Source of the DNA: Oligoflexales bacterium | GTDB taxonomy: Bacteria; Bdellovibrionota_B; Oligoflexia; Oligoflexales; JAPPIL01 | DNA: 64,000 bases | NCBI GenBank assembly: GCA_965226195.1 | Contig: OZ245333.1 | Coordinates: 562,167-626,166, forward strand | Reading direction: 5' to 3' | Part shown: positions 1 to 64,000 of the stretch, piece after piece | Position numbering within the stretch: the first letter of the stretch is position 1 | Layout: each line of letters starts with the position of its first letter | Position numbers and translations under genes: made by a program | Notes under the pieces: model-generated | What the model saw: only the letters and a program-made list of their open reading frames with translations | What the model was told of the DNA's origin: nothing | Databases searched by the model: none

Positions 1-261
1 CAAGCCTTCTGCTTCGTTAGTAATGAAATCCCTGTAAGCTTCTTGCTCCCAATCACCGCACGACAGCAAATTGGCACACGTTGCCACAACCATTGCCGTC
101 GTCAAAACTCTCTGTCCCAGCTTGCTGGTTTTGCTCGCGGCGATTATTTTGCTCACAGCCTGACTAGCGTTGCTAAAAGCACCCACGGCCGAACTATCAA
201 CCACAAACACACAGCAAAAGAACAAAGAAACAGCACACAATAAGCTAAACAACTTTCTCAC
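1..261 (-). CDS. 5' part of a secreted/lipoprotein with tandem signal peptides (runs off window start; not in ORF track)
   Basis: GTG at 261 with GAGGT RBS; open to base 1: MRKLFSLLCAVSLFFCCVFVVDSSA-VGAFSNASQAVSKIIAASKTSKLGQRVLTTAMVVATCANLLS-CGDWEQE. Confidence 0.75.
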   Translation of the reverse strand, partial: MRKLFSLLCAVSLFFCCVFVVDSSAVGAFSNASQAVSKIIAASKTSKLGQRVLTTAMVVATCANLLSCGDWEQEAYRDFITNEAEGL

Positions 262-370
262 TCAAACCTCTTCGACTTAGCTATGTTTTAGCACATGCAT
301 GTCTTCGTAACAGATATGTCCAAAATGTCAACACGCCACAGCACTTCTTTGTATACGAGGAGGCGTTCCC

Positions 371-743
371 GGCTTTGTTGCATAAGTTCCGTTGATTATA
401 ACATGCTGTTATCATAGCATTTTTATGTGGGGATCGTTCCCCTCCCCGCTTTGCGCGGCTCTTTGCCAAAGGCGTGCCCGAAGGCACGCCTAGCTCCACA
501 CCCCTGCGTGTTCGCAGACTTCTCGTTTGGGTCAGGTGCAATCATCCTGCTGCACCATGTCTCATGCTGAAGCATTCGCGTGAAATGGTTTGCGGGTCTG
601 CTTGCACCTGACCATTGTCAACTTCTGTGGACACTATGGGCCTGTGCGTGGTGCAGGCATTACCTTTGCAACACCTATAAAATTCTTACTGCTAAAGGGT
701 TATAGGATATAAACATGCCTGCCCTGAGTTATGCAACAAAGCC
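371..743. mobile_element. MITE with IS903-like (IS5 family) terminal inverted repeats
   Basis: Perfect 15-bp TIRs GGCTTTGTTGCATAA (371-385, 729-743), similar to IS903 IR GGCTTTGTTGAATAA; 9-bp TSD GGCGTTCCC (362-370, 744-752); 436-743 recurs inverted at 58262-58570; no transposase. Confidence 0.9.
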
Positions 744-878
744 GGCGTTCCCCTCCAAAGGCATGCCTTCCTCCTCCCCCTTCTGTTCAAGAATTATTAT
801 TTGGGGCGGGGCGGTCATACGGAGGAGCGCTTACCCAAACAGCCACGGTGCGAAATCTGCACTCAATCCACAATTATC

Positions 879-1289
879 CATGACATCAGAGAGCTACATA
901 ACTTCTTTGCCCATACCCAAACACATACTCAGACAAAAATATCTCGAAAATCGCCTCTCAATGCGGGCTATTGCCAATGAGTTTTCGTGCTCAAAGGCAT
1001 ACGTCAGAAGTCTGATGCCTTAGATACAAAATCCCCCTGAAAAAGCAGCCAGAATGCTACAGACACCTACGGCAAGCGTCGGAGCGGCGGCAAGACCTTT
1101 ACACTACCAGAGCAGAGAACCATCGCTGCCCGCAAAGAAGATGTATGCTGAAGGGACGAGCCCCGCGGTAATCTCTAGGTGCTTGGACACCATGAAGATC
1201 CCCACTAATCAGCGGGGAAGGGCTGGCATCATCACACGATTGCGCAAATTCTCAGGCAAGAGGAGTATGTTGCAGAAAATATAAACTGA
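879..1289 (+). pseudogene. degraded small recombinase-domain/HTH protein
   Basis: Fragments across frames: QKYLENRLSMRAIANEFSCSKAYVRSL (HTH-like) and LDTMKIPTNQRG/KGWHHHTIAQIL (PTxxGxxW..IL recombinase-domain motif); stops and frameshifts. Confidence 0.55.
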
Positions 1290-1344
1290 GGAGGGGACAG
1301 CATTGTCAGACTGATCATAAAGGTACAAACAAGAATCCAGTGCT

Positions 1345-1542
1345 GTGAAGGATGTGATTAAAAACAACGGCAGCAAAAAGTATTTGCAGCTCGATGCCTT
1401 AGACAAAAAACATGCAGAAGCCGGGAAAAAAATGACCACCTGTTGCATAGACACCGAACACGGTATCGTTACCGGCAACGCTCTCGTGGCAGTGGATGGG
1501 TTAGTTATCTACCAGATGACCGATTTCGCTCTCCAGGTTTGA
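1345..1542 (+). pseudogene. possible C-terminal remnant of a FabA-like dehydratase domain
   Basis: GNALVAVDGLVIYQMTDFAL resembles the FabA/PfaC DH C-terminal strand (DG..IY...D); rest of the gene absent. Confidence 0.3.
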
Positions 1543-1634
1543 AGAAGATCTGTCCTTTTAATTTACCTTGTTTCACGTTTCTGCAATTGCTGCGTTTTGG
1601 TCTGAATCACTGATTCCAAGGCCAAGGAAGTCTG

Positions 1635-2270
1635 CTAGCTAATTAATTGAAAAATTTCGATGTTTTCTCCGCGATCGAGTAGCAGCTCAACTGTCTCTGT
1701 CTTTTTCCACAACGCGGCAATCATCAGAGGAGTCAGTCCATCATAGTCTCTAGCCTCAATGTTTGCGCCAAATTCGAGTAGCATTTCAACTGTCTCTGTA
1801 TTTCCCTCCTTCGCGGCAGTGTGTAATTCAGCATTCAGTGTATTTGTCGGAGTATGATCTTCCGTAGCGGTAGGAGCTGCCTTGATACGGAAACCTTCGC
1901 CATGCTTAGCTCCTGCCTGTTGCAGCAGTGCAATTGTCTCCTGCTTAGCAAATGCGGTCGCTTCATCGAGTGGGGTGTTGCCGTATTCGTCGGCAATGTT
2001 TACTTCAGCACCGTGTGTGAGCAGATACTCTACCAGCTTAGGCGACCCCTCAACGACAGCATCATGCAACACCGTATATCCTCCGGCCCAAAGGACAGAA
2101 TTTACCTGCAGTCCATGTTCAGCAAGAACCGTAGCCAAAACTTTTGCATCCCCCGCCCGGATAGCCTTACTGACAGCCATGCGGATCTTTGCTGCGGGCA
2201 ACTTGAGAGTCGTTGCTAGCAGGGGAAATGTTAGCAGGCAGGTCAATACCAATGATAGTTTTATAAACAT
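1635..2270 (-). CDS. secreted ankyrin-repeat protein (last repeat truncated)
   Basis: Signal peptide; GYTVLHDAV, GNTPLDEA, ELHTAAKEG, GLTPLMIAA repeats. Confidence 0.9.
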   Translation of the reverse strand: MFIKLSLVLTCLLTFPLLATTLKLPAAKIRMAVSKAIRAGDAKVLATVLAEHGLQVNSVLWAGGYTVLHDAVVEGSPKLVEYLLTHGAEVNIADEYGNTPLDEATAFAKQETIALLQQAGAKHGEGFRIKAAPTATEDHTPTNTLNAELHTAAKEGNTETVEMLLEFGANIEARDYDGLTPLMIAALWKKTETVELLLDRGENIEIFQLIS

Positions 2271-2594
2271 TTTCTGATAAAAATTAAGTAATTACCCATA
2301 ATGATCGTAAGTATATCAATAGAAACAATATAAAATCAAGTAAATAATCGAGAGTCCCTCTTTACCTTACGAGGAGAACAGCGACCAAAGGGCTAAATCT
2401 GAGCTTATTCCATAAATATCAATAAGATAAGTCACTTACATTGCCTCTCAGCCCATCTCTGCAAGCGTGCTCAGACAAAAATAGCTAACTGCTTGATATT
2501 ACTACTTGATGCTGAAGGAGACTAAAAAGCAATCAGAGGGGTGCCGGCTATTTTTACCAATGTCTACAACAACCATCTTTATAGGAGGATTTCT

Positions 2595-2690
2595 ATGCAG
2601 AAGGGAATGGTGATGTGCTTGGTTTTGAGCGGCATTATTGCCTCCATCTATGCAGTGATACGCAAGCTGTTACGCACAAATAGGCAGTGA
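2595..2690 (+). CDS. 31-aa hydrophobic small protein
   Basis: AGGAGG RBS; MQKGMVMCLVLSGIIASIYAVIRKLLRTNRQ: one TM segment plus basic tail. Confidence 0.45.
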   Translation: MQKGMVMCLVLSGIIASIYAVIRKLLRTNRQ

Positions 2691-2750
2691 TGTGGGGTGA
2701 GGTTGGACGATTAGGCTGCCAGCTTTAGCCGGTACCGCGCGAGGATGTAT

Positions 2751-2784
2751 GGAGCTAGGAAGCGGCAAAAGGCTCGCGGAGCGA
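2751..2784 (+). repeat. REP-like AAGCGGCA core, single copy
   Basis: GGAGCTAGGAAGCGGCAAAAGG followed by TCGC-GGA-GCGA hairpin. Confidence 0.7.
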
Positions 2785-2937
2785 CCCATCCCTTCAGATT
2801 GTTATACTAAATTCGTGAGTTTAAAAAAAACGGCAGGCATACCATGGCCATCAAAAGCTAACAAAAAGTAGTGAGCATTCATTCAGCCATCTGCGCCCGC
2901 AGATGACAAAACAGCTCGCTTTCTCGCTCCATACTAA

Positions 2938-3009
2938 CTGGGGTAGCAGGATTCGAACCTGCGCATGCTGGGATCAAAACCCAGTGCCTTACCACTTGGC
3001 TATACCCCA
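2938..3009 (-). tRNA. tRNA-Gln (TTG), CCA not encoded
   Basis: TGGGGTATAGCCAAGTGGTAAGGCA-CTGGG TTTTGAT CCCAG-..GGTTCGAATCC..TACCCCAG cloverleaf. Confidence 0.97.
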
Positions 3010-3294
3010 CTAGATACTCTCGCTACGTTTAGCGACCTCTGCGTATTTAAGTTGCAAGTCGGAGAGCAGTTCGTTGAGTTGGTGTTCCTCCTCGTCGCTG
3101 AGATTGTCACAGGTCTTATCTTTGAGCATAGTGAGTATGGCAATGTTATACCGTGCTGTCGGCAAATCGAGCTCGCCTCCCTTACCGCTACCAGACACCT
3201 CCCCTAAGCAACGCAATGCAAGAGAGCAAACACTCAACACAAACTGAGAAAATTCCACCTCCGTTTCGTGCGTTGTGTCCTCCTTTTGCATCAT
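3010..3294 (-). CDS. DUF1844 family protein
   Basis: F..FVLS..SLA..LG..DLPTARYNIAILTMLKDKT..NLS.EE...L..LL.DLQL.Y pattern. Confidence 0.8.
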   Translation of the reverse strand: MMQKEDTTHETEVEFSQFVLSVCSLALRCLGEVSGSGKGGELDLPTARYNIAILTMLKDKTCDNLSDEEEHQLNELLSDLQLKYAEVAKRSESI

Positions 3295-3346
3295 CGCCTC
3301 AATACAGGTAACATGGACGTGTGTGATATTATTGCCACGAGTGAAA

Positions 3347-4087
3347 ATGAGTCAACCCCAATCAGACCCAATGCGCGGTGTTATTGAGTTTTTCCCCCAG
3401 CGAGGTAGTGCCTCGCTGACCGTCAAACTAAAACATCCGCTGACCATCATCGGGCGTGAGAAGGCAGATGTCATCATCGATGACACCGAAGTCTCAGCCA
3501 GTCACTGCCAAATCCAAGACATCGAAGGCACGTATTTCATCTTCGACATGAACTCCACCAACGGCACACATCTCAATGACAACAAAGTCGTCAAAGCCCC
3601 CCTCACCCCTCAGGACGTAATCCGCATCGGCAAGACGAAGCTCCGCTTCCTGCTCGTCGATGCTCACAAAGCATCGTCAATACCACTCTTCGATAAGTAT
3701 CAAGTGCGACGCAAAGCTGGACAACGCACCATGCTCGAAACCATGCTAGCAGAGAACCGCCGTACCTACCTCCTGAAGATAAAAGCCACCTACCCCGATC
3801 ACAGTAGCGAGATGCTAAGCCTTGATCGCGAGGAAACATGGCTTGGACGCGACAGCGTCATCGGCAACTTCAACAGCGACCCTACCATCTCCGCTCGTCA
3901 TCTGCTCATCAAAATTAACAGTAGCGGTGAAGTCTTTGTCAAAGATCACAACTCACACGTTGGCACTTTCGTCAACGACAAAAAAATCAACGGCCTGCAC
4001 AAGGTTACTGTCAACGACCGCATCCGCATCGGTGCAACCATCCTACAACTGCAAGACAACCGCGACCAAAATAAACCCCGCAGCTAG
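3347..4087 (+). CDS. tandem FHA-domain protein
   Basis: Two FHA motifs: IIGR..VSASHC..STNGT and LGR..ISARH..SHVGT; start chosen at ATG 3347. Confidence 0.9.
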   Translation: MSQPQSDPMRGVIEFFPQRGSASLTVKLKHPLTIIGREKADVIIDDTEVSASHCQIQDIEGTYFIFDMNSTNGTHLNDNKVVKAPLTPQDVIRIGKTKLRFLLVDAHKASSIPLFDKYQVRRKAGQRTMLETMLAENRRTYLLKIKATYPDHSSEMLSLDREETWLGRDSVIGNFNSDPTISARHLLIKINSSGEVFVKDHNSHVGTFVNDKKINGLHKVTVNDRIRIGATILQLQDNRDQNKPRS

Positions 4088-4452
4088 CTCGCTGCGACAC
4101 CTGCGACAGCTGCGACAGCTTGCACCTTGTTAGGATAAATTTCAAGAATTCTCTTGAAACCAGAGATTTCAAAGACATGCGAGACATTGCTCTGCAGCGC
4201 AAAGAAGCCCAGCCTCTTCCCCTTCGCAGGAGCTTGCTTGGCAAACTGCAACACCGCTCGCAGACCTGCACTGCTGATAAAGTCCAAGCCCGAACAATCA
4301 AACAACACGCTCTTCTCCTCCCGCGGCAGCAAGTCCTCCAATTGCGACTGAAAGTCAACGCTCTCAGCGTAGCTGACTCGCCCGTTGAGATGCACAAACA
4401 GGCACTCGCCCTCGTTGGAGATTTTTATGGTAAGTCCGCCTTCTTGACTCAT
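4084..4452 (-). CDS. STAS-domain anti-sigma factor antagonist
   Basis: FDCSGLDFISSAGLRAVL; VFEISGF. Confidence 0.9.
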   Translation of the reverse strand: MSQEGGLTIKISNEGECLFVHLNGRVSYAESVDFQSQLEDLLPREEKSVLFDCSGLDFISSAGLRAVLQFAKQAPAKGKRLGFFALQSNVSHVFEISGFKRILEIYPNKVQAVAAVAGVAAS

Positions 4453-4549
4453 TAGGTCGATCTCCCCTATCGGTTCTACCTCGCCCCCACACAGAGGCCA
4501 CAATGCCGTAGCATAGCACAAAAAAAATATTCGTGAAATTAAAAAACGC

Positions 4550-6106
4550 TCAGCTACTTCTCTTCTCCAATCCGTACTTCTCCACCTTCATAATCAACCC
4601 CGCCCGACTGATGCCAAGTTCACGTGCCAAGCGAGACTTGTTCCAACGGGTGCGTTCCAATCCATCCTCAATCATGCGTCGCTCCAGTTCCTCCAGCGCA
4701 TCCTTGAGTTTGCCATGCACACGATAATCACTGAATTTATCTGGCAGAGCATCCTTGATACGCGGCGAAAGGAAAGCCGAAGCAATCTCGTTATCTCGCC
4801 CCGACAAGACGCACACGCGCTCGATCTCGTTCTCCAATTCCCGCACATTGCCCGGCCAGTTGTGGTTGAGCAACTTTTCCATGCAACCTTTAGCGACAAC
4901 CTTGACCTCTTCCTTCGCTTTGCGCGCATTGCGCTGCAAGAAATGATCGATCAACAGCGGAATATCCTCCCGCCGATCACGCAACGCAGGCACGGTGACG
5001 TTGATGACGTTGAGACGATAGTAGAGATCTTCTCGGAACTCATCCTTGCGCACCATCGCCACTAAATCCTTGTTAGTCGCGGCCAGAATTCTGACGTTGC
5101 TGTGCTTCTGCTGTGTGCTGCCCACTGGCGTATATGTGCCATCCTGCAACACCCGTAACATCTTGACCTGCATCGCCACCGAAGTATCCCCGATCTCATC
5201 GAGAAACAACGTGCCCTGATCCGCCTCCTCGAACATGCCTTTGCGATCTTTCACTGCGCCTGTAAACGCTCCCTTGACATGCCCGAACAACTCCGATTCG
5301 AGCAAGTTTTCGTTGAACGCTCCGCAGTTGACTACCACAAAACTGTTGTTCCGCCGCGCCGAATTGTAGTGAATAGCACGCGCGATCAACTCCTTGCCCG
5401 TGCCGTTCTCACCCTGAACCAAGATCGTCGCATCGGATTCGCAAACCAGCTCCAACACCTGATACAAGTCCTGCATCGGGGCAGATTTTCCGACCATGCG
5501 ATCGAAATTGTAACGCTGTTCTAACTCCTTGTGCAGACGCTCCACCTTCTGCTTCTCCATTGAAAGATCCCGCTCCACCAATAAAATCTCGGCAACTACC
5601 AGATTGATCAGCTCCGTAAGATACTGTAACTCTTTTTTGCTAAGAACTGTCAGAGAATCAATATGTTTCTGATGCTCCGCCGCCTCATCGGGAAAATTCA
5701 CCCGTAAATACGCGGCAATTGCCTCCCGCTGTTCCGCCACCGAACTCTCATGAATGAAGCCGTCGGCAAACACACAACCCATGTATTTTTTGCCAATGCG
5801 AATAGGTACTGACAAAGCCGAAAAGCCAGCATGACAGCGGGAAATCTTTGCCGTCTTGCTGTTCGTCGTTTCCACCGTCGTCTGCTGTGCTGTGCCCCGA
5901 CACCCCTGAAAACCCTTATCATTCTGAGTGATAGCCTTGCAAATCATGTTGGTAGGATTGAAAAATTTCCCCTCTGGCACGCCTCTTATCAAGCCCTTAT
6001 CGTCGGTGAAATTGATCTGAATGTTCCACCAACGACTGACTAAATCACGCAGTCGCTGAATAACGAGAATTTTATCAAACTCTTCCCAACGCACGCTTTT
6101 CGACAT
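4550..6106 (-). CDS. sigma-54-dependent Fis-family activator with PocR-like sensory domain
   Basis: GENGTGKE, GAFTGA, LFLDEIG, WPGNVREL, C-terminal HTH; N-terminal Cys-containing CHAG PocR-like region. Confidence 0.93.
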   Translation of the reverse strand: MSKSVRWEEFDKILVIQRLRDLVSRWWNIQINFTDDKGLIRGVPEGKFFNPTNMICKAITQNDKGFQGCRGTAQQTTVETTNSKTAKISRCHAGFSALSVPIRIGKKYMGCVFADGFIHESSVAEQREAIAAYLRVNFPDEAAEHQKHIDSLTVLSKKELQYLTELINLVVAEILLVERDLSMEKQKVERLHKELEQRYNFDRMVGKSAPMQDLYQVLELVCESDATILVQGENGTGKELIARAIHYNSARRNNSFVVVNCGAFNENLLESELFGHVKGAFTGAVKDRKGMFEEADQGTLFLDEIGDTSVAMQVKMLRVLQDGTYTPVGSTQQKHSNVRILAATNKDLVAMVRKDEFREDLYYRLNVINVTVPALRDRREDIPLLIDHFLQRNARKAKEEVKVVAKGCMEKLLNHNWPGNVRELENEIERVCVLSGRDNEIASAFLSPRIKDALPDKFSDYRVHGKLKDALEELERRMIEDGLERTRWNKSRLARELGISRAGLIMKVEKYGLEKRSS

Positions 6107-6177
6107 GGACTTCTCCCCGAGCTCAAGCGATAATTGAAACACTCAGTTCCATATTCGGCAGAAGTCACGATTTTATT

Positions 6178-7602
6178 ATGTTTTTTTTCCTGCTCCCCCT
6201 GCTAATCTGCACTAGTGCCCTTGCTGCCCCTTCACCACAACGCTGGCTGGCCTTCGGCGACCTGCACGGCCACGTCGAATCCTGCGGCTGCGACCCGCGC
6301 ACCGATCTCGGTGGTTTGAACCGCCTGCACTACTTTCTGCAGCTTGAAAAAAAAGCAAATAGCCCCTTTTTACTCTTTAATCTCGGCAACAACCTCAACC
6401 ACCCCCCACACCACCTCAAAGACAGCACCATCGTGCAATTCATCGCCCAGTTGCGCCCCACCGCCGCCCTGCTCAATAGGCACGAACTCACCCGCCTCGA
6501 CCTGATTAGGCGGCAGGGAGCTAGGAAGCGGCAGGGAGCTAGGAAGCGGCAGGGAGCTAGGAAGCGGCAGGGAGCTAGGAAGCGGCAGGGAATCAACGAA
6601 GCTCGCACCCACTGGCTGCTCAGCAACCACAAGGCAAGCAAACAATGGTGGCACAAGGTTATCACCACCCCCGACGCAGTAGTGCTCGGCTATACCTACA
6701 CACCAGCACTGGCGAAGGATGTGCAGCGTTTCGACCCGAACATGGCCAGCGCATGGCAAAAAATTCTCCGTAAGCAGCACACCAAACACAGCTATCTGCT
6801 GTTCTCTGGCTCGCAGCAAGACTTGCAGGCTATCGTGCGGACGGTGAGTTTTGGCACGATCATCGCTGCCAACACAAGCCCCGACGACGCACCCATCACC
6901 CATCAAGAAAAGCTTCAACCACAACGCCTCGTACTCAGCGTTGGCACCAGGCAGATACACATGACTCCGCTTGCGGGGCAGGGCGTGCTGCGAGGCGGGG
7001 CAATGTTGACCAATGCAGTTGAGGCTGATTTTGGTAAAATTTTTGGTAAAGATAAGAAAAATTTCACCAAAAATAACCAAGACACGTCGCAATCACTGGC
7101 AAAATTTTTCCGTGTCACACAGGTTTCGTGGCTCGATCGTGCCTATGCCGACGAGAGTGCGGCGTTTTGGCAAGCCTATCAGCGGGCGGTACAGAAAGAC
7201 TTCGCCGCAAAGGAAGCAAGGGGACGCAAGTTGCTGGCCAAGACCAACTTTATCGGGGCGGCGGCGTGTCTAGGTTGTCATCAGAAACAGTATCAGGTGT
7301 GGAAAAACTCCCCCCATGCCAACGCCATGCTGACCTTGCAAAACAAAAAGAAAGCACAGGACAGCGAGTGTGTTGCTTGTCACAGTGTCGGCTTCGATGC
7401 GGGTGGCTATGTGTCGCTGCGTCTCAGTCCCCACCTTGCGGGGGTGCAGTGCGAGAACTGTCATGGGACACGCAAGGCACATATCCTTGACCCCAAACGC
7501 AACGCAGGAGCAAAGACCACCTTCACCTGCCGCAAATGCCACCATCCTCCGCACACAGCAGAATTCGATCAAGATGCCTACTGGCAAAAAATCAAGCACT
7601 GA
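6178..7602 (+). CDS. secreted tetraheme c554-type cytochrome with N-terminal UshA/metallophosphatase-like domain
   Basis: Signal peptide; GDLHGHVESCGC; 4 CxxCH (CLGCH, CVACH, CENCH, CRKCH). Confidence 0.85.
   Translation: MFFFLLPLLICTSALAAPSPQRWLAFGDLHGHVESCGCDPRTDLGGLNRLHYFLQLEKKANSPFLLFNLGNNLNHPPHHLKDSTIVQFIAQLRPTAALLNRHELTRLDLIRRQGARKRQGARKRQGARKRQGARKRQGINEARTHWLLSNHKASKQWWHKVITTPDAVVLGYTYTPALAKDVQRFDPNMASAWQKILRKQHTKHSYLLFSGSQQDLQAIVRTVSFGTIIAANTSPDDAPITHQEKLQPQRLVLSVGTRQIHMTPLAGQGVLRGGAMLTNAVEADFGKIFGKDKKNFTKNNQDTSQSLAKFFRVTQVSWLDRAYADESAAFWQAYQRAVQKDFAAKEARGRKLLAKTNFIGAAACLGCHQKQYQVWKNSPHANAMLTLQNKKKAQDSECVACHSVGFDAGGYVSLRLSPHLAGVQCENCHGTRKAHILDPKRNAGAKTTFTCRKCHHPPHTAEFDQDAYWQKIKH
6510..6591 (+). 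repeat. in-frame 18-bp tandem array (x4.5)
   Basis: GCGGCAGGGAGCTAGGAA repeated; encodes (RQGARK)n. Confidence 0.95.
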
Positions 7603-7651
7603 AGGGTGCAAGCGAAACCGAAATCTCGTTTTATCCCACTTAACACTCAGT

Positions 7652-8031
7652 TTATCTCTGCACGCCCGCCTCAATGAGTACTTCTGCTATTTCTGTGTGT
7701 CCGCGTGATTCGGCAATGGACAACGCGGTTTGATTGTCCTTGTTCCGAACGTTGAGGTTAGCACCTGCATCGCTAAGGAGTCTGGCTATTTTTGTATGTC
7801 TATGCCAAGCAGCCTCCATCAACGCCGTATAGCCGTAGGTGTTACGCACGTTGATATCAGCACCCTCCTTAATTAGAAATTTCACCCTCTCAACACATCC
7901 CTTTTCTGTAGCTCTTAAGCTCTTAATAGTCCATCGCGATAACAATGCCGTTCCACACTGCGAGTTGCTTGCCCAGTCTCACCACACACTGCCACCACAA
8001 CCAACGCCTTCAAGAACCAATCTCTCAACAT
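7652..8031 (-). pseudogene. secreted ankyrin protein frameshifted by an 8-bp duplication
   Basis: ATG 8031 MLRDWFLKALVVVAV...GLLRA joins the ankyrin frame (TEKGCVERVKFLIKEGADINVRN) if one copy of GCTCTTAA at 7911-7926 is removed. Confidence 0.75.
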
Positions 8032-8192
8032 AGCATCCTTCCAACGAAACTAATAAATTTGCTTCCAGATGATTTCCACCGCTCTTAACACCGTCGTGTG
8101 TTTAGCGCAAGTGTGTTTGCTGTTGTTCCCTAGGGCATAAAGGGCACTTCCTCAGTAGCTCCAGTATACTCATTAGAATGCGGCGGTATCTA

Positions 8193-8648
8193 TTAAGGGG
8201 AATTATAGTTATGCTCAAGAACATCGTCCCAAGTCAGCAGTTTAACACCATCTTTATCTGTTTTGATGCCATTTATAGTAATTTTTACTCCAGTGGTGCT
8301 ATTGTCAAATTCACGACAATACATATCTATGTATAATTCAAGCCACCAATTATCGGTGCTGAATTCCACGGTACCAGTTTGCTTACTACATGAGGCTATT
8401 ACCATCTATTCAATAATAATTTCATAGCTGCCGTCATTTTCCATAAAAATAATGACATCCAATGACAGCTTCTGACCATTATCAAAATTAAGAGTGTAGA
8501 AACCGTTTTTAGAAATTGAAGAATAAAACTCACCCTTCACTCCGCCAGTCGAGTCACGCCACTCTCCACCTCCCTTGATAGCAGCATACTCTAACCCCCA
8601 CGAGGATAGCGGCCAAAGAAACAAGGTAGAGATCACGACCAATTTCAC
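8193..8648 (-). pseudogene. secreted beta-rich protein interrupted by an in-frame TAG
   Basis: GGAGG RBS plus GTG; signal peptide; two same-frame ORFs separated only by TAG at 8406-8408; resembles the 34086/38225 family. Confidence 0.65.
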
Positions 8649-8831
8649 CTTACACCTCCATACACTTAGATTCATCCAAAGATAGCTACGCTATGCCTTG
8701 CAACAAATTGAGGTAGTGCGATCAACTACTTACTGGCAAATCAAATAATAATGTTGGTGTGTCATTCGCACCGTGATAACAAAAAGTCTGGTCATTAGGG
8801 GCGGGGATACGAAGAACCTGTAGCGTGGGTT

Positions 8832-9920
8832 ATGGAACGTGAGATGGAGCTAGAAAGCGGCAAAGAGTCCTGCGCAGCAGAAAGCGGCAAAGAGTCCTGC
8901 GCAGCAGAAAGCGGCAAAGAGTCCTGCGCAGCAGAAAGCGGCAAAGAGTCCTGCGCAGCAGAAAGCAGCCAAGAGCAGCACCATAAGCGCAGCAAAATGG
9001 TCTTGGTGGCTGGCAATGCCAACCGCCCACTGGCTAAGGGGATTGCCGCTTATCTCGACATTCAGCTCGCTGATGCCTTAGTGGGGCAGTATTGCGACGG
9101 TGAGAGCAGGGTGGAGTTGCGCACCAATGTGCGGGGTGCTGATGTCTTTATCGTGCAGCCAACCTGTCCGCCCGTCAACCACCACATCATGGAGGCGATC
9201 ATTATCGCCGATGCTTGTCGGCGAGCATCAGCTGGCTGTGTAACGCTGGTTGCTCCTTATTTTGGCTATGCGCGGCAGGAACGTAAAAGTGCTTCCCGCA
9301 CACCGATTACTGCCAAGTTGACGGCAGACTTGATCGAGGTGTCGGGGATCAAACGAGTGTTGACGCTGGAGCTGCACGAGTCGGCGATTCAGGGTTTTTT
9401 CAACATTCCCGTCGATCACCTGTTCATCAAGCCAGTATTTGCAGAACACTATCGTGATTGCCGCAACATGGTGGTGGTCTCGCCCGATGCAGGCGGGGTG
9501 GAGCGAGCACGAGCGATGGCGAAACTGTTCGCCTGTGAGCTGGCAATTCTCGACAAGCGGCGGGAAAATCCTAACGACAGCACCATCATGAACATCGTCG
9601 GCAACATTAATGGCAAGGACTGTTTGATCGTCGATGACATCTGCGACACGGGCGGCTCACTGATCAACGCAACCACGGCACTGCTAGAAAATGGCGCACA
9701 GTCCGTGCGTGCTGCCGTAACTCATGCGGTGTTGAGCGGCGATGCTGTTGAAAAGCTGGTAGCCTCACAATTGCAAGAACTGCTGGTGTCGGATTCGATC
9801 TGCTTGCCACCTGCGGTGTCCACCTGCGAAAAAATCGTCACCCGCTCGGTTGCAGAACTGCTGGGTAAAGCAATTTACCGCATTTACAACTCCGAATCGA
9901 TCAGCAAACTTTTTATCTGA
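8832..9920 (+). CDS. prs: ribose-phosphate pyrophosphokinase (repeat-encoded N-terminal extension; alternative start 8997)
   Basis: PYFGYARQ, VVSPDAGGVERA, LIVDDICDTGGS motifs. Confidence 0.97.
   Translation: MEREMELESGKESCAAESGKESCAAESGKESCAAESGKESCAAESSQEQHHKRSKMVLVAGNANRPLAKGIAAYLDIQLADALVGQYCDGESRVELRTNVRGADVFIVQPTCPPVNHHIMEAIIIADACRRASAGCVTLVAPYFGYARQERKSASRTPITAKLTADLIEVSGIKRVLTLELHESAIQGFFNIPVDHLFIKPVFAEHYRDCRNMVVVSPDAGGVERARAMAKLFACELAILDKRRENPNDSTIMNIVGNINGKDCLIVDDICDTGGSLINATTALLENGAQSVRAAVTHAVLSGDAVEKLVASQLQELLVSDSICLPPAVSTCEKIVTRSVAELLGKAIYRIYNSESISKLFI
8846..8976 (+). repeat. 27-bp tandem array (x4+) at prs 5' end
   Basis: AGAAAGCGGCAAAGAGTCCTGCGCAGC units with CTGC-GCA-GCAG hairpin; encodes (ESGKESCAA)n. 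Confidence 0.95.
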
Positions 9921-10079
9921 GGCTCAGGTAAAGTTTCATAGCGATGGCTTTTTCGGTGAAAATCTGCTAGAGTAGGGGGATGTGTGCTATCCGTACTTTA
10001 TATTGTAGCTACCGTGAGTTTTGGGGTGGCAGCGGGCGCATGTTGTTGAACGGTTTTTGATTGCAACAAGGGAGGGACT

Positions 10080-12586
10080 ATGTTGCGGATACGTATTACC
10101 AGACTAGCGTTGATCTGGATACTGTTTGCGGTGATTGGAGGACTGATCTTCAGCGGTCTCGATCACACACTGTTGACAAGTGGTGGTAAACACACTGCCG
10201 TTGCAGAAAGCTCGGAACGTGATACCGAACGAGAGCATCAAGACAGGGGGGCGTTAATCGTCTTTGACGATGACGATCTTCAGGTTCGTTACGGTGAATA
10301 CAGCGAGACCGAGTTCACCCTTGCTCTCCCCAGATACCATGACACCGACGAAAGTCGGGTTATCATTGATTGGCAGGTAATCGGCGCACAGTTACCCGCT
10401 GGCATGGAACTCCAACCCCTCGAAGAACGACAAGCACTTGTATACGGCACACCACAGTTTGTCGGGCGGTGGTGCTTCACCCTCGCCGCACAGTTTGAGC
10501 TGCTGCCAGAACTAGAGTCGTCTGCACCTCCATCAGATTTGCACAGCACGAGTCGGCAAGTGTGCTTCTTATCTGCACACAACGAGCAGTTGAGTTACCC
10601 ACATTTTTCCACCTCCACCCGCCTTGACCGTGCCGAGAAAAACAGCAAATACAGTGAAAAGATAAGATTTGAGCACGGGGATCGCCGCACGAGTGTGAGT
10701 GTAGCATGGCATAACCTGCCCAACTCGTTGGAAATCGAAACCCGTAACAGAAGAGGTTATGTCAAGATAAGCGGCAAGCCGCGTGACCGCGACAGTCATG
10801 TTATTTTCTCTGACAGTGTCTCGGAAGAGAACCAGCCGCAATTGACCGAGTTGTTTACGGTCAAAGATGAGAGACAATCACGCTTTAAAGAACTTGAACG
10901 ACATACGTATCGCATCACCGCAGTCTATCCTGACGGAGAAACTCCCGCAGAATCCCACGAAAGCTTGTGGGTAAATCGCGGTGAGGTGGTGCTCGCTACG
11001 ATTACCTATGACAAACGCCCCTTTTATTTCAATGTGTTCAGGGCAATGGGAGACAACAACGACGCACGCTTCATTACTCGTCTTGATCCGCAACCTTCGG
11101 GATCGGAATACTTGCTCGATCGCAACGCCACACCCCCACGTACAATGCGAGCGACAGGAAACTTTTACATCATGCTCAAACTGACCAGTACAACCCGCGA
11201 TAGTGCAGATGGTGGTATTGTCACGACCTGGAAGCAGTTCACGCTGACTATAGATGAGGAAAAGGAAGAGAGCGAGCGTAGCCGTTCTTATCGCTGTCCG
11301 TCAGGATACTACTACGACAGGGTCTTGCGCCACTGTGTGCAAAGCCGCGGCAACCCGTGTCCGCAGGGCACTTACTACGAGCCAGCTTACAACACCTGTC
11401 GGAGTTACCCTTCTTCGCAATACTGTCCGTCAGGATACTATTTTGACCATTTTTTGCGCCGCTGTGTGCTCGATAACTACCCGCGCTGCCCGTGGAATTA
11501 TCGCTGGGATTCCTTTTATAACCAGTGTGTGCCCAATCCTTACTGGTGTCCGCTGGGTTTCTACTATAACTGGTGGGGGGGTATATGCCTGTTCACCGAT
11601 CGTAGCTGTGAGAGTGGCTGGCACTATGATTACGGAGTCAATCGTTGCGTGCGCAACCAACGTGCCTGCTCGCCCGGCTATGTTTGGGATCGCAGCTCAC
11701 AATCTTGTCAACGCAACCGCCGCAACTGTAGAGCTGGCTATCACTGGTCGGCACGCCTGAACCGCTGTGTCTATCACGGTAGCGTGCGTTGCCGTGATGG
11801 GTATCGCTACGACGATCGTCGCCGAGCATGTGTGCGTATCGAACGCGAGCGTCGCTGTCCTCATGGCGAACACTGGAGTCAGAGGCGCGGACACTGCGTA
11901 CCCAACAATCGCCCGACCCGCAGACCTACGGCACGGCCGACTAGTTCACCGAGTCGTAGACCGACAGCACGGCCGACTAGTTCACCGAGTCGTAGACCGA
12001 CAGCACGGCCACGAGTTCACCAACGCGTAGACCTACGGCAAGACCAACTAGCTCACCGAGTCGTAGACCTACGGCAAGACCAACTAGCTCACCGAGTCGC
12101 AGACCGACAGCAAGACCAACTAGCTCACCAAGTCGTAGACCGACAGCAAGACCGTCCCGGTCACCAAGTCGTAGACCAACAGCAAGACCAACTAGCTCAC
12201 CGAGTCGTAGACCGACAGCAAGACCGTCCCGGTCACCAAGTCGTAGACCAACAGCAAGACCAACTAGCTCACCGAGTCGTAGACCTACGGCAAGACCAAC
12301 TAGCTCACCGAGTCGCAGACCGACAGCAAGACCAACTAGCTCACCGAGTCGTAGACCTACGGCACGGCCGACTAGTTCACCGAGTCGTAGACCGACAGCA
12401 AGACCATCCCGGTCACCAAGTCATAGACCTACGGCACGGCCGACTAGTTCACCGAGTCGTAGACCGACAGCAAGACCATCACGCTCATCGAGTCGTAGAC
12501 CAACGGGACAGCCAACGAGTTCGCCAAGTCGCAGAAGGCGTGGTGTGACAGAAAACTTACTGCCGCTACCATCTGTTCGTAGGTGA
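10080..12586 (+). CDS. surface protein: Ig/cadherin-like domains, 10 Cys-x12-Cys repeats and Pro/Thr/Arg (RRPTARPTSSPS) tail; 1-bp deletion near 12010
   Basis: N-terminal TM; LP.G..L..GTP Ig-like motifs; CPxGYYxD..C repeats; restoring one G at ~12010 continues the PT repeat to TGA 12584-12586, which overlaps the mltG ATG. Confidence 0.8.
11911..12535 (+). repeat. ~17 degenerate 36-bp coding repeats
   Basis: Unit approx. CGTAGACCGACAGCAAGACCAACTAGCTCACCGAGT. Confidence 0.9.
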
Positions 12587-13626
12587 TGATACGTCTACGC
12601 CATGTTCTGGTGGTAGGATTGCCATGCTTCTTGCTGGCAATCCTACTGACGGTCACGGGATTGTGGAAGTTGCAGCACTGGGGAGATGCATCGCGTCGTT
12701 TGACAACGCCGCGCAGTGTGTATTTTCCGACCAGCACTTCTTTGCGCACTTTGGCACAGACACTTGAGCAAGAGGGAGTAATAGATTCCGCCCTCTTGTT
12801 CCGCCTTTTCGTGCGCTGCTGTTCTGATTTCAAGAAATTTCAAGCGGGCGATTATCGTTTTGCGGGCAGCACAAGCCCTGCTCAAGTTGCAACACGTATT
12901 ATTGCCGGTGACATTCACATCGAGTTGCGCCTGCGTTTCAGTGTGCCAGAGGGGTTTACGCTGGCCAAGATAGTGGCACGCATGGCTAAACACAGGCTGG
13001 GCACACAAGCAGAGCTGCAGCAGTTGGCACGCGACCCTGATTTGCTCACGTCACTCAAGATCAATGCAGATTCGCTCGAAGGCTATCTTTACCCTGCTAC
13101 GTATAGTTTTTATCAAAAACTACCAACAGCACGGCAGGTGTTTGCGCGCATGGTGGCAAAGTGGCACGCGATGTTGCCAGCTGATTACGAACCGCGGGTA
13201 GCAGAGAAAGGCTTGACCCTGCACAAGGCGGTGACAATGGCTTCTCTGATTGAATTGGAGACGGCGCACGACGATGAACGCGGCAAGATATCCGAGGTTA
13301 TCTGGAAACGGCTCAAGGATCGCACGCCACTAGGAATCGATGCAGCAGTCATCTATGGCATCAAGGATTACGATGGGGACTTGAAACGCCGCCACTTGCG
13401 GGATGCCTCAAACCCGTGGAATACCCGTATTCATCGTGGCTTACCACCTACTCCGATTGGCTCGCCTTCGCTCGCTTCACTGCTGGCAGTGCTGAAGCCA
13501 ACCAACGAAGGACATTACTTCTACGTCTTGATTCCTGATGGCACTAAACGGCATCATTTTTCCCACACCTTGCGTGAGCATAACCGCCACGTACGCAAAC
13601 TGATGCGGGCAGCACGCAGACCTTGA
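12586..13626 (+). CDS. mltG: endolytic transglycosylase MltG
   Basis: PEG, LEGYLYPATY, ASLIELE, NPWNT, GLPPTPI. Confidence 0.95.
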   Translation: MIRLRHVLVVGLPCFLLAILLTVTGLWKLQHWGDASRRLTTPRSVYFPTSTSLRTLAQTLEQEGVIDSALLFRLFVRCCSDFKKFQAGDYRFAGSTSPAQVATRIIAGDIHIELRLRFSVPEGFTLAKIVARMAKHRLGTQAELQQLARDPDLLTSLKINADSLEGYLYPATYSFYQKLPTARQVFARMVAKWHAMLPADYEPRVAEKGLTLHKAVTMASLIELETAHDDERGKISEVIWKRLKDRTPLGIDAAVIYGIKDYDGDLKRRHLRDASNPWNTRIHRGLPPTPIGSPSLASLLAVLKPTNEGHYFYVLIPDGTKRHHFSHTLREHNRHVRKLMRAARRP

Positions 13627-13761
13627 AAACAAGCACACGCTTCGCTATACATGCAGTGTGGAGCGAGAACGCGGCCAAGAGCCGAGCGAAGCGAAAAAGC
13701 GGCAAAAGCCCAGAATTTCCCCCTTGCACGGCGGTCATTCATAAGCGAGTGAGGCGCGAGC

Positions 13762-14445
13762 ATGAACCAGCAAGCAAAGTCTTACTGGAACAATTATTAT
13801 GAACGGCATCAGTTTGCAGGTGGCAAAGCGCCATCGCCGTTTTTGCTGCAGATGTTGCCACGCCTACAGAAGGGGCGGGTACTTGACATCGCCATGGGTG
13901 AAGGTGTGAATGCAGTACACCTCGCCCAGAAGGGCAGTGCGGTCGAGGGGTTTGACATCTCCGAAGTCGCCTGCCAGCGCGCCACTGAGCTGGCACGTGA
14001 TACGGGCGTAGAACTGAAAGTCAAATGCACCGACGTAGATCTCTACCTGTTTGGCATCATGCAGTACGACACCGTCGTGATGAGTTTTTTTAAACCCGCG
14101 GTGCTACGCTATTATCCTGAAATAATCAAGGCACTGAAGCAGGGTGGCACGTTGCTAATGGAATCGTATCTCGTCGGCGCGATGCCCGCGGCGATCCCGC
14201 GTGAGGAAAATTATCGCAATTTTTATTTCAACAGCAACGAGTTTCTGCCTCACCTGAAAGGCATGCAGCTGCTCTATTACAGCGAAACTAAAATCAACGG
14301 CAAGGAGTGTGTGCAGTGCTTCGCTCGCAAACCCGTCGATCGCGATGCGCTTAAATATAATTTGTTTGACATGCACAGTGCGAAAGAACAGCAACCTGTC
14401 TCCCGCCAACTGGAACTGGCTGAAAAGCTTTTCAAAAAAAATTGA
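13762..14445 (+). CDS. class I SAM-dependent methyltransferase (TehB-like)
   Basis: VLDIAMGEGVNA motif I; GFDIS. Confidence 0.85.
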   Translation: MNQQAKSYWNNYYERHQFAGGKAPSPFLLQMLPRLQKGRVLDIAMGEGVNAVHLAQKGSAVEGFDISEVACQRATELARDTGVELKVKCTDVDLYLFGIMQYDTVVMSFFKPAVLRYYPEIIKALKQGGTLLMESYLVGAMPAAIPREENYRNFYFNSNEFLPHLKGMQLLYYSETKINGKECVQCFARKPVDRDALKYNLFDMHSAKEQQPVSRQLELAEKLFKKN

Positions 14446-15248
14446 AGCCTCGTCTTATTTCTAGTTTACAAAACCCGCACATCAAAGAACTGCTGAAGTT
14501 GCGTCGGGCGCAGAAAATCAAGCGCACACAACGTTTCTGTGTTGAGGGCGCACGCGAAATCGAACAGGCCTGTCAGCGTTTTACGCTGCTCGAACTCTAT
14601 GTGCAGGAAGAAACCTTGAGCAACCCGGCACGTGCCATCGTTGCTACGCGTAACGAAGTATTGCCTTATACGGTCACGGCCTCCGTGTACGCCAAAATTG
14701 CCGTGCGGGAAAACAAGGATGGCATCGTGGCCGTGTTTGCGGCACGAGATCTCCCACTGGCAGAACTGGTGTTGTCGGACTGTCCTTTACTCGTTGTCTG
14801 TCAGGAATTACAAAAACCCGGTAATCTCGGCGCAATGATCCGCACGGCACTTGCCGTCGGTGCAGATGCGTTGATCGCAGTTGAGCAGAAGATGCATGTC
14901 TGCAATCCTAACGTCATTCGTGCTAGTCTCGGCTATGTCTTTACTTTACCACTTGCAGTAGCTAGCAGTGCAGAGGTGGTTGAATTTTTGCAAGCAAAAA
15001 AAATAAACATTGTGGTTGCGGATGGCTCACGGCCGGGGCTTACTTACAGCAACTATGATTTTACCGCACCGACGGCAATCATCTTCGGCAGCGAAGCGGA
15101 AGGACTGAGCTCTTTCTGGCGAGAACGCGACGTGACGCGTCTACACATTCCCATGACCGCGGCAGTCGATGCTTTGAATGTCTCTGTCTGTGGCGGTGTT
15201 ATCCTGTACGAAGCGTGGCGACAACGACAAGCTAGTGGGTGTAAGTAA
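14442..15248 (+). CDS. TrmH/SpoU family RNA methyltransferase
   Basis: PGNLGAMIRT, FGSEAEGLS, IPM..DALNVS. Confidence 0.93.
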   Translation: MKPRLISSLQNPHIKELLKLRRAQKIKRTQRFCVEGAREIEQACQRFTLLELYVQEETLSNPARAIVATRNEVLPYTVTASVYAKIAVRENKDGIVAVFAARDLPLAELVLSDCPLLVVCQELQKPGNLGAMIRTALAVGADALIAVEQKMHVCNPNVIRASLGYVFTLPLAVASSAEVVEFLQAKKINIVVADGSRPGLTYSNYDFTAPTAIIFGSEAEGLSSFWRERDVTRLHIPMTAAVDALNVSVCGGVILYEAWRQRQASGCK

Positions 15249-16293
15249 CCTCAATTTTAGTCGTATTGGCAGGTAGGGTAATACTAATACTGAGTGAGTT
15301 GCCCTCAACACTGTATTGACCTTCTTCAAGAGTTTTTGTTTCTCCATCTTCGGTAGTGATGACAACTGTAGCACGGCTGCCGTCATGTTCGTGTTCCAGA
15401 GTAAAATTATTCTTGAGTGCCGCGGCGATATTTTGGGAAATTTCAGTCAGTATCTTGGTGTAGTCATTATTGAAAACAGAATCATAAAAATCAAACAGTG
15501 ACTCACCGCTTTCGTCCTTCCATTCAAGAAACCTGTCTGCACCCTTCGGTTCGGAACTGCCCTGTGCTTTAGTATCGAGTAGGCCGTAGACCCGCCCTGT
15601 TGCATGTGGAACACGGATGCTCTTTAGATAAAAGTATAAATCGGTAATGTGGCAGCCATGATGGTGTATGCATTGATGGTCTTCATCGGTAATCAGCAAT
15701 ACGGCCAACATCGACCCATCCCGTACCCATGCCTGTTTCTTGTTGCAAAGACTGTTGAAACCACCGCGACTTTCTGCTGCTAGTTCAAGTCCATAACCAA
15801 CTATGGATGTCTTTTCCTTGCTATATGATCGTGCCGCGATACAGTCACCTCGCAGCCCTCGTATTGCTCCGTAGATAGCTTGCTCAGGCCCGTAATAATT
15901 TAATAAAGAATAGTCCTCGAAGCTTGCTTGTAAACTTTTCTGAGTGATGGTTTCAGTAAAAATTTGCTTGTAGTTCGGGGTGTTCTTGTCAATGACAGTT
16001 AGTAAGCAAGATAAGGGACTAGTGGTGGTGATAGCAATTTGCCAATCACTATCCTTGACGGCTACTAACAGATCCTCCAGACGTGAGGAAAGTGTGCGAT
16101 GAACTGGATTCATCGAGCCTGACTCATCTATCACCAGCAGAATATCGAGCTTATCGTGTGTTGTTTTTTCTGGCACAAAATTTTCGGTAGATTTTTCTGA
16201 TGCAGCTTGATCGGAGGAAAAGGAAGTGTTCACCGTATTTTTGTTACAGGTAACAAGCATACACAAGATAGCCAAAAATTTAATGCCCCGCAC
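15232..16293 (-). CDS. vWA-domain lipoprotein
   Basis: Lipobox-like LVTC; DILLVIDESGSM MIDAS motif; ITDED. Confidence 0.8.
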   Translation of the reverse strand: MRGIKFLAILCMLVTCNKNTVNTSFSSDQAASEKSTENFVPEKTTHDKLDILLVIDESGSMNPVHRTLSSRLEDLLVAVKDSDWQIAITTTSPLSCLLTVIDKNTPNYKQIFTETITQKSLQASFEDYSLLNYYGPEQAIYGAIRGLRGDCIAARSYSKEKTSIVGYGLELAAESRGGFNSLCNKKQAWVRDGSMLAVLLITDEDHQCIHHHGCHITDLYFYLKSIRVPHATGRVYGLLDTKAQGSSEPKGADRFLEWKDESGESLFDFYDSVFNNDYTKILTEISQNIAAALKNNFTLEHEHDGSRATVVITTEDGETKTLEEGQYSVEGNSLSISITLPANTTKIEVTYTH

Positions 16294-16318
16294 ACTTGCT
16301 ATCCACAGGGTGGATCTA

Positions 16319-17356
16319 CTATTGTTCGAGTGTAATATCAACACATATCCCTTCAACAAATTTTGCTCGTGTAAAAATTACATTTTTCTTGACCTGATAA
16401 TGGCTGTCATGAATAAAACCATCTGGTGTCTCTTCTTTATCAGGTGCATTAAAAACTTTTATCCGAGCAATAGCTACATCCTCTCCCGCGGGGTTACTTG
16501 CACCTGCCCCTACTCTGTGTTGCAATGCACCAGCTGGCAGAGATGGGGCAATAAATACCCCCCGCAAGGTGTTGGCAATATCGGCAGAAAAGTCTTCTAA
16601 CACTCTTTTGTAATCAGATTGCAAAGAGCCATAACGACTGAGCACGTTCTTATCTTGCTCATTTTTCCAGTTCAAGAAATCATCCAAACCCTCTTCAGTA
16701 TTCAAGATTGCGTAGACTTTTGTAAGATGTGCATCTTCTTCGTCAGCAATAACAACTTTGCTTTCTTCTAGCTTTGTGTCAGAAAAACTTTTGGCAGTGA
16801 CGATGATAAACACACGCAATGTCGCAGCTTGAGGTTGTCGCGGGTTAAGCCCAGCTAGCTGATCAGCATCAGGTGCTTGCCCTTCTGTGTCGGGGGTCTC
16901 CCCAGCCCCCTTGCCCACACCAATCGCCGCGGAGAATTGTTTGCTATAGTCGGCATAGTTTGCATATTTAGTGATGAATTTAGTAGGATACGCAGTTGCT
17001 TCAAGATCAGCGACAGCAATGTTCCAGTTACTGTTGATGATGTGTTTTAGCAGTGCGTCAATGCCTTCGGCTAGCTTTTCTTTCTGTTCCGCAGCAAGCT
17101 CACTATCGACCAGCAGCACTATCTCCACCACATCCGCGGCAGTAACCTCTGCATAGGTTGAAAAGGTAAACTTCTCGTAGTCTGAAGGTAAAGAACCTTG
17201 TGACTGTTCCTGAATAGCACCCGCGGTGTTACCGTCACCGACAACAACCGTTGCTGCACTGCTGTCACGATTGCTTGCGCCACCTCTACAAGCAATACTC
17301 GTCACCAACAAAATATATACTACTAACCTCACAACTACCCTCTTGCAAAAGACCAT
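16319..17356 (-). CDS. degenerate vWA-like lipoprotein, paralog of neighbour
   Basis: Lipobox SIAC; EIVLLVDS, W.IA, FL.WK, DY..L.E.S..IA..L shared with the 15232 protein. Confidence 0.7.
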   Translation of the reverse strand: MVFCKRVVVRLVVYILLVTSIACRGGASNRDSSAATVVVGDGNTAGAIQEQSQGSLPSDYEKFTFSTYAEVTAADVVEIVLLVDSELAAEQKEKLAEGIDALLKHIINSNWNIAVADLEATAYPTKFITKYANYADYSKQFSAAIGVGKGAGETPDTEGQAPDADQLAGLNPRQPQAATLRVFIIVTAKSFSDTKLEESKVVIADEEDAHLTKVYAILNTEEGLDDFLNWKNEQDKNVLSRYGSLQSDYKRVLEDFSADIANTLRGVFIAPSLPAGALQHRVGAGASNPAGEDVAIARIKVFNAPDKEETPDGFIHDSHYQVKKNVIFTRAKFVEGICVDITLEQ

Positions 17357-17472
17357 AATATGTATCGGCTCTATTTTGAAAAAATTTAATAAAATAAATT
17401 AACACAATAAATTTAGCATGTTATACTTAAAGAGTTAGAGATGTCGCTAGCTGTTGCCAACCACCTTGAACA

Positions 17473-17734
17473 CGCTTTGTTGCATAACTCAGAATCATCA
17501 CTGCTAAAGGATTAAGGGGCTTTGCCTCCAGAAAGGGCTGCTACCCTTTCTTTACCACACAAAAGGGCTTCGCCCCTTTGAACCCCTGGTGTGAAGAGAA
17601 AGTCAGGGGTTTCACCCCCAACACCCCCACCAACTTTTTATAAAAAGTTGGATCAAAAATTTTTAGTTATTTATTAGGATAACCAGATATAATTATTTAT
17701 AAAATAACGACAAAAGCAGTTATGCAACAAAGCC
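17473..17734. mobile_element. second IS903-type MITE with different interior
   Basis: (C)GCTTTGTTGCATAACT ... AGTTATGCAACAAAGCC; no clean TSD; palindrome CAACTTTTTATAAAAAGTTG inside. Confidence 0.8.
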
Positions 17735-17760
17735 CCTTATCCCCGCTTGGAGCTGAACAT

Positions 17761-18300
17761 TCAGGGCACACCATACTTGGCAAGAATGCCGACCACACGC
17801 CAGTGTTCTCGCTTGATAGCAATATCACGGGCACTTTCGCCTGCATTGTTTCTGATATCAAGATCGGCGTTGTTTTTGATGAGCAGCTTTGTCAGGCGTG
17901 GCAAGCCTTTGCGTGTACGATCGCGAAAAAGCGCGGCGTGATGCAAGGCAGTGTTGCCATCAGCATCGACGGCGTTCAAGTCTGCCTTGTGCTTGATGAG
18001 TAGGCGTGCAGCACTGAGCCAGCTGCCTCTTTGTGCGGCTTCGAGCAAAGGTGTTGTCCCCGCGTCGCTGCGTGCATTGGGATCAGCCCCATCTTCCAGT
18101 AGCTGGGTTAGCCCACGTCTGTCATTAAACAACAACGCTTCAAACAATGACAAAGGTGCAGGCTGTGCCTCACGTATAAATGCAGCCCTGATGCTCTGTG
18201 GTAATAGCTGCAGTGCTTTCTTGACATCGATGAGTTGAGGACTCGGTGCAGCAACCGCGGTCACAGCAAAAGCAAATGCCAGCGAGAGCAAAGAGTTCAC
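17761..18300 (-). CDS. secreted ankyrin-repeat protein
   Basis: Signal peptide, GGAGG RBS; GTTPLLEAA, GNTALHHAA. Confidence 0.9.
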   Translation of the reverse strand: MNSLLSLAFAFAVTAVAAPSPQLIDVKKALQLLPQSIRAAFIREAQPAPLSLFEALLFNDRRGLTQLLEDGADPNARSDAGTTPLLEAAQRGSWLSAARLLIKHKADLNAVDADGNTALHHAALFRDRTRKGLPRLTKLLIKNNADLDIRNNAGESARDIAIKREHWRVVGILAKYGVP

Positions 18301-18418
18301 GTCCCTCCTCCGAAACTGATGATGAGATGTGAACCTCTACACTCTGCGCCGCTGTTTGTAAACTATGATTTTCTTTGCTGGCACAGTCGTATGTAGGCTA
18401 CGCCATTAGCATTATGTC

Positions 18419-19069
18419 CTAATCTGTGTGCAAATAATCGGCGAAGAAAGACTCGCACCACTGCTGTCCATTTTCACCGAGAGCTTTCACCCACTTTGTG
18501 ATAACGTCTTTGTGCCTGCAAACGCGGTGTATCGCCTTCTTTGTTTTTGATGTAACGTCAACACCATAGGCAAGCAGTATTGCCATGACTTTATGATCAT
18601 CTACCCAATTGTTACGTAACAACTGATGCAGAGCTGTGTCACCTCTGAAGTCCTGCAGATTAACCTTTGCCCCCGCGGTCAACAGCAGACGCATTATTTC
18701 CAAACTTCCAACAGCTGCTGCCTCCATCAGTGCTGGTGTTTCTCTTAAGTTTTCTCCTATCGACATCCTACGGTTAACATCTGCACCGTCAGCAAGCATC
18801 TGTTCAATCTCCACCAGTGAGGCATCTTAAAACCACATTGCCGCGGCGATATTTTTGCCCCCCGCTGCTTCTCTACGAGCAATGTCGGGGAGTTGCAAGG
18901 TAGACATCACCCTAAATGTGGTGGCAATTAGCTCTAACTTCGCTAGTGACACAGTCCACACAAGCACGCAGACAATGCCAACAGTAATATTCCGCCCGCG
19001 CTGCTAGCCGCACAGTAAAGCCAACAGGCTCTTCTTCACCCTGTGTTGCCAGCATGAGATATAGCTCAT
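18419..19069 (-). pseudogene. ankyrin protein with in-frame stops in its 5' part
   Basis: Ankyrin ORF 18419-18814; same frame upstream has TAA (18827-18829) and a further TAG within a hydrophobic leader. Confidence 0.55.
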
Positions 19070-19208
19070 CGTTCCAACAGTTCACATAGCCTCTTGTTCA
19101 GCAGCGGTGTATGACCTTGCAGCTTGTCTAGCACTGTCTGAAAAAGTATTTAGCTTTCAGTGTGTTAGAAAATCGCAAATTGTCGCCACATTCTGCGCGG
19201 CTCAAATC

Positions 19209-20744
19209 CTAATACAGCTCCCACTGTCCTTTTTGGTAGTAGCGATACAGTGAGAGGCTGCTCAGGCTATTGATTTGTATGTTGTCATAACCAGCGTAAA
19301 AATGTTTGCCTTGCCCACCTAGCATGGTGTTGAGCGTGTTGCGATCGAGATAGCGCAGTGGCAGGTGGTCAAAGTTAAGGGTGGCGATGCGAGCTTGCAG
19401 TTGGGTGGTATTAAATTGCCTGTTTTTGATGGCAAGCACCCAGCCGCGATCGCCCATGCTGGCTATGGTTGTGTGGAGGGGCAAGGCAGGATACAGCGTG
19501 CGCATGGTTTTCAGTACCGCGAGAAAGGCACGGCGGGCGAAGAGGGGGCTACCTGCTTGAGTGACGAAAACACCATTGTGGCGTAGGTTGTGAAAGGCGG
19601 AAAGAAAAAATTGGCGGCTGTAAAGCCTCGCCAGGTCAGCTGAACGTGGGTCAGGAAAGTCGGCAATGATGACATCATACTGCTGGGTGTTTTTTTGTAA
19701 AAAAGTGAAGGCATCGGTGTTGATGATAGTGACTTTTGGGTCATGGAAGGCGGTAGCATTGATGTTTATTAGCAGCGGGTGGGTGCGTGCTAGTGCAGTC
19801 ATTTGGGGGTCGATGTCTACTACGGTCAATTTTTGTAATTTTTTATGACGCAGAATTTCTCTCGCTGCCAGTCCGTCGCCGCCGCCGAGCAGCAGCACGT
19901 CAGTTGCTTTGTCTGCGAGCAGCATGGCGGGATGCACCAGTGGTTCGTGGTAGCGGTGTTCATCGATGGTGGAGAATTGTAGGTTGCCATCGAGATAGAG
20001 CCAGTGGTGGTTGCGGAACTCGGTGATGACGATCTTTTGGTAACGCGAGGTGGTGCTGAAGACTATTTTGTCACGGTAGCGGCGTTGCTCGCTGTGTAGC
20101 ACCAGTGTATCGCCAAACAGGAACGCGGCAATGACAACAGCAACGACAACACTGCCGAAAACGATGAAAGTTTTGCGCTGTTGTAGTTTGGAGAAGCTAT
20201 GTGCACCGAGCAGGATTGCCGCAGCACAGTTGACACCGCCAACAATGGCCGCACTACGGGGAAGACCGAGATATGGTAGGGCGAGGAAGGCGAAGAAAAT
20301 TCCGCCGACGAGTGCACCGAAGTAATCTTTGCTCAGCATGGTGCTAAGGTTGGTTTTTAGGTTTTCACACTCGGCGTTAAGGCGTGTGGCGAGCGGCAGT
20401 TCGAGGCCGACAAGCAAGCCGATGAGAAAGGCGAGTAGGTAGATAAAAAAGGCGAGGTGTTCGGTGATACCGAACAGGGTGTAGATAGCAATGGTGCTGA
20501 GGGAGACGAGCAGGGCGAGGGTGAATTCAATCTTGATGAAGGTATCGAAGAGGTTGTGTTCGTAGGTGCGGCTGAGTTGGCTGCCGATACCCATAGCGAA
20601 CAACATCAGGGAGATGACGAGTGTCCATTGTGTTACAGAATCGCCTAGACACCAGCTGGCGAGGGTTGCCATAATGTATTCGGCGGTGATGCCAGTGATG
20701 CCTGTGCAGAAGATGCTGATTTTAAGTGCATGTTGCTGTTGCAT
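19209..20744 (-). CDS. speE: membrane-fused polyamine aminopropyltransferase
   Basis: Multi-TM N-terminus; SRYQKIV, LYLDGNLQF, YHEPLVHP, LGGGDG, DFPDP. Confidence 0.92.
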   Translation of the reverse strand: MQQQHALKISIFCTGITGITAEYIMATLASWCLGDSVTQWTLVISLMLFAMGIGSQLSRTYEHNLFDTFIKIEFTLALLVSLSTIAIYTLFGITEHLAFFIYLLAFLIGLLVGLELPLATRLNAECENLKTNLSTMLSKDYFGALVGGIFFAFLALPYLGLPRSAAIVGGVNCAAAILLGAHSFSKLQQRKTFIVFGSVVVAVVIAAFLFGDTLVLHSEQRRYRDKIVFSTTSRYQKIVITEFRNHHWLYLDGNLQFSTIDEHRYHEPLVHPAMLLADKATDVLLLGGGDGLAAREILRHKKLQKLTVVDIDPQMTALARTHPLLININATAFHDPKVTIINTDAFTFLQKNTQQYDVIIADFPDPRSADLARLYSRQFFLSAFHNLRHNGVFVTQAGSPLFARRAFLAVLKTMRTLYPALPLHTTIASMGDRGWVLAIKNRQFNTTQLQARIATLNFDHLPLRYLDRNTLNTMLGGQGKHFYAGYDNIQINSLSSLSLYRYYQKGQWELY

Positions 20745-20785
20745 GGCTACCCCAACTTCTCTCCCCTCTTTCCCTTAACTGACTA

Positions 20786-20900
20786 AAAGTTTTTGGTCGA
20801 GCTTTTTATAAAAAGTTGGATCAAAAATTTTTAGTTATTTCTTATATTAACAAGCTATAGTTATTAACAAAAATGACAAGTGCAGTTATGCAACAAAGCC
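20786..20900. mobile_element. partial MITE (one TIR) related to 17473-17734
   Basis: Shares TTTTTATAAAAAGTTGGATCAAAAATTTTTAGTTATTT and ends GCAGTTATGCAACAAAGCC; no left TIR seen. Confidence 0.7.
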
Positions 20901-20963
20901 GGTGAAACCCCCTAACTTCTCACTAAACGGGGGTGTTAGGGGCGAAGCCACCAACTATCTCTT

Positions 20964-21809
20964 TCAAATCACCCAACTGATAATCAGCGAGGCGATAATG
21001 TAGGTTGAGGCTTCGAGCAGACCGACCCCGATGTTGGGTCGTTCTTGCCCAACTAGTTCGTGGGTAAGGCTGGCAGAGGGTAGCAGTAGTTTATCGGTGA
21101 TGAAGCGCAGCAAGGGAAAGAGCAGGACACCGAGCACAAAGATTATGGCAAAATTTTGTAAATTTTCTGTCCACGAGACAAAATCGAAGGCAGTGGCAGT
21201 GCGGATTAAATTGGCTGCGGCAAGCAACAGGCCAGCGAAGGCAAAGGCAACGGCGTGGTTATTTTTTTCAATTTCGGCGATAAAATCGAAGGGGGTAATT
21301 AAATTGTAGAGGTGAGCAAAGAGCAGGAAGGCAAGCTGTCCAAGTAGCCAGAACACAAGGGTGGTAGTGATACCACCGCCTTCACCGAGCAACGCACCGT
21401 ATAGGACAAGTCCTGATGCAGCCGCGAATGCGCCTTCAACTGCACCGAGACCAATGTTGCGATCATTGACAAGTTCGGTGCTGTTGTCGAAGCGGTGAAA
21501 GACAAGGCGATCGCTGATGAAAGAAGATATGTTTAGCAATACGATTGCCAGTAAACCGTAGAGCACGAGATCAATAATTTCATCGACAAGGTCGAGGTCA
21601 TCGCCGCTCATGATGCCAGCGATGGCGAAGACGATACCGAACAGGTAGCCACACAGAGCAAGGGCGACGGCGGGGTTATCGTTTTCGACTAGTTCGTGGC
21701 GTAGCTTGATGCGGCGATGGCAGACATCCCAAGCTTTTTTGGCGATAAGGATGATGACCATGACGACAACAATCAATACTAGTGCGGTCATAATATTGTC
21801 GAAGCTCAT
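20964..21809 (-). CDS. DUF350 (duplicated) membrane protein
   Basis: Repeated EL...N.AV / N.GVG motifs; multi-TM; context next to speE. Confidence 0.85.
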   Translation of the reverse strand: MSFDNIMTALVLIVVVMVIILIAKKAWDVCHRRIKLRHELVENDNPAVALALCGYLFGIVFAIAGIMSGDDLDLVDEIIDLVLYGLLAIVLLNISSFISDRLVFHRFDNSTELVNDRNIGLGAVEGAFAAASGLVLYGALLGEGGGITTTLVFWLLGQLAFLLFAHLYNLITPFDFIAEIEKNNHAVAFAFAGLLLAAANLIRTATAFDFVSWTENLQNFAIIFVLGVLLFPLLRFITDKLLLPSASLTHELVGQERPNIGVGLLEASTYIIASLIISWVI

Positions 21810-22510
21810 TTACCGAACCCCCTTCCGCCGCGCCGAAAACCGCTGTTATGGCTGCGGGTGGCACGATTGCTGACGCGTTGACTGAAGGCTTGACGACGCA
21901 TGGTTTCGCGTCGTTGGCGGCGTTGAAAAAAATTGCTGTGTCGCTTACGTGTCTCCGTGCCGTTTGAACCAAATTCGCCGCGTTTGCCGTAATAAGGGCG
22001 GCCGCGGCGGTGGTGATCACGGTAATCGTTGTAATCGCGACGGTAGAAGGGGCTGTGCATCATGCTGAAGACGCTGCTGATCAGGGCATACCTGCCGTAA
22101 AATTCCCAGAAACTCGTGCCACCACGTTCAGCCCAGCGCCCGTATTGTTGGTTGCCAATGTATTGATAACCGGGCGGTTGGGGTATGCGTGATTTTTCTC
22201 CGCCAACAGTTTTCGAGGCAAGCACCATGCCAAGATTCTTGTGATGCTGGCGATAAACACCTGTGCCAACACGCTGCCAGTCGGTCAAGACTTGTTCGTG
22301 CTCAGCTGCATCTTTGCTCTTATTAACGACGATTTTATACTGATGGTAATAGTCGGTGAAAAAATTTCCCTCACTACGCATATCGTTCAAGATAATTGCA
22401 TATTCGGGAAAGCGGTCGAGTTTTTTTTGCAGACTCAAGACGGGATCGCTTGACTGACAGGCAGCTGCCAGCAGTGCAAGGGGGATAATTATGTTAGCCA
22501 AGATAGACAC
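21806..22510 (-). CDS. lipoprotein with Arg/Gly-rich tail, usual partner of DUF350/speE
   Basis: Lipobox LAAC; PPGYQYIGN..YGRW..SFWEFYG.Y; RGGRGFGK end. Confidence 0.8.
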   Translation of the reverse strand: MSILANIIIPLALLAAACQSSDPVLSLQKKLDRFPEYAIILNDMRSEGNFFTDYYHQYKIVVNKSKDAAEHEQVLTDWQRVGTGVYRQHHKNLGMVLASKTVGGEKSRIPQPPGYQYIGNQQYGRWAERGGTSFWEFYGRYALISSVFSMMHSPFYRRDYNDYRDHHRRGRPYYGKRGEFGSNGTETRKRHSNFFQRRQRRETMRRQAFSQRVSNRATRSHNSGFRRGGRGFGK

Positions 22511-22532
22511 ACAACCTCACGATAGAGACAAG

Positions 22533-22567
22533 GCTTGCCTTCTACAGAAGGCAAGCGGTAGTGTCAA
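22533..22567 (-). promoter_or_regulatory. putative sigma70 promoter overlapped by a 10-bp-stem palindrome (operator or terminator)
   Basis: TTGACA-17-TAGAAG on minus strand; GCTTGCCTTC-taca-GAAGGCAAGC. Confidence 0.4.
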
Positions 22568-22614
22568 TAATTTTCTGTGCATAGACATCAGACGAGCATG
22601 AGATACTCCAATCG

Positions 22615-23034
22615 CTAAGCTCGTTTACGTTTCTTCACTGCCGAGTGCTTTCTTTTCGCACTGAAAACGCTGTCCACGACAAGCGGCACTTCAAAGTCGG
22701 CATACTCGTCTAGCTTCATACCCACCAGTGTGGCTGCATCAGCTGTGGATAGCTCGCAAGCGGCTCTGATCAGTTTGAGGACAACAGCCCGTGCGACAAG
22801 TGCGTCTACCTCTATCGGATAGAAATCCTTGCCACGTCTTGCCTTCGGCACGGAAATAGTATCAAGCGGTTTTTCTTGAGCGCAAATTACAGATAGCCAG
22901 CCGCTAAGCAGTTCCTTCGCATTCGCCTGTGCCTCCTTCAGCGTATCTCCTTCGGTAACACAACCAGCAAGTTCGGGGAACACAACCAGATAGCCTCCTT
23001 CTGGCTGCTTGGTAATTTTGGCGAAATACCTCAC
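22615..23034 (-). CDS. hicB: HicB family antitoxin
   Basis: GGYLVVFPELAGCVTEGDTLKEA..NAKE; C-terminal HTH-like region. Confidence 0.9.
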   Translation of the reverse strand: MRYFAKITKQPEGGYLVVFPELAGCVTEGDTLKEAQANAKELLSGWLSVICAQEKPLDTISVPKARRGKDFYPIEVDALVARAVVLKLIRAACELSTADAATLVGMKLDEYADFEVPLVVDSVFSAKRKHSAVKKRKRA

Positions 23035-23222
23035 TTCTTCAACCCCGACAGCTTACGAGTGTTATGTTCAGTGCCCTTTTTCAGCGGCCTGTTGCCATGC
23101 ACAGGAACTGGCACATTGCAATGCCCTTCCTTGCCCATGATACAATGACTGCCTGCTATCCTCAAACACCGCCACCCCGCCTTTTGCAACAGCTTAACCC
23201 ACTGCTTGCCACTCAACGGCAT
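23031..23222 (-). CDS. hicA: HicA family toxin
   Basis: L...GW...RI.GSH..M....VPVPVHG...L..GT; overlaps hicB start. Confidence 0.9.
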   Translation of the reverse strand: MPLSGKQWVKLLQKAGWRCLRIAGSHCIMGKEGHCNVPVPVHGNRPLKKGTEHNTRKLSGLKK

Positions 23223-23694
23223 CAGCAATCCACATCAATACCACTAGCACAGTTGCCTTAAAACTCAGCCAAATCTTGGTGTAGCATAGCTGCCTCTCGC
23301 TTTTGCTCAACCATAGCACTACTATCATACATTGCCACCCGCACGATGCTAAGCGTTTTGTTTTTGCTTGCACCATGAGTTTGTCGATCGTGATATGCGA
23401 TGTGATTGTGCAAGAAGCACAGGCAGCAAAGCAGATTGATTAGGTGTAGGGGTTTGCCTGCCACAGGAGGTGAGGGGCGGGGTCAACAGTTTTCTGGCAA
23501 GCAACAGTGAAACAGAGTGGCAAGGGCAGAGATGCCGAACTGCTTACTAGACAAGCTCAATAGCGAAGCGGTCAGTAGGTAGAAAATTCTTACGGCAAAA
23601 TGTAACCACTGACAAAAAAATAAGATACAATAGGGCTGTGCCGACAGCATGGCAAGGAAAGTTGATTTAATTAACCTGATTGGGAGAGTCTGTA

Positions 23695-24561
23695 ATGAGA
23701 TTATTTTCATTTTTAATTTTGATTGCTTTACTAGGATGTTCCAAAAATAATGAAAATTCTCTACCTGAAGGAAAATTACCTGACTCTAACGAAGCTAGTG
23801 AATCAATCAGCACATGCGAAGGCACTGAGGGCGAGCTAGTGGGGGTATCCTTCTCTAACAAAACACCTGCCCCTCCTACTGACACCAGTGCCGACAGTGC
23901 GATAGCAAGCATTGCCATCAAAGGAAATGCGAAGCTGGGAAAGTTGTTCTGCCTCACTATCACTCTGCATGATACCGACGGTAAGCCAATCGCTGCCAAA
24001 GCAGGTGGACAAACGTTGACATTCAGTCAGCGCAGCTCCAGTGAAGGTAATGTGCGTTTGATGCAACTCGACAAGGAAAACAGCACTATGATACTTGCCG
24101 CACAACATACAAGTGTTGCGGAAGGAGAATCATCGGTTGTTCTTGCAAATATTTTCGCCTTCGATGATGGAAAACTGGAAGTTGCTGCAGGAACAATCAA
24201 AGGTTCTATTGATATTAGTATGCCTAATGATTTCGTAGCAGTTACTTCTCTAACTTTCACCGACGAGGGGACTAACAAACTAGCCATCATACTGAAGGAA
24301 GGACAAACCATAGATGCGGGTTATGATGCCTACTTTGTAGATGATAACAGCGGTGAGGTCATCCCCGCGGCAGAAGGAGCTGAGGCTAGACCAGCACTTG
24401 ACAATACAGAAAAACACATAACTTTCAGCAAAGACGTTGCTAGTGATAACCATGTTTACATCTTCTACGGCGAAGATAACACCAGCATCACTGTCGGAGA
24501 GGCTATCTGTCCTCGTGTCGCCTCTGGCGAGCAAGAGTGTCCTGAACATGTGATAAATTGA
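23695..24561 (+). CDS. hypothetical acidic lipoprotein
   Basis: Lipobox LLGC; long ORF. Confidence 0.7.
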   Translation: MRLFSFLILIALLGCSKNNENSLPEGKLPDSNEASESISTCEGTEGELVGVSFSNKTPAPPTDTSADSAIASIAIKGNAKLGKLFCLTITLHDTDGKPIAAKAGGQTLTFSQRSSSEGNVRLMQLDKENSTMILAAQHTSVAEGESSVVLANIFAFDDGKLEVAAGTIKGSIDISMPNDFVAVTSLTFTDEGTNKLAIILKEGQTIDAGYDAYFVDDNSGEVIPAAEGAEARPALDNTEKHITFSKDVASDNHVYIFYGEDNTSITVGEAICPRVASGEQECPEHVIN

Positions 24562-24629
24562 CAGCGAACAACACCGCAGATAGCCTTAGCCCTTTTTGCG
24601 GTGTTGTCTTACAGCAGAAGGCACTAGTT

Positions 24630-25166
24630 TCACCCGCTTTCGGCAGACGGCAACACATTGGTAAACTGCCAGCGCTCAACCTGTGTGGCAAGACTTGCGG
24701 TAAAGTCGGTTTCGTCCCACTGCTCGATAGTAATGAAGTGCTTGTCCTGTGCATCGATCAGTTCCCAGTAAATAAATTCCGTCGCCTTCTTGTCCTGCTC
24801 GCGATAAAACATCCCTGTGCCTGATTCTTCGAGGTGATACTGCTGCCCGCGCAGAGTTACGGTGTTGGGTGGGTCTTCAGTGGCGATAATGCTTTTGCGC
24901 ACATCGGGGGTCATCTCGTGCAAGTTTATTTTTGCACCGAGACACCAGCTGACTTCATCATCGCTGCTGCGCTGCAAAAAACAACGCTCATTGCTGTGTT
25001 CGATTTCCCACTCACGTGCCTTGTGGTGTTTGCCGTAAACATAGTCATGCACGGCAATTACCTGCCACGTTCGCATGTCATAATCAAACATATACCCGCG
25101 CTGCATGTCCTGTAACTCTAGCGATGTTGGTGCAGACGATGGCTTTTTTTTGAAAAAATTGAACAC
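24630..25166 (-). CDS. DUF4178 domain protein
   Basis: G..FDYD..TWQV, REW, PP......G..Y.L.ESG, IEQW. Confidence 0.75.
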   Translation of the reverse strand: MFNFFKKKPSSAPTSLELQDMQRGYMFDYDMRTWQVIAVHDYVYGKHHKAREWEIEHSNERCFLQRSSDDEVSWCLGAKINLHEMTPDVRKSIIATEDPPNTVTLRGQQYHLEESGTGMFYREQDKKATEFIYWELIDAQDKHFITIEQWDETDFTASLATQVERWQFTNVLPSAESG

Positions 25167-25184
25167 GTAAGCCTCATACCACGC

Positions 25185-26966
25185 TTAAAGATATTCGGGA
25201 TGATTGAGACAGTTGTTGATACTGAAGGCAGCGTTGACCAGACCGACGTGGCTGTAAGTCTGAGGAAAATTGCCTGACTGACAGTCGTTGCGCAAGTCGT
25301 AACCCTCACTCATCAAGCCGAGATGGTTCTGAAACTTGAGCAGCTTCTCAAAATTATCGATTGCCTTGTCGAGCTGCCCCGTGCGTGCCAATGCCTCCAC
25401 ATACCAGAAAGCACATACCAAGAAGGCAACTTGCGGTTTACCAAAATCATCAGCATGCTTGTAGCGATAAAATAATCCATCACCACAAGCGAGGTTTTTT
25501 TCTAGCACCGCGAGATGTTGCCGGGTTTTTTCCTGCTTGGGATCGAGATAGTGCATATTGACCAGACCGAGCAAACTTGCATCGAGATGGTCGGTCTCAA
25601 TTGCCTGCCGATACACACCTCGTTTAGCATCGTAGCACTTTTCCACCTGCTCTGCAGATTTTTTCTCAAGGAAGGCCGCGTAATTCGATAAAGTCTTGTC
25701 GCCAAGCCGCGTTGCAACTTTCTTTGCGGCCAGACTGCCCGCCCAATGAAACAAGAAGGTATAGCAGTGCTTCTGCGCTTTCTGGCGAAACTCCCAAATG
25801 CCCGCATCTGGCTCGTCGATAGTTGCTTCAATCTTGGCTAGCAACTTCGCCACCATGAAACGTGCCTCTTCATAACGACTGTCGATAAAACGAGCATCGA
25901 TGTAAAGCGGCAACAGCGACAACATGACTTGCCCATAGACATCGTTTTGCACGTGCGTGTAAGCATGATTGCCGATGCGCACGGGCACGCTGTTGCGATA
26001 CCCGCGCAGATCGAGCTCAATCTCTGGCAACTCGGATTCGTTGGTAATCGAATAGACTGGCTGATAGCGATCATGTTCATGCACGGCGATATTTTGAATA
26101 TACTCGGAGTATTTCTCTACCTCGCTAAAGTGACTGATATGATTGAGTGCTGACAAGGTATAGTAAGCATCCCGCAACCAACAGTAACGATAATCCCAAT
26201 TGCGCTGGCCGCCGACATTCTCTGGCAAACTCGCCGTGCATGACGCGATAATCGCTCCCGTATCGTCGTATTGATGCAGTTTCAAAGTCAAGGCCGAGCG
26301 GATCACCTGCTCCTGATAAAACTGCCCCACCGAAGAACGCAACACCCAGCCGTGCCAATACTTTTCTGTGCTCTGCAAAAATTCCTCGCTGGTATCCTTC
26401 AACGGTGCTTCCAGCGGCACACCCCAAGTCAACACCAGATACTTGTCTTGCGTCAGCACAAACGGTGACGAATTGAGAATGTAGTTGAGCGAAATATCAG
26501 AGGTCAGACGCAAATTGTTGGGCAAGCCGATAAACTCGATATGGTTGCTGCCCAACTGCGGCGAAGGATTGATACGCCCATAATCGCCCTTCGGCTCGCA
26601 CTTGATACGCACCCGCGGCGTGCCCGACAACACTTCGAGCTTACGCACCAACATCAACGGTTTGTAATAACGACTATAGCGCATGAAACGCGGCGCACAG
26701 TCGATAACCCGAAAGCTGCCCGAATCGCAACGAAACTCCGTCACCAGCACGTTGGTGTTCTTGCGATAATACTGATGCGAGCTATACTTCCCATCAGGCC
26801 AGATGCCAAACCGACCACCAGCATCATCATCGATCAAGCCACCGAAGACGAACGAACTGTCGAACTTCGGCCAGCATAACCACCTGACATCTGCCGATGT
26901 GTCGATTAGAGCAAGGAAAGAGCCGTTGCCCACTACACCGTATTCATACTTGCGCATTACACTCAC
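25185..26966 (-). CDS. glycoside hydrolase family 15 (glucoamylase/trehalase-like)
   Basis: SLPE..GG.RNWDYRYCWLRD, GIWEFR, GNFPQTYSH. Confidence 0.93.
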   Translation of the reverse strand: MSVMRKYEYGVVGNGSFLALIDTSADVRWLCWPKFDSSFVFGGLIDDDAGGRFGIWPDGKYSSHQYYRKNTNVLVTEFRCDSGSFRVIDCAPRFMRYSRYYKPLMLVRKLEVLSGTPRVRIKCEPKGDYGRINPSPQLGSNHIEFIGLPNNLRLTSDISLNYILNSSPFVLTQDKYLVLTWGVPLEAPLKDTSEEFLQSTEKYWHGWVLRSSVGQFYQEQVIRSALTLKLHQYDDTGAIIASCTASLPENVGGQRNWDYRYCWLRDAYYTLSALNHISHFSEVEKYSEYIQNIAVHEHDRYQPVYSITNESELPEIELDLRGYRNSVPVRIGNHAYTHVQNDVYGQVMLSLLPLYIDARFIDSRYEEARFMVAKLLAKIEATIDEPDAGIWEFRQKAQKHCYTFLFHWAGSLAAKKVATRLGDKTLSNYAAFLEKKSAEQVEKCYDAKRGVYRQAIETDHLDASLLGLVNMHYLDPKQEKTRQHLAVLEKNLACGDGLFYRYKHADDFGKPQVAFLVCAFWYVEALARTGQLDKAIDNFEKLLKFQNHLGLMSEGYDLRNDCQSGNFPQTYSHVGLVNAAFSINNCLNHPEYL

Positions 26967-27073
26967 TATGCAAATGTGCGACGCACTATAGCAAAAAAAC
27001 AGCGAGCAGGCAAGCTACTAGTTGTGTGGGGGCATTTCGCCTGCAACCCTTGACTAACACCATATCAGGTGCA

Positions 27074-27137
27074 GCTTCGCTTAGGCTTTTTGCCGCTTAC
27101 TCGCTTCGCTCAGGCTTTTTGCCGCTTACTCGCTCCC
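27074..27137 (-). repeat. 29-bp tandem (x2) with AAGCGGCA core and GCGAAGC mini-hairpin
   Basis: GCTTCGCT(T/C)AGGCTTTTTGCCGCTTACTC twice. Confidence 0.85.
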
Positions 27138-27697
27138 TAGATACCGACCTCGAAACCGATACTCAACGTCGTCGCGTTGAAGTCCTCGTCCTCTATCGTA
27201 CGCAAACCCTGACTGACCTCCGCCATAACAGAGATAAGTGGCAACAAGTCATAACTCACACCGACACCGATTTCCATGCCGCCGACCTTTTCTTCCTTGT
27301 CTGGTAGATTTTGGTCGTCTTTGAACGTGGTCTTCTTATATCCCCAGACCGTGTAGTTTATCTTTGCGTAAGGTGTGACAAACGGTACCATCGGCAACCA
27401 GCCGAGTAGCTCAACCCCCACCTCCATACCAGTGGAACTCTCCTCGTTCTCTGCTGTTGCATATGCGACCCATGGGGAATAGGTTGCGCCGAGACCGACG
27501 GGAATAAGCGGCAAGGGACTTAGATGTCCTGCAACAGTGACAAGGTGGGCACTGACATCTATGTCCTCCCCCATATCCATATCAGCACTTTTCTTCTGGA
27601 TACGATAACCGTAAAACACCTGCGCACTAGCCAGACCATAGGCAGCTTCGGCGTAAACAAACAAAGCCACCAGTACTAGACAGATTTTTTTCACCAC
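27137..27697 (-). CDS. small outer-membrane beta-barrel protein
   Basis: Signal peptide; alternating strands, PYAK, C-terminal SIGFEVGI. Confidence 0.75.
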   Translation of the reverse strand: MVKKICLVLVALFVYAEAAYGLASAQVFYGYRIQKKSADMDMGEDIDVSAHLVTVAGHLSPLPLIPVGLGATYSPWVAYATAENEESSTGMEVGVELLGWLPMVPFVTPYAKINYTVWGYKKTTFKDDQNLPDKEEKVGGMEIGVGVSYDLLPLISVMAEVSQGLRTIEDEDFNATTLSIGFEVGI

Positions 27698-27770
27698 AAC
27701 TCTCCTGCTGAATTATTAAACAAAAAAGGAACACAGCATACAACCACACCGCACTCCGAGTGCACACTAC

Positions 27771-28379
27771 CTAAGCCGCAACCCTTTCGTTCATGAACGG
27801 CTTAAAGTTATCCATCCCCTCGACATTGTTCAGCCATTTGTTGATATTTATCCACTCGTCAAGTGGAATGCCACCCTCAGCCGAAGAAGAAATAAAGGAA
27901 TAGCAAGCAAGGTCTGCAATTGTAGCCCAATCACCAACCAGCCACTGTCGTCCTTCAAGCCACGTATTCATGCCGTTATACAGGTCTTTCGTCACCCACG
28001 CGGCCTGCTCCCAATCAACCTCTTTACCAAAAACTTTGGCAAGCCGTGCAAAGTTAGGGCCAAAAGCAATCTTGCCCGCAGCAACCGACAGCCAGCGCTG
28101 CACCTCCGCCATCAACCACGGGTCGTTCGGATACCAACGCTGTTCGGAATCATATTTCGTTGCTAACCAAACGAGAATTGCATTGGAATCACTTATAGTT
28201 GCGCCATCATCACAAAGAACTGGAACTTCTCCCCAAAAGTTCTTCTGCAAAAATTCAGGTTTTTTATGCTCGCCTGCGGGCAGATCGACATCGATTATCT
28301 CACAGTTCAACGATAGCAACGAAAGAAACATCTCTACGCGGTGGCAATGCCCCGACAAAGCAGAACGATAGAGTTCCAT
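27771..28379 (-). CDS. glutathione S-transferase
   Basis: SGHCHRV, GEVPVL, DSNAIL, TIADLA. Confidence 0.93.
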   Translation of the reverse strand: MELYRSALSGHCHRVEMFLSLLSLNCEIIDVDLPAGEHKKPEFLQKNFWGEVPVLCDDGATISDSNAILVWLATKYDSEQRWYPNDPWLMAEVQRWLSVAAGKIAFGPNFARLAKVFGKEVDWEQAAWVTKDLYNGMNTWLEGRQWLVGDWATIADLACYSFISSSAEGGIPLDEWININKWLNNVEGMDNFKPFMNERVAA

Positions 28380-28459
28380 AACAGCACCTCAAGGTTAGAA
28401 ATTAGTCTCACTGATCATTGTAACCGATTGCAGATTTTTAGAACATTCGCGTTACAATC

Positions 28460-29254
28460 TCAACTTGCGGTGCTACGGTCGTTACTTTTGCGTAAAATTA
28501 AAAACAAACCGAGACTAACAAAAGGCACACTCAAAACCTGTCCCATATTGATAAACATGTCCTGCTCGAAAGCTGCTTGGTTTTCTTTGAAAAATTCGAG
28601 CAAAAAGCGAGCACTGAAAGAAACTGCTAGTGCTACACCCCACAAGCGACCTGGATGACGACAGATAGACGTGAAGCGGTATAGGGAGCTCAACAACAAG
28701 AAAATCGCGAAGTAGGTGAGTGACTCGTAGAGTTGCGCGGGATGCCGCGGCACGGTATCGACCCGCTCGAAGACAATTGCCCACGGCAACTGTGACGGTG
28801 TGCCGATAATTTCTGAGTTGAAGAAGTTGCCGACCCGAATCAGCGAGGCAATCAGCAACCCACCTACTGCAGCACGATCGACCACCCACAAGAAATTCAT
28901 CTTGTAGCGCCGACAATAGAGAAAAACTGCTAGCATTACACCCGTAAAACCACCATGACTAGCAAGACCACCCTTCCAAACTTGAAAAAATTCCAAGGGG
29001 TTAGAAAAATAAAACGACGGATTGTAGAACAGACAGTGCCCCAGCCGCGCCCCGATTATCGTGCCCAAAATTACCCATGTCAACAGACTAGACACCAGTG
29101 CATCGTCGTGGCCAGCCGAGCGATACATCCTGCGCATGATGTGGTAGCTGCCCATGAAACCTATAATGAACATCAAGCTATACCAGCGAATCTTAAGAAA
29201 CCCGATGCTGTAGATTTCAGGTGATACGTTCCAAGTGAAAAATTCCGCAGCCAT
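28460..29254 (-). CDS. lgt: prolipoprotein diacylglyceryl transferase
   Basis: IRWY, GARLGH, GGLASHGG, R.GNFFNSE, HPAQLYE. Confidence 0.97.
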   Translation of the reverse strand: MAAEFFTWNVSPEIYSIGFLKIRWYSLMFIIGFMGSYHIMRRMYRSAGHDDALVSSLLTWVILGTIIGARLGHCLFYNPSFYFSNPLEFFQVWKGGLASHGGFTGVMLAVFLYCRRYKMNFLWVVDRAAVGGLLIASLIRVGNFFNSEIIGTPSQLPWAIVFERVDTVPRHPAQLYESLTYFAIFLLLSSLYRFTSICRHPGRLWGVALAVSFSARFLLEFFKENQAAFEQDMFINMGQVLSVPFVSLGLFLILRKSNDRSTAS

Positions 29255-29477
29255 GATGCTCTCTTGTTAATTAAGCCATATTACAACAATTCTCTCTGCA
29301 AAGTTATCACAAAAACAACCCGCGTGTCACTCAAGTAATTTACCAATCTGCCGACACACTGGTATCATGAAAGAGCAAGGAGCTGGTTATACTATGTTAC
29401 CAATTAAAAAAAACAACACAGAACCACGATGCGATAAAGGCATCAGGCGACAAATTGAGAATATCAAAAAGAAACGT

Positions 29478-29906
29478 ATGATTTCCAAAAAAATCGTGTC
29501 GTTAAACGATTTTAGGGAGCTGAAAAAATCCATCGCCACCCAGACCATTCTCGTCGTCGATGACGATGAAACAATGCGAGGTGCGCTGAAGCGGGTGCTC
29601 GAACACGAGAACTACCGTGTGCTGCTGGCCGAAGACGGCATTGCCCTGTCCAAAATTCTCGAATCAACCCGTTTTGATTTGATTTTGCTCGACATAAACC
29701 TGCCGTGGATCGACGGTTACGAGCTATGCCGCGTCATCAAGTCACACTACCGCCTGAAGAACATTCCACTGATTATGGTCTCGGCACGCAAGACACAGGA
29801 GGACATCGACAATGGTTACCAGTCAGGCTGCGACGATTACGTCACCAAGCCATTCGATGTGTCTCAGATTACTGCCACCATTAGCAAAGTGCTGGGTGCT
29901 GTTTAG
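29478..29906 (+). CDS. single-domain response regulator
   Basis: LVVDDD, LLDINLP, KPF. Confidence 0.9.
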   Translation: MISKKIVSLNDFRELKKSIATQTILVVDDDETMRGALKRVLEHENYRVLLAEDGIALSKILESTRFDLILLDINLPWIDGYELCRVIKSHYRLKNIPLIMVSARKTQEDIDNGYQSGCDDYVTKPFDVSQITATISKVLGAV

Positions 29907-29949
29907 GCTCTGTTGACATTTACTTTGCTTATTTTGCAGAGGACTCTCC

Positions 29950-30193
29950 GCCGCTTTCTAGCGGCTGCGCCGCTAACTCTTTGCCGCTTTCTAGCGGCTG
30001 CGCCACTAACTCTTTGCCGCTTTCTAGCGGCTGCGCCGCTAACTCTTTGCCGCTTTCTAGCGGCTGCGCCACTAACTCTTTGCCGCTTTCTAGCGGCTGC
30101 GCCGCTAACTCTTTGCCGCTTTCTAGCGGCTGCGCCGCTAACTCTTTGCCGCTTTCTAGCGGCTGCGCCGCTAACTCTTTGCCGCTTTCTAGC
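29950..30193. repeat. intergenic 33-bp tandem array (7 units + 13 bp)
   Basis: GCCGCTTTCTAGCGGCTGCGCC(G/A)CTAACTCTTT; minus strand has TAGCGGC-GCA-GCCGCTA hairpin; no spacers. Confidence 0.97.
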
Positions 30194-30248
30194 TCCACCC
30201 CATCAGCAAAGTGCTGACAGAGTGAAACAGCCAGCACTTGCGTAAGTT

Positions 30249-31757
30249 TTACGGAGCTGCGTCCAGTTCTTCCACCAGCGACGCGGGGAAACCAGTCAAA
30301 GTCGAGACGTGCATAAAATTTATCTTGTGCAGTGACACGACCTCGATGCTACGAATTGTGGTGAGGTAACGACGCAGCTGCTCAGGCAATTCCCCCACGC
30401 CTTCCCATGCAGGGCGATCAGGTTCGTAAATTACAAAGCGCTCTACACTGTCAAGCAAGCGTTCAAGACTGGCAGTGCGAGCATTGTTCTTTGCACTTTG
30501 CAACGCTGGACGCTCAGCACTACTGTTGTTGATCAACAACAGTGGCGTTAGCACTTTGCCTGCGGCGACGAGACTTTCCAGATGTCTAACATTTAGTTTA
30601 GCCGTCGCGGTGACAATGGTAAGTGCATCTTGCCAGCCACTGTGCGGCAGAGATACTGGTTCACGCGGCAACTGTGCTTGCAACTCACGATATTGCTGCT
30701 CAGTGACACGGTAGCCCTTGATGCTTGCTGTATAGGGAGTCACCATGCCCGCGTTGATGAAATCAATGCCATGTGCATGTAAATAACGCGCCAGAGCAAA
30801 ATCAACCACCTTGACCAAATCGATGTCATCACCGAAAACCGAGTCAGGGCTGTAGACATTCTCATGCATATACCCGGCTACACCCGCAACAATTGCACCA
30901 TCGTGGTTATGCAACAACGCATTGAAAGCCTTGCCCGCAGCAAAAGCGGCCCGAAACGTGTGCTCAACATTATGGTCACGATAACGGTTCATCTCTACAC
31001 TCTGCCCTCTGCGCCCCTGATTTTGTAACGCAGTGATCGAGTGCTCGACATCTTCGTTAAAGACCACACGATAGCCCTGCTTGAACAGCGTGCGGGTCTT
31101 GTTGAACACTGCCCGCAAGCTGCGATCTTGCAAGTCCGCGGCGTGATTGATGCCCACCACCTTGCGCAAAGTGAAGGCAGCCACACTATAGTGTGGCACA
31201 TCACCGTAGTGCGAAGAAGGCGGTCTGGCTCGCACAGGGAAACTCACTTGACTTGCTGCCGAAGGCAAATACAGCTGGAATCCTTCACGGCTAACAAAAT
31301 GCCAGCGGTCAGGACGCATCACAGCAGTCGGCTCACCATCGTGCCACTCACCACCCTCGTAGAGGGCTTTCCTCGTTTGCGGCAACTCCACTAGTCCAGC
31401 AAAGTCCACGTCGTGCAGGTTTGTGACTTCAGCAAACTGTGCATTGATGAGGTAAAGCCCCTGTGTCAGCGGGTAAGGCACACGCTGCTGATGCGCAAAC
31501 GCCGTCTCCAGATTGGGCATGACGTAGACAGGCATGTTCCACAGTTTAACATCATGCTCCAACATCACGCGCCAACCGTCGGCGGCAAAGCTCGGATGGG
31601 CCACAAACTCGTCAGGAAACGGCAACACGCCCCGCAGCGTCAAGCGTAGCACATCATGATTGAGCTGTGTTCCTTGTACAAACAAACGTTCCAAAGAGGC
31701 TGCCTGTGCCGGCAACGCAAGCACAAAACAGCATAATACTGTGGCAAAACAACGCAT
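30249..31757 (-). CDS. secreted protein with Leu/Phe-tRNA-protein transferase (Aat)-like domain
   Basis: Signal peptide (AQA); VAGVAG..DSVF..K..HG..INAG..YTASIKG aligns by eye without gaps to Aat GG.YG..GESMF..SK..HG..IDCQ..HTASLGA. Confidence 0.65.
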   Translation of the reverse strand: MRCFATVLCCFVLALPAQAASLERLFVQGTQLNHDVLRLTLRGVLPFPDEFVAHPSFAADGWRVMLEHDVKLWNMPVYVMPNLETAFAHQQRVPYPLTQGLYLINAQFAEVTNLHDVDFAGLVELPQTRKALYEGGEWHDGEPTAVMRPDRWHFVSREGFQLYLPSAASQVSFPVRARPPSSHYGDVPHYSVAAFTLRKVVGINHAADLQDRSLRAVFNKTRTLFKQGYRVVFNEDVEHSITALQNQGRRGQSVEMNRYRDHNVEHTFRAAFAAGKAFNALLHNHDGAIVAGVAGYMHENVYSPDSVFGDDIDLVKVVDFALARYLHAHGIDFINAGMVTPYTASIKGYRVTEQQYRELQAQLPREPVSLPHSGWQDALTIVTATAKLNVRHLESLVAAGKVLTPLLLINNSSAERPALQSAKNNARTASLERLLDSVERFVIYEPDRPAWEGVGELPEQLRRYLTTIRSIEVVSLHKINFMHVSTLTGFPASLVEELDAAP

Positions 31758-31947
31758 TGGCTAGCACTCCTCCTTCAAGCAGTGGGAATCCAAACAGGCC
31801 AGTATCACTCTACCGAAAGAAAAAGACGCGTGTCAAGACACGTCCCGTGAAGTATCAACCTGCGCGTTTTCATAATGACGTAAAGCAGTTGACTCAAAGC
31901 TATTTTGTCTACAATGCCGCACTCACCAGCTTGATCGAGCGCAATGC

Positions 31948-33181
31948 ATGGAAAGGACATCGTTTAAATCTGTCTTCATTGCGGTATTTATCGGCACAGC
32001 ATTGATCGTCGTAGCACTGCTGTTCAACACCCACCGTCCGCAGCATGACACACAACAGCCACAAGCAGAGTTCGTGCGGGCAACAGGCAAGTGTGCCTCG
32101 TGCCATCTGCGTGAGACTGCCGCGGTCGTGCATCAGTTTGAGCGCAGCAAGCATGCACAGCTAGGTGTGAACTGCCTCGATTGCCACCGTCCTGTCGAAG
32201 GGCAGGAGGAGTATGCGCATCGTGGCTTTACGCTCGCGCAGCAACTAACCGCCAAAAATTGCAACCAGTGTCATCCAAGCGAGTATCAGCAGTTTTTGCG
32301 CAGTCGTCACGCCGCACCAGCCTGGGCCGCGGTGTATGGGGCGAGTGATTTCAGTGCAGCACAGATTGCACACGCGGAAAAATATCACAAAGGTGCCGTG
32401 CAGCGGGCGGCTAACAAATTGGCGATGCTGGAGGGTGATAGTGCCACTGCGGTCGGTTGCGCTGGTTGTCACGACATCGGCAAGCCCAACGCCGACGGCT
32501 CGATCGGTAGCTGCACTGACTGTCACGCACGGCACAGCACTTCGGTAGCGCTGGCACGTGAACCGCAGACTTGCGGGCAGTGTCACATGGGGCCGGATCA
32601 CTCGCAGCTTGAAATTTATCATGAGTCTAAACACGGAGCACTCTTCAACGCACAGCGTAATACGTTGAATTTAAGTGCCACACCACGCGAACTCACCACT
32701 GCCGACATGCCAATCCCCACCTGTGCCACTTGTCACCTCAGCGGTCTTGATGGACTGCGGGTAACACACGACACTATCGTATTGGCTGTTTGCCGCGATC
32801 TCACACAAGCGTCCAACGTATGCACAGGGACGCAACGCGATGCAAGAGGTCTGCCTGAAGTGCCATACTACCACGCCTGTTGAAAATTTTTACACGGAAG
32901 CAGAGAAGGTCGTTGCCAACACCAACGACAAGATCAAAGCCGGCAAAAAACTCATGCAAGCCCTGCGTGACGAAGGTTTGTTGACCGACACACCGTTCGA
33001 TGAGCCAATCGAGTTTCTTTATTTCGACCTGTGGCACTACTATGGTCGCACTGCCAAGCATGGTGCATACATGGGCGGGGCAGATTTTGTGCAGTGGCAT
33101 GGCAATTATGAGCTACTGTTAAAGATGATCAAAATGAAAAAGATGGCTCGTGAACTCAGAGAACGCAAAGCTAAACGCTGA
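31948..33181 (+). pseudogene. membrane-anchored octaheme (HAO-like) cytochrome c, frameshifted near 32775
   Basis: 7 CxxCH in 31948-32883 plus CLKCH in the shifted frame; CGQCHMGPDHSQ.EIY.ESKHG motif. Confidence 0.8.
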
Positions 33182-34048
33182 ACAACACGGGCGCATTGCC
33201 ATACTGCTCGATATCTTTATCGTTGCTAATCTCGCGTTCTTGGCACTCGATGTTTTCATCGCTCACGCGGCCAACGACTTCGCCCACCAAGCGGAGTGGC
33301 TGCCTTGCATCTTTGCCTTGCTAGGCTCACTGCTGCTGGTATTAACACTGTTCGGCAAAAATCTGCGCGCCGCCCACATCTGCCGCTGCGCGGTCGGCTG
33401 GGTAGCAATCGTCATCGGCATCACTGGCATGCTGCTGCATTTACACAGTCGTTTTTTCGTCGAACTGACCTTGAAAAGTCTCGTCTACACCGCACCGTTT
33501 GTCGCACCACTTGCCTTCAGCGGACTTGGCTTGCTGCTGTTGATGACTGCCAGCGTTAATCGTGCCCACCTTGCATGGGGACAGTGGGTGGTGTTTCTCG
33601 CCAACTGCGGCTGGGGGGGGGGAATTTTTTGCTGTCCGTCCTCGACCACGCACAAAATGGTTTTTTCAATCCGCTCGAATGGCTGCCTGTTGGCACAAGT
33701 GCATTTGCTATCGGCGCACTGCTGATGGTGGTCGTTAAACCACAGCAGCGGCACACTTTTTGCTTTATCGTGTTGGGCGTGAATGCACTGCTGGGCTTAG
33801 CAGGTTTTGTGCTCCACCTAAACGCTGACTTGCAACAACCCGCGCCGTTAGTGGAAAAATTTCTTTACGGCGCGCCACTGTTCGCCCCACTGCTGTTCGT
33901 CGATCTTGCTCTTCTCGCGGCAATCGGCCTGTGGCAGCTGCGCCGTGTGAGCACGGCCAGCAAAACAACTATCCTGATGATTTCGCTCGAAAAAAACAAA
34001 AAAGCTTGCCAGCAAAAAAAAAACGATAGCATACTACTCATGCCGTAG
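33150..34048 (+). pseudogene. two-repeat membrane partner protein, frameshifted at a G10 tract
   Basis: Internal duplication (H..N.F....EWLP ... AP.FAPL.F) split across frames at 33613-33622. Confidence 0.7.
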
Positions 34049-34085
34049 TTGGCTTGTTTTATTTTCTAATTTGGGGAGGTCTACT

Positions 34086-34688
34086 ATGAAACTTGGATCT
34101 GTTGCGAAACTGGTTGTGGTGGCATATGCATTGTGCTCAATGAGTGCGTTTGCCGCGGGTATCTTTGGGGAAAGGTCGAGTAGCGATGGCAGAAACTACG
34201 TCTCCTACTCCAAAGGAAAGGGGATAAGGATCTACGAAAACGCGCGTGATGAGAAGATCGAGTATGAGGTTACACTGAAAAGAGCTGTGCTCGATGATGG
34301 TAGGGATCTGCTTGAGTATAATTTTGTCAGCGGCAGTGACAACACCTATCAGCGTATCATCATAGATGAGGAGAGCGATGGCTTTCAGAAGATTTTCGTG
34401 CCGGCCAGCAGTGATGCGCAGCACGACTATAATTCCTATGTAGAAGCTGGCTGGGCACATAAAATAGAGTACGAAAAGCTGCAGAAAGAAGAAGGTACAG
34501 CAAAAAAACGCACGCTACTGATCCACTATCTCGACATGGACGGCAACAGGGTAACACATCATATACTTGCCTACAAAAGGGATGGCCAATGGGTGACAGC
34601 TGCCACAGGGTCGGTTGGCAATGCTAACGGTGTAATTTACATCTGGGGGCATGAGCTAGAGCAAGTAATCGAGCGCTATCCAGAATAA
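34086..34688 (+). CDS. secreted beta-rich hypothetical protein (paralog of 38225)
   Basis: GGAGG RBS; signal peptide; strong similarity to 38225-38827. Confidence 0.8.
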   Translation: MKLGSVAKLVVVAYALCSMSAFAAGIFGERSSSDGRNYVSYSKGKGIRIYENARDEKIEYEVTLKRAVLDDGRDLLEYNFVSGSDNTYQRIIIDEESDGFQKIFVPASSDAQHDYNSYVEAGWAHKIEYEKLQKEEGTAKKRTLLIHYLDMDGNRVTHHILAYKRDGQWVTAATGSVGNANGVIYIWGHELEQVIERYPE

Positions 34689-34700
34689 GCCAGCACACTA

Positions 34701-34743
34701 AATTGCGGGAGGACAGCAGGTCTGCTGCCCTCCCGCAATTTTC
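34701..34743 (+). terminator. intrinsic terminator
   Basis: AATTGCGGGAGG.CAGCAG / CTGCTG.CCTCCCGCAATT stem followed by Ts. Confidence 0.7.
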
Positions 34744-34830
34744 ATTCCCACAATTTTCATTGACACTATTGCTGTTGTTTTCTACGCATTATAAGCAGAC
34801 TGTTAACAATTATTTGAGAAAGGGTAACAC

Positions 34831-36315
34831 ATGCGTAGGGCGAGCAAGGTTCTGGTATGTTTCTCCCTAGTAATCGGCCTCTCTCCTGTAGGCAGCTCTG
34901 AAGTGCGAGCGTCAAACCCTGCTACACAGATAAAGAAGGCAGCGGCACACAGCTCATTGGGGGTACGGCTGCTCAATAAGGTGGCGCAATGGGGGACAAT
35001 CGTCTTGCTCTCCGCAGCTGCAACTACTGGCAACGTCGCCGCGCAAAACAAAGAAGCAACACAGACCGCACCACGGGTTAGGCAATCACGCTTTAACGGC
35101 GTTGTGGGGCATCATCGTGTTCTTCCCACCATCCCTTTACACGAGGTGCTCAAGGGAATCGATTACGATAGCCCCGAAGAGATCGATTACGGCTGGATTG
35201 AAGGCATGCTTGCATCGGGAGAGATGGATGTCAACGCCAGAAATGAAGAGAGCAACACAGCTCTGCACATAGTGGCTAAAGAACACTTCTATACCGACAA
35301 CTACGAAGATTTCAAGCTGACAAAGATTCTCTTGGCATACGGTGCTGACCCCACGTTAAAGAACTACGAAAGAAAAACCGCCCTCGACTATGCCTTAGAC
35401 TCTTCTTTCTGTTGCGTGGATAGAACTGCGGTGGAGATGGCGCGGTTACTGGTAGCTAAAGGGGCGGATGTGCATGAAGTTGATTACAGGGATCGTGCCG
35501 CCAGAGGCCTGGCCCTTCACAATGCACTGGAAGCCGCCGCGGTATTGGTAACGGACAGGCATAAGTTTATTAATCTGCTGGAAAAAGAAGAGGGTGGTAT
35601 TACTCGCAGCGTGCGAGATAAAGGCAAGCATCTTCTCAAACAGGCTGCTGAATGGGGTAACGCCGTTGTGGTTGAGGCACTGCTCGATTATGGCGTTGAC
35701 CCCAACGTCGGGCTGTTCGGGGTCGCATTATCGCGGCAAAGGACAATGGCGCGGCAAACAGTTATGAGTATCCTCATCGCCCGCGGTGCCGATATCAATG
35801 TCAGAGATGCCCAGCGGGGCAACACGCCGCTACACCGGGCCGTAGGGGAGGGCAATCTACGCAGCGTGGAAACATTGCTCGAAGGCCGTGCGCACCCTAA
35901 CATTGCCGATAAATCTGGCCAGACACCGCTGCATCGTGCCGCAGCTTACGGCGGGACGATGACAAGATTTGAGTTGGTGGGCATGCTCTTGGCAAGTGAT
36001 GCTGAGGTAAATATAAAAGATAACTACGGACACACCCCTTACGACTACGCAGTAGAAAATTATAAACTAGCTGTAGGAATACGTGCGCCGGCTGCCGCGG
36101 CTGCCGCAGCCATTCTGCTGCAAACAATGGTTGAAGACGAGGACGCACAAGGCAGAACTCCTGCGTACTGGGCAAAGTTGAGCGGCAGTGAAACTATTAA
36201 AAAGATAAGTGCAGGAGAAATGGAGATCGACCAACTGCATGACCGCACGACACGCCAGCTGGTGGTCGAAGAGCTGCTCAGGGCGATAGGTAATAGATGG
36301 TGGAAGAAACGATGA
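34831..36315 (+). CDS. ankyrin-repeat protein with tandem signal peptides
   Basis: SP1 ..EVRA, SP2 ..NVAA; NTALH, GNTPLH, GQTPLH repeats; TTGACA upstream. Confidence 0.9.
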   Translation: MRRASKVLVCFSLVIGLSPVGSSEVRASNPATQIKKAAAHSSLGVRLLNKVAQWGTIVLLSAAATTGNVAAQNKEATQTAPRVRQSRFNGVVGHHRVLPTIPLHEVLKGIDYDSPEEIDYGWIEGMLASGEMDVNARNEESNTALHIVAKEHFYTDNYEDFKLTKILLAYGADPTLKNYERKTALDYALDSSFCCVDRTAVEMARLLVAKGADVHEVDYRDRAARGLALHNALEAAAVLVTDRHKFINLLEKEEGGITRSVRDKGKHLLKQAAEWGNAVVVEALLDYGVDPNVGLFGVALSRQRTMARQTVMSILIARGADINVRDAQRGNTPLHRAVGEGNLRSVETLLEGRAHPNIADKSGQTPLHRAAAYGGTMTRFELVGMLLASDAEVNIKDNYGHTPYDYAVENYKLAVGIRAPAAAAAAAILLQTMVEDEDAQGRTPAYWAKLSGSETIKKISAGEMEIDQLHDRTTRQLVVEELLRAIGNRWWKKR

Positions 36316-36459
36316 CCTAATGCCGCAAGAGTGGCTGGCAACTGCTTGCTGGTGCGGGGGGATATTCAGCCAAACGATTGCTGCTTGACACTGCTTACTA
36401 TTGCTTTCTACAAGTAGAGGGAGGTTGGATCTGTAACAACGATTTTATAGGATATTGCT

Positions 36460-38052
36460 ATGTGTGTCGCAAGAAAGGCTTCAGTTCTGGTATGTCTCGC
36501 CCTAGTGATCAATCTCTCGCCTGTAGGCAGCCCTGAGGTGCGAGCTTCAAACGCAGTTACGAAGTTGAAGGATGTAGTGGTGCGCAGCCCGCTGGGGGCG
36601 AAAGCTCTCAACAAGGCTGTAACTTGGGGTGCGATTGCCTTATTCCCCATATCTGCCTTCACAGGCAACGTGCTGGCGAAAAACAGTGATATGCTTCATC
36701 CCGCGGAGCAGGTCGTGCAAGCGCAGTCTCCTAAAACTACAGAGGATAATGTTTCCTTCCGCATACCTCTGTATGATGCGGTAAAGAAACTTGATTACGA
36801 GCAGCTCAAAGAGTTGCTAGAGGCAGGAGAGGTAGATGTTAATGCTAGAGATGAGGAGGGTAATACGGCTTTGCACATAGTAGCTAAAGAACATCTTTAC
36901 AACTTCAGGGGCAACTCCCTGCTGAACCTTGTCTTAGCTTACGGTGTTGATGCCACGATAGTGAACGACGCGGGAAAAACAGCCCTATCGTATATTGAAG
37001 AGGAGGCTGAAGCTGTCGGCGAACCAGAGTATGCCATAGTTTTAGCCCATTGGGTGAAGGCAATGTATGGCATCAATGGTAAAGATAAAGACGGCACAAC
37101 ACCTCTCGGACACGCCTTGTCTTGGGCTGCATACCTCAGGGACATAGAACTGGCCCGCCAGTTGGTAGCCGAAGGTGCTGATGTACGTATTCCTGAATAC
37201 GACGGTTTTTTAGACATCTACAATGTTCTGGATGCAGCTGCCGTCTTGGTGATGGACAGGGACGCGTTTCTGTCGCTGGCAGAAGAACAAGAAGGAGGCA
37301 TTGCTGGCGTTGTCAAAGAACAGGGCAAACTCCTTCTCAAGATGGCTGCTGAATGGGGCAATGGAGTTGTGATCGATGTTCTGCTCGATCATGGTGTTAA
37401 TCCCAGTGTGGGGATGTTCAACGCATCGTATGTTCATGGTGATGGAGGCTCTCTTGTCGTGTCTGATAATGATCCTAATGATGAAATACTCAGCCTTCTG
37501 CTCTCCCGCGGTGCCGATGTCAACGTCAGGCACGAGCATGGTCATGCTCCACTTAACATAGCTGCGGAAGGGGGCAAACCTCGCACGGTGGAAATTTTAC
37601 TTACACATAGTGCTGATCCCAATGTTCCTGACAAGTGGGACATGACACCTCTGCACAGGGCAGCTAGTCGTTCTGTCTGGTATAGTTTTGAGATGGTAAG
37701 TATGTTATTGGCACGTGGTGCGGAAGCCAACGTTAAAGACGATGAAGGGAAAACTCCTTATGATAACGCGTTGAGGCGCTACAGAAATGCACATACAGAT
37801 AGCAAGCCATTAGCTACAGCAACTAACGCCCTCTTGCTACAAGCAATGGTCGGCGTTGAAGGCAAGGACGCACAAGGCAGAACTCCTGCGTACTGGGCAA
37901 AACTGAGTGGCAGTAAAACCGTTCAAAAGATAATTGCTAGTGAGATAGAAATCACTCAGTTATTCGACCAAGAAACACGCCAGCGGGTGAAACAAGAGCT
38001 GATCACAGCAGGAGAAGAGCTGGAAAAGGCAGAAAGAGAAAGGCGTAGATAG
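36460..38052 (+). CDS. ankyrin-repeat protein with tandem signal peptides (paralog of 34831)
   Basis: SP1 ..EVRA, SP2 ..NVLA; shared GRTPAYWAKLSGS C-terminal motif. Confidence 0.9.
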   Translation: MCVARKASVLVCLALVINLSPVGSPEVRASNAVTKLKDVVVRSPLGAKALNKAVTWGAIALFPISAFTGNVLAKNSDMLHPAEQVVQAQSPKTTEDNVSFRIPLYDAVKKLDYEQLKELLEAGEVDVNARDEEGNTALHIVAKEHLYNFRGNSLLNLVLAYGVDATIVNDAGKTALSYIEEEAEAVGEPEYAIVLAHWVKAMYGINGKDKDGTTPLGHALSWAAYLRDIELARQLVAEGADVRIPEYDGFLDIYNVLDAAAVLVMDRDAFLSLAEEQEGGIAGVVKEQGKLLLKMAAEWGNGVVIDVLLDHGVNPSVGMFNASYVHGDGGSLVVSDNDPNDEILSLLLSRGADVNVRHEHGHAPLNIAAEGGKPRTVEILLTHSADPNVPDKWDMTPLHRAASRSVWYSFEMVSMLLARGAEANVKDDEGKTPYDNALRRYRNAHTDSKPLATATNALLLQAMVGVEGKDAQGRTPAYWAKLSGSKTVQKIIASEIEITQLFDQETRQRVKQELITAGEELEKAERERRR

Positions 38053-38224
38053 AGCAGCGCTAAATATAGCAGAGGGGAAATAACCCTTCTGCTGCAGCTC
38101 TGACTTTTACGCGAAAAGTGGCACTGCGAAAAAAACCAAAAAAGACTTGCTGACAAAAAAAATGTCAGTATACTGCCCGTGCCGTTGTTGGCATGTTTTA
38201 TTTTTTCAATTTTGGAGATCTGTT

Positions 38225-38827
38225 ATGAAATTCTGGTCTGTTGTTACCCTAGCTATTGCAGCATGTACATTGTATTCGGTGAGTACGTTCGCCGCGGATA
38301 TTTTCAGCAAATCGTCTAGTGATAGTGGTGGATGCCAGATCTACACTGGTAAGGGGGAAATGCACTATGAAACTGCCCGTGATCAGGTAATCAGCTATGC
38401 GGTGACGCTGAAGGTGAGTCAACTCGGTGATGGCAAGGACTTGCTGGACTACAGCTTCGTTATCAACGGACAAGCGAACCGCTTTCCGATAATCATCGAC
38501 GAAGAAAGCGCCGCTTTTCAAAAGGTTCTCGTACCGACGAGCGATGATGCGCAGGACGACTATGCCTCTTACATCGAAACTGGCTGGAGTCATAAACTGG
38601 AGTATGAGGAAATACACCAAGATGAAGGCACGCCGAAAAAACGCACCACACTGTTCAGCTTCCTCGATGAAAACGGCAACAGGATCACAGAACACATTCT
38701 CGCCTACCGCAAGGCTGGGAAATGGCAGCTTACCTCCACTGGCTCAATTGGCAACACCGACGGAGTGATATTCATCTGGGTACACAAGCTATCACAGACA
38801 GATGAGTGCTCGCCGGCAACCAACTAG
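38225..38827 (+). CDS. secreted beta-rich hypothetical protein (paralog of 34086)
   Basis: Signal peptide; upstream ~100 bp similar to that of 34086. Confidence 0.8.
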   Translation: MKFWSVVTLAIAACTLYSVSTFAADIFSKSSSDSGGCQIYTGKGEMHYETARDQVISYAVTLKVSQLGDGKDLLDYSFVINGQANRFPIIIDEESAAFQKVLVPTSDDAQDDYASYIETGWSHKLEYEEIHQDEGTPKKRTTLFSFLDENGNRITEHILAYRKAGKWQLTSTGSIGNTDGVIFIWVHKLSQTDECSPATN

Positions 38828-38884
38828 TTCAGCAGTGTTGATAACACTTAGCCTCTAGCTCTGTTACTTGCCTATCATCGACCC

Positions 38885-38924
38885 TATCCACTGCCTGACA
38901 GACCCATTGTGTAGGCAGTGGATA
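38885..38924. terminator. hairpin between secreted gene and atp operon
   Basis: TATCCACTGCCT / AGGCAGTGGATA 12-bp inverted repeat. Confidence 0.4.
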
Positions 38925-38983
38925 AAACCTCTTGAGTAAACTTTTATTTTGCAGTATTTAATCCTGCTACTGCGAGGAGTAAG

Positions 38984-39442
38984 ATGGCAGACTTCAATCT
39001 AGTGCCAGTGCCGAGAGTCTTGTTGGTGCAAGCAGGCATCTTCATCGCCAACACCATCATCATCAAGAAGCTGCTGATCGAGCCTTACTTGAAACTAAAG
39101 GCAAAGAGACTCGATTATACTGAACGCAAGCAAGCTGCGGCAACAGCGCGCTTTGCTGCACTGGAGAAGGAGTTGGCAGAGCTGCGGGCACAGCGACGTA
39201 GCAGGCTTAGTGCACTAGCTCAGTTGCGGCGCAAAAAGTACGAGCAGGCACGCGCACGGCGCGAAGAGCTTATCGTTACCGCCACCCGTGAATCCGAAGC
39301 TGCCATCAAGGAGGCAAAGTCAGGTTTGCGCAAGGAATTCGAGGCGGCCCAAGCCGATCTCGATAGCACTGTCAGTGATCTCAGTCAGGAGATGTTTGAC
39401 CTCTTGTTATCACCAAACGGGGAAAAACATGCACGGCGTTGA
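38984..39442 (+). CDS. atpF2: ATP synthase F0 subunit b'
   Basis: N-terminal TM then coiled coil; first gene of atp cluster. Confidence 0.75.
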   Translation: MADFNLVPVPRVLLVQAGIFIANTIIIKKLLIEPYLKLKAKRLDYTERKQAAATARFAALEKELAELRAQRRSRLSALAQLRRKKYEQARARREELIVTATRESEAAIKEAKSGLRKEFEAAQADLDSTVSDLSQEMFDLLLSPNGEKHARR

Positions 39443-39911
39443 GTTTTTAAGCGGGGTGCTGTTCCCCTTTCTCAATTTTTTTATGTTCCTCGCCGTGCTA
39501 CTTTATTTTATCCGCAAGCCGTTGCAGCAGTTTGCCTACAACCAGCACGAGAGTTTTCTCCACAGTGCCCGTACTGCCAGCGCCAAAGCCGCAGAGCTGG
39601 AAACACTAGAAGCTGAAATGCAAAGTGAGCGCACTCGCATCGACAAAGACCTGCCCGCCCTCGAAGCACAAACGATTGCCGATGCCGAGCAGGAAGCGGC
39701 AGTACTAGCGGCGGAAGGCGGCAAGGTCGCGGCACAGATAAGAAGCGAAGTGCAGCAAGTTACCACTGCCTTTCGCACCGAACTGCGGGTCGAACTCAAG
39801 CGCATCATCTTGCAGCACGTGCAACAGCAGCTGCAAGAGCGTCTACCACAACACACAAAACGCAGCGATGCTCGCGCGGTGCGTTCCTTGCAAGCAGGGG
39901 GTAAGCGATGA
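39429..39911 (+). CDS. atpF: ATP synthase F0 subunit b
   Basis: LNFFMFLAVLLYFIRKPL plus coiled coil. Confidence 0.85.
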   Translation: MHGVEFLSGVLFPFLNFFMFLAVLLYFIRKPLQQFAYNQHESFLHSARTASAKAAELETLEAEMQSERTRIDKDLPALEAQTIADAEQEAAVLAAEGGKVAAQIRSEVQQVTTAFRTELRVELKRIILQHVQQQLQERLPQHTKRSDARAVRSLQAGGKR

Positions 39912-40429
39912 ACATTGCCGCACGCTATGCCCGTGCCCTATTTGCACTTGATGGTGATGCCGCAGCACGGCAAGAGCAACTCGCGGTCATCAGCGAGGCT
40001 TGCACCGCGCCACAAGCACTTGCCTTCTGGCAACATCCGGGCGTGAAGCTGCGCGAGCGTCAGGAACTTGCCGCCGCAGTTGCTGCCCGCGTTGACTCCA
40101 GCAATAAGCAGCTGCACAACTTCTTGCTACTGCTGGTCGAACAGCAGCGCATGCACCTGTTGCCAGCCATAGCCACCTTGCACTCAGAACTGGTGAAAAA
40201 ACAGGCAGGAATCGTCGATGTCGTCGTGACTTCTTCGCACCCGCTGCAGGCAGAACAGCAGGAGGAAATTAAAAAAACAGTTACGGCCTATTTACAGACA
40301 AAAATAACCATCGCCTTCACCGTCGATGCTCGCATCTTGGGTGGCCTCATCGTTGCCTGGGAACATCGTGTGTGGGATTTCAGTCTCAGCACAAAACTGA
40401 AGGCCATGGTTAAACACGCAGTAGGGTGA
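39908..40429 (+). CDS. atpH: ATP synthase F1 subunit delta
   Basis: AARYARALF; VD..ILGG..D.S. Confidence 0.92.
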   Translation: MNIAARYARALFALDGDAAARQEQLAVISEACTAPQALAFWQHPGVKLRERQELAAAVAARVDSSNKQLHNFLLLLVEQQRMHLLPAIATLHSELVKKQAGIVDVVVTSSHPLQAEQQEEIKKTVTAYLQTKITIAFTVDARILGGLIVAWEHRVWDFSLSTKLKAMVKHAVG

Positions 40430-40452
40430 CTTGCAACCCTTCAACAAGTAAC

Positions 40453-41145
40453 TCAGTCATCTGCTGCATCGAGCACTTCTTCAGATGTTTCTTCCCGCGT
40501 GCGATGATGGAAGTTTCCCTCACCAAACAGGTCTGTGTAGCTAATAAAAACTCCGTTATTGAAGGTCAAACCATCTCTTGCCACTGTCAACGGAAAACTA
40601 CCGTTCTCCTTAACTAGTGCATTTATGCGCGAGAATACCTTGTCAGCAACTCCTGCGTCATTTGGAATAACAAACTGAAGCATCCAAAAGTACAAGCCAG
40701 TTGCACCGATAGCACCAATCTTAACCTCGTTAGCGATCCAAAGTTGTGAATCACCATGAAGCTTTTCGACGACTAGATCCATGACATCTTCCACACCGCT
40801 ACGGTATGCTTCTCCTATGTCTTTTTCAGCCTCACGGTGCTTGCTAAAGGCCAAATATGAGGAAAGCGTAGCGCTGAAAAAAGAAAGACTTACCAACGTT
40901 CCAACGCCAGGGTGCTCCGCTAACCCTAAAATATGCATAAGCGAAGCACTACCAGCGCAAAGCGCTGTGCTGCAAAATAGGGCAACCAAGGTAGATTCAC
41001 GCTCCATAACTTCAACCACCTTACCAGACAACCTTTGTAGCGCATTGCGTGCACCCTTCGCCTCAGCCTGAGCTTGACCACTAACCAGCACTAGAGCGGT
41101 GGACAACAACACAACCATCAAGACGCGTTTCATTACATTTGCCAT
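40453..41145 (-). CDS. signal-peptide-bearing membrane protein inserted antisense within the atp operon
   Basis: GAGGAG RBS; SP (AQA), basic linker, further hydrophobic segments. Confidence 0.7.
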   Translation of the reverse strand: MANVMKRVLMVVLLSTALVLVSGQAQAEAKGARNALQRLSGKVVEVMERESTLVALFCSTALCAGSASLMHILGLAEHPGVGTLVSLSFFSATLSSYLAFSKHREAEKDIGEAYRSGVEDVMDLVVEKLHGDSQLWIANEVKIGAIGATGLYFWMLQFVIPNDAGVADKVFSRINALVKENGSFPLTVARDGLTFNNGVFISYTDLFGEGNFHHRTREETSEEVLDAADD

Positions 41146-41545
41146 GTAGATACTCCTCAACTGTAAGTATTGATAACTACGCCCGTCCCACTAGGCTGGT
41201 TTTGTATAACAAAAACTATTGTTATGTAAACATTGAAATAAATAAATGAGTAACACAACTAAAATTACAGGATATTTTTTGATTTTAAATATAAAACCAG
41301 TATAGAGAAGATACTCCAACAAGCGGTGATGACAGGCGAACTGGTTGAAGTTATGGCGGCGAGCGCGGTGCTGCTTCAAGCACCGGTGCCGTGCAACTGT
41401 GTGCCTGAGGCCATAGTTGCACAAAGTTGTTGAGTATTGTCGTGCTTCGTGGTAATTGCTCCTGTCACTGTGGAGACACAGTAGATGGAAAGTTTCAGCC
41501 TAGTGCCGCGGGTACAGGTGATCGTTGGACATGTGGTGAGAAAAA

Positions 41546-43054
41546 ATGGAAAGAATCAAAGTCAGCGAAGTCAGCAAAATTATCAGCGAACGCATCAAGT
41601 CCTACGAGTATCAGGAGAATCTCATCGAGACCGGCACGGTGATGTCAGTGGGCGATGGCATTGCCCGTGTCTATGGCTTGCAGGAGGTGATGGCAGGCGA
41701 ACTGGTTGAATTCGCCGGCGGCGAACGTGGCATAGTCTTGAATCTCGAAGAGGACAACGTCGGTATCGCGATTTTCAGCGATTGCAAGGCAATTCGTGAA
41801 GGTGATCAGGTCAAGCGCTTGCAGCTGATCAACTCCATTCCTTGCGGCGAAGCGGTAATCGGCAGAGTGCTCGATGCGCTCGGCAATCCCATCGACGGCA
41901 AGGGGGAGATCGCTGCCGCCGAACAAGGGCAGGTTGAAGTCAAGGCACCGGGCATTATCGCGCGCAAAAAAGTATGCGAGCCACTGCAGACAGGGTTAAA
42001 AGTTATCGATGCACTCACCCCCATTGGCCGCGGCCAGCGGGAGCTGATTATCGGTGATCGGCAGACGGGCAAGACAGCGATCGCCATCGACACGATCATC
42101 AATCAAAAAAAAGAAGACGTGGTCTGCATTTACGTCGCCATCGGGCAGAAAGCCTCTACCATCGCCAAAATCGTTGACACGCTGCAAAAACACGGAGCGA
42201 TGGACTATACCGTTATTCTTGCCGCAACTGCCATTGATCCTGCCCCGATGCAGTTTCTCGCCCCCTACTCTGGCTGTCGCATCGGCGAATACTTTCGTGA
42301 CCGCGGCAAGCACGTCGCCATCTTCTACGATGACCTGACCAAGCAGGCGGTCGCCTACCGTGAACTATCACTCTTGCTGCGCCGCCCACCGGGACGTGAA
42401 GCTTATCCCGGCGATGTCTTCTACCTGCACAGCCGTCTGCTCGAACGCGCCTGCAAACTCAACGACGATCTCGGTGGTGGCTCATTGACAGCCTTTCCAA
42501 TCATTGAAACGCAGGCGGGCGATATTTCCGCTTACATTCCCACCAACGTTATTTCGATTACCGACGGGCAGATCTTTCTGGAAGCGGATTTGTTTTTCAG
42601 CGGTGTGCGCCCAGCAATGAACGCTGGCTTGTCGGTGTCGCGGGTCGGCGGCGACGCACAAGTGCCGTGTGTGCAAAAAGTTGCGGGCACGTTGCGGCTA
42701 GAACTGGCACAGTATCGGGAACTGGCTGCTTTTGCGCAGTTTGGCTCGGATCTCGACGAGGCGACACAAAAAACATTGCGACGCGGCGAGCGGCTAGTGG
42801 AAATTTTGAAACAGCCGCAGTTTGAACCGCTCGATGTCGGCACACAAGCGGTGCTGCTGTTCGCCGCCACGACAGGTGCGCTCGACAGTTACGAGGTGAA
42901 GGACATTGCCGCGTGGATGCACGGTCTGTTCGCCTACCTGAAAGACCACTGCGGAGCACTGCTCGACAAAATCAGAGGACGAGCGAAACTCGACGAAGTG
43001 CGGGAGGAAATGCAGGCAGCGTTGGATAAATTTGCACAGGGGTATGCGAGCTGA
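41546..43054 (+). CDS. atpA: ATP synthase F1 subunit alpha
   Basis: [18 protein letters not shown]. Confidence 0.99.
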
Positions 43055-43936
43055 ATGGAAACGCTGAAAGAAATTAAAAAACGCGTCACCAGTGTCAAGA
43101 ACACGCAGAAAATCACCAATGCGATGAAACTCGTCTCTTCAGCAAAGTTCAACAAAGCGAACAAAGCAGTGCGCGGCGCACATCCTTATAGCAGCGAGCT
43201 CAGCAAGTTGATGACACAGCTGGTAGGCGGGGACGTGGAACACCCGCTGATGCACGAGCACGACGCAACCACGCAAGTGCTGATGGTCGTCTTCAGCACC
43301 GACCGCGGTCTCTGTGGTGCATTGAACGCCAACCTGTTGAAACATTTGCGCGGTGAGTTATTGCAGCGTTTTGGCAAAAATTTTGCTACACGAGTTGATT
43401 TTATTGCGCTGGGAAAAAAAGCCGAGCAGTTTTGTCGTAAAAATAAATTCAACCTCGTGCAAGTCGAGCATCGCGTTGAGCATCTCGATCAGTCCAGCTG
43501 GCCGCTCGCCTTTTCAAAGCAATTAAGCACGCACTTTCGGCAAAAAAAATATGCTGGCATCTATCTTTCTTATCAGCTCTTCATCTCGGCCTTGCTGCAA
43601 CGTCCGCTGTTGACACAAATTCTCCCCATCGGTGCGCACGAGGCAGAAGAGGAGACGGAGGATGAGCTGCACGACGACGCGGCGTTGTTTTTAATCGAGC
43701 CGCAACGTAAGGCGGTGGTCGAGCAGCTGCTGTTGCGTTATGCGTCTAACCAGATTTTTCGGGCAATTTTGAACAGCGTCGCGTCCGAGCATCGGGCACG
43801 CATGAATGCGATGGACAATGCCACCAACAATGCCAAGAAAGTAGTGAAGGAGTTGACGTTGCAGTATAACAGGGGGCGGCAGGCCGCGATTACTAAGGAG
43901 TTGATCGAAATAACTGCAGGTGTGCAGGCGATTTAG
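43055..43936 (+). CDS. atpG: ATP synthase F1 subunit gamma
   Basis: KITNAMKLV, DRGLCG, RQAAITKEL. Confidence 0.98.
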   Translation: METLKEIKKRVTSVKNTQKITNAMKLVSSAKFNKANKAVRGAHPYSSELSKLMTQLVGGDVEHPLMHEHDATTQVLMVVFSTDRGLCGALNANLLKHLRGELLQRFGKNFATRVDFIALGKKAEQFCRKNKFNLVQVEHRVEHLDQSSWPLAFSKQLSTHFRQKKYAGIYLSYQLFISALLQRPLLTQILPIGAHEAEEETEDELHDDAALFLIEPQRKAVVEQLLLRYASNQIFRAILNSVASEHRARMNAMDNATNNAKKVVKELTLQYNRGRQAAITKELIEITAGVQAI

Positions 43937-45343
<1,407 letters not shown>

Positions 45344-45351
45344 GAATAGCA

Positions 45352-45768
45352 ATGTCGAGCGCAACTTTAGCCGTAAAAATCATGACGCAGCGCGCCGAGC
45401 TTGCCGTGTTGGAAGCGGCGGAGGTCAATCTTCCCGCCACTGATGGCTATCTTGGCATTCTGGCCGGACACGCACCGTTGATTGCGACAATCGGGGTCGG
45501 GGTTGTCAGTTTGCGAGACAACAACGACAAACCGCCACAGCGTTATTTCATCGCCAACGGTATCTTCAGTGTCACCGACAACCGCGTGCAAATTCTCGCC
45601 GATGTCGCCGAAAGCAAAGAGCAGATCGATATTGAACGTGCGCAAGCAAGCAAGGCACGTGCCGAGCAACGCCTCAAAGAGGCATTGCATAGCAACATCG
45701 ACATCGTACGCGCTTCCGCTGCGCTCCAACGTGCTCTACAACGCCTTGCCTTCAGGCAAGGTGGCTAG
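45352..45768 (+). CDS. atpC: ATP synthase F1 subunit epsilon
   Basis: G.LGILAGHAP; IDIERA. Confidence 0.95.
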   Translation: MSSATLAVKIMTQRAELAVLEAAEVNLPATDGYLGILAGHAPLIATIGVGVVSLRDNNDKPPQRYFIANGIFSVTDNRVQILADVAESKEQIDIERAQASKARAEQRLKEALHSNIDIVRASAALQRALQRLAFRQGG

Positions 45769-45795
45769 ATGTTTTTTGTTTTAGGGAGATTTGTT

Positions 45796-46326
45796 ATGCG
45801 AAGGTTGGGTTTGTCTTTGCTTTTGTTATTCGGTGTAGCTGAGGCACGCGAGTACTTGGGAACTGGCGGTTGGAACATCCCCTTTGATAGTGAGCAGGGA
45901 AAGTTGCGTTTCGTTTATGCTACTAAAGAATGGTGGAAGACTGATTACTATCCTAGTAGTGCTTCCTTTACCTTAGCTTTTGATTTTGAAAACCCTCCGC
46001 GCGGGTGGTTGCCCAACAATCTGACTGTGCGTGGCAATATCTATTTCGACAACAGACTAGATGAGTTTGAAGGTGGGGGAATATATGCTGCCGATGATTG
46101 GAATAAAATTATCGGTTGGTACAATTGTCGTTCAGAAACCAACGATCGCCGTATCTGTAACCTGAGTTTTCTGGAGGGAAAAAATAGTTACGGTGAACGG
46201 GTGTGGCTTAAGTTGCAAAAAACTTTCGAGAATGGCACATTGTGTTATCTTTCTGGCTATATGTATGAGTGTCAATGGTGCGACGAACAATGGCTGGTCT
46301 GGAACAGCAAACGCCTGTGTGATTAG
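45796..46326 (+). CDS. secreted Cys/Trp-rich hypothetical protein
   Basis: Signal peptide (AEA); YLGTGGW..LVW..L pattern loosely like 34086/38225. Confidence 0.7.
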   Translation: MRRLGLSLLLLFGVAEAREYLGTGGWNIPFDSEQGKLRFVYATKEWWKTDYYPSSASFTLAFDFENPPRGWLPNNLTVRGNIYFDNRLDEFEGGGIYAADDWNKIIGWYNCRSETNDRRICNLSFLEGKNSYGERVWLKLQKTFENGTLCYLSGYMYECQWCDEQWLVWNSKRLCD

Positions 46327-46353
46327 TTTAAACTAGACAGGAGATTATTTATC

Positions 46354-47796
46354 ATGAAAACTTTTATTTTGATGATAGCTGTGCTGGTATGGTCGAGTTC
46401 TGCCTCTGCAAGTAGCGCACAAGGGCTGCTGCATGCCTCTAAAGCAAGGATCGCAGCAAAATTGAAAAACAATCCACTTACTCACAAAGCTGCAACTTTA
46501 GGTCTTGCAGCCCTATTCCTTATGCCTATCGTGCCAAGTGAAGTATTGGCGAAGGAAGTGGCTCGTTTACAGGCTGAGACCAATGTCCAACAAGTTGCTG
46601 GTGGGGAAAATCAAGACACTTCTAGTGCTCTTAGCATTATGGCACGTGATAAACTTGAAGATGTGGTTGCAATTACCAGCACAACCACATCCGAAGTCAG
46701 CGAGCTTGAAATTCCCGATCGCAACAAAATTTTCATACTTGCCAGTATTTTCGGGGATTTGGATGTGACCAAATACCTTGTCAGCACTGGGTTGCAACAT
46801 GTTGACGGCTTCGGTATCACCGATGCTCTTGCCAAATCTGTGTACTATGGGCACATGGATGTTTTCGAATATCTGCTGCCTCTCGCTGGTGATCATAAGC
46901 AAGCCAATGTACGTCAGGAAGCACAGCTTTCTAGTCAACGCACAGAGCGTGCCAATGCATTAATTGAAAACGCAATATATACTTTCTACGCACTCGACGA
47001 AAGCGAAAACCCTCTTTCTGTTCGCCACCAAGCTTTTCGTTTGGCGCTCAAATTCGGAGACTTGCCGGTGGTCAAACTTATGTTCGATCAGAATGATGAA
47101 GGAGTACAAGAACTTTACGATACTTTCTACGGGGTTCATAGCACCATGAGGTGGGCTGCGCGCTATGGTCATTTAGATATCGTTAAGTATGCCTGGGAAC
47201 AGGGAGGAGGGTCAGCTGAAGATAACTATTTTCGTTCTAACAGTATGTATGCGGCTGCACTCAAAGGCCATCTGGACATAGTTAAATACCTCCATTCGAT
47301 GGGGCTTTCTCCCTTCATAGGCTTAGAGGATGCATTTGATGGTGGTCACTTAGATACAATCAAATATCTGCTAGATGCCGCTTTTCGAGAGGCCACCGAC
47401 GATAGTGACTACGACTACCTCCAAAAAATCGTGTATAGAGCACTCATTGCTGGGGGTGATAGAGCTAGGGGGGTAAAATTCCAAAAAATCGTGTACAGAA
47501 CACTCATTATGGCTGCATATAGAGGGAATTTGGAGGTTGTTAAAAACCTTCTGCCCCATGCAGACGGGAAGAGGCTGAATAACTTAAACTCAGCCATGCA
47601 AACAGCAACTCGCGGCGGACACTTGGACATCGTTAAATACCTCTTGGCTGAAGGTGCTGATGATATCGACCGTTCTTTACAGGAGGCAAGGCAATCCATA
47701 GAGTACGGTCTTAGGCGTGGCGAGGACGTTAAAAACCATCAGCTTGTCTTGTATTACCTCACTGAAGTGAAGTCTCGTAGTTTGCTTCAAGACTAA
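46354..47796 (+). CDS. ankyrin-repeat protein (GHLDIVKYL type) with tandem signal peptides
   Basis: SP1 ..ASA, SP2 ..LMPIVPSEVLA; many GHLD(I/T)VKY repeats. Confidence 0.9.
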   Translation: MKTFILMIAVLVWSSSASASSAQGLLHASKARIAAKLKNNPLTHKAATLGLAALFLMPIVPSEVLAKEVARLQAETNVQQVAGGENQDTSSALSIMARDKLEDVVAITSTTTSEVSELEIPDRNKIFILASIFGDLDVTKYLVSTGLQHVDGFGITDALAKSVYYGHMDVFEYLLPLAGDHKQANVRQEAQLSSQRTERANALIENAIYTFYALDESENPLSVRHQAFRLALKFGDLPVVKLMFDQNDEGVQELYDTFYGVHSTMRWAARYGHLDIVKYAWEQGGGSAEDNYFRSNSMYAAALKGHLDIVKYLHSMGLSPFIGLEDAFDGGHLDTIKYLLDAAFREATDDSDYDYLQKIVYRALIAGGDRARGVKFQKIVYRTLIMAAYRGNLEVVKNLLPHADGKRLNNLNSAMQTATRGGHLDIVKYLLAEGADDIDRSLQEARQSIEYGLRRGEDVKNHQLVLYYLTEVKSRSLLQD

Positions 47797-48022
47797 TATG
47801 TTGCTGAACGAAAGCTGAGGGGAAAACGTTATCGTCATCGGCTAAGATGGAGAGAATAGCTGCGCAAAAACTCACCGGGAGGGAAAACCCACTTACATGT
47901 TGATACATCTTGCTTGTGATTACCTGTAAGGGCATCACAAGCGTTGTGTGTCCTACTGAGCAAACAATCACGAATGAGCTTACTACTCACTGTTTTCCCT
48001 TTCTGCGTTTCCATCCCCCGCA

Positions 48023-49576
48023 TCAGTCCTCTCTTATCTTAATCAGTTCTTGAATTACCGGAGTGTTGCGTATGCCGTCCAGTCCACCAGACATGGGGAT
48101 GAACTTGCCCTCGCCCGCAATCAGTTCTTGCACGATCTTACTGCCGCTCAACTCAGCCCAATATGTGGCAGTTCTACCCTCGCCGTCCTTGCCACCCATT
48201 GCCTGCAGTAAGATAGCAGCAGTCGCAGCTAGCGGTGACTTTTCATCAGCAGAATGATACCTGTGTTTTTTCACCACATAATCGTAAGCGGCATACCCAT
48301 CGTTATCTAGCGCAAGAGCATCAACATCATGTGCCATCAGCATGTTCGTCATCACAAAAATTCGCATTGCCTCGCCGAAACCACTGTAAAATTTTTCCGC
48401 AGCCGCGTGGAGAGCTGTCCAGCCCTGTGCATTAACAATGCTGGGATTGCCACCATGTTTCAACAGAGTCTCCACTCCCAAGTAGTTGCCAGTGTAGGCC
48501 GCGACATGCATGGCAGTGAAGCCATTTTCAGGATGTATTGCATTAGCATCAGCACCGCGGTTGAGAAGGGTGGCCAACATCGTGGCATTAGAATCAGTGA
48601 CATGACTGACTACCGTGCCTATGCCGCGAATTTGCGCAGCATGGAATATACCCGCGCTGGGATTAGTCCCATGATCGAGCAGCACCTTAACCACGTCACC
48701 GTTGTTTTCACTCACTGCGGCAGTTAGCAAATCACCACCCCATTGCTCAACAACAGGGACAATGCCACCATACTCTGCGGCTAAAGCTAGAAACTTTTCT
48801 CCATCAGCCAGCTCTGCTCCTAACTCTAGAGCGTAGTAATATCCACGCTGTCCTTTCTCCGTGAGACGAACGTCAGCCCCTCTTGCCACCATTTCCTTGG
48901 CCAAACGTGTGTCGCCTAGATAACTTGCCCAACGCAAGGCATAATCCAGCGGCACACTGCCACCAAAACCACCATTGATGCCATAGATAGCCTCTGACAA
49001 CAGAGCCATGAACCCAAGCAGCTCAGGATCATCTCCTGCATCACCGCTGTCAATGTAGGAATAAGCTGATTCGCCTGCATCGTTCTCGGCTTCAGGATCA
49101 GCTCCATGCACAAGCAGGAGTCGCATTAACTTGTAGGCTTTGCTTTCATCAACAGGGTAATTCACAACAATTTTGAGCAAAACCGTGTTACCATACTCGT
49201 CTCTGGCATTGACATCTACTTTACCTTGTTCGAGCAACTTCTTCAGTCGCTGGTAATCAGATTCATTTTCTTCGCGATAGCTATATTCCCGATAGATTTC
49301 GTGCAAGGAAATAAGGTCTTGCTTTGCCTTAGCGGGAGATGACTGTTGTATGAGCTGTGCAGGATGAGCTACATCTTTTGCCAACACCTCAACGGGCACT
49401 ATAGGCATGAGCAACAGCGCACCAGTTCCCAACACGGCTGTCCCTCTGACTAACTTCGTAACTACTGGATTGTGCTTTATCGCTGTCTTCATGCCGGCCA
49501 CAGAAGCCAAGCCACTAGTACTGCATACTGCAATACTAACCAGCAACACGAGCACTATAACCCAAAACCGTTTCAT
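48023..49576 (-). CDS. ankyrin-repeat protein (34831/36460 family body) with tandem signal peptides
   Basis: SP2 ..LMPIVPVEVLA; VDVNARDE.GNT; GRTATYWAELSGS. Confidence 0.9.
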   Translation of the reverse strand: MKRFWVIVLVLLVSIAVCSTSGLASVAGMKTAIKHNPVVTKLVRGTAVLGTGALLLMPIVPVEVLAKDVAHPAQLIQQSSPAKAKQDLISLHEIYREYSYREENESDYQRLKKLLEQGKVDVNARDEYGNTVLLKIVVNYPVDESKAYKLMRLLLVHGADPEAENDAGESAYSYIDSGDAGDDPELLGFMALLSEAIYGINGGFGGSVPLDYALRWASYLGDTRLAKEMVARGADVRLTEKGQRGYYYALELGAELADGEKFLALAAEYGGIVPVVEQWGGDLLTAAVSENNGDVVKVLLDHGTNPSAGIFHAAQIRGIGTVVSHVTDSNATMLATLLNRGADANAIHPENGFTAMHVAAYTGNYLGVETLLKHGGNPSIVNAQGWTALHAAAEKFYSGFGEAMRIFVMTNMLMAHDVDALALDNDGYAAYDYVVKKHRYHSADEKSPLAATAAILLQAMGGKDGEGRTATYWAELSGSKIVQELIAGEGKFIPMSGGLDGIRNTPVIQELIKIRED

Positions 49577-49817
49577 GATGAACTCCTTCATACAAGTTAC
49601 AAATCCACCCCTCGTCATGACATGTCATAGAGTAAGTCGATCACAGCTGTAGGTATCAAGCACAAATGGCTAACACAACCATAGCAGTGATAATCAGACT
49701 GATAACAGAGCTTGCCCTTTACCACAACCGTCTCTGGGAACATTGCTGCCAGCCAGCGTTAGCCACGCTTTGCAAAGAGACAACCAACCCTTCGTAACGG
49801 CTAAGCCCCCCATCAAT

Positions 49818-50669
49818 TTAGTGTTGTGGTCGCGGCAACACAGCCCAGAGCTGATCAATCGGAGCAATTCCATATTTATTCTTGCGATGTAGGTTTGCCC
49901 CTATCTCAATCAGGCTTCTCGCCAAACCAAATTTGTGTAGTTCGATGGCAGTGGCAAGAGGAGTATTGCCAGCATTGTTCACCACCTTCATATCTGCCCC
50001 AGATTTTACCAAATGTGCAATGATTTCTCTATCCAATCCACGCTGCACCGCCACATGTAAAGGCGTAAGGCCATGGTTGTCATGAACATTGAGCCAAGCA
50101 CCAACATCGACAAGATAAGAAATCATTGCCTTGACCTTTGCTCGCATGTCCGGATCGCGGTGTGGCTCTAGGAGACGATAAATAGCAGTGCGATGCCACA
50201 GGTCTCTGAGATTAGGAGACAGCCCCGCATCGATCAACTCCTGTGTTACATCGAGATGAAGAGCTTCGACAGCCGGATAAAGCGCTGTCCAGTTGTTATC
50301 GTCGCGCAAATCTATATTTGCTCCCTTTCTGATCAGGTAAGCAACTGGCTCTCTCTTCCCCGCTGCTGCTGCACGTATAAGCGCGGACTGGCCTATCGCA
50401 TCGACTGTATCAATCCTAGCCTTGTAACGAAATATGATACGAGTTAGCTCCATATTCCCCGTCTCCACAGCCAACGCTAAGATAGGCTGCTCGCGCCCGC
50501 CAAAAGCTATCGTGTTAGCTCCCCGTGTATTGGTTATAGCTAAGATGCGGGTCACCGTCTTGACATCTTCAGCCAACACCGCCCTAATCAGCTCTCCGGC
50601 TTGAGGTATTCTTGGCTTGGCAACTGTCACACCCGATAAAACCATAGATACCAGAATTAAAATCCTCAT
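49818..50669 (-). CDS. secreted ankyrin-repeat protein
   Basis: AGGAG RBS; single SP; GQSALI, GLTPLH, GNTPL. Confidence 0.9.
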   Translation of the reverse strand: MRILILVSMVLSGVTVAKPRIPQAGELIRAVLAEDVKTVTRILAITNTRGANTIAFGGREQPILALAVETGNMELTRIIFRYKARIDTVDAIGQSALIRAAAAGKREPVAYLIRKGANIDLRDDNNWTALYPAVEALHLDVTQELIDAGLSPNLRDLWHRTAIYRLLEPHRDPDMRAKVKAMISYLVDVGAWLNVHDNHGLTPLHVAVQRGLDREIIAHLVKSGADMKVVNNAGNTPLATAIELHKFGLARSLIEIGANLHRKNKYGIAPIDQLWAVLPRPQH

Positions 50670-51123
50670 ATTAATTCTCCTTATAATTTGGTTAACACAC
50701 ATAAATGACAACCGACTCCTCCAAATCAATAACCCACCCGCGTTATCTCATACCATATAGGAAAATAAATTGTCATGCCAAGCCTTTTAATTTCACACTA
50801 TTAGCATCTCTAAACAAAAAACTAAATAATATTAATACGTTGCGAAAAGGGGAAAAGAGCGAAATCAAGATTGAGAGTGTGGCCGACGACGGGGCATATG
50901 ACGAGACGACAGGTACAGCAGATCCACCACAGTACCAATATTGTAACCTGAAGATAACGATAACTCCAGCCAATAAAGAAAAGAACATCACAGTGCGATC
51001 ATTAAAAAAACAATATGGAAATGTGGAGGTTAACGAAATACCACAACAACAGTGAGCATAGTGTCAATGGCTACACTCTGCCCATCCGTAAAAACAACCT
51101 CCGTGTCGTCTATACGCTCCCTG

Positions 51124-52023
51124 CTACTTCATGAACTCGGAAAATATTTTTTCCAGTGCATCGAAGGCATACTGCGAGGTGGCCATCAGTTCACGGCTGG
51201 GGATGAAAATAAATTTTTGTTGTTTGACCGCCTGCATGTTTTTCCATCCAGAGGCTTTGCCTAAGCGAGTGATAGCCTCCTGTCGCGTGTAGATGCCCGT
51301 CGGAATGACAATAATGTCTGGCTGTAAAGTTGCTAAAATTTCCGTGCTGATGACACGAAAGCCCTTTATCTTCTGCTGTGTGGCAAGGTTGATGCCTCCT
51401 GCATGGGTAACAAGAGCATCAAACAATGTGCCTTGTCCCATGACCGTGTTGTCGGTGAAAAAATTCAATACCCGCGGTTTCGCCTGTGTGCGGCGGGCTG
51501 AGGAGATGAGCACTAACTTCTGTCGCAATACCTTGACCAGTGCTTGCGCACGCGGCAATGCACCGACCCTCTTGCCGAGATGCATGATGTTCGCTAAAAT
51601 ATGCTCCAGCCGAGTGGCTTTCTTTAGCACGATGGTATCGATGCCCAGATGCTGGGCGAGATTGACGAACTCAGGCCGATTAAAGAGCGAGTAGACGATC
51701 AGGTCGGGACGCAGACTGACGACATGCTCAACACTGGTTGTCTTTAGCGTCGGAGGCAAGTGGGGCAGGTGATGGATGTTGCTGTGCAGTTTATTTGTGG
51801 CTAACGCGGAAACGGCACGCAGACGCGGTGTGTCGCCAATGAGGGTGAAAAGCATTTCATCAGCAGTCAAAGCAGTCGAGACAATACGCTGTGGCACTGC
51901 TGCCAGCAAGACACTGCTGGCAAAAAAAATAACACCGAGCACGAGAAACACTTGCCTAAAATAATAAGCAGAGGATAGAGAGCATTTCGTTTTGGTGTCG
52001 CGCTCTTTCAGCATTCCGTCCAA
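51124..52023 (-). CDS. BtuF/FepB-like ABC substrate-binding protein (cobalamin/iron chelate)
   Basis: PQRIVS..ADEML, E.VVSLRPDL, AGGIN, E.LATLQPD. Confidence 0.85.
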   Translation of the reverse strand: MDGMLKERDTKTKCSLSSAYYFRQVFLVLGVIFFASSVLLAAVPQRIVSTALTADEMLFTLIGDTPRLRAVSALATNKLHSNIHHLPHLPPTLKTTSVEHVVSLRPDLIVYSLFNRPEFVNLAQHLGIDTIVLKKATRLEHILANIMHLGKRVGALPRAQALVKVLRQKLVLISSARRTQAKPRVLNFFTDNTVMGQGTLFDALVTHAGGINLATQQKIKGFRVISTEILATLQPDIIVIPTGIYTRQEAITRLGKASGWKNMQAVKQQKFIFIPSRELMATSQYAFDALEKIFSEFMK

Positions 52024-52505
52024 GCAAACCGCTCGACTGGGTCTTTCCCATGCTCCTTGTAGGAATAGAATATCTTAAGCCGCAGTCCCTTTTGCTCCTC
52101 ATCGCTGTAGTACGGCAGCATATCGATGGGAAAATCTTTCAGAGTTATGGTCTGACCGCCGTAAACAAATGTTGCGGGGCCGAGGGCATCCGACAGGAAA
52201 TCTTCATAGTAGCATTCATTTTCGCCAATAGTTTCATAAAAAGGCTCAGGTAGAGCACTGTCCCAAGCATAGTCCTCCAAATCGGAGAAATCATCGTCAG
52301 ACATTTTCATAGGGATGGAAAACTTTCCACTGATTGTTTTACCTGCCACGGTGATAGTCGCACTATCATCAATCAGATATCTCTCTACTCTGACTACTTT
52401 GGTGTGTCCAATATGTCCTTGACCAAAGCTATCGTCATCTCTCCCATGCCCCTCAACCACTGGCACGGCAACAGCTAACAACAAAAATAAAGCTAACCAA
52501 CGCAT
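52008..52505 (-). CDS. secreted acidic hypothetical protein
   Basis: GGAGG RBS; signal peptide MRWLALFLLLAVAV. Confidence 0.7.
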   Translation of the reverse strand: MRWLALFLLLAVAVPVVEGHGRDDDSFGQGHIGHTKVVRVERYLIDDSATITVAGKTISGKFSIPMKMSDDDFSDLEDYAWDSALPEPFYETIGENECYYEDFLSDALGPATFVYGGQTITLKDFPIDMLPYYSDEEQKGLRLKIFYSYKEHGKDPVERFAWTEC

Positions 52506-52933
52506 TACAGCCTCCCTCAAAAAATTAAACAATTGCTCGAATATGCTAAGCACCCCCACCTTGTCAATCCCTGAGACCAAAACTAGACAGTTGAACATTG
52601 CCTCGACGATAGCACGCACTGTCATAGTGTCAACGACAATCAGCTTCATGGCTTAGGTGAGGAGCGGGTGTTTTTGGAGATAGCTTGCCGCCTGTAGATT
52701 TGTCTTCTGATAAGCCACGAAAATTTCCGCGCTTGTTTGGCAACAATAGCAATAGGCGGCTACCATCTATTCATTCTGACTTTGTTGATGATTATCGCGA
52801 CGCAACGATGGCTTAAATGCGAAAGAGCATTTCAGCGGATCTGCACCGCAGCGATAACAAACACAAGCATCCTCTTGCCGAGACGTGTAATGTTCGCTAG
52901 AATTATGTTGAAAGCGAACTCAGGGGTGTAACG

Positions 52934-53950
52934 TTGATAGCGGTGCGAGGTCTAGCCAAATACTACGGAGCGTATCAGGCGATCGAAGCACTTGATTTTT
53001 CTATCGCCCGCGGCGAAATCGTCGGCTTGCTCGGTCTCAACGGCGCGGGCAAGAGCACCGTGCTGAAAATTCTCGGCGCATTCCTCGTGCCCTCCGCAGG
53101 CTACGCCGAAGTAGCAGGCTGCTCGATTGCCGACAACCCCCAAGGCGTGCGGCGAGCCATCGGTTTTCTCCCCGACAGCCCACCGCTCTACCACGAGATG
53201 AGCGTCGATGCTTATCTCGACTACGTGCTCCGTCTTAAAGTCGGGTGTATCAGTCGTGCAGACCTAGATCGCCAGCGCGACGAAGCCCTCGACCGCACCG
53301 CACTGACCGCCGAACGCAGTCGCACTCTCGGCGAACTATCCCACGGCTTCGCCCAACGTGTCGGCATTGCCCAAGCAATCATTCACAAGCCGCCCGTGCT
53401 CATTCTCGATGAGCCTATCAACGGCCTCGATCCCGTGCAAATCGTCGAAATGCGCGATCTGATTTTATCTTTTCGTAACGAACATACGGTAATTTTATCG
53501 AGCCATATCCTGTCGGAAATTACCCGCACCTGTGACCGTATCCTCATTCTCGATCAAGGACGACTGGTGGCACAAGGCACAGAAGCAGAGCTAGCCAAAT
53601 CCATGCACAGCGGCAAAGCAATCACCGCCAAGACCGCTAAAGACCCACAATCTGCACTGGCAAACATTAAAAAAATCAGCGGCGTAGATGACATTACCTG
53701 CCAACAAAGCACACTCGGAGAATACGTGCTTACCATACAAATTGCCTCCGATGTGCGATCACAAGTGGCACGGCAACTGGTCGAATTTGATCTGCTCACA
53801 CTCAATGCCGCCGAGGATGGCTTGGAAGCACTGTTTATGCAATTAGTCAGCAGTGACAGCAGCAGGGAGCTAGAAAGCGGCAAGAAGCTAGAAAGCGGCA
53901 AAGAGTTAGCGAAGCTGCGAAACAAACGCAGCGAAATGGAGCAGCAATGA
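52934..53950 (+). CDS. ABC transporter ATP-binding protein (GldA-like)
   Basis: GLNGAGKST, LSHGFAQR, LDEP..GLD; repeat-encoded C-terminal tail. Confidence 0.93.
   Translation: MIAVRGLAKYYGAYQAIEALDFSIARGEIVGLLGLNGAGKSTVLKILGAFLVPSAGYAEVAGCSIADNPQGVRRAIGFLPDSPPLYHEMSVDAYLDYVLRLKVGCISRADLDRQRDEALDRTALTAERSRTLGELSHGFAQRVGIAQAIIHKPPVLILDEPINGLDPVQIVEMRDLILSFRNEHTVILSSHILSEITRTCDRILILDQGRLVAQGTEAELAKSMHSGKAITAKTAKDPQSALANIKKISGVDDITCQQSTLGEYVLTIQIASDVRSQVARQLVEFDLLTLNAAEDGLEALFMQLVSSDSSRELESGKKLESGKELAKLRNKRSEMEQQ
53862..53916 (+). repeat. in-frame 18-bp duplication of the AAGCGGCA core
   Basis: AGCTAGAAAGCGGCAA x2 then GAGTT-AGC-GAA-GCT; encodes ELESGKKLESGKELA. Confidence 0.85.
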
Positions 53951-54675
53951 TACGAGGTGGGCTAATCATCAGACGAGAGCTACGAGCTTTTTTTGGCACG
54001 TGGAGCGGCTACATCATCGCGGCGTTAGCGCTGTTGATCGAAGGATTGATGTTCAATGCCTTTGCACTCGGCAGCAAACCAAAATTTTCTGCCGAAGTGC
54101 TGGCGGCGTTTTTTTATTTTTCCAGCGGCATCACGATGGTGGCTGCACTTTTTCTGGCGATGCGTTTGATCGCCGAAGAAAAACAATCGGGCACGATCGT
54201 GTTGTTCTTTACCTCGCCCCTGTCCGAACGGGAGTTAGTTTACGGTAAATTTCTCTCGGCATTTATTTTTCTTACCGTCATACATATTATCTCGCTCTAC
54301 TTGCCCGTGTTGATTCTTATCAACGGCAAGATTTCGCTCGGTCACCTCGCCGCGGGCTATCTGGGCTTGAGCTTGATCGGCGCGGCAACCTTAGCACTCG
54401 CGCTGTTTTGTTCGGCCATTGCCTCCGGTCAGCTGATTGCCGGTATCCTTGCCACCTGTCTGTTGGTGACGATGCTTATCATGTGGATTCTATCAGGCGT
54501 AGTAGAAGAACCTTTTAAGGCACTGTTCTCCTACCTCGCCCTGCACAACGATCACTTCAACCCTTTCAGCAAAGGACTGGTTAACACCAAACATATTATC
54601 TATTACCTGAGCGTAATCGTCTTTTTCCTCGAATGCACTGTGCGCGTACTAAAAGTGCGGAGGTGGCAGGGATGA
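53947..54675 (+). CDS. ABC-2 permease (GldF-like)
   Basis: MRLIAEEKQSGT..P....V.GKF; 6 TM. Confidence 0.9.
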   Translation: MIRGGLIIRRELRAFFGTWSGYIIAALALLIEGLMFNAFALGSKPKFSAEVLAAFFYFSSGITMVAALFLAMRLIAEEKQSGTIVLFFTSPLSERELVYGKFLSAFIFLTVIHIISLYLPVLILINGKISLGHLAAGYLGLSLIGAATLALALFCSAIASGQLIAGILATCLLVTMLIMWILSGVVEEPFKALFSYLALHNDHFNPFSKGLVNTKHIIYYLSVIVFFLECTVRVLKVRRWQG

Positions 54676-56540
54676 ATTGGTTGCGGCTGTTCTCTATCAT
54701 TCTCGGCACATTGCTTTACTACGCCGCCATGCGTTACTTCACCGCCAGTGACTATCTGTGGCACATGGTTGCTGCGGGGGTGGTACTCGCTGGCGGCGGG
54801 CCGCTGTTCACCGCGCTGCACATGTATAGCTGCAAGCGCAAAGGTTTTGTAGGAGAGGCACACAGCTACTGTTATACGCTTGTCTGGCAAGGTCTGCTAA
54901 TTTTAGCGTTGATCGCTTATCTTTTTTATTTTTTGGCCACGAAAGATGCCCCTCAGATAGATACTTTTGTCAAAAAATTATTGCTGGTGCTGTGGTTATT
55001 GCCGTTGGTCGTTGCCGTGAGCACTGGCATCGGCATGGAATTCAACCTCAGTGCGAGTGGACGCGGACGCTTTGGCGAGCCGCAGCGGGTGCTAAAATCA
55101 GGTATGGCTTGGTCGTTAGCTGGCGTGTTGCTGGCGATTTTGCTCAACGTCAATTATCTCGCGGTCGAGCATAACCACGTCTCCGACTGGAGTTATCTAA
55201 AAGTTACTTCCGTCAGCAAAACCACACAGGCAATGGTCAATGATCTCGATAAAAAACTAGAGGTCTACGCTTTTTTTACCCAAGACAACGAAGTCTATCC
55301 TTTTGTTAACGAATATCTCGCCTCGCTTGCTGCAGCCAACAAGCACATTACGGTGCAGGTGCTCGATAAAGACATCAGCCCCGTGCAGGCAGAAAAATTT
55401 CGCGTCCATCGCAACGGTAACCTCGTCCTCACACAAATGCAGACACATGCGGTGGAAGATAAGACTGACAACAAGCAGAGCACACCGCAATACGAAAAAA
55501 TATATCTCGGCACAGAATTGCGCATTGCCCGTGCCAAGCTGCGCGGGCTGGATGCGTGGTTTCAAAAGGCATTGTTGCAGCTGCTAGCCGATCCTCGCAA
55601 AGTTTATTTCAGCCGCGGGCACGGCGAGTTTACCTGGGATTATCAACGTGACCCGCGCCGTTCGTTGCGGGTGGTACGCTCGCTGCTCAAAAAACAAAAC
55701 TTTCGTCTGCGCGCACTGGGACTCAACAAGGGCAGTGGCCGAGCCTTGCCCGACGATGTCGGACTTGTGATTGTCGCGGGGCCGACGGAAGCTTTCCTCA
55801 AAGAAGAAGTGAACGCCTTGCGCACTTATCTTGCCGCGGGTGGTAAGGCGATGGTGCTACTCGATGTCGAGCGGGCGACAGGCTTAGCAACTACCGAACT
55901 CGATGTCTATCCGCTGCTTAATTTTTTGCGTGACGAGGTCGGTTTGCAGTTCAAGGCAGAGGTGCTAGCCAACGATCGCAGCTATGTGGTAGCAACAAAA
56001 AGCGCGACCGATCGCTGGTTTCTGGTTAGCAACAATTTCACCGCGCACGAAGCTGTCTCAACGATGGCTGATTACGACGAACAAGTTGCCGTATTATTTT
56101 TTCAAAGCGGCTACTTTGCAGTGAAGGGCGGTAATGGCGAGTGGCAAACACAGGCAGCAATGAAAGCCTTGCCCAGCACCTTTGTTGATAAGAACAAAAA
56201 TTTTACTTTTGATAAAGACAGCGAGACACGGGCCGCCTTCGACATCTGTGCCGCGGCGGAGTGGCGCGAGAAAGGCGGACGCATCTTCGCCTGTGCCGAT
56301 GCAACCCTAGTAGCGGACATTTTGATGCAGGCAGCGGGCAACAAGCTGCTGTTTGTGGACAGCTTGCAGTGGCTGATGGGGGATAAGTACCGCGGTGCGG
56401 CTGCATCCGAAGAGGACAAGAAAATTATCCACAGTCGAGACGAAGACTTGGTGGTGTTCTACAGCACCATCCTCGCCGTGCCCTTGCTGCTGTTGTTGGG
56501 AGGAACACTAGCAACAAGACGCAGGAAGGGGCGGCCGTGA
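54672..56540 (+). CDS. GldG-like ABC auxiliary component
   Basis: 4 TM; VYF..GHGE; I.AGP; N..LF......L; C-terminal TM. Confidence 0.85.
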   Translation: MNWLRLFSIILGTLLYYAAMRYFTASDYLWHMVAAGVVLAGGGPLFTALHMYSCKRKGFVGEAHSYCYTLVWQGLLILALIAYLFYFLATKDAPQIDTFVKKLLLVLWLLPLVVAVSTGIGMEFNLSASGRGRFGEPQRVLKSGMAWSLAGVLLAILLNVNYLAVEHNHVSDWSYLKVTSVSKTTQAMVNDLDKKLEVYAFFTQDNEVYPFVNEYLASLAAANKHITVQVLDKDISPVQAEKFRVHRNGNLVLTQMQTHAVEDKTDNKQSTPQYEKIYLGTELRIARAKLRGLDAWFQKALLQLLADPRKVYFSRGHGEFTWDYQRDPRRSLRVVRSLLKKQNFRLRALGLNKGSGRALPDDVGLVIVAGPTEAFLKEEVNALRTYLAAGGKAMVLLDVERATGLATTELDVYPLLNFLRDEVGLQFKAEVLANDRSYVVATKSATDRWFLVSNNFTAHEAVSTMADYDEQVAVLFFQSGYFAVKGGNGEWQTQAAMKALPSTFVDKNKNFTFDKDSETRAAFDICAAAEWREKGGRIFACADATLVADILMQAAGNKLLFVDSLQWLMGDKYRGAAASEEDKKIIHSRDEDLVVFYSTILAVPLLLLLGGTLATRRRKGRP

Positions 56541-57553
56541 ACAGAGAATATCTTATCTACGGCGTATTGCTTGTATTGAGCTTACTTGGTGCTTATCTGT
56601 CTTCAATCGCTGATAAGACAGTCGGCGAGCGGGCCGAGATTACCGTTTTTAGCGTAGCACTGACAGACATCGAAAGCGGGCACTACTATTCGCTGGAGAA
56701 GGATTTTAGTCTAACACGTGCGTCGGACGGTGAGCAGGTCGTGGTCAGGCAAGTGCGACGTATCCCTCCTCCTAAAGAGGATGACAAGGCACAGGCACGA
56801 GAGGAGAAGAGTGTTTTTCTTGCCAACGAAGATTTCACCACGGTGTTTGAAAGTTTTACCCCCTTGCTAGCCAAACGCAATCTCGGCAAGGCAGACGCAA
56901 TCGATCTCGCCTTATTTGGACTGAAAGAAGGCAAGGCACGCTTGGTTTTACCAACAAAGGCTAAGACACAGGGCAGTATTGAGCTTGACATCGGCAAGAA
57001 AAGCTATGGCAGTGCTGAGTTTTACATCCAGTATGGTGGCATCGTGTACCTCGTTATGGGTCGTAGTATCGATAAGATTGCACGAGCACGGGCACTACTG
57101 TTTGAAGAACAGTTGATGGCGGTTGCCTTCACCGATGGTGTAACAGCTGAACTGCAAGCTGACGGCAATCGCATGACAGCGGTGTTACAAGGCACGTTGG
57201 CAGAATTGCGACACGGGCGTGAGCGCAGCAAGGGTGATGGCAAGTGGTTAGTGAACGGCAAGGAGCAAAAGCAGTTTGGTAATTGGCTGCGGCGTTTACG
57301 GATGATAGAAGTTATGGCTTATCGGGAGCAATTACCTGCTGAGGCTAAAGAGTTAATGACACTCGTATTGCACCAAGACAACGACGAACTAGAACATCTG
57401 CGTTTTTGGCATCTTCAAACTGCAACTAAGGAGAATGTATTTTTAGTGCAAAGTAAATTCAGCGGCGATCTCTACGCCGAGTTACCTGCAGGACGCATGC
57501 TGCAGTTAACCCACGACCTGCGTAAGGGCGGGTTCGTGCAAGCACTGCAGTAA
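56537..57553 (+). CDS. DUF4340-like protein
   Basis: N-terminal TM; L..FGL, L.IG; follows GldG-like gene. Confidence 0.65.
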   Translation: MNREYLIYGVLLVLSLLGAYLSSIADKTVGERAEITVFSVALTDIESGHYYSLEKDFSLTRASDGEQVVVRQVRRIPPPKEDDKAQAREEKSVFLANEDFTTVFESFTPLLAKRNLGKADAIDLALFGLKEGKARLVLPTKAKTQGSIELDIGKKSYGSAEFYIQYGGIVYLVMGRSIDKIARARALLFEEQLMAVAFTDGVTAELQADGNRMTAVLQGTLAELRHGRERSKGDGKWLVNGKEQKQFGNWLRRLRMIEVMAYREQLPAEAKELMTLVLHQDNDELEHLRFWHLQTATKENVFLVQSKFSGDLYAELPAGRMLQLTHDLRKGGFVQALQ

Positions 57554-57697
57554 TTTTTTTATCTGCTTTTCACAGCTGTTTTTTTTCATCTGCTTGCGCA
57601 TTTTGTTTTTTCATCTGCTGTTGCAGATGACTGTGTCGATACTCACTACGCTCGCATGGCTTTTTGCCGCTTTCTAGCTCCCTGCTTTTTGTTAGCT

Positions 57698-57885
57698 TTA
57701 TGATATATGATTTGCCTTGGATGCTGCCGTAGGTGCTAAACAATGCATATTACTTATGTCCACCTCTCTTGCATGCGAGACCTGCTTGCGCTCCTTGGCA
57801 GGAGCCTATCGGAGTCGCAACAGGCTCTCGCCTGCAGGGCACACAGTAGAGGTAGACAGCATCCAAGACAAATCATATATCATAA
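57698..57885. ncRNA. 188-nt rod-shaped structured RNA candidate (6S-like architecture)
   Basis: 31-nt terminal inverted repeat (29/31), asymmetric central bubble, bulged apical stem 57770-57835. Confidence 0.5.
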
Positions 57886-58190
57886 GCCTCTAAAGCCGCG
57901 AGTATGGATTCGGGTTTTAGTTTTGGAAATAGTGCTCGTTACAAGACTGTCAGTGATAAGTACTGTATCTAAGTGCATGAAGCGAGCTAGAAAGCAAGCG
58001 TTACAAAAAGGCGGCGTAGCGGGGTTTGGTTTTTATTTTTGGCATAGTGCTGGCTGCAAGCTTTCTCATATTTGCTATGGTGCTTAAAACATATAGAGCA
58101 TCCCCCTCCTCTTCAACCGCCGACCGTACCCCATCTCAGGGAGGTGTTGAAGAGGAGGGGGATGCTCTATACTTAACACCGAAACAAAGA

Positions 58191-58570
58191 AGGGGTGTGG
58201 AGCTAGGCGTGCCTTCGGGCACGCCTTTGGCAAAGAGCCGTGCAAAGCGGGGAGGGGAACGGGCTTTGTTGCATAACTCAGGGCAGGCATGTTTATATCC
58301 TATAACCCTTTAGCAGTAAGAATTTTATAGGTGTTGCAAAGGTAATGCCTGCACCACGCACAAGCCCATAGTGTCCACAGAAGTTGACAATGGTCAGGTG
58401 CAAGCAGACCTGCAAACCATTTCACGCGAATGCTTCAGCATGAGACATGGTGCAGCAGGATGATTGCACCTGACCCAAACGAGAAGTCTGCGAACACGCA
58501 GGGGTGTGGAGCTAGGCGTGCCTTCGGGCACGCCTTTGGCAAAGAGCCGCGCAAAGCGGGGAGGGGAACG
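58191..58570. mobile_element. one-ended inverted copy of MITE 371-743, flanked by direct copies of a 70-bp hairpin module
   Basis: TIR at 58262-58276; 58262-58570 is the near-identical reverse complement of 436-743; 58191-58261 matches 58500-58570. Confidence 0.85.
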
Positions 58571-58836
58571 CCAAACGGAGCGAGACAACATAGGGGGAGG
58601 TCACATTAGCAATGTGCATGTGCACAAGAAGCGAGCGGAGTGCAGGGGTCAGCGAAGCTAACGCTCCCCACATATAAACAAACGCAAACCTTGATGCGAA
58701 ATTTGGTTTTTATTGCGGAGAGAAGTAGGCAAGTAGGCAAGCACGTCCACTTATAGGCAAGTAAAAAAATCACCCAAACACCTTGAATTGAAAAAATCAG
58801 TACTCAAGTGGTCGATTTATCGGCATACTTGTCTAC

Positions 58837-59220
58837 ATGTTAGCTTTGCGTGAAATCATCTATGCGTTCTTGCTCGTAGCCTTGCTGCACAGCATTGTGA
58901 TCTGCTTCAACGAGCTAACCGCACTGCTGGCCGACAGCGACGCGCTGTTTGCGCAAGCGTATCAGTTGCACCGCTGTGGACGATTGCTCGCGGCACAAGA
59001 AAACTTGCGTGCCAGCGTCGCAACTATCCACTACTATCGGCCTGAGTTACCTGCTGCGACGAAGGCACGTCTCGCCGCGGCGCGGCGTAATTTTCACCAC
59101 AACTATCCCCTCGCGTCCTGTGCGGAAGTTGCTGCCCAGATAGAAGTATATCGCCATGATAACGACCAGCTGCCGGAGTTTTGGCCTAACTATGCGTTTC
59201 ATTTGCAAACAAAACCGTAG
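58837..59220 (+). CDS. hypothetical protein, N-terminal TM
   Basis: First of three overlapping small ORFs with N-terminal anchors. Confidence 0.5.
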   Translation: MLALREIIYAFLLVALLHSIVICFNELTALLADSDALFAQAYQLHRCGRLLAAQENLRASVATIHYYRPELPAATKARLAAARRNFHHNYPLASCAEVAAQIEVYRHDNDQLPEFWPNYAFHLQTKP

Positions 59221-59569
59221 CGGCACAATCAATGTACTGCTACTGGGGATAATCGCACTGCTGAGCTTATCCCTGCTACTACACCTCAGCGTTCTGACCT
59301 TGCAGCGGATAGACAGCAGGTGGCAACAGTTGAACGACGACACGCCATCATCAGCACTGCTGTGTGCCTTTCCGTTGCGGGAGTTCTTGCAGGACAATTT
59401 CGATCGCAACGCATTGCTATTGCCAGATACAGAGCACCTCTGTCTGTTGCCCGCGACCGATTATGGCGATCGCTGGCTAGAAAATACACGTTTAAACGCC
59501 TTGCTCTGTGCATTGCTCGAACACAGTGACATCAATAATTTTCAAGCTTGGGGGAGAAGATGCAACTAA
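59156..59569 (+). CDS. hypothetical protein, possibly pseudopilin-like
   Basis: RSG followed by a long hydrophobic helix; start uncertain. Confidence 0.4.
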   Translation: MITTSCRSFGLTMRFICKQNRSGTINVLLLGIIALLSLSLLLHLSVLTLQRIDSRWQQLNDDTPSSALLCAFPLREFLQDNFDRNALLLPDTEHLCLLPATDYGDRWLENTRLNALLCALLEHSDINNFQAWGRRCN

Positions 59570-59988
59570 AACTCGCCAACTGGCCACCGCTGCTGTCGCA
59601 TCTGCTGATGATTGTTTTCGGCATGGGATTACATAACATGCTAATGCCCGCGCCGACGCAAGAACGGGTGCGCTTGCGCCCGCAACGGGTTTACGTCGTC
59701 GTGCCAAAAAAAATGCAAATTTATGGGAAACTACAAAAAAAACAACCGCTAACTTTTGTAATTAAAAAACCACGGCAAGTTCGCTGTGCGCTAATGGCAA
59801 AAGGTGCACGCCTGCAACACCGCTACAAAAAAACCCTGCTGCTCGACTTGACACCGAAACAGGCAACACAGGTTATCTATCACCTGCGACAAAAGTCACT
59901 CGAAGGTGTCTTCCCTGCCGATGACCACCGTGCCGCGTCTTTGCCAACCTGTGCATACAAGCCAGCAGTTGCTTACGGTTTACCTTAA
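59548..59988 (+). CDS. hypothetical basic protein, N-terminal TM
   Basis: ORF with TM anchor. Confidence 0.5.
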   Translation: MGEKMQLKLANWPPLLSHLLMIVFGMGLHNMLMPAPTQERVRLRPQRVYVVVPKKMQIYGKLQKKQPLTFVIKKPRQVRCALMAKGARLQHRYKKTLLLDLTPKQATQVIYHLRQKSLEGVFPADDHRAASLPTCAYKPAVAYGLP

Positions 59989-60219
59989 TTTGATAGTGGC
60001 AGGAGGAAAAATACCCAAACTTACTTAGCAAAAATGTAAATGCTGGCACGCACTCGTTGTGCCACTAAATGCCTGCTCACCCTAATGCTGACCAGCTACG
60101 CCGTCTCCATGCCGCGGCACCCAAATCAGATGATGCAAGCGGAGCACCGCTTTGACAAACATACTGGAGGTTGATAAAAGCGGCGCGGCGATGGTAGGTA
60201 TACTGTTCGGGGCATGGTA

Positions 60220-61281
60220 ATGAAACAACCACACACGTTGCTAACAGGGCTGATTGTTCTGCTGTCGTTGCTCGGCAACGGCGGCTGTGCAGCTCAGGCT
60301 GCATCTAAACTCAAACAACTATCGGACAAGCAGGTGATGCTACCGTTGAAAAAAACGATAACGAGTGCACTAGTCGCACTGTTGTTAGCAACGGGGACGT
60401 ATCAGCCTTTGGGCAAGATGCAAGCTGAACCCGCGGTTGAGGTCAAAATAATCGCCCCTGGCTTTAGAGTGCCACACTGGAGACTTGCAGGGCGCATCGA
60501 GCAACTCAAAGCTCGCGGTTTCCAAGTTTCCCTCGCCCAACCTAGCAACAACAGCATTGAGGCACGCAAGCAAGCCTTAATCGAAGCGTTGACTGACCCT
60601 GACTGTGTCAACTTTGTCTGTGCACGGGGTGGTTACGGCACTTCCGACCTGTTGCCGTATATCCCTTACGATGACTTGGATAATCCGAAACTGGTCATCG
60701 GTTACTCAGACATCTCCTCACTCATCAGTGCATTGTGGACGCAGCGTGGCATCATCGGCATCAGTGGGCCGATGCCCGGTGCGGTGACGTGGAACATCGG
60801 CAGCGAAGAGATGCGCGTCCTGCTCGGCATTATGCGCGGCACTGTCACAACAGGCAACATGCCTGTGCAACGGCAAGAAAACAGCAACACGAACGACAAC
60901 ACGATAGAGGGCACGCTGTTTGGCGGTGACATGTCTGTTTTGACCAACTTGATCGGCACACCCTACATGCCAGCCGCACTCGACGGCTATATCGTTTTTC
61001 TTGAAGCTGTAGGTGAAAACACCTATCGTATCATGCGTTACCTCAATCAATGGCAACAGAGTGGCATGCTAGACGGTGTGCGTGCCATAGTTCTTGGTCG
61101 ATTTGACAAACTCGGCGGCAACCAAGCTAATCTCTACAAACGTTTCGCCGCCCGTGTCAGTTGTCCTGTTTATACCACCAGTTCTTTCGGGCATCGCCAC
61201 CCGCTCTACCCAATACCCGTCGGTGGGCACGGAAAGATAGCTGACGGCAAACTAATCTGGCAACTGCCCGAACCGCGATGA
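60220..61281 (+). CDS. LD-carboxypeptidase (S66) with tandem signal-peptide-like leader
   Basis: RGGYG, GYSDIS (Ser), FLEA (Glu), FGH (His). Confidence 0.9.
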   Translation: MKQPHTLLTGLIVLLSLLGNGGCAAQAASKLKQLSDKQVMLPLKKTITSALVALLLATGTYQPLGKMQAEPAVEVKIIAPGFRVPHWRLAGRIEQLKARGFQVSLAQPSNNSIEARKQALIEALTDPDCVNFVCARGGYGTSDLLPYIPYDDLDNPKLVIGYSDISSLISALWTQRGIIGISGPMPGAVTWNIGSEEMRVLLGIMRGTVTTGNMPVQRQENSNTNDNTIEGTLFGGDMSVLTNLIGTPYMPAALDGYIVFLEAVGENTYRIMRYLNQWQQSGMLDGVRAIVLGRFDKLGGNQANLYKRFAARVSCPVYTTSSFGHRHPLYPIPVGGHGKIADGKLIWQLPEPR

Positions 61282-62270
61282 CAAACGAACCCTATCGTAA
61301 TGCAGGCGTAGATACCGCTAAGGCCGAACAAACGACGGCGTGGTTACAAACGGCAACAGACAAGCAGCACCATGCCGCAGGCGAGGTGCTGGCAGGCATC
61401 GGTGGGTTTGCCGCCCTGTATCGACCTGAACTAGGCAGATATCGTGAACCGCTGCTGGTGAGTTGCACCGATGGTGTGGGCACGAAGCTTGCTCTTGCCG
61501 CTGAACAGCGTTGCCTTGAAGGTATTGGCATCGATCTCGTTGCCATGTGTGTCAACGATCTCTTTACCAGCGGGGCACGACCGCTGTTTTTTCTCGACTA
61601 CTACGGCTGCAATGCACTGGTAGAAACGGACTTCAAACTCGTGCTCCAAGGCGTGCAACGTGGCTTACGGCAGGCAGACTGTCTGCTGCTTGGCGGAGAA
61701 ACGGCACAGTTGCCACACTTTTATCGCGATGATAACTTCGAGCTGGTTGGCTTTGTCGTCGGTATTGTCGAGCGGACACAGGTGTTGAGTGCAGCACGGG
61801 TACAGGTTGGTGATCGTCTTGTCGCTTTCCCCGCGTCAGGCTTGCACTGCAATGGCTTCTCGCTGCTGCGTCAACATCGTGTCAGCATCGAGCCGCATCT
61901 CGAACAGCTACTCGTGCCAACCCGCATTTATCACGAAATTCCTGCGCTGTGTGCGCGGGAGGTTGGCTTACATGCGTTGGCACACATCACTGGCGGTGGC
62001 ATTGCACACAACTTGCAGCGGGTGTTACCCGCAGGCTGTCGTGCGGTAATTGACACACAGCTCCTGCCAGTGCCGGCTTGGATAACGGAAGTCGCGGCAC
62101 ATTGTGGTCTACATACCTTTGCAGCCGCGCAGCGGGTATTCAATATGGGCACAGGCATGCTTGCCTGCGTCGCAGCTGAGATGGAGGCAGAGTTTCTTGC
62201 CGCAGCACAGGACTGTGTTAGTGTGGGTGAGATAGTTGCAGCGCAAGATGCAGGGGTGGATTTCAGGTGA
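61278..62270 (+). CDS. purM: phosphoribosylformylglycinamidine cyclo-ligase
   Basis: TDGVGTK, DLVAMCVND, GGETA, HITGGG, FNMG.G. Confidence 0.97.
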   Translation: MTNEPYRNAGVDTAKAEQTTAWLQTATDKQHHAAGEVLAGIGGFAALYRPELGRYREPLLVSCTDGVGTKLALAAEQRCLEGIGIDLVAMCVNDLFTSGARPLFFLDYYGCNALVETDFKLVLQGVQRGLRQADCLLLGGETAQLPHFYRDDNFELVGFVVGIVERTQVLSAARVQVGDRLVAFPASGLHCNGFSLLRQHRVSIEPHLEQLLVPTRIYHEIPALCAREVGLHALAHITGGGIAHNLQRVLPAGCRAVIDTQLLPVPAWITEVAAHCGLHTFAAAQRVFNMGTGMLACVAAEMEAEFLAAAQDCVSVGEIVAAQDAGVDFR

Positions 62271-63319
62271 ATCTGCAAGAACGTGGAGTTGAGTTCAGTT
62301 TTCCCAACGGCAGAAGCGGCGACCCGCTAGTCTATGGTTTTAATCATCGCACGGGCGAAGCCTTTCTGTTTGATCTCGGTGGTTTAGAACGACTGGCACG
62401 CAAAAAATTGCTGAAGGTGAGCAAGATTTTCGTCAGTCACACACACATCGACCACTTTGTCGGCTTCGATCGGCTGCTGCGCATCAACGTGCCACATCGC
62501 CGCGTGTTGGAATTTTGCGGCCCGCCCGGTATCGTTGCCAACATTCAGGGCAAGCTGGCGGGCTATGCGTGGAACTTACTCGAACGCCATCAGATTCGCT
62601 TCGTGATTCACGAGTTGCATGCCCCCAACCGCATTGTTTCGTATAGGTTGCAGTTTGAGGACGGCTTCAAGCTCTATCAGTTTCATGACTTTCCACATCC
62701 CGACGGCACAGTCACAACTTTCAAGGATGGCGCACGCATCAAGGCAACGCTAGTTGATCACGGCATCCCTGTCGCCTCGTATCGCCTCTGTTTTCCACCC
62801 AAATATCGTGTGCGCAGCGAGGAACTAGCCAAGCATGACGTACAGCCAGGCCCGTGGCTGAAACAACTGCTCGCGGCACTCGACGACCCACATGCACCTG
62901 AAGAGATAGCTGTGGAGGGCAAAAACTATCGCATCGACTGGTTGAAAGATAATCTGCTGGACTGCTATCCCGAATTTTCCGTCAGCTATCTTACTGACTT
63001 GCGCTTTTGTTGGGAAAACCTCGATGTGGTCAAAAAACTACATTGGGACACCACAGTGCTATTTTGTGAATCTGCTTTTAATGCGGAAGACTGTTTACGG
63101 GCAGTGCAGAAGGCACATCTCTCGACTCGTCAATGCGCTTTGCTCGCCAGCTGGATTGGCAGTCGGCGGTTGGAAAATTTTCATTTTTCTAAAATCTATA
63201 GCCCCCGTAGTGGTGCACTGCGAGGCGAAGCTGAGCGTTATCTCAAACGCTATCGGCAGCTGAACACGGTGCAGCTGCGGCAACAAATTGAACTAGAAAT
63301 TGCTCGCTGCAAAGAGTAG
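62267..63319 (+). CDS. ribonuclease Z-like MBL-fold hydrolase
   Basis: NG..GDP, SHTHIDHFVGFD, DHGIP, HLS, FHFS. Confidence 0.85.
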   Translation: MNLQERGVEFSFPNGRSGDPLVYGFNHRTGEAFLFDLGGLERLARKKLLKVSKIFVSHTHIDHFVGFDRLLRINVPHRRVLEFCGPPGIVANIQGKLAGYAWNLLERHQIRFVIHELHAPNRIVSYRLQFEDGFKLYQFHDFPHPDGTVTTFKDGARIKATLVDHGIPVASYRLCFPPKYRVRSEELAKHDVQPGPWLKQLLAALDDPHAPEEIAVEGKNYRIDWLKDNLLDCYPEFSVSYLTDLRFCWENLDVVKKLHWDTTVLFCESAFNAEDCLRAVQKAHLSTRQCALLASWIGSRRLENFHFSKIYSPRSGALRGEAERYLKRYRQLNTVQLRQQIELEIARCKE

Positions 63320-63374
63320 GAGCTAGGAAGCGGCAAAGAGTAGGAGCTAGGAAGCGGCAAAGAGTGGGAGCTAG
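63309..63374 (+). repeat. 24-bp tandem array (x2.7) that supplies the upstream stop codon
   Basis: GCAAAGAGT(A/G)GGAGCTAGGAAGCG units. Confidence 0.9.
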
Positions 63375-63395
63375 ATCGTGTTGGCAACAAAAAAT

Positions 63396-64000
63396 CTACT
63401 CAAGACCACCGTCGGTAATTTCCCAGCCCTTGTCCTTGATGAGTCGCGAGCGAGCGGTTGCGGCTTGTGCGGTGTATTTCGACGAGCCACCGTGCAGACT
63501 TACGTTTTTCTTAGTGGTGGTTTGCTCAATCCTCATCAACATTTTGGTATAAGTAGAGGTAGGTAGTGTTACGTGCTCAAACATTGCGCCCATCTTTTCG
63601 ACTTGGGCAAAGTTCCAGCTTTCGACGTTCAAATTTTTGCCCACTTTCTTTGCCCCTGTGAACATAAAGGCCATGTCCGTGACTCTGGAAACATTCCAGT
63701 TACTGACATCTGGTTCAGCACTAACCGCGTTCATGAACATCTGACTCATGTTGGTAACTCTAGCGACATACCAGTCACTGACATCAGGATTAGCGCGCGG
63801 CGCATCGCGAAACATACCGCTCATGTTGGTAACACTGTGTGTGCCCCACGTGGAAACGTTAGGGCGTGCCCGCAATGCGGCGTTGAACATATTGCTCATG
63901 TTGGTGACTCGCTCTGTATCCCAACCATCGACGACGGGACTGGCAACAAGGGCATTGCGAAACATACTCCGCATATTGGTAACGCTACTGACGTTCCAGT
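63396..64000 (-). CDS. DUF285/BspA-type repeat surface protein (5' end outside window)
   Basis: W.v..VTNM..MF repeats; C-terminal L....GW.ITDGG. Confidence 0.88.
   Translation of the reverse strand, partial: WNVSSVTNMRSMFRNALVASPVVDGWDTERVTNMSNMFNAALRARPNVSTWGTHSVTNMSGMFRDAPRANPDVSDWYVARVTNMSQMFMNAVSAEPDVSNWNVSRVTDMAFMFTGAKKVGKNLNVESWNFAQVEKMGAMFEHVTLPTSTYTKMLMRIEQTTTKKNVSLHGGSSKYTAQAATARSRLIKDKGWEITDGGLE

Follow-up and report, generated by a model that had tools for sequence, protein, structure and literature searches.

A modular repeat of about 40 bases, restricted to one genus of uncultured Oligoflexales bacteria, with many copies in frame within genes

The genome of an Oligoflexales bacterium (GCA_965226195.1) contains a modular repeat family with a unit of about 40 bases that, on sequence comparison, appears to be restricted to a single genus of uncultured Oligoflexales bacteria. 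Its main feature, absent from the earlier note on this DNA, is that many copies seem to lie in frame within genes. Our preferred explanation, to which we give a probability of roughly 70%, is that these are genus-specific, very short, non-autonomous interspersed repeats that spread to new sites, grow locally and are then filtered by selection. The analysis started from a stretch of 64,000 nucleotides (OZ245333.1:562167-626166), referred to as the window, and was extended to the whole genome (G000) and to two congeners, one repeat-rich (G001) and one repeat-poor (G002).

Modules and distribution of the repeat

Across loci genome-wide, the repeat is built from a head (GGAGCTAG), a box (AAAGCGGCAAAGAG) and a GCGNAGC mini-hairpin. 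The minimal unit of approximately 36-45 bp consists of head, box and a 3′ hairpin built on GCGNAGC, in either a short form (TC-N-TGCGNAGC) or a long form (TCTCCAC-GA-GCGAAGC-GA-GTGG). Within the window, GAGCTAGRAAGCGGCA occurs 19 times with up to two mismatches, compared with 0.06 expected, and these matches include single copies at 2752 and 57665. AAGCGGCAAA is likewise found 19 times on both strands combined, compared with 0.38 expected, a number reached in none of 100 shuffles; it is the only one of the two to match the single copy near 13697. Tandem Repeats Finder (TRF) called six arrays, all located where the earlier note had placed them, and the proposal that one core underlies arrays of many periods is borne out by periods of 18, 24, 27, 29 and 33 bp. 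The window loci are as follows.

2750..2790, + strand: single intergenic element, head and box GGAGCTAGGAAGCGGCAAAAGG followed by hairpin TCGC-GGA-GCGA
6502..6593, + strand: 18-bp x4.6 array of head and box only (TRF 6510-6591)
8846..8996, + strand: head, 27-bp x4.6 array and degenerate end module (TRF 8852-8975)
13655..13712, + strand: degenerate single element (GGAGCGAGAACGCGGCCAAGAG, GAGCGAAGCGA and a second box) between same-strand genes
27074..27137, − strand: 29-bp x2.1 array of box and AGC-GAA-GC hairpin (TRF 27074-27134)
29943..30197, − strand: 33-bp x7.6 array with the 7-bp-stem hairpin TAGCGGC-GCA-GCCGCTA (TRF 29943-30193)
53865..53925, + strand: 18-bp x1.9 array and AGC-GAA-GCT hairpin (TRF 53868-53902)
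57630..57682, − strand: single intergenic element, antisense to flanking + strand genes
63309..63376, + strand: 24-bp x2.8 array of head and box, without a hairpin (TRF 63309-63374)

Several of these loci lie between genes. The element at 2750..2790 lies some 150 bp away from the tRNA gene at 2938-3009(-), and the G001 spacer orthologous to that containing 13655..13712 is 93 bp shorter, judged from coordinates alone. The 27074..27137 array occupies an intergenic spacer, has a period that is not a multiple of 3 and is missing from both congeners. The array at 29943..30197 is located between convergent genes at a synteny break relative to both congeners, and accounts for nearly all of an ORF at 29929-30237(-). 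The 63309..63376 array also coincides with a synteny break relative to both congeners, and its first unit provides the last codons and TAG stop of ORF 62267-63319.

Over-representation of the core, on which the reading in the earlier note depended, extends to the whole genome, in which the 16-mer occurs 84 + 84 times (168 in 2.95 Mb); counts are 270 in G001, 8 in G002 and 0 in other genomes of the order (n=38). The 11-mer is found 279, 372 and 42 times in this genome, G001 and G002, respectively, and 2-25 times per genome outside the genus, where control counts are similar. An exact 21-mer has one other record among 185,579 species genomes, namely G001. With up to three mismatches, the core 19-mer gives 518 matches that form 281 loci genome-wide, 70 of them within a 406-bp MITE and 211 free-standing; 125 of the free loci are intergenic and 82 (39%) are inside called ORFs. 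The 406-bp MITE is non-coding, has true terminal inverted repeats and contains two core-like segments. Upstream of AGCTAG the GG is near-invariant (199/207 and 194/207 loci), and a T precedes the GG of the head in 105/207. All arrays are head-to-tail and strands are mixed at just 5/281 loci, in agreement with the earlier description of head-to-tail copies rather than inverted doublets.

The hairpin module is strongly associated with the core. GCGNAGC is present within 30 nt downstream of 266/440 free core copies and in 125/211 free loci, compared with 0.9% of random 30-mers. The five hairpins quoted in the earlier note (TAGCGGC-GCA-GCCGCTA, CTGC-GCA-GCAG, TCGC-GGA-GCGA, AGC-GAA-GCT and GC-GAA-GC) can all be read in the sequence. 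The accompanying claim that stems vary while pairing is kept applies to part of the family, as at least one extra Watson-Crick pair is found at 56/118 GCGNAGC loci (26% of 2,050 control sites); at least two extra pairs occur at 26/118 (7% of controls), and a longer stem bridged by GA..GA at 31/118 (0.9% of controls). The 18- and 24-bp units have no hairpin beyond a 3-bp GCT/AGC stem. In standard nearest-neighbour DNA folding, 7 of 8 units tested were no better than shuffles (z -0.13 to +2.03), the exception being the 33-bp unit of the 29943 array (z = -2.99). Since folding shows no excess stability in these seven units, the part ascribed to the hairpin depends on published melting measurements of the GCGNAGC mini-hairpin (PMC13037366, excerpt).

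Spread to new sites and local growth

Comparison of 22 loci with the congeners placed the core in this genome alone at 17; two of the remaining loci are common to all three genomes, one is clearly common with G001 and two are ambiguous. Copies have therefore spread recently, repeatedly entering new sites both between and within genes, and the earlier idea of an active mechanism is to this extent upheld. Empty sites in related genomes, which had been suggested as evidence to look for, exist in clean form for insertions of 108 bp (AlaRS), 42 bp (MutL), 39, 36, 39 and 126 bp. Junctions show 0-5 nt of identity with the element ends and no consistent target duplication; only about 8 are clean, several junction alignments being ambiguous, and at about half of these ~8, GG, TGG or a stretch resembling the head is already present at the empty site of one or both congeners. 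These junctions fit microhomology-guided insertion or an unrecognised site-specific enzyme. Old orthologous copies have decayed in G001. The case for dispersal is built on presence/absence patterns, since no mobilising gene was found.

Genome-wide, 61 arrays contain the core. Their units are mostly sub-modules (18, 24, 27, 29 or 33 bp) in which one end of the element or both are missing, and arrays of 27-bp period have a single head at one edge and a single terminal hairpin at the other. Among 16 arrays of this period, unit identity is 97.2% within an array and 78.3% between arrays. One orthologous site is empty in G002, holds 27 bp x11 in this genome and has a mixed 18/27/45-bp array in G001, where the region is 93 bp longer. 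A second has one copy here, a decayed copy in G001 and a 39-bp x5 array in G002, and at a third the period differs in each genome. Because an insertion at the same site has different array periods across species, arrays grow in place. Contigs from a public sequencing run break at arrays, and differences in copy number within a population were not seen; one such contig bridges the 27074..27137 array without a gap. The sub-module units, the 97%/78% identities and the species-specific periods fit slippage or unequal exchange better than enzymatic copying from the core.

On our reading, copies first entered new sites, repeatedly and recently, both between and inside genes, and a resident copy then grew or shrank locally. 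The outcome of this second step is observed, and its mechanism is likely to be replication slippage or unequal exchange between internal direct repeats, which stable mini-hairpins would help. The period depends on the modules duplicated: head and box give 18 or 24 bp, box and short hairpin 27-33 bp, the whole element 39-45 bp, and composites longer periods. In a third step, selection filters the outcomes within genes.

Copies within genes

The 82 of 211 free loci inside called ORFs lie in stop-free frames, on calls from our own crude ORF caller, which may lengthen or join ORFs through an open repeat frame; 35 of the 82 are separated from each ORF end by 300 nt or more. Of 49 loci lying 150 nt or deeper within ORFs, 19 read LESGKE, 12 ARKRQR, 15 SLPLSS and 3 LCRFL, and none use a stop frame. 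Host genes include those for AlaRS, MutL (twice), HemC, oxoprolinase, two E2 enzymes, a carboxyltransferase, YjeF and UvrA-like proteins. These are ordinary enzymes in which Pfam matches flank the insert or are split by it, and the peptides added are hydrophilic (ELESGKE.., GARKRQ.., DSLPLSS..), located between or within matched domain stretches. In-frame arrays reach 11 units in real proteins.

The window provides examples of such contexts. The array at 6502..6593 is an 81-bp in-frame insertion, which both congeners lack, inside an ORF with a multihaem cytochrome domain (6178-7602), where it reads (GARKRQ)n. At 53865..53925, also without a counterpart in either congener, the array forms the C-terminal tail (ELESGKKLESGKELAKL...) of an ABC ATPase ORF (52934-53950), the stop codon of which overlaps the ATG of the next gene. 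The array at 8846..8996, whose 27-bp unit is box and short hairpin CTGC-GCA-GCAG, is directly upstream of the conserved prs start ATG (8997); the longest ORF (from 8832) would make this array an N-terminal extension, the Pfam domain beginning at residue 56.

Array periods are divisible by 3 in 12/30 intergenic arrays and in 31/31 within called ORFs, although the latter figure involves some circularity, since any other period brings in the TAG frame. Within genes, the surviving copies are limited to frames without stops and to periods that are multiples of three, revealing the action of a selection filter.

Routes of mobilisation and comparison with known repeats

A six-frame search for Y1 HUH transposases of the RAYT or IS200 type (PF01797, Y1_Tnp) gave no match in this genome or in G001, the control search being positive in 6/14 known genomes, and RVT_1 reverse transcriptase was absent from this genome, which was the one covered by that search. 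The sole Y1 gene of the genus is in G002, within an IS200/IS605-like element, and no core was present in the 1.3 kb read around it; a RAYT/TnpA-Y1 gene flanked by the motif, as the earlier note had envisaged, was thus not found. This Y1 gene adjoins a short divergent ORF, on reading a putative tnpB-like fragment. No nuclease or transposase was identified among 15 tested proteins encoded between element copies, which include one large serine recombinase beside tRNA-Pro and 5 proteins without a Pfam family.

A tentative possibility, which we regard as unlikely, is that the family is a transposase-free, polymerase-driven minisatellite that seeds itself. A nascent or broken 3′ end finishing in GCGNAGC would snap into the mini-hairpin, leave its template and re-prime by a few bases of microhomology, adding an array unit if it re-primed nearby and giving a templated insertion at a new site if it re-primed at a distant copy. 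The 0-5 nt of junction identity without regular duplication and the arbitrary periods of intergenic arrays allow this, as does the absence of Y1 HUH and RVT_1 genes where these were sought.

Transposition of IS200/IS605 elements employs a Y1 enzyme, which inserts 3′ to a particular tetra- or pentanucleotide and creates no duplication. The inference in the earlier note, that a REP-type repeat is made directly into head-to-tail arrays by an HUH (RAYT/IS200-like) nuclease or by rolling or templated copying from the core, is unsupported by our searches and we consider it quite improbable. The conserved head with its near-invariant GG, the 3′ hairpin and clean junctions lacking consistent target duplication would suit such an enzyme, arrays of whole 39-45-bp elements would follow if the element's own 3′ end served as target, and conservation of the core across species despite decay of old copies suggests recognition by some factor. 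However, in addition to the negative enzyme searches, most arrays repeat sub-modules without one or both element ends and a single orthologous site can have different periods in different species.

The idea that the core is a functional site (for protein binding, an RNA element or a DNA-uptake-type signal), multiplied by usefulness and not by mobility, might explain why a 22-bp core is nearly identical in independent insertions of two species whose orthologous genes are only ~75-85% identical, and why many copies are at gene ends, but is very improbable. Intergenic copies have no preference among the four arrangements of flanking gene orientation (36, 31, 29 and 29), copies show no strand trend along the chromosome, unrelated enzymes tolerate the DNA in three frames and in either orientation, and old orthologous copies decay in G001. 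Moreover, no Rfam family matches any array in the window, where the sole match is a tRNA, and clustering in arrays is not known to be typical of uptake signals or regulator sites. Selection for flexible charged linker or surface peptides useful to a host-associated bacterium, with the DNA family as a by-product, is barely plausible: in-frame arrays of up to 11 units and a genome rich in ankyrin and other repeat proteins accord with it, but the same DNA gives three unrelated peptides depending on frame and strand, 125/211 free loci are intergenic, 18/30 intergenic arrays have periods not divisible by 3 and 70 copies are within the non-coding MITE.

The preferred reading of short, non-autonomous interspersed repeats can be set against known families. 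A REP unit is mostly a short imperfect palindrome, and the cognate RAYT gene is usually flanked by repeats. The present family resembles REP, BIME and REPIN-RAYT systems in being short, high-copy and lineage-specific, with a G+C-rich hairpin and a conserved unpaired tag, and in being mostly intergenic with some intragenic copies, which in REPs include copies in repair genes (PMC3733652, excerpt). According to the same excerpt, one end of the REP palindrome bears an unpaired tag, GTAG or CGTC, and the CGTC super-family apparently lacks a dedicated transposase (PMC3733652); here, in contrast, neither tag is beside the stem and the head and 14-nt box precede the hairpin. BIMEs hold REPs in alternating orientations (PMC2817692, excerpt), whereas copies here are direct. 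In addition, the palindrome occupies 7-19 of 36-45 nt, a small share of the unit, the two repeat-rich genomes have no RAYT, and 39% of free loci are in ORFs (on crude calls) rather than extragenic.

Rickettsia palindromic elements (RPEs) are ~150 bp long and form ten families, and nearly half of 44 insertions in R. conorii genes are fused in frame (PMC10969869, excerpt). Both families look selfish, are in frame in unrelated housekeeping genes and add a peptide without destroying the gene, a likeness backed here by congener empty sites such as those in AlaRS and MutL, and a transposase is known for neither. The units described here are three to four times shorter (36-45 bp, where a palindromic RPE unit measures about 100-150 bp), are presumably unrelated to RPEs in sequence, occur in another phylum with the exact 21-mer confined to this genus among 185,579 species genomes, and expand into tandem arrays using several frames, neither of which is known to us for RPEs.

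MIRU units are 46-101 bp, and Supply et al. reportedly found that their classes are of different lengths and overlap the stop and start codons on either side. As in the MIRUs of Mycobacterium tuberculosis, which are minisatellites with copy-number variation (PMC3635867, excerpt), a single family of related sequences is dispersed over many loci, frequently where genes meet, as tandem arrays of variable number. The present family has 61 arrays, and copy number and period differ between species at orthologous loci; such a change of period at one orthologous locus distinguishes the family from MIRUs. We know of no GNA mini-hairpin module in MIRUs, nor of any reported inside essential enzymes in three frames. 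The family thus combines RPE-like and minisatellite-like behaviour. PARCELs are also tandem coding repeats with dyad-symmetric DNA that are shuffled within genomes; they are defined by a 25-residue protein motif, their ORFs have no assigned function and often encode membrane proteins, and their spread is thought to be horizontal (PMC2996958, excerpt), whereas the present family is defined by its DNA, belongs to one genus and is intergenic too. Classical MITEs are similarly non-autonomous, high-copy and lineage-specific, but the short element is far below their usual size, has no terminal inverted repeats (the consensus ends are not complementary) and gives no regular target-site duplication, its junctions having 0-5 nt of inconsistent repeat.

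The family offers a clean natural example of very short repeats colonising a bacterial genome, in which comparison of species catches the successive stages of empty site, single copy, array and decayed remnant, and it ties the chemically well-studied GCGNAGC mini-hairpin to genome-scale repeats. It poses the question of what moves a 40-base element without a transposase of the expected kind, and three congeners with ~370, 280 and 40 copies of the 11-mer offer a route to finding the gene responsible. If true, a self-seeding minisatellite would be a type of mobile DNA not previously known from bacteria. As the same 40-base sequence gives rise to three different peptides inside essential enzymes, it also represents a natural case of protein remodelling.

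Anatomy and abundance of the repeat element

Copies of the short repeat family in G000, the genome carrying the window, are modular, consisting of a head (GGAGCTAG), a box (AAAGCGGCAAAGAG) and, 3′ of the box, a hairpin based on GCGNAGC. The hairpin has a short form, TC-N-TGCGNAGC, and a long form, TCTCCAC-GA-GCGAAGC-GA-GTGG, that contains tandem G-A mismatches. The GG of the head is found in 194-199 of 207 loci, with a preceding T in 105. The window holds 19 copies of AAGCGGCAAA (0.38 expected) and 19 of GAGCTAGRAAGCGGCA when up to two mismatches are allowed (0.06 expected). Tandem Repeats Finder recovered every array listed by the earlier note; these arrays and one single copy are placed as follows relative to genes and to the two congeners, G001 (repeat-rich) and G002 (repeat-poor).

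Core-bearing arrays and a single copy in the window (window positions)
6510-6591: 18 bp x4.6 array, inserted in frame (81 bp) within a cytochrome ORF
8852-8975: 27 bp x4.6 array, shortly before the conserved start of prs (8997)
27074-27134: 29 bp x2.1 array
29943-30193: 33 bp x7.6 array, between convergent genes, at a synteny break relative to both congeners
53868-53902: 18 bp x1.9 array, making up the C-terminal tail of an ABC ATPase
57659: single copy, at a synteny break
63309-63374: 24 bp x2.8 array, providing the stop codon of ORF 62267-63319, between convergent genes, at a synteny break relative to both congeners

Over window 13001-33000, contigs of four public runs are broken at the 33-bp array, and copy-number variation and spanning support are therefore unreadable there. 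A further array (36 bp x16.1, window 11922-12501), unrelated to the core, lies inside ORF 10080-12548 (822 aa), which has weak matches to chitin-binding (CBM_14) and PT-repeat families. Two short segments at window 17474-17734 and 20772-20900 probably represent another interspersed repeat family: in each of the four public runs they show numerous joints and a very high summed contig depth, and they have multiple matches in G002.

G000 is a single contig of 2.95 Mb with 49% G+C, in which the 16-mer of the core occurs 84 + 84 times and is over-represented genome-wide. A 19-mer core, allowing up to three mismatches, gave 518 matches in 281 loci, 194 of them single and 87 with two to eleven copies. 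Only 5 of the 281 loci hold copies on both strands, in agreement with the earlier description of head-to-tail arrays rather than inverted doublets. Seventy of the loci are internal to a 406-bp MITE, leaving 211 free loci. This MITE (for example G000:C1:239890-240295, with a partial copy at ~window 58249-58571) has terminal inverted repeats of ~22 bp and ~85 copies of 91-99% identity, most of 96-99%. Inside it lie two core-like segments in direct orientation; a perfect palindrome of 20 nt follows one, and an inserted hairpin splits the other. Rfam returned no family match on the MITE or on any array within the window. No trend in core orientation was seen along the G000 chromosome, whose composition gives no origin or terminus: the cumulative GC skew is weak and nearly monotonic, and gene strand bias is slight.

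There are 61 core-bearing tandem arrays in G000 with periods from 14 to 153 bp, most commonly 27 bp (16 arrays), 18 bp (nine) and 39 bp (four). The periods correspond to modules: units of 18 or 24 bp comprise head and box, those of 27-33 bp the box with the short hairpin, and those of 39-45 bp the whole element. A single head bounds each 27-bp array, which in most cases finishes with a hairpin or a degenerate end module.

GCGNAGC is strongly associated with the core: 266 of 440 free core copies (125 of 211 free loci) have it in the 30 nt downstream, compared with 0.9% of random 30-mers. By locus, the loop base N is most often A (68), then C (28), G (26) and T (19). According to a review of mini-hairpin DNA, GCGNAGC forms an exceptionally stable hairpin whatever the identity of N, with a Tm of 76 °C for A, 73 °C for G, 71 °C for C and 70 °C for T (PMC13037366). 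The five hairpins quoted by the earlier note can all be read directly in the sequence, and its claim that the stem varies while pairing is kept holds in part. Differing complementary extensions exceed those at control GCGNAGC sites, whether for at least one extra pair (47% versus 26%), for two or more pairs (22% versus 7%) or for a GA-bridged longer stem (26% versus 0.9%). Nearest-neighbour DNA folding recovered the small hairpins, with energies no better than shuffles for seven of eight units; the 33-bp unit is the only one tested whose fold beats shuffles (z = -2.99). This energy model may give no credit to sheared G-A loops, and we call the mini-hairpins stable because of the published melting data rather than computed folding energies.

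Insertion and growth among congeners

The 16-mer is found 168 times in G000, 270 times in G001 and eight times in G002, and is absent from 38 other genomes of the order. A looser 11-mer gave 279, 372 and 42 matches, respectively, versus 2-25 in ten other genomes, with similar control counts. In a search of 185,579 species, each represented by one genome and with the window's own genome excluded, an exact 21-mer was found only in the G001 record. We compared 22 G000 loci with the orthologous places in G001 and G002 (the locus at window 2751 could not be placed), where flanking genes are ~71-86% identical among the congeners. The core is confined to G000 at 17 of these 22 loci.

Status of the compared loci
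G000 only (window positions): 6510, 8852, 13697 (coordinates only, G001 only), 27074, 53868
G000 only (genome positions): 76331, 488579, 489347, 1386399, 1392277, 342981, 348843, 2905712, 2312571, 2313663, 1496677, 1504444
Common to G000, G001 and G002 (genome positions): 2367153, 2314156
Clearly common to G000 and G001, empty in G002 (genome position): 1748203
Sharing status unclear (genome positions): 2366740, 1460493

For 47 G001 loci, queried with 100-bp flanks only, no usable empty site was found in G000, and three paired flank matches were repeat self-matches. The same 22-bp core is present in new insertions of two diverged species while old copies decay, which suggests that some factor recognises the core.

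Inserts at clean empty sites measure 108, 42, 39, 36, 39 and 126 bp. No regular target duplication was seen at the clean junctions examined: the 108-bp insert in alanyl-tRNA synthetase has a 4-nt flanking repeat, CCAC, a 36-bp insert is flanked by GAGC, and the 42-bp insert in MutL has no flanking repeat. About half of the clean cases have GG, TGG, GGAGC or GAGCT at the head position already in a congener's empty site, in a small sample in which the placement of some alignments is uncertain by one or two bases. This pattern is compatible with a weak preference for certain targets or with insertion guided by microhomology.

Comparison of shared loci indicates that the arrays grow in place. At locus 1748203 the coding sequence is uninterrupted in G002, contains an in-frame 27 bp x11 array in G000, predicted to encode (LESGKELAK)n, and in G001 carries mixed 45-, 27- and 18-bp units, also in frame, in a region that is 93 bp longer. 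Locus 2367153 has one copy in G000, an equally long but decayed copy in G001 and a 39-bp x5 array in G002, and at locus 2314156 the period differs, or the copy has decayed, among the three genomes. Across 16 of the 27-bp arrays (52 units), unit identity is 97.2% within arrays and 78.3% between them.

Candidate mobilising genes and known repeat systems

The suggestion that an HUH nuclease, rolling copy or templated synthesis drives amplification found no support: a six-frame search for Y1_Tnp detected none in G000 or G001, with a control that gave signals in 6 of 14 genomes, and RVT_1 is absent from G000. The control for the Y2_Tnp search was silent. The sole Y1 transposase gene in the genus is an IS200-type tnpA in G002 (G002:C1:239231-239590, 148 aa), beside which a short divergent ORF looks like a tnpB-like fragment; the 1.3 kb read around it contains no core elements.

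Other candidates were rejected. A ~2-kb cassette with inverted flanking cores encodes a secreted 493-aa repeat protein and no transposase. This protein consists of about five 90-residue repeats, with an ankyrin-repeat fragment adjoining. At least ten copies of the cassette were listed, one at window 865-2587 (G000 563031-564753) and nine elsewhere in G000 (144091-146242, 439049-441255 and 1915148-1917540 among others), and inverted core elements bracket three of them. Fifteen tested proteins encoded between element copies are mostly ordinary enzymes; five have no Pfam family, and one is a large serine recombinase adjoining tRNA-Pro. In that region (G000:C1:1236957-1239300), which resembles an integration hot spot, the tRNA-Pro gene lies between two partial duplicates of its 3′ half, each preceded by a core element. 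A diverged Rpn-like (recombination-promoting nuclease/putative transposase) family is multi-copy in G000, G001 and G002, with 16, 62 and 19 partial matches, respectively, nearly all under the family cut-off (for example G000:C1:2189876-2190862). We rejected it as mobiliser, as 3 of its 11 G000 genes lie within 1 kb of core loci versus 2.27 expected (P = 0.41).

In its size, its copy number and its restriction to one lineage the family is similar to REPs, some of which are known to lie within genes, especially repair genes, and some families of which lack a dedicated transposase (PMC3733652). It has no GTAG/CGTC tag, no inverted pairing and no RAYT, unlike REP/REPIN-RAYT systems, and its unit is not mainly a palindrome. 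Like RPEs (PMC10969869), it enters genes in frame, and like MIRUs (dispersed minisatellites), it forms arrays at many loci; it qualifies neither for the RPE sequence families nor as a MITE. Titles and abstracts of literature on Oligoflexales symbionts, in-frame palindromic elements and REPIN/RAYT tandem repeats contain no description of it.

Copies inside genes

ORFs were called with a crude in-house caller that always takes the longest ORF, so that copies at ORF 5′ ends are over-counted. Of 211 free loci, 82 lie within called ORFs, 35 of them at least 300 nt from both ends. Predicted peptides are ELESGKE(LAK) and GARKRQGVS.., or antisense ..DSLPLSSS. For the 49 loci that lie 150 nt or deeper within ORFs, the frames used are LESGKE (19), SLPLSS (15), ARKRQR (12) and LCRFL (3), and none of these loci uses either stop-containing frame. 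Hosts identified with Pfam are ordinary proteins: alanyl-tRNA synthetase, MutL (two insertions), oxoprolinase, porphobilinogen deaminase, a menaquinone-synthesis enzyme, two 2-oxoacid dehydrogenase E2 subunits, carboxyltransferase, YjeF, UvrA-like ATPases, a disulphide oxidoreductase and an ankyrin protein. Inserts sit between domains or break one domain match into two stretches, and these match boundaries suggest that they occupy loops or linkers of the host proteins.

All 31 arrays inside ORFs have a period that is a multiple of three, compared with 12 of 30 intergenic arrays; the first figure is to some extent forced, since any other period leads into the TAG frame. This contrast shows that array formation is indifferent to period and that selection does the filtering.

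Follow-up and report, generated by a model that had tools for sequence, protein, structure and literature searches.

Stacked signal-peptide-like units on unrelated exported proteins of an uncultured Oligoflexales bacterium

A tandem leader on unrelated exported proteins

About 60 exported proteins of an uncultured Oligoflexales bacterium begin with a tandem leader, in which a Sec-type signal peptide (SP1) is followed by a basic linker and a second, weaker hydrophobic unit (H2); 7 of them are encoded within the window, the whole stretch of 64,000 nucleotides that was analysed. The leaders are spread over at least 20 unrelated families, make up about 2.5% of the genome's genes, and bear out the first-pass annotation of this DNA, which had described stacked signal-peptide-like units on unrelated proteins. 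The carriers include ankyrin-repeat proteins, four LivK-type solute-binding proteins, a polysaccharide deacetylase, an LD-carboxypeptidase (LdcA) and orphan proteins. The SP1-linker-H2 layout was not found in print. The best reading, to which we give a rough probability of 0.45, is that the layout represents a clade-specific tandem export leader, with both halves serving the bacterium's own envelope machinery as signal peptides and being removed by two successive cuts at its own inner membrane.

Signal peptides are among the best-understood sorting signals, and one suffices for Sec export. In at least 20 unrelated families, a second complete signal appears to have been gained and retained ahead of the first, and in at least one family the gain is a new signal placed before an ordinary lipoprotein signal. 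The pattern suggests that this lineage sorts or processes its envelope proteins through a step not yet recognised. Signal-peptide and topology predictors would misread tandem leaders as "signal plus membrane helix," and gene callers would place the starts within the linker, as has happened in one public call; such mislabelling would skew the secretomes and effectors predicted from the genomes of these symbionts.

The tandem-leader genes of the window and their leader parts are as follows.

34831..36315, + strand: ank1, ankyrin-repeat protein of 494 aa (ORF; Pfam Ank families, E 1e-29)
34831, + strand: ank1 start codon, ATG, with AAGG upstream
34831..35049, + strand: entire ank1 leader (SP1, basic linker and H2)
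34831-34911, + strand: ank1 SP1, aa 1-27, ending EVRA
34912-34980, + strand: ank1 basic linker, 23 aa, net +4, 0 Asp/Glu
34981-35049, + strand: ank1 H2, 23 uncharged aa, ending GNVAA
36460..38052, + strand: ank2, ankyrin-repeat protein of 530 aa with tandem leader (ORF; Pfam)
36460..36678, + strand: entire ank2 leader
36460-36546, + strand: ank2 SP1, 29 aa
36547-36615, + strand: ank2 linker, 23 aa, net +4
36616-36678, + strand: ank2 H2, 21 aa, ending GNVLA
46354..47796, + strand: ank3, ankyrin-repeat protein of 480 aa with tandem leader (ORF; Pfam)
46354..46551, + strand: entire ank3 leader
46354-46410, + strand: ank3 SP1, 19 aa, ending ASA
46411-46488, + strand: ank3 linker, 26 aa, net +5
46489-46551, + strand: ank3 H2, ending PIVPSEVLA
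48023..49576, - strand: ank4, ankyrin-repeat protein of 517 aa from the ATG at 49576, with tandem leader (ORF; Pfam)
49379..49576, - strand: entire ank4 leader
49576-49505, - strand: ank4 SP1, 24 aa, ending GLA
49504-49445, - strand: ank4 linker, 20 aa, net +4
49444-49379, - strand: ank4 H2, ending PIVPVEVLA
40453..41145, - strand: orphan protein of 230 aa with loose tandem leader (ORF)
41145-41065, - strand: orphan SP1
41064-40996, - strand: orphan linker, net +1, 4 Asp/Glu
40995-40918, - strand: orphan H2, with C-x4-C (FCSTALC)
60214..61281 (start 60214/60220), + strand: LD-carboxypeptidase (LdcA; Peptidase_S66) with tandem leader (Pfam)
60214-60300, + strand: LdcA SP1
60301-60354, + strand: LdcA linker, 18 aa, net +4
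60355-60414, + strand: LdcA H2
1..261, - strand: 261(-) protein, N-terminal 87 aa of 480 aa, continuing past the window start
genome 560985-562427, - strand: complete 261(-) gene
261-187, - strand: 261(-) SP1
186-109, - strand: 261(-) linker, 26 aa, net +4
108-55, - strand: 261(-) H2, ending ATCANLLSCG (C-x5-C, lipobox-like)

Pfam confirmed ankyrin repeats in 4/4 ank ORFs. Comparison of the ankyrin proteins revealed that ank2 is a paralogue of ank1 (45% identity), while an orthologue of ank3 at E<=1e-10 was sought in 4 related genomes and none was found. Of the ATG codons in the ank4 ORF, the third is preceded by AAGGAG and is taken as the start; the start codon of the 261(-) gene is GTG. The orphan gene sits between atpH and atpA on the opposite strand, and neither Pfam nor NCBIfam gives a family for its product. 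The layout had been proposed for all seven proteins from the letters alone, and it stands in the four ankyrins, LdcA and 261(-), including the lipobox-like LLSC end of the 261(-) H2, and stands loosely in the orphan protein.

Frequency and distribution of the layout

A strict scan of the 2.95 Mb genome, which is 91.6% complete, returned the layout in 55/2263 genes, and about 60 cases were recognised by eye. Applied to 400 kb from a genome of a different family within this order, the strict scan returned 1/332 genes, and that one was unconvincing; by this comparison the layout is commoner than expected by chance (Fisher p = 0.007 for 55/2263 vs 1/332). Where a protein has just two hydrophobic segments, one of them N-terminal, the second lies 8-40 aa behind the first in 56 cases, compared with 26 expected under uniform placement. 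The 64-kb window holds 7 of the 64 curated tandem cases (p = 5e-4). Orthologues in related Oligoflexales genomes retain the tandem layout. In 400 kb sampled from a second genome of this genus (G002), the strict scan gave 4/342 genes, all false by eye, with no convincing case, and this absence counts against two successive cuts. A loose scan for the layout also picked up the genome's own LepB. One Hsp70-like protein (genome 55324+) carries a signal together with a long true membrane helix.

SP1 and the translation start

SP1 has the composition of a Sec-type signal in 64/64 curated cases, with a Lys/Arg n-region, a hydrophobic core of about 7-15 residues, and a small -3/-1 pair with a polar c-region. 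Its core is the most hydrophobic, with a 12-residue energy sum of -2.0 compared with -1.42 for this genome's single signals. An SD-like motif precedes the SP1-side start in 50/60 curated genes, 42 of those starts being ATG, while the background is 12% and 18/29 unambiguous gene starts carry such a motif; within the window, an SD-like 4-mer is found before the SP1 start in 6/7 tandem-leader genes, LdcA being the one that lacks it.

Should translation begin in the linker, through an annotation artefact or dual initiation, H2 would be the sole signal and SP1 would be untranslated or rarely translated. Most linkers indeed hold an inner GTG, TTG or ATG (105 in 60 proteins), an SD-like motif accompanies such a codon in 14/60 proteins, and the public gene call P0019 begins within the linker. 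However, the SD-like motif accompanies 20/105 inner codons (19%), near the 12% background and far from the 50/60 at SP1; 8/60 proteins have no inner start codon at all; and an in-frame signal before about 60 genes, in orthologues free of stops and frameshifts, is unexpected in untranslated DNA. We consider this reading very improbable, but a second translation start may be possible in the 14 proteins, which counts against two successive cuts. Because the SP1 starts carry ATG and Shine-Dalgarno signals, the tandem leaders do not appear to be mis-called starts, and SP1 is in all likelihood translated, at the true N-terminus. This upholds the same claim in the first-pass annotation. Its accompanying remark that no Met starts the second signal in most cases fares less well, as the ank4 linker has a Met and most linkers contain GTG or TTG, although SD-like motifs at such inner codons occur near the background rate.

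The linker and H2

The linker is about 24 aa long with a net charge of +4, contains 20% Lys+Arg and 3.6% Asp+Glu, with Lys commoner than Arg, and is mildly amphipathic (mean z 0.64 vs shuffles; 11/56 above 1.64). H2 closes with either an AxA-like site or a lipobox cysteine, and about half of the H2 units are of the lipobox type. Its 19-residue insertion energy sum has a median of +4.1 (+6.4 for ank1) and is above +1 kcal/mol in 55/59, which suggests that H2 is too weakly hydrophobic for a plain transmembrane anchor. The H2 segments were chosen less strictly than the single signals set beside them, a caveat that counts against two successive cuts. The 15 aa before H2 have a net charge of +2.75 and the 15 aa after it -1.27, the upstream flank being more positive in 56/60 and less positive in 0/60; the positive linker was itself a selection criterion, and the independent evidence is the negative downstream flank. 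H2 thus appears to be oriented as a signal, opposite to a stop-transfer segment.

These values bear on an N-terminal anchor with a cytoplasmic domain, formed by an SP1-H2 hairpin or by cut SP1 and H2 as a stop-transfer (N-out, C-in). The tandem layout itself resembles the hairpin of E. coli leader peptidase, in which a basic loop joins two hydrophobic segments and the large domain lies outside. The likeness extends to the two segments and the basic joining loop; the difference is that SP1 carries a cleavage site and a positive n-region, which an N-out helix could do without, and that H2 is too weak for a membrane helix. In favour of an anchor, the LdcA of E. coli resides in the cytoplasm, and cytoplasmic copies of the enzyme are also encoded in the same genomes; 4/59 H2 units are hydrophobic enough (energy sum <=+1), and the Hsp70-like protein does combine a signal with a true membrane helix. 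Against this, H2 is too weak in the other 55, the charge bias opposes stop-transfer in 56/60, and the binding proteins and polysaccharide deacetylase would end up on the wrong side. An anchor is highly unlikely, and both the two-helix and the single-helix form were rejected, with the energy above +1 in 55/59 and the positive flank N-terminal in 56/60. H2 as a mere uncleaved anchor had been named beforehand as an outcome that would undo the proposal, and these values speak against it.

Analysis of the non-lipobox H2 units indicated a small -3/-1 pair with Pro/Gly upstream in 26/37, compared with 304/706 transmembrane-like stretches (p = 0.002). Such motifs favour two successive cuts, whereas the modest size of the enrichment (70% vs 43%) counts against them. 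In the Cys-class H2 units, a positive n-region and a short hydrophobic core lead into [LVI][ASTVI][GAS]C; the Cys often has Asp/Glu after it, and in the binding proteins and many others the second Cys of H2 lies within L-[ST]-[GAS]-C. This Cys is found at residue 52-100, behind a complete SP1, rather than at the N-terminal position of a lipoprotein signal. A C-x4-C spacing occurs in 20/33 Cys-bearing H2 units, while no preferred Cys spacing was seen in single signals.

LivK-type binding proteins and LdcA

Comparison of the LivK-type binding proteins revealed 21 close homologues with SP1, linker, H2 and L-T-G-C|D. The distant homologues, of about 380 aa, have one lipoprotein signal, the lipobox Cys of which aligns with the second H2 Cys, and the lipobox Cys is present in 24/24 aligned proteins. 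By this alignment, H2 and lipobox of the four LivK-type proteins are homologous to the ordinary single lipoprotein signal of the outgroup, and SP1 with its linker is a clade-specific addition ahead of it.

The leader is retained in 18 database orthologues of LdcA (58-99% identity), and SP1 stays in frame in these and in LdcA orthologues at 62-77% identity. In the AlphaFold2 model, the pLDDT is 37-69 for residues 1-72 and >=90 from residue 75, where the fold starts, and the leader is predicted to lie outside the fold. The LdcA paralogues P0099-P0101 have an SP1-type signal alone. Because H2 is kept in the orthologues although SP1-only paralogues exist, H2 is suggested to add something lasting.

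Two successive cuts or an uncleaved H2

The sequence directly shows how the leader is laid out, how often it occurs, that orthologues keep it, that the SP1 starts are real and that, in one family, H2 is homologous to a lipoprotein signal; that both units are cleaved, in what order and to what benefit, is our inference. SP1, as a strong canonical Sec/signal-peptidase-I signal, would take the nascent chain to SecYEG and be cut by the single LepB. The linker would serve as the positively charged n-region of the second, weaker signal, H2, which would come as a signal-peptidase-I type (Pro/Gly then AxA) or a lipoprotein type (lipobox Cys). In line with the positive-inside rule, the basic linker would stay on, or return to, the cytoplasmic side, and H2 would insert as a second loop and be cut by LepB, or by Lgt and LspA. 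The products would be an ordinary periplasmic protein or lipoprotein and a freed basic-hydrophobic peptide of about 45 aa. A possible benefit is a strong targeting signal ahead of a weak processing signal; alternatively, proteins kept at the inner membrane may be sorted in this way. Two consecutive loop insertions require the linker to return or stay behind after the first cut, which argues against this reading, and we know of no natural case that has been demonstrated. Moreover, if both signals are removed, the product is the same as that of a single signal and the benefit is unexplained, which also counts against it.

Published constructs point both ways. Two successive cuts are supported by Hayashi et al. 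1985 (J Biol Chem 260:5753), in the accessible part of which internalized prolipoprotein signals are reportedly modified and processed in E. coli; the lipoprotein signal likewise stands behind an N-terminal extension, in an artificial construct there and in dozens of natural, conserved genes here. In ER microsomes, according to the accessible part of Finidori et al. 1987 (PMC2114505), a second, identical signal behind a working first one was translocated uncleaved and did not stop transfer, which argues against the second cut. That signal stood behind a whole luminal domain, whereas H2 lies about 24 aa behind SP1, with its own strongly basic flank and with cleavage motifs kept.

The main rival, which we regard as somewhat unlikely, follows this ER precedent: SP1 would be the sole working export signal, and H2 would cross the inner membrane uncleaved and stay with the linker on the mature N-terminus, as a periplasmic-side tether or as a further address for the outer membrane, vesicles or a host membrane, in which case the C-x4-C pair could form a disulfide. 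Of the two signals SP1 is the stronger, and the low hydrophobicity of H2 would let it pass a translocon (energy above +1 in 55/59). Linker and H2 are conserved in orthologues, the SP1-only LdcA paralogues imply that H2 contributes something, and the linker amphipathicity (mean z 0.64) and the fixed C-x4-C (20/33), unlike single signals, fit as well. What stands against an uncleaved H2 is the conserved lipobox with its homology to an ordinary lipoprotein signal, the Pro/Gly and AxA motifs, and a charge bias that suits an N-in signal. Its host-address version also has to accommodate solute-binding proteins, a deacetylase and LdcA among the carriers, and more Lys than Arg in the linker.

It is improbable, though conceivable, that host-associated Oligoflexales sort proteins, across a whole clade, by a two-key code, with SP1 acting via Sec and the linker and H2 then acting as a separate address or device. 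The second key could be a second membrane step (outer membrane, vesicles, host or symbiosome membrane), inner-membrane retention versus release via paired cysteines or tandem lipoboxes, or the peptides of about 45 aa as products themselves.

Comparison with known stacked signals

According to the accessible part of PMC2805444, the extended signals of type V secretion, as described by Henderson and Desvaux, are built as N1-H1-N2-H2-C, and their C-terminal half resembles a classical Sec signal. Like these ESPR-type signals, the tandem leaders place two charged and two hydrophobic regions in series before one protein, and they could form a single composite signal, with H1 as an uncut extension for targeting or pacing and cleavage after H2 alone. 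Besides the shared grammar, the positive charges on both sides of H1 disfavour stable insertion, and the ancestral cleavage site is on H2. However, H1 here is a complete signal with its own AxA site, and the small -3/-1 site and polar c-region in 64/64 would be needless if uncut. Half of the second halves are lipoprotein signals, and the carriers are ankyrins, binding proteins, peptidoglycan enzymes and orphans, none of them an autotransporter. The leader, about 70-75 aa, is also longer than autotransporter signals (at least 40 or more than 50 residues in the accessible part of PMC2805444). The ESPR family of Pfam matched 0/40 scanned proteins at E<=0.01, and curated NCBIfam models gave no meaningful match to 10 isolated leaders. 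A composite signal is quite improbable on this evidence.

Bipartite presequences of thylakoid-lumen, mitochondrial intermembrane-space and complex-plastid proteins also consist of stacked units removed in two steps, the second resembling a bacterial signal peptide, and they serve two membranes, each with its own translocon. The tandem leaders share the stacking and the bacterial character of the second unit; they differ in the single SecY, SecA, LepB and LspA and in carriers that include housekeeping envelope proteins. A bipartite two-membrane signal, with a second translocon and its own peptidase, was rejected on these single copies. An address for the host ER, a mitochondrion, a prey cell or another membrane, which had been proposed earlier, is unlikely because the carriers include housekeeping envelope proteins and the machinery is single-copy; in addition, about half of the H2 units carry a bacterial lipobox, homologous in the binding proteins to an ordinary lipoprotein signal. 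No second bacterial translocon was found in the 91.6%-complete genome, since SecY, SecA, LepB and LspA are present in one copy each. Lgt is present in two copies.

Layout of the tandem leader in the window

The following genes of the window encode proteins with a tandem leader, which consists of a first, Sec-type signal (SP1), a basic linker and a second, weaker hydrophobic stretch (H2):

34831, plus strand: ank1, ankyrin-repeat gene
36460, plus strand: ank2, ankyrin-repeat gene
46354, plus strand: ank3, ankyrin-repeat gene
49576, minus strand: ank4, ankyrin-repeat gene
60214, plus strand: LD-carboxypeptidase, LdcA
261, minus strand: N-terminus of a further carrier
41145, minus strand: orphan protein

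All four ankyrin open reading frames translate exactly as quoted in the first-pass annotation, and the stacking of two signal-like units that it described is real. Each ankyrin leader opens with a canonical SP1, comprising a Lys/Arg n-region, a hydrophobic core and a cleavage site with small residues at -3 and -1. The SP1 is followed by a linker of 20–26 amino acids with a net charge of +4 to +5 and at most one acidic residue, and by an H2 of about 20 uncharged amino acids ending in GNVAA, GNVLA, SEVLA or VEVLA. The same layout is present on LdcA and on the protein starting at 261, while the orphan at 41145 has it in a looser form, as the first-pass annotation had noted. Pfam ankyrin repeats were found in all four ankyrin proteins, and ank1, ank2 and ank4 are mutually paralogous. 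No orthologue of ank3 was found at E ≤ 1e-10 among four related genomes, and an ESM Atlas query with residues 1–80 of ank1 gave no usable match.

Frequency of the leader in the genome and its relatives

The studied genome consists of one contig of 2.95 Mb with 49% G+C, its nearest named relatives being metagenome-assembled uncultured Oligoflexales, and a crude gene call yielded 2261–2263 genes. Under a strict rule, a gene counted only if SP1 had a cleavage site, the linker measured 10–55 amino acids with a net charge of at least +2, H2 was hydrophobic and free of charge, and no membrane helix came later in the protein. Counted in this genome and its relatives, the layout occurs above chance: the rule selected 55 genes, present in every 400-kb bin, against 1 of 332, itself unconvincing, in a 400-kb sample of a genome from a different family of the order (Fisher p = 0.007), where a loose scan found none. 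Samples of two other genomes of the same genus gave 5 of 273 genes, four of them convincing orthologues, and 4 of 342 genes plus eight loose matches, none convincing by eye; the latter genome has tandem LdcA and binding-protein genes outside the sampled part.

Inspection by eye indicated that about 45 of the 55 strict matches were right and that about 20 further carriers, including ank1 and ank4, had been missed. A list of 64 entries was curated by eye. With four entries left out in which the parser had mis-placed H2 (g2581492, g679703, g14739 and g2068500), the resulting set (n = 60) was used for cysteine spacing, flank charge, core hydrophobicity and start codons; five entries were left out for insertion energy (n = 59), and six entries as well as linkers shorter than 14 amino acids for linker amphipathicity (n = 56). 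The H2 bounds of g2396981 were set by hand. BLAST of the mature parts revealed that the carriers span at least 20 unrelated families, and a Pfam scan of 40 proteins, a few single-signal neighbours among them, left 26 without any family. One paralogue of the tandem-leader family, at genome positions 1789400–1790528 (plus strand) outside the window, looked like an H2-only protein when read from 1789719, but its SP1 was found upstream in another reading frame than the linker and H2. Its broken leader is due to a single-base indel or frameshift, or to an assembly or sequencing error, and provides no evidence for H2 working alone.

No description of a natural bacterial tandem signal of this type, or of tandem or double lipoboxes, was found in the literature searched; for Oligoflexales, ankyrins and symbionts, it yielded ecology papers only. 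Curated NCBIfam models gave no meaningful match to 10 isolated leaders. The tandem leader is akin to extended or bipartite signal peptides; that it represents a new step in sorting has a modest probability.

Translation starts

Shine-Dalgarno sites are used in this genome, with an SD-like 4-mer at 18 of 29 unambiguous gene starts vs 12% at random positions. The four ankyrin genes all start with ATG, preceded by AAGG, AGGA, AGGAG or AAGGAG. Across the curated carriers, an SD-like motif stands at an SP1-side start in 50 of 60, with ATG at 42 of those 50, while the inner start-like codons in the linkers have such a motif at 20 of 105, near background. Eight of the 60 proteins have no inner start codon whatever; 14 have an inner codon with an SD-like motif, at which a minor second translation start may occur. 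On the strength of the SD motifs and start codons, an internal-start artefact was rejected as a general explanation, bearing out the earlier view that the leaders are not simply mis-called starts.

Nature of the second hydrophobic stretch

The H2 types match two ordinary bacterial signal flavours. Cysteines in H2 are paired in 33 of the 60 curated proteins, absent in 26 and single in one. Non-lipobox H2 stretches have a small -3/-1 pair with Pro/Gly upstream in 26 of 37 cases, compared with 43% of transmembrane-like stretches (p = 0.002), and Asp/Glu follows a lipobox-type end in 13 of 32 H2 vs 13 of 210 single lipoprotein-like signals. Of the two flanks of H2, the upstream one has the more positive charge in 56 of 60 proteins and the less positive in none, an arrangement that marks a signal rather than a stop-transfer sequence. 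The 19-residue insertion-energy sum of H2 has a median of +4.1 (n = 59), compared with -1.1 for helices of multipass proteins. In a 12-residue core, H2 is weaker and SP1 stronger than single signals, the sets having been selected at different thresholds. The scales used were Kyte-Doolittle, a Hessa-type insertion scale without position terms, and Eisenberg.

In the cysteine class, a further cysteine lies 3–8 residues upstream of the one at the end of H2, with a spacing of exactly C-x4-C in 20 of 33; single signals of this genome are Cys-rich too, but without a preferred spacing. The pair could represent two overlapping lipoboxes, or a disulfide. Signal-peptide cores of this genome are unusually Cys-rich in general, with two cysteines 2–8 residues apart in the signal of 74 of 479 single-signal proteins. 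The linker is basic and mildly amphipathic (n = 56), contains few acidic residues and has more Lys than Arg, a composition that would also be expected of a long n-region.

Origin of the leader in two families

Four LivK-type periplasmic binding proteins of the genome carry the tandem leader. Of the homologues found in the database, 21 close ones, on contigs that include whole chromosomes of 2.2–3.2 Mb, have SP1, linker and an H2 ending in A-C-G-L-T-G-C, with D next. Distant homologues of about 380 amino acids have a single classical lipoprotein signal whose lipobox cysteine aligns with the second cysteine of H2; the extra cysteine is found only in the tandem clade. This alignment indicates that H2 is the ancestral signal in this family and that SP1 and the linker were added later in front of it.

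The LdcA homologues form four groups: 18 tandem orthologues with 58–99% identity; three paralogues that lack H2 but have an SP1-type signal and a brief basic segment; many cytoplasmic copies without signal, some in the same genomes; and enzymes of other phyla, also without signal. The E. coli LdcA is cytoplasmic. Comparison of the groups indicates that the entire leader was added to a cytoplasmic ancestor. In the AlphaFold2 model of LdcA (37 sequences), residues 1–72 are modelled with low confidence as two helices and coil, and the fold becomes confident from residue 75 on.

The SP1-only paralogues indicate that SP1 suffices for export. The main alternative gains real weight from them: SP1 alone would be functional, and H2 would cross uncleaved and stay as a tether or second address. 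In ER microsomes, a second signal was translocated without cleavage (PMC2114505). We regard this alternative as less likely than cleavage of both units.

Proposed mechanism and export machinery

Both units retain the hallmarks of cleaved signals, and we think on this ground that both SP1 and H2 are used. Since a non-hydrophobic linker separates the two, they cannot be N-in/C-out simultaneously, and the consistent model is sequential: judged from sequence, two successive cuts at the bacterium's own inner membrane are our tentative reading (probability about 0.45). SP1 would engage Sec and then be cut, the basic linker would remain on, or go back to, the cytoplasmic side, and H2 would insert as a second loop, with either LepB or the pair Lgt and LspA making the second cut. 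The positive-inside rule, the +2 Asp retention rule of E. coli and the topology of leader peptidase belong to the general background.

A composite leader that stays uncut, as in autotransporters, would have the same N1-H1-N2-H2-C grammar (PMC2805444); however, each SP1 ends in a perfect cleavage site and ESPR matched none of the 40 proteins scanned against Pfam, which makes such a leader improbable. Cytoplasmic-domain topologies are very improbable, being at odds with carriers such as the binding proteins and the polysaccharide deacetylase. The first-pass annotation had proposed that SP1 cleavage exposes an address for a second membrane (host ER or mitochondrion, prey cell or outer membrane). 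As the general function, an address for the host ER, a mitochondrion or prey is unlikely, because the lipoboxes are bacterial, H2 is homologous to an ordinary signal and housekeeping proteins are among the carriers; the ankyrin proteins alone may have a further role outside the cell.

The genome encodes one LspA, one LepB, one SecY, one SecA, two Lgt and three secretins, and shows no sign of a second translocon. The two copies of Lgt, the prolipoprotein diacylglyceryl transferase, are:

28460–29254 of the window, minus strand: one Lgt gene
2821562–2822293 of the genome: the second Lgt gene

The extra Lgt was considered as dedicated leader machinery and rejected: each of 21 genomes searched within the order has at least two matches, so that Lgt number neither tracks nor explains the clade-specific leader.

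Neighbouring genes

Two paralogous small secreted proteins without a Pfam family (34071–34688 and 38147–38827, both plus strand) flank ank1 and ank2. In the contigs of one public run (X9), position 34546 is joined to 38693 by way of 13 other letters, indicating that this strain is without the ank1-ank2 block and that the block is a cassette that varies between strains, recombination between the flanking paralogues being the probable route of its gain or loss. One RNA run (assembled contigs) covers only parts of 38226–38840 and atpA/atpG, leaving the ankyrin genes uncovered.

F-type ATP synthase genes occupy 38984–45768 of the window, encoding two b-type subunits, delta, alpha, gamma, beta and epsilon, as named from the translations alone; no a or c subunit genes adjoin them. 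The tandem-leader orphan (40453–41160, opposite strand) splits these genes between delta and alpha. A multihaem c-type cytochrome reading frame lies at 31948–33181 (plus strand) and is followed by a small CxxCH reading frame; its NCBIfam matches, to hydrazine dehydrogenase and NrfH models, are weak and far below threshold. Outside the window, at genome positions 55324–57270 (plus strand), an Hsp70-family protein of 648 amino acids has an N-terminal signal and then a long true membrane helix, which would tether the ATPase domain to the membrane.
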